From: an uncultured Deinococcales bacterium
GTDB taxonomy: Bacteria; Deinococcota; Deinococci; Deinococcales; JAAFIG01
Direction: 5' to 3'
Length of the DNA: 21,257 nt
NCBI GenBank assembly: GCA_964244895.1
Contig: CAXTKV010000079.1
Coordinates: 1 to 21,257 of the forward strand
The notes under the pieces were generated by a model. The model made no database searches. It was not told the origin of the DNA and saw only the letters and a program-made list of their open reading frames with translations. Below, piece by piece: positions 1-21,257 of the stretch (positions are counted from its first letter, which is position 1; each line of letters begins with the position of its first letter). The position numbers and the translations under genes are program-made.

Positions 1-671
1 CTCACGCCGCCCTCGGCTGCGACGTAGGTGAAGCTCAACAGCGCGAAACCGATCAAGGCCAGGTTCAATCGGCTCGAGCCACCGTCTTTTGTGGTTTGAC
101 CAGTGCGCGCGGGCTCGAACTGAAGCTGCCAGAGCGTGCCCGCGACCAGCAGAGCCATCGCCCCGCAGGCCGACAGCAACCACCCGTAATGCACGCTGCC
201 GATCACTCCGATCGCGGCTGGCCCCAGGATCGAACCCAGCCCGAAGGCCACGCTCATCAGCGACATCACCGCGCCCGCCCGAGCCCCGAAACCCCTGGAA
301 AAAATCGCGGCGTAATGCACCTGAAAGACGCCGAAACCCAATCCCGTCAGGAACGCGATCGCCAGCGTCAACGCCCACGCCTCGGACATCGCCAGCCCGA
401 CGCAGGCCAGCCCGAACAAACCCAGCCCGCCGCCCAGCCGCACGCCCACCGAGGTTTTCGGCAACCATCCCGGCGAGAGATTGCCCGCAATTGCTCCCGC
501 GAATTGCGCGCTGCCCAGCAACCCGACCGCGGCCTCCGTCACGCCGTAGCGCGCCCGAATGCTGCCCAACGATGGCCCGATGCTCGAGGCCATCAGGCCG
601 ATCAAGGCCAGCCCCACGAAGGTCGCACCGATCTGAAGAGGGGAAATGCTCGCGGTGCGTGCGGTGGTCAC
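1..671 (-). CDS. MFS transporter (5' part; runs off the left edge)
   Basis: Not in the ORF track. Manual minus-strand translation from GTG at 671 gives MTTARTASISPLQIGATFVGLALIGLMASSIGPSLGSIRARYGVTEAAVGLL...FGLGSILGP...FTYVAAEGGV, open to position 1. It has many Gly-rich hydrophobic helices typical of MFS. TATGAT lies 6 nt upstream. Confidence 0.85.
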   Translation of the reverse strand, partial: MTTARTASISPLQIGATFVGLALIGLMASSIGPSLGSIRARYGVTEAAVGLLGSAQFAGAIAGNLSPGWLPKTSVGVRLGGGLGLFGLACVGLAMSEAWALTLAIAFLTGLGFGVFQVHYAAIFSRGFGARAGAVMSLMSVAFGLGSILGPAAIGVIGSVHYGWLLSACGAMALLVAGTLWQLQFEPARTGQTTKDGGSSRLNLALIGFALLSFTYVAAEGGV

Positions 672-732
672 GCCCAGATCATACGGTTCAAATTGGACGC
701 GCCGACCCGAGTTCTCGCGCCTTGAGTCAGCA

Positions 733-800
733 GAAACACCGTCCGGCACGCAATATCTCGAGGCTCAAAATGCGCGTCTAGGACGGTGCTCCATCTCGAG
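733..800. repeat. Intergenic hairpin repeat copy (type I left arm, type II right arm)
   Basis: GAAACACCGTCCGGCACGCA ... TGCGCGTCTAGGACGGTGCT, with CTCGAG in the loop (757) and just outside (795). Lies between divergent genes. Confidence 0.8.
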
Positions 801-880
801 CCACCGAAAACACACCGCGCTGTCGTATCCCACTCTGGGACGAACAAAAACTGATCTCGTGCTCGCACGACCCCAGCCGT

Positions 881-886
881 TAAGAT
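881..886 (+). promoter_or_regulatory. -10 element of probable leaderless lysK transcript
   Basis: TAAGAT-gacccg-ATG(893): TANNNT 6 nt before the start, no Shine-Dalgarno. Confidence 0.65.
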
Positions 887-892
887 GACCCG

Positions 893-1993
893 ATGCTCGA
901 GCAGACACCGCCCACCGCCCACACCGACCAGGAACGCGATTTCATCGAATTGATCCGCCAGGCTGTCAGCATCCCCAGCCTGAGCACCCAGGAAGCCGAT
1001 GTCTGCCGATTCCTGGTGCGCTGGATGCACAAACGCGGTTTCAAAGCCGAGATGGACGGCGCGGGCAACGCGGTCGGCGTGCGCGGCACGGGGCCGCTCG
1101 AGATCGTCATGCTCGGCCACATCGATACCGTCCCCGGCGAGATTCCGGTGCGCATCGAGGATGGTTATTTGTGGGGTCGCGGCAGCGTGGACGCCAAAGG
1201 CCCATTCTGCACGCACGTCGCCGCCGTCGCCAGCCTTCCAGACCATGTGCTCGAGAAAGCGCGGTTCGTGTGCGTCGGTGCGGTCGAGGAGGAAGCGCCC
1301 AGCAGCAAGGGCGCGCACCACGCCATCAGCAAGTTCACGCCCGACTACTGCATCATCGGGGAACCGTCGGGGTGGGATACGATCACGCTCGGCTACAAGG
1401 GCCGCTTGATCGTCAAGGCGCGGCTCGAGAAGGATAACTTTCACAGCGCGGGCGACGACACCACCGCAGGCGAGGACATGATGCGGTACTTCGGTGCGCT
1501 GCAATCCTGGGCGAGCGTGTTCAACGAGGGCCACCGCATCTTCGACGGCGTGCAGGTCGCGCTGCAAGGGATTCACAGCGATTCCGACGGTTTGCGCCAG
1601 CGCTGCGAGGCGACCATCGGATTGCGATTGCCGCCCCGACTGAACCCCGACGATGCGCTGGCGGAACTCGAGCGCGTGCGTCTGGAATTGGGATTGACTG
1701 CCATGCGAACCCACTACTCCGGGCGCGAGGAACCGTACCGAGGCCCGAAAGACACGCCCCTGACCCGCGCCTTCCGCGTGGCGATGCGGGCGCAGGGCGT
1801 GACGCCGCAACTGACATTAAAAACCGGGACCGCCGACATGAACGTGGTCGCGCCGCTCTGGGGCTGCCCGATTGTTGCGTATGGGCCGGGGGACAGCACG
1901 CTGGATCACACGCCGAACGAACGTCTCGAGATCGCTGAATACCTCCGTGCCATCGTCATCTTGCGCGAAGCGTTGATACGGTTGGTCGGTTAA
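893..1993 (+). CDS. lysK: [LysW]-lysine hydrolase (M20 family)
   Basis: M20 motifs [25 protein letters not shown] and the C-terminal [14 protein letters not shown] characteristic of LysK. Confidence 0.88.
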
Positions 1994-2337
1994 CGCTTGT
2001 GTGCGCTGTACGGCTGTCTCGAGTTCCAAGTACGTGGTTCTAAGGATCGTTTTGGTTTGAACCTATTCTCGAGCCATTCAATTCCCCAGATCAGGGTGTT
2101 CTTGATCCAGTGGAGGATGAAGCCGTACACAAGCGCAGGCCACCATCCAAAGAAGAGATGAAATGCGTTTCCGAAACCACTTGAGGATGGCACGAACATG
2201 CCAAAAAGCCAGTACAGAACGGCTCCTGCGAAAGCACCTTTTCTGTCAAAACGCCATACGAACCAGACAGGTGTTCCAAAAAAGACGAGCAGGGTTGCAA
2301 AGTTCCAGAATGTGGTCAATCGAGTCTCCGTCTGCAA
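1990..2337 (-). CDS. Small hypothetical membrane protein, AT-rich
   Basis: 115 aa, about 3 hydrophobic Trp/Phe-rich segments. Stop overlaps the lysK stop (TTAA 1990-1993). TTG start uncertain. Confidence 0.55.
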
Positions 2338-2398
2338 AGAAATCAGTGGAACTACGAAAGCATATTTGAAATAACCAAAGGCTTACGAGAAGCTGATT

Positions 2399-2452
2399 CT
2401 CGAGAAACACCGTCCAGCACGCAAGTTCAAACTTGCGTGCTGGACGGTGTTT
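2399..2452. repeat. Intergenic hairpin repeat copy (type I, perfect)
   Basis: Perfect 23-bp arms AAACACCGTCCAGCACGCAAGTT (2405-2427) / 2430-2452 with a 2-nt centre, preceded directly by CTCGAG. Confidence 0.95.
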
Positions 2453-2556
2453 GTGCGAGTCGGGTACTTGATTCGGCAGGATCGAAGATCATTTCGCGCT
2501 AGCGGTAGCGATCTGCACGCGGACGATGCTCGAGAAACGTTGAGAAGATGAGACCG

Positions 2557-3006
2557 TTACGCGACGCCCGCTACGACCAGCAGCACAAACGCGGCGACGA
2601 TGATGCCCACCCGGAAGTAATGAAAGAGATTCCAACGACCGACCTGCTCTCGCCAATCCTCGGGGACGCCCGTAAATGACCAGCGAGCGACCCTCGAGTT
2701 GATGGGGACAAGGAGCGTCACTGACATCACGACGCTGACCAAAAGCAATGCGACAGCCGCGACGACCGTTATCGCTTGCGGACGACCCCACGTTTGGGCC
2801 GCCCACCAAATCCCGAGTACGACTGATCCGATGTACCAGAAAGGCATCAGCCGCCCGAGTACCCTAGCTCCGTCACTGCGGGCCGCGATGGCTGCGTTGT
2901 TGGGAAGGCGATCAAAGATGGGGTTGACGAAGGCCGCCACTGAGAGTTCTACGCCCACCATCAATCCAACGACAACGACCGTGACGATGATCAACAATTC
3001 CGGCAT
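2557..3006 (-). CDS. DUF1772 / anthrone oxygenase-like membrane protein
   Basis: Four hydrophobic segments with GLMVGVELSVA, MPFWY, LLVPIN..W and W...H..R motifs. GGAGG RBS upstream. Confidence 0.8.
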   Translation of the reverse strand: MPELLIIVTVVVVGLMVGVELSVAAFVNPIFDRLPNNAAIAARSDGARVLGRLMPFWYIGSVVLGIWWAAQTWGRPQAITVVAAVALLLVSVVMSVTLLVPINSRVARWSFTGVPEDWREQVGRWNLFHYFRVGIIVAAFVLLVVAGVA

Positions 3007-3030
3007 GATTCCAACCTCCCTAAAGAATTT

Positions 3031-3097
3031 CTAGCAGCGCTAGTTTATCGTTCAATGCTAATAGTAGCTTTGCTCGGATGTCAAGCGGTGCTAGCCT
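3031..3097. promoter_or_regulatory. Divergent promoter region with two candidate TetR operators
   Basis: CTAGC-AGC-GCTAG (3031-3043) and CAAGC-GGT-GCTAG (3082-3094). Minus-strand TTGACA (3084-3079)-N18-TAGCAT (3060-3055). Plus-strand TAGCCT (3092-3097) 6 nt before the tetR ATG. Confidence 0.65.
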
Positions 3098-3103
3098 CGT
3101 GCC

Positions 3104-3697
3104 ATGTCAGTCCATCAACGCAAGATGCGCGAGCGCACTGAACGCCAACAGATGATCGTTTCAGCAGCCCGTGAACTCGCCGAAACTGAGGGATGGGATG
3201 CCGTTACAACGCGAAGACTCGCTGAACGCATCGAGTACAGCCAGCCGGTGCTTTACAGCCACTTCAGCGGAAAGGATGAAATCGTTGGAGCGGTCGCGCT
3301 TGAAGGCTTCGTTGAGCTGGCGGCGGCATTTCGCCGCGCCGTGCCCAGCGGGGTCACGGGGCGTGCGGCGGTCGCTGCGTTGGTCAGTACCTACGTTGTC
3401 TTCGCCGAAACGCACCCTGCCGTCTACGACGCCATGTTCAGTCTCCGCAACGGGCTTCCATTCGCCGATGCGGCCACACCAGCACCGCTGCGCGAGGGGT
3501 TCGCGGCGCTGTTGGAAACGCTGGGCGAGGTGGCCGGTGCAGTCGAGCCGGAGGTGTTCACCGAAGTCGTTTGGGCGGCGTTGCACGGTTTGGTCACCCT
3601 GACCCGCGCCGGTCGGCTCCCGTCAGAGCGAACCAACCAACGGCTCGACGCGCTGGTGGATCGGCTCGTCGGTGTGCGACGAAGAGCCAAACGTTGA
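3104..3697 (+). CDS. TetR/AcrR family regulator (WHG-type C-terminal domain)
   Basis: N-terminal HTH GWDAVTTRRLAERIEYSQPVLYSHF; C-terminal WAALHG motif. Confidence 0.93.
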   Translation: MSVHQRKMRERTERQQMIVSAARELAETEGWDAVTTRRLAERIEYSQPVLYSHFSGKDEIVGAVALEGFVELAAAFRRAVPSGVTGRAAVAALVSTYVVFAETHPAVYDAMFSLRNGLPFADAATPAPLREGFAALLETLGEVAGAVEPEVFTEVVWAALHGLVTLTRAGRLPSERTNQRLDALVDRLVGVRRRAKR

Positions 3698-3734
3698 ACG
3701 GGCTGAAAAACCCAAAGGTCTACAAAAGGTGTTT

Positions 3735-3789
3735 CTCGAGAACGCCGTCCTAGACGCATTCTCGAGTTCGTGTGTGGGACGGTATTCTC
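3735..3789. repeat. Intergenic hairpin repeat copy (type II left arm, type III right arm)
   Basis: CTCGAGAACGCCGTCCTAGACGCA ... CGTGTGTGGGACGGTATTCTC, CTCGAG in the loop (3761). Lies between convergent tetR and Uma2 genes. Confidence 0.85.
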
Positions 3790-3798
3790 TGGTTCGGA

Positions 3799-4350
3799 TC
3801 ACGCAAACAATTCGCGCACGACGCAGGAGAAACCGGGCAGCACGTTGGCGTTCTCGAGCGTATCGGTCTCAGTTCGGGTGTGTGCGAGACCGTCGGGCGT
3901 GTGTTCCACCACTTCTCGAGTGCGCGGGTACACGACCCACACGAGTGGCGTGCCTGCAAGTAGATAATCGCGCACCTTGGCGTGGATATCCTCGGCGCTC
4001 TCGCTGGGTGAGACGACTGCTACGGTCAGATCGGGCGGAATCTTCCAGAATGCCTCGGGGATGCCACCTGCCTTTGTAACTCGCTCGGCCTTGATAAAGA
4101 AGACATCGGGTGCGCGGGTTGTATCTGGCCCGAGCGCGAGCGTAAAACCAGATTCCGTACCGACCACGCCACGATTTCCAGTCATCGACCACACTTGAAG
4201 TGCCCCGACCAGTCTCGCGGCGATGATCCCGTGGAGTCCGCCTGGTGGCATGATTTCATTGATCCTGCCTCGAACCAGCTCGAGCTTGGTTTCGCGCTCG
4301 GGCAGTTTCCAGAATTCTTCGGCGGTCATGAGTTTTTCTGCGATGGTCAT
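3799..4350 (-). CDS. Uma2 family (DUF820) PD-(D/E)xK-like protein
   Basis: MTAEEF, ELVRG, PP...HG, RAPDV, PDL...VVSPS, K..DY...G..LVWVVYP and VLPGF motifs. GAGGAG RBS. Confidence 0.92.
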   Translation of the reverse strand: MTIAEKLMTAEEFWKLPERETKLELVRGRINEIMPPGGLHGIIAARLVGALQVWSMTGNRGVVGTESGFTLALGPDTTRAPDVFFIKAERVTKAGGIPEAFWKIPPDLTVAVVSPSESAEDIHAKVRDYLLAGTPLVWVVYPRTREVVEHTPDGLAHTRTETDTLENANVLPGFSCVVRELFA

Positions 4351-4393
4351 GCGAGATCAACTCCTCTTGCCCACTGTGCCACGAATACGAAAT

Positions 4394-5275
4394 CTAGGCC
4401 GCGACCCCGAACGATGCGAACCACGCCTTGAACGACGGCTCGAGCTTCATCACGCTGCGGGTCACGCCGCCGCGACCCGATGATTGCGGCAGCGCGTCCA
4501 TCGCGGCCAGCACGAATTCCAGCCCGCGACGCTCGAGCAATTCGGCGGCGTGCAAGGTGAAGCGCGCCTGATACCAGGCCTGATTCGCCAACGGCAACCG
4601 CACCAGCGGGTATTCGAACGCGCCCAGGTCGGTGCGGTGCAGGTCGGCGTCCTGAAGGCGGGTCTGGCGTTTTGCGGCCTTGCGTTTGCGGTTGCCGCTG
4701 GGCATCAAAAGGTTCGCGTCCCCGAGGGCGCAGTCGTCAACGCTGGCGCTCGAGAACACGCGGCCCCACTCGAGAATCCTCTTGTACGCCTCGGGCATGG
4801 TTGTTCTCAGCGCGGACAGGTACAGGTAGGTCGCCAGGAATTCGTCCAGCCAGCGCACGTGCGTGCGCAGTTCCAACTGATCGGCCAACGCGTGCCCCAG
4901 TTCGTGTCCGAGCGTCAAATCGAGGAATTCTTCGACGTTGCCGGGCGCGCGTGCGCCGTTTTGTTCGGCGCGCACGATCACGGCCTTGAAAACCCACAGC
5001 AAGCGGGCGGGGTAATCGCCGGGCGCGAAGATCACGCCGTCGCCCGTTTTCAGGCGGCGGTAGAAGGTGAAACCGTACGGGTACGGCAGGTTTTTTGTCC
5101 AATCCGATTCGGTCAACACCCGCAGCGTCACGGGCTGGAACGCGGTCTGAGGCCGCAGCGCCCGAAGTTCTCGCTCGAGCGTTTCGTGCAACCCGCCCAG
5201 GTACGCGCCGAGCGCCCGAGATCGTCCCGTCAGACCATCTGAATGCTCGAGCATGATGCGTTGCGCGTCGCTCAC
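4394..5275 (-). CDS. Uncharacterised protein with gluzincin-like HExxH...E motif
   Basis: 293 aa; GHELGH followed by RWLDEFLATY. TAGAAT 6 nt upstream of the GTG start. Confidence 0.75.
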   Translation of the reverse strand: MSDAQRIMLEHSDGLTGRSRALGAYLGGLHETLERELRALRPQTAFQPVTLRVLTESDWTKNLPYPYGFTFYRRLKTGDGVIFAPGDYPARLLWVFKAVIVRAEQNGARAPGNVEEFLDLTLGHELGHALADQLELRTHVRWLDEFLATYLYLSALRTTMPEAYKRILEWGRVFSSASVDDCALGDANLLMPSGNRKRKAAKRQTRLQDADLHRTDLGAFEYPLVRLPLANQAWYQARFTLHAAELLERRGLEFVLAAMDALPQSSGRGGVTRSVMKLEPSFKAWFASFGVAA

Positions 5276-5306
5276 GCGTCGATTCTACCTCTGGGTTTGT
5301 GTTCCC

Positions 5307-5443
5307 GACGGTGTTCTGCGACCAAACCAGATTTCGTGCTGGCGTCGTTTCGCCTCGCATCTCGAGGAGCCTGCCCGGATTTGGTAAGTCCGCCTGGGAC
5401 GGTGTTTTTGATCATCAAAAATGTGCGTCCAGGACGGTGTTTC
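5307..5443. repeat. Three same-orientation half-copies (right arms) of the hairpin repeat
   Basis: GACGGTGTTC (5307-5316), GGGACGGTGTTT (about 5396-5407) and TGTGCGTCCAGGACGGTGTTTC (5422-5443), upstream of rel. Confidence 0.7.
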
Positions 5444-5512
5444 TGAACATGAACGAAGGATACAGGCCGGAATTACCGTTCCTGCGGCGGCGCGCGCTAA
5501 ACTGTCAATTCG

Positions 5513-7918
<2,406 letters not shown>

Positions 7919-7983
7919 GAAAACACCGTCCAGCACGGTGTTTCTCGAGCATCGAGATTTGCGTGTGGGACGATGTTCTCGAG
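7919..7983. repeat. Intergenic hairpin repeat copy immediately after the rel stop
   Basis: GAAAACACCGTCCAGCACG ... GCGTGTGGGACGATGTTCTCGAG, CTCGAG also in the loop (7944). Confidence 0.85.
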
Positions 7984-8072
7984 TGTCGGAACTGAACCGC
8001 TTTGCGCTTGTGCGTTCGCTACCCTCGTCGGATGCGGCGCAAAGCTGTGCAGGGCTGCGAAGGTGAACTCGA

Positions 8073-8612
8073 GTGAATTACGAAACGTACTGGGATTTTG
8101 CCAAGACAAGCATTTTTGATGCTCCATCAACGGTCGCATGGATTTCCGGCTCTGTCGTAATCTTTTTCGTGTTTATTGTATTTGTGAGTATTGGACAACC
8201 TGAGGAATACTTATCAGTTCGCCATCTGTTAGTAAAAAACTTTATCCATCTTTTTGCTTTTCTCGCTTCAGTATGCTTACTTGGATTCTTTGCTTTTTAT
8301 GATCAACTGCACGCCAGATATCTTATAGGCCATCATATTATCAGTGTTTTTGAGGGAAAAATAGAAGAATACAGAGCAGGTGTGACTGATAGACCATCTG
8401 TAATCTTCAGCGTGAATGGACGCGATTTTGAGTTCCAGTTTAACGAACTGATAAGCCCTTCGTTCTATCTGGTAAAAGATTTGCCACTCAAGAATGGCTC
8501 TCGAGTTCGTCTGACATACGTTGATCCATACCGTGATTCCACATGGTGGTGGGTCGGAGGACAACAGTGGGTCACGCGTTTCGAGATTGCTCGTGACGAA
8601 ACGCCGCGCTGA
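8073..8612 (+). CDS. Hypothetical protein, 2 TM plus beta-rich domain, AT-rich
   Basis: 179 aa; AAGGTGA RBS-like sequence upstream; 8161-8220 is 20/60 GC, far below the flanks. Confidence 0.7.
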   Translation: MNYETYWDFAKTSIFDAPSTVAWISGSVVIFFVFIVFVSIGQPEEYLSVRHLLVKNFIHLFAFLASVCLLGFFAFYDQLHARYLIGHHIISVFEGKIEEYRAGVTDRPSVIFSVNGRDFEFQFNELISPSFYLVKDLPLKNGSRVRLTYVDPYRDSTWWWVGGQQWVTRFEIARDETPR

Positions 8613-8769
8613 TTTCTCGAGGACGCGTATTGCATCTGATCGCGGTTTCATTGTTTCGCGCTCAAGCATACTGTCCTGAACAGTTCTTCCTGATCTCGAG
8701 AATAATCATCTGTCAACCTTCGTAGATCAGCACCTTCCGCAATTCTCGCGCGCTGTGTAATCTCGAGGC

Positions 8770-9219
8770 ATGGAAAACAAAACCCAGGGGATCGGTCAGA
8801 TCAACGTTTCCGAAGTCGAGGCGCACGACGGCATCACGGTCATCCGTGGCGGTGGCAGCAAGCGCGGCTGGAACGGCATCCAGTACCAGCAAGGCGTGTC
8901 CGCCAAGAACGTGGGCACGAAAGACATCTCGGTCAACGTGGCGCGGGTTCCGCCGGGAGCGATCGCGTACGCGCACATCCACGTGGATTTCGAGGTGATC
9001 CTGTTCATCGCGCAGGGTCGGGTCAGGCACACGTTTGGCGAGGGTTTGAAGGATGAGGTGTTCAACGAGGCCGGGGATTTCATTTACATCAAACCGGGCG
9101 TGCCGCACGAGGTTTTCAACGTCGGTGAGGATGACGTGATCGCGTTCGTGGCGCGCAGCACGGCGGACGAGTGGGATAAAATTGTCAATTACCCGTCCGA
9201 GTTCCGCCCGAAAGAGTAA
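8770..9219 (+). CDS. Cupin domain protein (RmlC-like)
   Basis: PPG...AHIH...E and GDFIYIKPGVPH motifs. TAATCT (8758-8763) 6 nt before the ATG. Confidence 0.9.
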   Translation: MENKTQGIGQINVSEVEAHDGITVIRGGGSKRGWNGIQYQQGVSAKNVGTKDISVNVARVPPGAIAYAHIHVDFEVILFIAQGRVRHTFGEGLKDEVFNEAGDFIYIKPGVPHEVFNVGEDDVIAFVARSTADEWDKIVNYPSEFRPKE

Positions 9220-9228
9220 TCGAGCCAA

Positions 9229-9280
9229 GAGAACACCGTCCAGCACGCGAATAAAATAACGTGTGCTGGACGGTGTTCTC
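9229..9280. repeat. Intergenic hairpin repeat copy (type I)
   Basis: Perfect 18-bp arms GAGAACACCGTCCAGCAC / GTGCTGGACGGTGTTCTC around an A-rich loop. Confidence 0.95.
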
Positions 9281-9330
9281 GTGAATGCGGCTGGCTCGAG
9301 CCTGGAGATTTAAGATGCTGTGCAGTTCGC

Positions 9331-10056
9331 GTGCGGGAGCATCCCTTGTCGAAATACCCGGTCATCAAAGCCGCGCTCAAGGCGCGTTTGCAGAACGCCT
9401 CGTACCGCGTTGGTCAGCCGTTGCCATCTGAATCGAGTCTGGCCGAGGAATTCCAGGTGTCCAGGATGACGGTGCGGCGCGCGCTAGACGAACTCGAGCG
9501 CGAGGGTTACATCTACCGTGTTCAGGGTTCGGGCTCGTTCCCGACGGGCAAGCGGTTCAGGCAGGGCGTGTACCGTATCCGCAGCCTGGAAGAGATGGCG
9601 CTCGAGCGCGGTCAGGACGCCGTGCCGTTCACGCGCGTTTTGCGTTCGGGCCTGACGAGCAATGCGCCGCCTGAGATCGTGCGAGCGCTGGGGCTCGAGC
9701 CCGGTTCCGCCGTGGTCGAGATCGTGCGTTTGCGCGGCGTCAACGACGAAGCCTCGTTGCTCGAGCGGCGCTACTTGCGTCCAGACCGGGCGGAGGGCGT
9801 GCTGCGCTTCGATCTGACGGGCGAATCCTTGCACGACCTGATCGTCTCGCGCCTGGGGCTCGAGATCGTTCGGGTCGAGCAGAGTCTGGAGGCCGTCAAC
9901 CTCGAATCCGAAGAGGCGAACGCGCTCGGGTTGCCGCCCGGCGCGGCGTGCTTTCTGATGCGTCGGGTCAGCTTCGATGCGCTCGGGGCGCTGTCGGTGG
10001 CGCTGTATTTCGTTCGTGGGGATCGCGGCGCGTTCGTCAGCGATTTCGAGCCATGA
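9331..10056 (+). CDS. GntR family regulator, HutC type with UTRA domain
   Basis: LPSESSLAEEFQVSRMTVRRAL..L..EG.I.R.QGSGSF winged HTH plus a UTRA-like C-terminus. Start could be 9331 or 9346. Confidence 0.92.
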   Translation: MREHPLSKYPVIKAALKARLQNASYRVGQPLPSESSLAEEFQVSRMTVRRALDELEREGYIYRVQGSGSFPTGKRFRQGVYRIRSLEEMALERGQDAVPFTRVLRSGLTSNAPPEIVRALGLEPGSAVVEIVRLRGVNDEASLLERRYLRPDRAEGVLRFDLTGESLHDLIVSRLGLEIVRVEQSLEAVNLESEEANALGLPPGAACFLMRRVSFDALGALSVALYFVRGDRGAFVSDFEP

Positions 10057-10063
10057 ATGTGAA

Positions 10064-10103
10064 GAACACCGTCCAGTACGTAAATCTTGGAACGTGTGCT
10101 AGA
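10064..10103. repeat. Hairpin repeat copy with truncated right arm
   Basis: GAACACCGTCCAGTACG ... CGTGTGCTAGA just after the GntR stop. Confidence 0.7.
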
Positions 10104-10246
10104 TCGCCAGTAGCCCGATAGGTGCTCTAACTTTCGGGCAAGAAGCGCGAGCAGCCCGTGAGGTGCTGCCTGACGAGCGAGACGGGTGTTCTCGATGAGC
10201 AGTACGTTTTAAACTCGAGATATCGAGCATCACCCGAGAGGCAACC

Positions 10247-10645
10247 ATGAGCAAAAACGAAATCGTGCGAGATCCACACTGCGGCCCGGTTTCGGATCGG
10301 GCCTGGCAGGCTGACGCCGAGGCGCGAAAACGGGGTCGGGTCGAGGTTTTCAACGCCGTCAAACCCGATGGTCTGGATCACTGGACGATGGATCTGGGAC
10401 AGTACGAACTGATGCGCGCGCACATCCTTGAGATGATCGATGGCGCGGCTGATGATGACGGGTCGATACTCTTGAAAACCGTCGTGGAAGCGGCGCAGGA
10501 TCGGTACTCCGAGCACGCGCTTTTTCCCAAAGGACGGGTGCGTAATTACTGCACGTTCACCAAGGTCGATCTGGAGGCTCGCTGCGAGATCGAGCGCGTT
10601 CCACGCCAGAGCCCTCAGCGCATCAGGCGACGGCTCGAGGGCTGA
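10247..10645 (+). CDS. DUF6958-like hypothetical protein
   Basis: C-terminal KVDLEARCEIERVPRQSPQRIR matches my recollection of the DUF6958 motif. GAGG RBS upstream. Confidence 0.65.
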   Translation: MSKNEIVRDPHCGPVSDRAWQADAEARKRGRVEVFNAVKPDGLDHWTMDLGQYELMRAHILEMIDGAADDDGSILLKTVVEAAQDRYSEHALFPKGRVRNYCTFTKVDLEARCEIERVPRQSPQRIRRRLEG

Positions 10646-10668
10646 AATCGTTCCAAGGTGGCATACGG

Positions 10669-10720
10669 CACCGTCCTGAACGTATTCCAACGGTTGCGTC
10701 CAGGACGGTGTTCTCGAGAA
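10669..10720. repeat. Intergenic hairpin repeat copy (type II)
   Basis: CACCGTCCTGAACGTA ... TGCGTCCAGGACGGTGTTCTCGAGAA between convergent genes, abutting the SDR stop. Confidence 0.9.
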
Positions 10721-11665
10721 TCACGCGCTGGCGGGTTTGCTGGAACCGGGTGCGGCCTTGCCCAGCACCTCGGGCAGCGTGCGCTCGAGGTCGCGCCATT
10801 CGAGGGTGAAGGCGGCGCGCATCGGGGTCGGGTCGGCGGTGTTGCCCGCTTTGAGCATCGCGTACTGATCCTTGGTGATCGGCGCGATGGCCGGAACCAG
10901 GTTCATCAACGGAACCGCGATGTCCATCAAGAATATGGGTACGGCAACGGCGGGTTTCTTGAAGCCCAGCACGTCCATTTCCATGCTCACCAACTGCTTG
11001 TAAGTGTATTCCTTCGGGCCGACCAGATCGAAGGTCTTACCGATGGTGACGGGGTTGGTCAGGGCTTGCGCGAACGCGGCGGCGACATCGCCGACCCAGA
11101 TGGGCCGAAACAAGAACATGCCGTCCCCGATCTGCGGCACGATCGGGCCGCTGGAAACCAGGTTCTTCAGCACGCGCCCGAAGAAATCGTCGCCCTTGCC
11201 GAACACCAGGCTGGGCCGGAAGATCGTGTAGTCCAGCCCGGAAGCCTGCACCAGCTGTTCCGCCGCGTACTTGCTGCTCGAGTAGCCCGAATTGGCTTGC
11301 GGCCCAGCCCCGAGCGCGCTCATCTGCAGGTAGCGTTTGACGCCCGCCGCCTTGGCCGCCTCCAGGACGTTGCGCGTGCCGCCGACGTGGACTTTTTCGA
11401 AGGTCTGCGCGCCCTTCTCGGCGATGATGCCGACCAGGTGAATCACAGCCTCGACGCCCTGCATGGCTTCTTTCAGGCCAGCACCGGAGGCCACGTCGCC
11501 CGCGCGGTAATCGACGTTCGGGTCGAGCGATAAATTCGCACCGGAAGCGGCCTTGGATTTCTTGCCGTCCCTCGAGAGGCCGACCACGCCGTGTCCGGCT
11601 TGCACGAGCGCTTCAGTGACGGAGTGACCGACGTAACCGGTGGCGCCTGTAACGAGTACTTTCAT
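10721..11665 (-). CDS. NAD(P)-dependent epimerase/dehydratase-like SDR (NDUFA9-like)
   Basis: VLVTGATGYVG Rossmann motif, HLVGII, MSALGA, YSSSK, RPSLVFG. AGGA RBS. Confidence 0.88.
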   Translation of the reverse strand: MKVLVTGATGYVGHSVTEALVQAGHGVVGLSRDGKKSKAASGANLSLDPNVDYRAGDVASGAGLKEAMQGVEAVIHLVGIIAEKGAQTFEKVHVGGTRNVLEAAKAAGVKRYLQMSALGAGPQANSGYSSSKYAAEQLVQASGLDYTIFRPSLVFGKGDDFFGRVLKNLVSSGPIVPQIGDGMFLFRPIWVGDVAAAFAQALTNPVTIGKTFDLVGPKEYTYKQLVSMEMDVLGFKKPAVAVPIFLMDIAVPLMNLVPAIAPITKDQYAMLKAGNTADPTPMRAAFTLEWRDLERTLPEVLGKAAPGSSKPASA

Positions 11666-11750
11666 GTCTGTATCCTCGCGCGTGTCGTGCGTTTCGTCTG
11701 AAGTCTGGGCTGCGTTGCGCAGCCTCGATCTCGAGCCGTAACTGTAAAAA

Positions 11751-11773
11751 GAACACCGTTCTGGACGGTGTTC
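11751..11773. repeat. Minimal (internally deleted) hairpin repeat copy
   Basis: GAACACCGT-TCTGG-ACGGTGTTC followed on the minus strand by a T-run (TTTTT), so it could act as a terminator after ldrP. Confidence 0.75.
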
Positions 11774-11811
11774 AGGGATGGCGTGCTGGCCGGTGGCGGG
11801 GCATGGGGCTT

Positions 11812-12441
11812 TTAGAAATTATCGTCGCCCAGGTCGTTGGCTTCGGCCAGTTCCTCGAGCGCGGGAATGTCCAAGAGCGTGATGCGGCGGTAACCGGATT
11901 GCACCAGGCCCTCGGCGCGCAATTCCGTGACGATCTTCGAGACGCTCTCGCGGGTGCTGCTGGTGCCTTCGGCGATCAGTTCGTGGGTGGCGCGCACGTA
12001 GGTGCGGGTCTGCTCGTCCGCGCCGCCCAGGGGCGTCTTGGAGAGTTCGATCAGGTAACGCGCCACGCGCTGGCGCAGGTCGCCGATCTGAAGGTGGTAC
12101 TCGTAGGCCATCACGCGCTGAAGCTGGTCGGACAAAGATCGCGTCACCAGCGACAGATTTTCCTGGGTCATGCCGTTCGGGTCGACCGGTATGACGGTCG
12201 CGTCCGTCAGGGCTTCGACCTGATGGTCGCGCCAGGCTTTGGTGAAGGCTTCCTCGCCGAAGTAATCGCCGGGCAGGACGTGGCGCACGGTCAGCACGCG
12301 ACCCTTGGGGGTCAGTTTGGCGATGCGAATCAAGCCGGATTCGACGCGGAACAACGACAGGGCCGGGTCGCCTTCGTAGTAGACGGTCTGACCGCGACGG
12401 TAGCGCATGGTGTGCTGCCTCGGGCTGATGGCTGTGGTCAT
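11812..12441 (-). CDS. ldrP: CRP/FNR family activator, LdrP (TTHB099)-like
   Basis: RHVLPGDYFGEEA, AYEYHLQIGDLRQRVARYL and RESVSK match Thermus LdrP as I recall it. Start moved to ATG 12441 behind AAGGAG. Same operon as carH. Confidence 0.8.
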   Translation of the reverse strand: MTTAISPRQHTMRYRRGQTVYYEGDPALSLFRVESGLIRIAKLTPKGRVLTVRHVLPGDYFGEEAFTKAWRDHQVEALTDATVIPVDPNGMTQENLSLVTRSLSDQLQRVMAYEYHLQIGDLRQRVARYLIELSKTPLGGADEQTRTYVRATHELIAEGTSSTRESVSKIVTELRAEGLVQSGYRRITLLDIPALEELAEANDLGDDNF

Positions 12442-12463
12442 GCGATCTCCTTTTTTGGCCATG

Positions 12464-14083
12464 TCAGGCCACCTTCTGGCTGTCTTCGGCCTTCGAGCTG
12501 ACCGAGCGATCTGGGTGAGTGGCGGTGGCTGATCCGACGCGACCGAGAATCCGTGCCGCGGTGCGAGACGCGTTGAAGCCGCTGACGGCGACCCCGATGG
12601 TTCCCTGACCGGGAAAGATGGTTTCGCCAGCCAGCAGAAGGCCGCGAACGCTGGTGCGATGGTGCTGGGCGTTGAAGTTGGCCGCGGCTGGGGTCTGCGG
12701 AATGCCGCCGACCCGTCCCATGCCGTGCAGCGTGAAGCGTTCAAAAGTGCGCGGGCTGCCGGATTCCAGGTGTACCAGGTTGGCGTTGAAGCCCGGCCAG
12801 AGCGCCTCGAGCCGCGCCAGGATGCGCTTTTCGTGCTGGATTTTCTGATCGTGATACGCGTCTTCTGAGAGCTTGAACCAGTCCTGCGCGTGAACGTGGG
12901 TGCTGATGGTGATGCTCCTGAAGCCTTCCGGGGCTCGCGATCTGTCCCAGGCGGGGCTGATGGAGACCAGAAAGTTTTGCGTCAGGCCGTCCCGGTCGAA
13001 GTCCACGACCTGCTCGAAGCAACCGACATCGGCGGGCAGAGCGTTTTCGCGCACGCCCATGTAGAGCGTGAACGCACCCCAGATTTCCGGGTAGCTCGAG
13101 GCGTTGGGCTCGAGCGCGGCGGGTTTGGCGTCGCCCAGCAGCGCCATCGTGTCGGTCGCGGGAGCGGTCGAGATCACGACCGGGCTGCGGAACATCCGTC
13201 CATGCGTTTCCACGCCGACCACGCGCCCCTTCTCGGTAACGATGCCGCGCGCGCGGGTGGCGTAGTGCACGTGCGAACCGCTGGCTTCGATGCTGCCCGC
13301 CAGATCCTCCGCGATGGTCGCCAGGCCGCCGGGGACGTACTGCGCGCCGTATCGGTAAATCTCGAGGGCGTACGATCCGTTCGGTAGAGCGCACTCGTCG
13401 GAGACGCACTGCATCGAATCGAGCAGTTGCGCGTCGATGAAGGCTTTGTGCGCGGGGTCGGTTACGCCGTGCCTGTCCAGCGCGTCCTTGACGGTCTTGT
13501 TCAGTCCGAACAGGACTTTCAGCAATCCGGGGTGAATGCCTCGGGCGGTATCCAGGATGTCCTGGAGGCTTTTGAACGGCATGACCGGGAACTTGCGCGC
13601 CACGTGGTGCATCACGTCCGCCGTGCCCTGAATGTCTTTCCAGAAAGCGCGTTTTTCGTTGAGCTGACCCGGAAATGAACGCTCGAGTTCCGCGTCCCAG
13701 GCAGCGCGCGTGCCGCGCAGGAAAACGGTTCGATCAGGCAGATGCAAGCGCATGGCAGGATCGAGCGCCACGGCTTTGGGCGTCATGCCCAGCGTGGCGT
13801 AAATCTGGTTGAACAACCCGCCCGGCTCGAGTCCCGACGCGACGGTCGCACCGACCGGAAAGCGGAAGGTCCCGAGCGCGGTCTTGCGGCTGTAGGCGGT
13901 GGCGCAACCGCCGGGATGAATGTCGCGCTCCAGCACGCGCACGCTGTAGCCGCGTCTGGCAAGCAGGGCTGCGGCGGTTAGGCCCGCGAAGCCCGCCCCG
14001 ATGACGGTCACGTCGGCGTGCAAATCCTGGCGCTCGACGCGCCCCGTTTGAGGCACGGCGCCCCCTGAGATGGCCGCGTTCAT
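12464..14083 (-). CDS. FAD-dependent carotenoid desaturase/isomerase-family oxidoreductase (cyanobacterial CrtD-like clade)
   Basis: GAGFAG FAD motif, PGGCA, VGAT...GLEPGG, GAFTLYMGV, RAPEG, SPRTFERFT, G.VGG..Q and GETIFPGQGT. ATGA overlap with carH. Confidence 0.8.
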   Translation of the reverse strand: MNAAISGGAVPQTGRVERQDLHADVTVIGAGFAGLTAAALLARRGYSVRVLERDIHPGGCATAYSRKTALGTFRFPVGATVASGLEPGGLFNQIYATLGMTPKAVALDPAMRLHLPDRTVFLRGTRAAWDAELERSFPGQLNEKRAFWKDIQGTADVMHHVARKFPVMPFKSLQDILDTARGIHPGLLKVLFGLNKTVKDALDRHGVTDPAHKAFIDAQLLDSMQCVSDECALPNGSYALEIYRYGAQYVPGGLATIAEDLAGSIEASGSHVHYATRARGIVTEKGRVVGVETHGRMFRSPVVISTAPATDTMALLGDAKPAALEPNASSYPEIWGAFTLYMGVRENALPADVGCFEQVVDFDRDGLTQNFLVSISPAWDRSRAPEGFRSITISTHVHAQDWFKLSEDAYHDQKIQHEKRILARLEALWPGFNANLVHLESGSPRTFERFTLHGMGRVGGIPQTPAAANFNAQHHRTSVRGLLLAGETIFPGQGTIGVAVSGFNASRTAARILGRVGSATATHPDRSVSSKAEDSQKVA

Positions 14084-15030
14084 CGCTCGAACCTCGAGAG
14101 CAGGCTATCGAGCGCGACGGATGCGTCTTGACCCAGGTACTCGCCGCCGAATTCGTGCGCCAGTTCCGGCGAGGCGTTGAAGGCTGCCCCGCCGAAAGCC
14201 ACGACGGGCGCGGCGGTTCGCAAATCGATGTTGTTCTCGCGCAGGGCATCGAGGGCTTCCGGTGAACCCGCGGAGATCATCACGGCGTCAGCCCGAACTT
14301 CCTTGCAGAAGCGCACCAGATCCTCGACGGGCGTGTTCGCGCCCAGGTAGTGCGTGCGCAATCCGGCGCGGCGCAAGAAAATGGCCAGCGTCAGGCTGCC
14401 GATCTCGTGGTATTCGTGCGGTGCGCACGCGACCACGACGACCGGGCCGTGGCGCGGGCTGCCCGCGAGTTCCAGGAGTTGATGAAGTTTCCCGCGCAGG
14501 TAGTTGCTGGCCTGGTGCTCGTGTGCGACCGTAATCTCGCCGCGGTGCCATTTCTCGCCGATCGTGATCAGCGTGGGTTGGATGACATCCAGAAGCACCG
14601 CTTCGACGCTCAGGCTGGCGTGCGCGTTGGCCAGGATGCGATCAGCTTTGTGGGTATCGCCGCGCATGGTCGCGTCCACCAGTTGCGCCACCAGATCGTT
14701 GCTGATGCCGCGCGGGTGTCCGACCTGGGCGGCGGGATTCGGAATGGTTTTCTGGGTTCGCGCGCCGTGCTGAAGGACGTACAGCTGGGCTGCGCGGCTG
14801 GCGGGTACGCCGCTGGCAATTTTTTCCTTGAGGAATTCGATGCAGGCGATGTCTTCGGGGCTGTACAGGCGATAGCCGCTGTGCGTGCGTTGCGGGTTGG
14901 GCAACCCGTAGCGGCGTTCCCATTGGCGCAGCGTGGTCGCTGGGACGCGCGTGCGCTGCTCGACTTCATTGGCCGTGAACATCGGCGTGTCGTCGGTCGA
15001 GGTGAATGTCGTCTGGCTGGATTCGTTCAC
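14080..15030 (-). CDS. carH: Adenosylcobalamin-dependent photoreceptor repressor CarH/LitR (MerR HTH plus B12-binding domain)
   Basis: TLRQWERRYGLPNPQRTHSGYRLYS MerR HTH, W-x9-EH (WHRGEITVAHEH) and E.HEIG B12 motif. GTG 15030 has a GAGGT RBS; ATG 14982 is an alternative start. Confidence 0.9.
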   Translation of the reverse strand: MNESSQTTFTSTDDTPMFTANEVEQRTRVPATTLRQWERRYGLPNPQRTHSGYRLYSPEDIACIEFLKEKIASGVPASRAAQLYVLQHGARTQKTIPNPAAQVGHPRGISNDLVAQLVDATMRGDTHKADRILANAHASLSVEAVLLDVIQPTLITIGEKWHRGEITVAHEHQASNYLRGKLHQLLELAGSPRHGPVVVVACAPHEYHEIGSLTLAIFLRRAGLRTHYLGANTPVEDLVRFCKEVRADAVMISAGSPEALDALRENNIDLRTAAPVVAFGGAAFNASPELAHEFGGEYLGQDASVALDSLLSRFER

Positions 15031-15082
15031 GGTTGAGAACCTCGGGTTGAGCCAACGCTGTAGAAAGTTTGAAGCACCTTTG

Positions 15083-15118
15083 ATGTCCAATGTATGTCTA
15101 AGGTTTGTCTAATGTCAA
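15083..15118 (-). promoter_or_regulatory. carH promoter with overlapping CarH-type operator
   Basis: Minus strand TTGACA (15118-15113)-N18-TACATT (15094-15089). TAGACA/TAGACA/TGGACA repeats at exact 11-bp spacing (plus-strand TGTC at 15106, 15095, 15084). Confidence 0.8.
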
Positions 15119-15334
15119 GTCGATGTTTGTCCCGACGCGGGGTGTAAAGGTAAAAAACCCCGTCCAGAAAGCTCAATTGCGAAGCGGACGTTTGAATTGA
15201 AGCGGGTTGAATCCGGCTCGAGCGGCCAGAAGTTTGAACAAGCCCGTCCAAACGCGAGGGCTTTGACAAAGCTTATACAACCGATCATTTGGTTTTCCTT
15301 ACGTGCCGGGCACCGTCACGGACTAGAAAGAGCG

Positions 15335-15393
15335 GATACCGTCCTGGACGCAAAAAAATCGAGGTTCCAGTTTGCCGTTCTGGACGGTCTTTT
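15335..15393. repeat. Degenerate hairpin repeat copy (type II left arm)
   Basis: GATACCGTCCTGGACGCA ... CCGTTCTGGACGGTCTTT. Confidence 0.75.
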
Positions 15394-15671
15394 CCAAAAA
15401 CCGGAAACCAGCCGCGCGACTCACACGCCAGCATCGAGCCGCGAAAGGTGAAAGGTGCGTGTGAAACGGGCTTCGTCGCTCGAGCTGAAGTTCTCGCAAA
15501 GCGCACGCCGGTCGAGCCGTGACCACCAGAAATTTGCTCCAACGTCTCGAGCGTTCACCGAAACCGAATGCCAGCCCCGCGATTCAGATGTGTAGCCCAT
15601 ATTTGTAGATCGTGAGGAATTTGGCCTCTGGTGCAACAGAACGGTCGCTATCATGCGATCTGGAAACCGGG

Positions 15672-17684
15672 ATGAGCCTGATTAGCGACACACTGAAACG
15701 CAACCAACCGCGCACCGAAACGGCCACCGTCCAGACGCGCGGCCCGCGCTTCGACCATCTCGGCGGCACGATCGCCGGAGGTATCGGCGGGCTGGGCACA
15801 ATCTTCGCGCTGATGATCGCCTCGAGATTGCCGCTCGATCCGAACCCGCCAGCCGCCCTGATCGGCGCGGTCTGGCTGGTGCTCGCGATCGGCTTGAGCG
15901 TGGTTTTTGGGCTGATCGTGGCGGCTCGTGGGCCGCTGCCAAAAAGATTGACTGGCGCGCTCGCCGGGATCGTCGGCGTACTGGAAATCGGCGCTGGACT
16001 GCGCGCCGGAAGCGTGCTTTTTGGAAGAATGCTCGAGCTAGCGTGGCTCGAATTGGCCTTCGACCTGCTGCTGGCCGGGGGTGTGTTGTTGGTGCTTTAC
16101 ATCCTGCGCCGCGAACTGACCGGCCTGGCTCGCCGCGAAGTCGAAGCTGGAGAGCGCGACCCCTTGACCGGATTGCTCAACCGCGACGGCATCACCCGGC
16201 GCTACAACGAACTGCGGCGCGGTACGCCCGCCTCGATCATGATGCTGGACCTGAACGACCTCGATCAGATCAACGAGATCCAGGGACACGGTGCGGGCGA
16301 TGCTCGCCTCCGCCAGGTGGCTCGAGCCATCGAAGCCGCGCTGCCTTTCGGCGCGATTGCGGGACGCTGGGGCGGCGACGAATTCCTGGTGCTGCTGCCC
16401 GGACGCCACGAACGCACCGCGCTCGAGCTCTCGCACCGACTCCAGCAGGCCGTTCCAGGCCCGCGCACCAACCGTTTACCGTTCAGCATCGGCGTCGCAC
16501 CCGCGCCAGGAGGCCGCCCGCTGGAGCGTTCCGTCGCGACCGCCGACGGGCGCATGTACGAGGACAAGGAAACCCAGCGCGAGGCCGAAGCTGAAATCAC
16601 CGGTGAACGCTCCCTGGCGGGCTTCGAGGAGTTCTCGGCGCGGCTCGAAGGGCTCTCGGACGCGCCCGAAATCGTCGAATCCGGACTGGGCATGGCGCGC
16701 GAACTGCTCGGCTTCGACGCGTGCTTCTACATCGAACGCGAGGAAGCCAAGACCTTCATCCTGGAGCACCTCGATGGCGACCTGGAAGACGGCATGGAAG
16801 CCCTGATCGGCAAGGCCAAATTCCGCCCCGGCAAGGGCCTGATCGGGCGCGTCCTTCAGGAAGGCTTCACGCTTTATTCCAGCGATTACAGCGACGACCC
16901 CGAAGCCCGCGAGGAAAACAACCTGCGCGGCGTGATCATTAAAAGCATGGTCGTGGTGCCCGTGCGCGACAAGAAAGGCGTCACCGGAGCCGTCGGCGTT
17001 TTTTCCTACCATCGTTGGCGTCCGATCACGCCCCGCGTGCGCCGCGCCGTCGAAGCCGTCGGATTGCGCCTCCAGCACGCGCTGGAACGCGATCACGCCG
17101 TGGACGAGATTCGCCGCACCCTGGAAAACGGCTTGCTGGCCATCGGCGTGGCATTAGAAGCCCGCGACCTCGAGACCGCCGGGCACACCGAACGCGTCGT
17201 CAAGATGAGCGAGATGCTCGGCGAACAACTCGGTGTGCGCGGACGCGCCATGGACGCCCTGCGCCAGGGCGCGTACCTGCACGACATGGGCAAGCTGGCC
17301 GTGCCCGACGCGGTCTTGCTGAAAAAAGGCAAGCTCGACGCGGCGGAATGGGCGATCATGCGCGCCCACAGCGTGATCGGCTTCGACCTGGCCAGCCGCA
17401 TCCCCAGCCTGGAGCGCGCCGCGCTCGACGTGATCCGACACCACCACGAACGCTGGGACGGCACCGGCTACCCGGATCGCCAATCCGGTTCCAACATCAC
17501 GCTGGCCGCCCGAATCTTCGCCGTCTGCGATGTCTGGGACGCGCTGACCAGCGAACGCCCGTACAAGAAAGCCTGGACGGAATCCGAGGCGCTGAGTGAA
17601 ATCAAGCGCCTCTCCGGCACGCATTTTGATCCCGAAGTCGTGACGGCGTTCGAGCACGTGCTGGACAAAGTCTCGATCGATTAG
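15672..17684 (+). CDS. Membrane-anchored GGDEF-GAF-HD-GYP c-di-GMP turnover protein
   Basis: About 4 N-terminal TM segments; DPLTGLLNR and RWGGDEF; GAF-like middle region; ETAGHTERV, LHDMGK, HHERWDGTGYP and RPYK. Start 15672 (ATG) or 15612 (GTG). Confidence 0.92.
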   Translation: MSLISDTLKRNQPRTETATVQTRGPRFDHLGGTIAGGIGGLGTIFALMIASRLPLDPNPPAALIGAVWLVLAIGLSVVFGLIVAARGPLPKRLTGALAGIVGVLEIGAGLRAGSVLFGRMLELAWLELAFDLLLAGGVLLVLYILRRELTGLARREVEAGERDPLTGLLNRDGITRRYNELRRGTPASIMMLDLNDLDQINEIQGHGAGDARLRQVARAIEAALPFGAIAGRWGGDEFLVLLPGRHERTALELSHRLQQAVPGPRTNRLPFSIGVAPAPGGRPLERSVATADGRMYEDKETQREAEAEITGERSLAGFEEFSARLEGLSDAPEIVESGLGMARELLGFDACFYIEREEAKTFILEHLDGDLEDGMEALIGKAKFRPGKGLIGRVLQEGFTLYSSDYSDDPEAREENNLRGVIIKSMVVVPVRDKKGVTGAVGVFSYHRWRPITPRVRRAVEAVGLRLQHALERDHAVDEIRRTLENGLLAIGVALEARDLETAGHTERVVKMSEMLGEQLGVRGRAMDALRQGAYLHDMGKLAVPDAVLLKKGKLDAAEWAIMRAHSVIGFDLASRIPSLERAALDVIRHHHERWDGTGYPDRQSGSNITLAARIFAVCDVWDALTSERPYKKAWTESEALSEIKRLSGTHFDPEVVTAFEHVLDKVSID

Positions 17685-17799
17685 CTACGCGAGCTTCGTC
17701 TCGCGGAGTCCCGTATTTCAGGCTGATTCTCGAGATCTTTGACGGCAACAAAAACACGATGCTCGCGGTTGTTTCACGCGCACGACACGCGGATTGCAG

Positions 17800-17824
17800 A
17801 GGGCGAATACAAGAGTCGCCCTAC
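17800..17824 (-). repeat. Single GTAG-type REP-like element (second repeat family)
   Basis: Minus strand GTAGGGCGA-CTCTTGTAT-TCGCCCT: GTAG tetranucleotide at the 5' end of a short GC-rich palindrome. Confidence 0.5.
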
Positions 17825-17893
17825 AAAACCTGTGAGGGAGGGACTGTGATGCGCCCTCGAGACGTACCGAACGCTCGCGGGGATTGCGCGCAT

Positions 17894-17946
17894 CTCGAGA
17901 ACACCGTCCAGCACGCATTATTCAATATGCGTGCTGGACGGTGTTC
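17894..17946. repeat. Intergenic hairpin repeat copy (type I, perfect)
   Basis: CTCGAG overlapping the start of perfect 20-bp arms GAACACCGTCCAGCACGCAT (17899-17918) / 17927-17946, with an 8-nt loop. Confidence 0.95.
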
Positions 17947-17954
17947 CTGAGGGT

Positions 17955-18851
17955 TCACGCTTTGCGCGTGCTGCCATCGAGCGTCAGGATCGGCCCGTAC
18001 AACTCCGGCCTGCGATCCCGGAAAAACCCGAAGCTGGCGCGGAAACCGCGCGCGATCTCGAGGTCGAGTTCCGCGACCAGCACGGTCTCCTCGGTGGTTC
18101 CGGCCTCCGCGATTTTCTCGCCGGTGTAATCCGCGATGAACGACGAACCGTAGTACGTCTGCGTCAGCCCCTCGACGCTTTCCGTGCCGACCCGGTTGGC
18201 CGCCCCGACGTAACACAGGTTCGCCACCGCGTGCCCAATCATCGCGCGTTGCGACATGGCGCGCGTGTCCGTGCCGCCCGCCTCGGCGGGTTCGGAACCG
18301 ATGGCGGTCGGGTACAGCAGGATTTCAGCGCCCAACAGGGCCATCGCGCGGGCCGATTCCGGGTACCACTGATCCCAGCAGATGCCCGCACCGACGATCG
18401 CCAGGCTCGAGCCGCCAGGGTGCGTCGGAAACGCCCTGAAGCCCGTGTCGCCGGGGTTGAAGTAATACTTTTCCATGTACCCCGGCCCGTCTGGAATGTG
18501 CGATTTGCGGTACACGCCCAGCACCTCGCCGCTCGAGTCGATCATCGCGAGGCTGTTGTAGTGCGCCTGACCGGCTTTTTCAAAAAACGATACGGGCAGC
18601 ACGACCTTCAGTTCCCTGGCGAGCGCCTGGAAGCGCGATATGAACGGGTGATCCGCGAACGGGTGCGCCAGCGCAAAGTACGATTCGCGCTGCACCTGGC
18701 ACCAGTACAGGTTCTCGAAGAGCTCCGGCAGCAGGATCAGGCTCGCGCCCCGCGATGCGGCCTCGCGCACCATCGAGACGGCTCTGGAGACGTTCGTCTC
18801 CAGGTCATCCGTCATGCTCATCTGCACCACGCCGAGACGCAAGTTGCTCAT
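17955..18851 (-). CDS. aguB: N-carbamoylputrescine amidase
   Basis: Nitrilase-fold E-K-C triad (PELF, YRKSHIPDGPGY, ICWDQW) and YPTAIGSEP. ATG 18851 behind GAAGGAG. Directly downstream of aguA. Confidence 0.92.
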   Translation of the reverse strand: MSNLRLGVVQMSMTDDLETNVSRAVSMVREAASRGASLILLPELFENLYWCQVQRESYFALAHPFADHPFISRFQALARELKVVLPVSFFEKAGQAHYNSLAMIDSSGEVLGVYRKSHIPDGPGYMEKYYFNPGDTGFRAFPTHPGGSSLAIVGAGICWDQWYPESARAMALLGAEILLYPTAIGSEPAEAGGTDTRAMSQRAMIGHAVANLCYVGAANRVGTESVEGLTQTYYGSSFIADYTGEKIAEAGTTEETVLVAELDLEIARGFRASFGFFRDRRPELYGPILTLDGSTRKA

Positions 18852-18861
18852 CGAAACTCCT

Positions 18862-19959
18862 TCACTGACCGCGCCAGACCTGGCCCGCGGGTTGCTGTTG
18901 GGTGATGCAATGGAACGATCCGCCGCCCGTGATGATGCCGCGCGAGGACAGGCCGATGACCTCGCGGTCGGGAAACAACGGGCGCAGAATCTCGAGGGCG
19001 CGAGCATCGTTCGGGTCGCCGTAGGTGGGCACGATCACGAAGCCGTTGCCGATGTAGAAATTGCAGTAGGTCGCGGCCAGCCGGTCGCCCTCGAGCCCTT
19101 CGGCCCGCGCGAGTTCACCCGAGAGTTCCAGCCGATTTTTCGGCAGCGGGAGCGTCACGATCTGGAACGGGTGCCCGTCAACGTCGGTGAAGCTTCTCAG
19201 TTTCTCGAGGTTCGCGTTCATCGGCGCGAAATTGAGATCGGATTCGTCCTCGCTGATCGCGGTCACGATCACGCGTTCGGACGCGAACCGCGTGATCGTA
19301 TCGATGTGCCCATCCGTGTGATCGTTCTCCAGGCCGTCACCCAGCCACAGGATTTTCTCGAGCCCCAGGGAATCGCGCAGCGCCGTCTCCAGATCCGTTT
19401 TTGAGCGTCCCGGATTGCGTTCCGGCGACAGCAAGCACTGCTCCGTCGTCAGGCACGCGCCCGCGCCGTTGACATCCAGCGAACCGCCCTCCATCACGAT
19501 TCCCGGTCTGAAGGCCGCCGTCTCGAGGATGCCTGCGACGAACTTTGGAATCGCGTTGTCCAGTTCCGCCGGAAATTTGTTGCCCCACCCGTTGAACTCC
19601 CAGTCCACGGGCGCGATTTCACCGAACGCGCCGGGAACGACCGGCGCGATTCCTCCATTGCGCTTGACGAAGATCGGGCCGCTGTCGCGCAACCAGACAT
19701 CGTTGTACGGGTGCCGGTGAAAGGTCACGTCGCAACCCGCCAACCTCGAGCGCGCGTCCCGTTCAGTTTCCTCGTCGCGCACCAAGAGATGCGCGGGTTC
19801 AAAACGAGAGATGGCGCGCACCAGACCCGCGAAATCGGAGCGGACGGATTCCAGGTAACCCAACCAGAGCCGATCGCTGTACGGCCACGCCATCCAGGTC
19901 GCGGCGTGCGGTTCCCACTCGGCGGGCATGGCGAATTGCAATTCACGGGGCGTCTTCAC
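18862..19959 (-). CDS. aguA: Agmatine deiminase
   Basis: MPAEWEPH, W.RDSGP, FNGWG.K, EGGS, DHTDGHID, Y.NFYI.N and GGGSFHCITQQQP motifs. Confidence 0.93.
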   Translation of the reverse strand: MKTPRELQFAMPAEWEPHAATWMAWPYSDRLWLGYLESVRSDFAGLVRAISRFEPAHLLVRDEETERDARSRLAGCDVTFHRHPYNDVWLRDSGPIFVKRNGGIAPVVPGAFGEIAPVDWEFNGWGNKFPAELDNAIPKFVAGILETAAFRPGIVMEGGSLDVNGAGACLTTEQCLLSPERNPGRSKTDLETALRDSLGLEKILWLGDGLENDHTDGHIDTITRFASERVIVTAISEDESDLNFAPMNANLEKLRSFTDVDGHPFQIVTLPLPKNRLELSGELARAEGLEGDRLAATYCNFYIGNGFVIVPTYGDPNDARALEILRPLFPDREVIGLSSRGIITGGGSFHCITQQQPAGQVWRGQ

Positions 19960-20021
19960 GGGTGACCCAGTGTACCGGGAATCGGTGGGGGAGAGGTCAG
20001 GCTCGAGATTCGCGTTCCGGT

Positions 20022-20066
20022 CTCGAGAACACCGTCTGGCGCGCGTTCAGAAAACGTGCGCTCGAG
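20022..20066. repeat. Hairpin repeat copy with shortened right arm, CTCGAG at both ends
   Basis: CTCGAGAACACCGTCTGGCGCGCGTT ... AACGTGCGCTCGAG. Confidence 0.75.
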
Positions 20067-20091
20067 CCTCGGGTTCCGGGAGCCGAATTGC

Positions 20092-20143
20092 GAGAGCACC
20101 GTCCAGCACGCATTCCAGGATTCGTGTGCTGGACGGTGCTCTC
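20092..20143. repeat. Intergenic hairpin repeat copy (type I) with a compensatory base pair
   Basis: Perfect 18-bp arms GAGAGCACCGTCCAGCAC / GTGCTGGACGGTGCTCTC; the consensus A-T pair is replaced by G-C in both arms. Confidence 0.93.
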
Positions 20144-20150
20144 TTGTTGC

Positions 20151-20618
20151 TCAGTTTTTCTCGTCCTCGGCTAGAGCGGCGATGAAGGCTTCCATCTCGG
20201 CGTTGAACTCCTCGGCTTCCACCTCGAGCTTCTGGCGCTGATCCGCCGAATGGTACGCCCGAGCTACGCCCTCCATGACATCGATCAGACCGCCCTGCGC
20301 ATCCTCCTGGACGCGCGCAGTGGCCGCGTCGAAGGTGTACGCGCCGCTGCCCAATGGAAATGCCCACATCAATTCCTGATCCAACACGTCCGGCCATTCC
20401 TCGAGTTCTTCCGTGCGCCCCTCCGCGTACTCGATGGACGCGTACTCACCCAAATCGGGTTCATCGTTGTTGAAATCTAAGCCAAAATGCACGCGCAGGA
20501 TGCCCGCTTCGCGCAAACCTGCGGCCATCGCCTCGAGCGCCGCACGGTTTTTTTTGTGGAACGCCTCGACTTCTTTTTTGAGCCGCGCGTCCATCGGGTA
20601 TTGCTCCCATTCAGCCAC
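20151..20618 (-). CDS. Acidic hypothetical protein, possibly a divergent DUF6878-like protein
   Basis: Start moved to GTG 20618 (MAEWEQYPMD), overlapping the upstream gene by 8 nt behind a GGGGGAAGA purine tract. Contains NRAALEAMAAGLREAGILRVHF.LD. Confidence 0.7.
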   Translation of the reverse strand: MAEWEQYPMDARLKKEVEAFHKKNRAALEAMAAGLREAGILRVHFGLDFNNDEPDLGEYASIEYAEGRTEELEEWPDVLDQELMWAFPLGSGAYTFDAATARVQEDAQGGLIDVMEGVARAYHSADQRQKLEVEAEEFNAEMEAFIAALAEDEKN

Positions 20619-20985
20619 GATCTTCCCCCGCTTTTGTCTCGAGTTCGCGGCTGAGGGCTTTCGCGCCCAGCGCCATCCACGGCCTGATCGGTAAACCTTC
20701 CAGCCAGTCCTGCACGGTCGGTATCTTGCCGCCCATGTCCTCCTTGACGTGCTGTTCACCGATTGCGCGCACCGGAATCACCTTGCCGACGGAATTGGTG
20801 ATGGTCGCACCGAAGACCTGTTCGCACAGGAAAATCCCGAAGCTCGAGTGCAGAATCGCGCGGTGCCGCACGTCCGGCAGGTGCGCTTTGGTCTGATCGA
20901 ACCAGTCGTGAATCGCCTGGTAATCCTCTGGGGTGCCGCCGTATTTTTTAGCGGAACTCAAGCTGTGATGGTACGGGTGCGCCAC
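20611..20985 (-). CDS. DUF6915 family protein
   Basis: MAHPYHHSLSSAKKYGG..EDY..IH.WFD..K....D.RHRA..H...GIF..E..FG.....S.G..IP.R.IGEQHV.ED...IP...DW signature. AGGAG RBS. Confidence 0.8.
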   Translation of the reverse strand: MAHPYHHSLSSAKKYGGTPEDYQAIHDWFDQTKAHLPDVRHRAILHSSFGIFLCEQVFGATITNSVGKVIPVRAIGEQHVKEDMGGKIPTVQDWLEGLPIRPWMALGAKALSRELETKAGEDRG

Positions 20986-21049
20986 GGTTTCTCCTGATGT
21001 CCCTCGAGCTGGTGTCCCTGGAGTATCGCACTGATCCCGATGGACGATG

Positions 21050-21102
21050 GAACACCGTCTGGTACGTGAATTTCAAGTCGTGCCTTAGACGGTATTCTCG
21101 AG
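21050..21102. repeat. Hairpin repeat copy overlapping the 3' end of the last ORF
   Basis: GAACACCGTCTGGTACG ... CGTGCCTTAGACGGTATTCTCGAG. Confidence 0.85.
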
Positions 21103-21257
21103 CCTGAACCACCACGCCATCAAGGCGACCATCGGGTCGCCGTCGAAATCGAGCAGGTCTTCCTTGCGCGGTCGGCGCAGCCCACCGTAATCCCATTCCA
21201 GCAGATCCGCGCCCGTCCGCCGCGCAACTTCGCGCAGTTCCAGGACGTGCGGGTTCG
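21085..21257 (-). CDS. 3' end of an unidentified protein (runs off the right edge)
   Basis: Manual translation ...NPHVLELREVARRTGADLLEWDYGGLRRPRKEDLLDFDGDPMVALMAWWFRLENTV*, with high GC at third codon positions. Confidence 0.6.
   Translation of the reverse strand, partial: NPHVLELREVARRTGADLLEWDYGGLRRPRKEDLLDFDGDPMVALMAWWFRLENTV

Follow-up and report, generated by a model that had tools for sequence, protein, structure and literature searches.

The window, a 21,257-nt stretch of DNA analysed over its whole length (61.7% GC), contains the features collected in Table 1, and we place it in the Deinococcota because the best named matches of its ldrP/oxidoreductase/carH cluster are to Thermus. 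The exact palindrome CTCGAG is dispersed through genes and intergenic DNA alike; the longest stretch without it is putatively a recent acquisition.

Table 1. Positions of the features discussed in the text (G000, the window's own genome).
Feature	Position	Strand	Remarks
Dispersed exact CTCGAG palindromes	73..21102		n = 93; 65 genic (three frames), 28 intergenic
REP-like intergenic hairpin	2406..2451		separate element, G000-specific; z -10.3; adjoins CTCGAG at 2399
Longest CTCGAG-free stretch	2699..3734		1,036 bp; most of an anthrone-oxygenase gene and a TetR gene
relA/spoT	5513..7918	+	core gene with 8 CTCGAG; example of sites in coding DNA
REP-like intergenic hairpin	9232..9277		separate element
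ldrP / oxidoreductase / carH cluster	11812..15090	-	
REP-like intergenic hairpin	17900..17945		separate element; adjoins CTCGAG at 17894
Intergenic trio of CTCGAG	20002..20066		at 20002, 20022 and 20061

The preliminary description had estimated about 90 CTCGAG sites in the window, one per roughly 230 bp and more than 10-fold above an expectation of about 7. These estimates are borne out by the 93 sites counted, given that base composition alone predicts 7.1 and 100 dinucleotide shuffles yield 9.26 +/- 2.61 with a maximum of 15, the observed number being reached in none of them. The sites also fall in several reading frames and densely between genes, as described, with 3.6/kb in genes (46 in the Leu-Glu frame, 3 and 16 in the other two) and 8.9/kb in intergenic DNA. 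Nor is the enrichment limited to the window: the 5.12 Mb of G000 (91% complete, contigs at most 66 kb) hold 21,883 copies, or 4,270/Mb, distributed over all 328 contigs at 1.6-9.1/kb with near-Poisson spacing (CV 0.96). CTCGAG is the commonest hexamer of this genome (43,766 on both strands vs 23,892 for the runner-up) and is over-represented 12.8-, 9.1-, 9.8- and 3.4-fold under Markov models of orders 0 to 3, so that it is, as expected of a highly iterated palindrome (HIP), the most over-represented word and a palindrome present genome-wide at no fewer than 500/Mb. Every one of its six positions matters, and a longer motif was rejected on finding that the flanks are nearly flat and carry little information. 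On the single-contig chromosome of relative G006 the word is evenly spread, with 63-111 copies per 20 kb in 20 samples.

Genes in G000 were called with a home-made, conservative caller (4,284 genes, 79% coding), and totals for non-coding CTCGAG therefore include missed genes; our intergenic figures rest on gaps of 30-300 bp. Called genes contain 69% of the sites. Synonymous shuffling that preserves amino acids and codon usage predicts 2,766, 49 and 433 coding sites in the three frames, whereas 11,050, 808 and 3,233 are found (4.0-, 16.5- and 7.5-fold), and in short intergenic gaps the word reaches 31 times its expectation. The enrichment thus survives the codon control under which the preliminary description had allowed that it might vanish, and is independent of codon and amino-acid use across all frames and intergenic DNA. 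The Leu-Glu frame accounts for 73% of coding sites, and the excess makes Leu-Glu the commonest dipeptide. The frequency of TCGA, the TaqI site, is not the source of the excess either, because other TCGA words stand at 0.5-0.7 of expectation in sampled relatives. A benefit from half a site, as one-strand recognition might confer on CCCGAG, was considered and dropped as too weak (in most relatives mild enrichment, 1.6-2.3-fold, and mild conservation, 0.7-0.8 times).

Rates of change were compared within five pairs of genomes, drawn from two related genera of which neither is the genus of G000, with 9-19 events per pair. Synonymous changes inside CTCGAG occur at 0.08-0.14 times the control rate, and one-off precursors become CTCGAG at 3.6-4.2 times the control rate, bootstrap intervals excluding 1 for both. 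Kimura's formula with S of 3.3-3.8 predicts losses of 0.09-0.12 and gains of 3.5-3.9. It is therefore likely that the word is kept by a fixation bias of S about 3.5, whether from selection or from drive, rather than by one-sided mutation bias; sites in relatives are conserved beyond neutral expectation, as in other HIPs. Moreover, where the nearest other site is more than 480 bp away, a Leu-Glu pair is written as CTCGAG in 74% of cases vs about 60% under permutation, a gap-filling signal partly confounded by Leu-Glu-rich context, and sites compensate for one another over about 150-300 bp.

In each of the 18 family relatives CTCGAG reaches 4,600-6,800/Mb. The HIP-like character that had been proposed stands: the word is palindromic, genome-wide, present in all frames and between genes, shared across the family and favoured in fixation. 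G000 encodes addB-addA (C128, C123), and across the phylum the word co-distributes with these genes. Among the genomes tested, addA occurs in every enriched one and lineages without it show no excess. Orthologues are present in 15 of 15 further family genomes, in G253 and G196, and in 11/11, 5/5 and 17/18 genomes of f5, f4 and f2; none was found in G197, G192, the 20 Deinococcus-like genomes of g7 (6 of which give only partial matches, to another paralogue), or g20, g22, g23 and g24. In none of these addA-less genomes does CTCGAG exceed about 460/Mb, and in the highest of them its reversed control is equally frequent. A pair from one genus is instructive, G253 having addAB and 7,010 CTCGAG/Mb, and G197 lacking addAB and having 297/Mb. 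In Thermus, which has addAB, CTCGAG stands at 0.59 of expectation against 0.07 for other TCGA words, an 8.4-fold sparing, the same ratio being 0.8 and 1.1 in addA-less samples; an alternative Thermus word, CAAAAG/CCAAAA (4.7-fold), proved indistinguishable from a general A-tract excess. Genus g34 also has addAB and avoids CTCGAG (0.11-fold), and carries instead the non-palindromic CCAGAG/CTCTGG at 4,480 and 1,565/Mb, the other 78 of 80 genomes having at most about 1,285/Mb. In G195, a member of g34, CCAGAG is enriched in all six frame classes and no local strand skew was seen (59:57, 55:53 and 27:23), although GC skew there is also near zero. Nevertheless, G205 has addAB yet only 285 CTCGAG/Mb, and strength varies about 20-fold among addAB-bearing genomes, so that addAB appears, as a correlate, to be necessary but not sufficient for the excess. 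As a separate observation, viral contigs rich in CTCGAG exist, with up to 7/kb among the pattern-selected matches listed, and no protein matches to G000 were present in the 11 that were checked.

G000 was searched with five Pfam families and its relatives with four, supplemented by two protein or alignment queries, and no shared CTCGAG methyltransferase was found in these incomplete genomes, in which divergent enzymes could escape; HIPs are otherwise expected to have a cognate methyltransferase in every genome bearing the word (Elhai 2015, PMC4390886). G000 encodes BREX PglX, a type I HsdM, an N6/N4 enzyme located in an AT-rich island without CTCGAG, and a D12-class enzyme beside a putative endonuclease; a C5 methyltransferase was not found in this 91%-complete genome. 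Several candidates for a shared cause were set aside. A TaqI-like enzyme of G025 has an orthologue in none of 19 family genomes, and a related-locus search with it returned one unrelated record; another enzyme family, defined by alignment A1, has full-length members in 0/19 and is absent from G253 and G196; C5 enzymes, although present in 18/18 relatives, form many separate clusters in the 30 loci that were examined, and the single C5 enzyme of G006 has no CTCGAG; and matches of roughly 500 aa look like assorted type I HsdM. Orphan m6A methyltransferases active on CTCGAG are known (Blow 2016 S3 table) from Meiothermus ruber, M. chliarophilus and Marinithermus. Among CTCGAG-rich relatives we found TaqI-like and XhoI-like enzymes, which are not mutually orthologous and did not turn up in the window's family; they may shield sites that are already abundant and so be an effect of the abundance, not its cause.

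As the best explanation we suggest, tentatively and at a little under an even chance, that CTCGAG serves the native AddAB helicase-nuclease of the Deinococcota as its Chi site, a candidate assignment drawn from correlation: the enzyme is encoded and the word follows it. The recombination-hotspot idea of the preliminary description gains support to that extent, because CTCGAG co-distributes with addAB. AddAB degrades DNA from broken ends and, at CTCGAG, would stop and initiate recombination; a palindromic Chi would be readable from either side of a break. Each added site would mean less DNA lost per break and protection of incoming kin DNA. The resulting benefit, weak for any one site (S about 3.5), would suffice to fix synonymous substitutions and probably also some replacements that create Leu-Glu. 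Loss of addAB would erase the excess, and altered specificity would shift it to a related word such as CCAGAG. The AddB of G000 aligns weakly with that of B. subtilis (E 0.002), retaining equivalents of Q42 and of the aromatic W73 and F210; the pocket region is alignable, its residues giving no clean separation of CTCGAG-rich from CTCGAG-poor lineages, and a single query found no AddB in G008 or G074. Deletion of addAB in T. thermophilus raises transformation 30-100-fold (PMC9751324).

Against the Chi reading, the case for addAB is correlative and concerns a single gene pair picked by hypothesis, and the addA-less G197 and G192, at 2.3 and 2.1 Mb, are small genomes from which much else has gone. 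The Chi sites known so far are not palindromes and are strand-polarised with replication (Xu 2018, PMC5861425; Kamoku 2024); CTCGAG is palindromic, and for the CCAGAG of g34 no local strand skew was seen. In E. coli, codon use accounts for most of the Chi frequency and Chi sits in ORFs (10.1101/2021.07.08.451572), unlike CTCGAG, and in Synechococcus the HIP1 effect persists after addAB deletion (Kamoku 2024), which also counts against it. A fuller version, to which we give somewhat less credence, is that CTCGAG is the first palindromic Chi, an ancestral AddAB stop signal of the Deinococcota selected to one per 150-230 bp and doubling proteome Leu-Glu, which would have faded with addAB loss (Deinococcus, G197, G192), survived in Thermus in the face of TaqI avoidance and given way to CCAGAG in one genus.

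The exact six-base specificity, the even spread in G006 and the local gap filling would also suit another sequence-specific protein, such as a nucleoid organiser, a repair entry site or an SMC-related factor, lost or changed alongside addAB, and a chromosome-structure role has been proposed for HIP1 (Xu 2018, PMC5861425). We consider this rather unlikely, given that no candidate was identified, that spacing is near Poisson, and that a switch from a palindrome to CCAGAG seems less natural for a dimeric double-strand binder. Slightly less probable still is a signal for DNA uptake or transformation, comparable to DUS, to methylated RAATTY in Campylobacter or to HIP1, accumulating by molecular drive. 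Drive yields the identical fixation-bias signature; uptake sequences lack strand skew and come in dialects, which the CCAGAG of g34 resembles; comEC is present in G000; orphan m6A methyltransferases are active on this word in Meiothermus and Marinithermus; and methylated HIP1 raises transformation (Kamoku 2024 and PMC13756078). However, comEC occurs in 5/5 genomes including G197, which lacks the excess, the richest family has no shared methyltransferase that we could find, and uptake alone leaves the match with addAB unexplained. Typical uptake fragments are, in addition, longer than the range of about 150-300 bp over which sites compensate.

The Elhai model, in which methylation-directed or Vsr-type repair creates or protects sites neutrally, we regard as improbable. 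CTCGAG methyltransferases do exist in several cultured Deinococcota, and in other phyla they are listed with Vsr-named partners (Blow 2016 S3 table); a mixture of 9-fold protection and 4-fold conversion is compatible with our rates. With protection alone, however, the gain ratio should be 1, and with conversion alone the loss ratio should be 1, and the intervals exclude both values; no precursor class is depleted, transition neighbours being most rather than least abundant; and a shared methyltransferase was not found, nor a C5 enzyme in G000. The methylation-directed creation first put forward is therefore not supported, the rates fitting a fixation bias better than conversion. Finally, a by-product of codon or dipeptide preference or of a REP-like repeat, despite the predominance of Leu-Glu and the hairpins that often terminate in CTCGAG, is refuted by the codon-controlled excess in all frames and in short gaps and, as regards REP elements, by the genic location and uninformative flanks of most sites, only 1,480 of 21,883 (6.8%) lying within 40 bp of a REP core, and by the confinement of the REP word to G000 (1,031 copies vs at most 8 in 40 others). 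The abundant word CGTSCTGGACGGTGTTCT, which at first looked like an uptake sequence, is in fact an intergenic REP-like hairpin confined to G000.

To our knowledge, highly iterated palindromes have been without a mechanism for 30 years. CTCGAG is an independent and denser HIP-like example from a different phylum; its fixation bias per site has been measured, and it offers natural losses, a specificity switch, a named candidate enzyme and no shared methyltransferase. New here are the gain/loss bias, the lack of a shared methyltransferase in our searches, the co-distribution with addAB, the sparing in Thermus and CCAGAG in one genus; our literature search found no report of CTCGAG as a Chi site. 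If true, the Chi reading would account mechanistically for a highly iterated palindrome and fill in the missing Chi of T. thermophilus, would imply that break-repair signals can reshape proteomes, would bear on how Deinococcus manages without AddAB, and would suggest a simple route to higher transformation in these thermophiles. The prediction is testable, since T. thermophilus is naturally competent, addAB mutants exist and Meiothermus is cultured.

Like HIP1 (GCGATCGC) and the alternate HIPs of cyanobacteria (Elhai 2015, PMC4390886; Xu 2018, PMC5861425), CTCGAG is a short palindrome found genome-wide in all frames and between genes, and in both cases the word is conserved beyond neutral expectation. 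It differs in word and phylum (CGATCG is depleted in G000), in density (4,300-7,000/Mb vs about 500-2,500/Mb for HIP1), in following addAB with no shared cognate methyltransferase found, and in having a non-palindromic replacement in one genus. With the AddAB/RecBCD Chi sites (AGCGG in B. subtilis, GCTGGTGG in E. coli) it shares a short exact word, an encoded helicase-nuclease with an alignable AddB pocket region, and lineage-specific words; unlike them, it is palindromic, lies far above codon expectation and is densest outside genes, no strand skew was seen, and it is a candidate for recognition by the enzyme. DNA uptake sequences, including the methylated RAATTY of Campylobacter jejuni, likewise occur in all frames, alter protein composition, show no strand preference and accompany competence genes, whereas CTCGAG has six bases and no shared methyltransferase that we found, and comEC is present both with and without the word in the five genomes examined. 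The orphan m6A methyltransferases that Blow 2016 (S3 table) lists for Meiothermus and Marinithermus target the identical word in the same phylum, but in the window's family neither the TaqI-like nor the XhoI-like enzymes of CTCGAG-rich relatives were found.

The 93 CTCGAG sites in the window (73 to 21102) agree with the figure of about 90 in the preliminary description, and dinucleotide shuffles predict only 9.3 (largest count among 100 shuffles, 15). As also described, they fall in several reading frames and in intergenic DNA, with 65 genic sites (46, 3, and 16 in the respective frames) and 28 intergenic ones. Nor is the enrichment confined to this stretch. In the 5.12-Mb G000 assembly (328 contigs, 91% complete), of which the window is contig C79, sites are present on 328 of 328 contigs at 1.6-9.1/kb and total 21,883 (4,270/Mb). 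CTCGAG is the top-ranked hexamer of this genome, almost twofold ahead of the runner-up, and its excess holds at 9-13-fold under Markov models of orders 0-2. The majority of GC-rich palindromes show strong avoidance (CGGCCG, 0.01; CCCGGG, 0.04). Spacing is near-Poisson (CV 0.96), and the flanking bases carry little information. When synonymous codons were permuted in a gene set from self-trained calling, the excess stayed in all three frames (11,050, 808, and 3,233 coding sites versus 2,766, 49, and 433 expected). Leu-Glu is the most over-represented dipeptide (2.12-fold; Glu-Leu, 0.99-fold), and CTC GAG encodes 59% of these pairs. Short intergenic gaps contain 6.0-10.5 sites/kb, which is 31-fold the masked Markov expectation. 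Moreover, odds ratios against every synonymous one-off neighbor exceed 1 at 6/6 positions (3-37 in G000 and 7 to >200 in genus g5; four genomes), and hence the whole hexamer counts. The carH-ldrP cluster has its best matches in Thermus, which places the window in Deinococcota.

Other features of the window
Feature	Position	Remark
REP-like intergenic hairpin	2406-2451, 9232-9277, 17900-17945	arm CGTSCTGGACGGTGTT
Light-response cluster (carH, FAD oxidoreductase, ldrP)	11812-15090	as in Thermus carotenoid regulation
Agmatine deiminase-type and carbon-nitrogen hydrolase pair	17955-19959	likely polyamine synthesis

The hairpin family has 1,856 core matches genome-wide (69 inside genes), is peculiar to G000 in a set of 41 genomes, and frequently has CTCGAG at its flanks.

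Rates of site gain and loss come from relatives, G000 having no congener: alignments to congeners covered three 20-kb regions in G008 and a single one in G003. In five pairs (gene-level bootstrap), synonymous positions within CTCGAG change at 0.08-0.14 times the rate of matched controls, and one-off precursors become CTCGAG at 3.6-4.2 times the control rate; these values rest on 9-19 events per pair, uncorrected for multiple hits, in pairs that share a reference. A two-state correction by hand for the closest pair gives a loss of 0.13 and a gain of 4.2. The gain/loss ratio yields S of 3.3-3.8, for which fixation bias predicts loss of 0.09-0.12 and gain of 3.5-3.9. Protection alone (predicted gain ratio 1) and conversion alone (predicted loss ratio 1) both lie outside the bootstrap intervals. 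CTCGAG is apparently under a fixation bias, a signature that selection and drive would leave alike. Outside called genes, 57/70 whole sites are kept versus 70% of other hexamers, and 17/19 versus 41% in a second comparison. Leu-Glu pairs are CTCGAG in 74% of cases beyond 480 bp from another site and in 47% within 15 bp (permutation, about 59-60%). This effect has faded by 150-300 bp, extends across frames, and does not appear in a Leu-Asp control; part of it is Leu-Glu-rich context.

The excess is real, striking, and phylum-wide, with some low lineages, as a survey of 251 Deinococcota genomes reveals (Thermus-like, Meiothermus-like, and Deinococcus-like are names for group labels, inferred from the size of each group, genome size, and gene content). 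All 18 family relatives of G000 have 4,600-6,800 sites/Mb. Meiothermus-like genera g13, g18, and g19 have about 1,400-3,500, Thermus-like g9 about 630-1,560 (reversed control similar), with intermediate values in families f2 and f4. Counts are low in Deinococcus-like g7 (9-269/Mb in the 46 of its 92 genomes that were tabulated, other rows being no higher by eye). In family f3, G196 has 3,570/Mb and G253 7,010/Mb; G197, a congener of G253, has 297/Mb. Codon-controlled ratios (samples of 11-150 kb) run from 11.1 in G253 through 8.3 in G003, 5.4 in G006, 4.1 in G196, 3.4 in G188, 3.2 in G090, 3.1 in G043, and 2.1 in G025 to 0.97 in G192, 0.78 in G197, 0.64 in G022, and 0.11 in genus g34. GAGCTC is all but missing from genomes G001-G018 of the window's family, f1, an extreme avoidance: these genomes of 2.3-5.7 Mb have 0-161 sites each, with none in G009, and G000 has 568. 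Viral contigs L319, L303, L328, L320, L308, and L360 carry 2.8-7 CTCGAG/kb, and several of them are nearly free of GAGCTC, as the f1 genomes are.

Tentatively, we regard CTCGAG as a candidate Chi site of the native AddAB helicase-nuclease. In G000, addB-addA spans contigs C128 and C123. An addA orthologue is present in 15/15 further family genomes, G253, G196, 2/2 g34, 11/11 f5, 5/5 f4, and 17/18 f2 genomes. None was found in G197, G192, g20, g22, g23, g24, or 20/20 g7 genomes, six of which show partial matches to another paralogue. A search of 34 genomes recovered AddB in 28; the remaining six were G197, G192, G028, G133, and also G008 and G074. None of the addA-less genomes tested has a CTCGAG excess. 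G205, with addAB and 285 sites/Mb, runs against the link. Parts of PMC9751324 and PMC11143384 describe strong action of T. thermophilus AddAB against incoming DNA, and Deinococcus as lacking addAB. The AddB N-terminus aligns to that of B. subtilis, for which part of PMC4614115 gives Chi residues; in the aligned N-termini, the corresponding residues do not follow the distribution of the word. An addB homologue also lies on an Oceanithermus profundus plasmid (NC_014753.1, 54423-56099), with a corresponding match on the second contig of G037.

Thermus and g34, two apparent exceptions to the addAB link, turn out to be informative. In 102 kb of Thermus coding DNA, including T. thermophilus pTT27, CTCGAG is at 0.59 of expected and all other TCGA words at 0.07 (CTC GAG, 99 versus 179 expected; GTC GAG, 0 versus 58; CTC GAC, 0 versus 77). 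CTCGAG is thus spared 8.4-fold, compared with 0.8 and 1.1 in addA-less samples. Genus g34 avoids CTCGAG, and CCAGAG/CTCTGG, a highly iterated non-palindrome (e.g. L585, L586), has 22,865 sites in G195 (4,480/Mb) and 9,548 in G243 (1,565/Mb), densities that none of the other 78 genomes among the 80 compared reaches. Its enrichment in G195 is 5.6-fold, in 6/6 frame classes, and CCCGAG, the intermediate between the two words, is at 2.7-fold there.

The preliminary description had proposed a system analogous to HIP1, based on methylation, a chromosome organizer, or recombination. The HIP-like behavior stands, but no common CTCGAG methyltransferase was found in the window's family, where incomplete assemblies and divergent enzymes may hide one. 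The candidates there (C5, N6/N4, Eco57I, and type I enzymes, a TaqI-like protein, and a second Deinococcota family) are either missing or patchily distributed; single-contig G006 has zero N6/N4 matches and one foreign-looking C5 enzyme. By contrast, part of Elhai 2015 (PMC4390886) gives HIP1 a matching methyltransferase in every genome. TaqI-like methyltransferases occur in 3/3 g9 genomes tested, and part of Blow 2016 (PMC4752239) reports active m6A CTCGAG methyltransferases without cognate restriction enzymes in Marinithermus hydrothermalis, Meiothermus chliarophilus, and M. ruber. The second Deinococcota family, a conserved methyltransferase of about 560 aa (L274-L288, alignment A1), occurs in Meiothermus-like and f2 genomes and is absent from the window's family. 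G000 also encodes a BREX-1 PglX at a contig end (L001, C139), a type I hsdM (L002, C122), and, at L004:1273-3185 (C6), a D12-class methyltransferase adjoining an unclassified 342-aa protein with no NCBIfam match, which may be a NotI-like restriction endonuclease. This genome strongly avoids GGWCC (0.13), CGGCCG, CCCGGG, GCCGGC, and CCGCGG, and no C5 methyltransferase was found in its assembly.

Several points weigh against the Chi interpretation. CCAGAG lacks local strand skew, the gene-content profile covered the single pair addAB, and small genomes account for two of the three apparent losses. Codon use explains most of the E. coli Chi frequency, according to part of 10.1101/2021.07.08.451572, and the HIP1 effect in Synechococcus survives addAB deletion, according to part of 10.1101/2024.09.10.611283. 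That CTCGAG is instead the site of another binding protein is unlikely, and its accumulation by uptake drive, which a fixation bias could equally reflect, seems slightly more doubtful still. Generation of the excess by neutral repair is very improbable. A search outside subscription journals, REBASE, and preprint supplements found nothing relevant on a CTCGAG excess in Deinococcota or a Thermus Chi site. The excess now has a specific candidate mechanism, recognition by AddAB, that is open to direct test. Among known systems, CTCGAG departs in polarity from Chi sites, which are non-palindromic and strand-biased, and, although it does not share the methyltransferase feature, it works like the highly iterated palindromes described in parts of Xu 2018 (PMC5861425) and PMC13756078.
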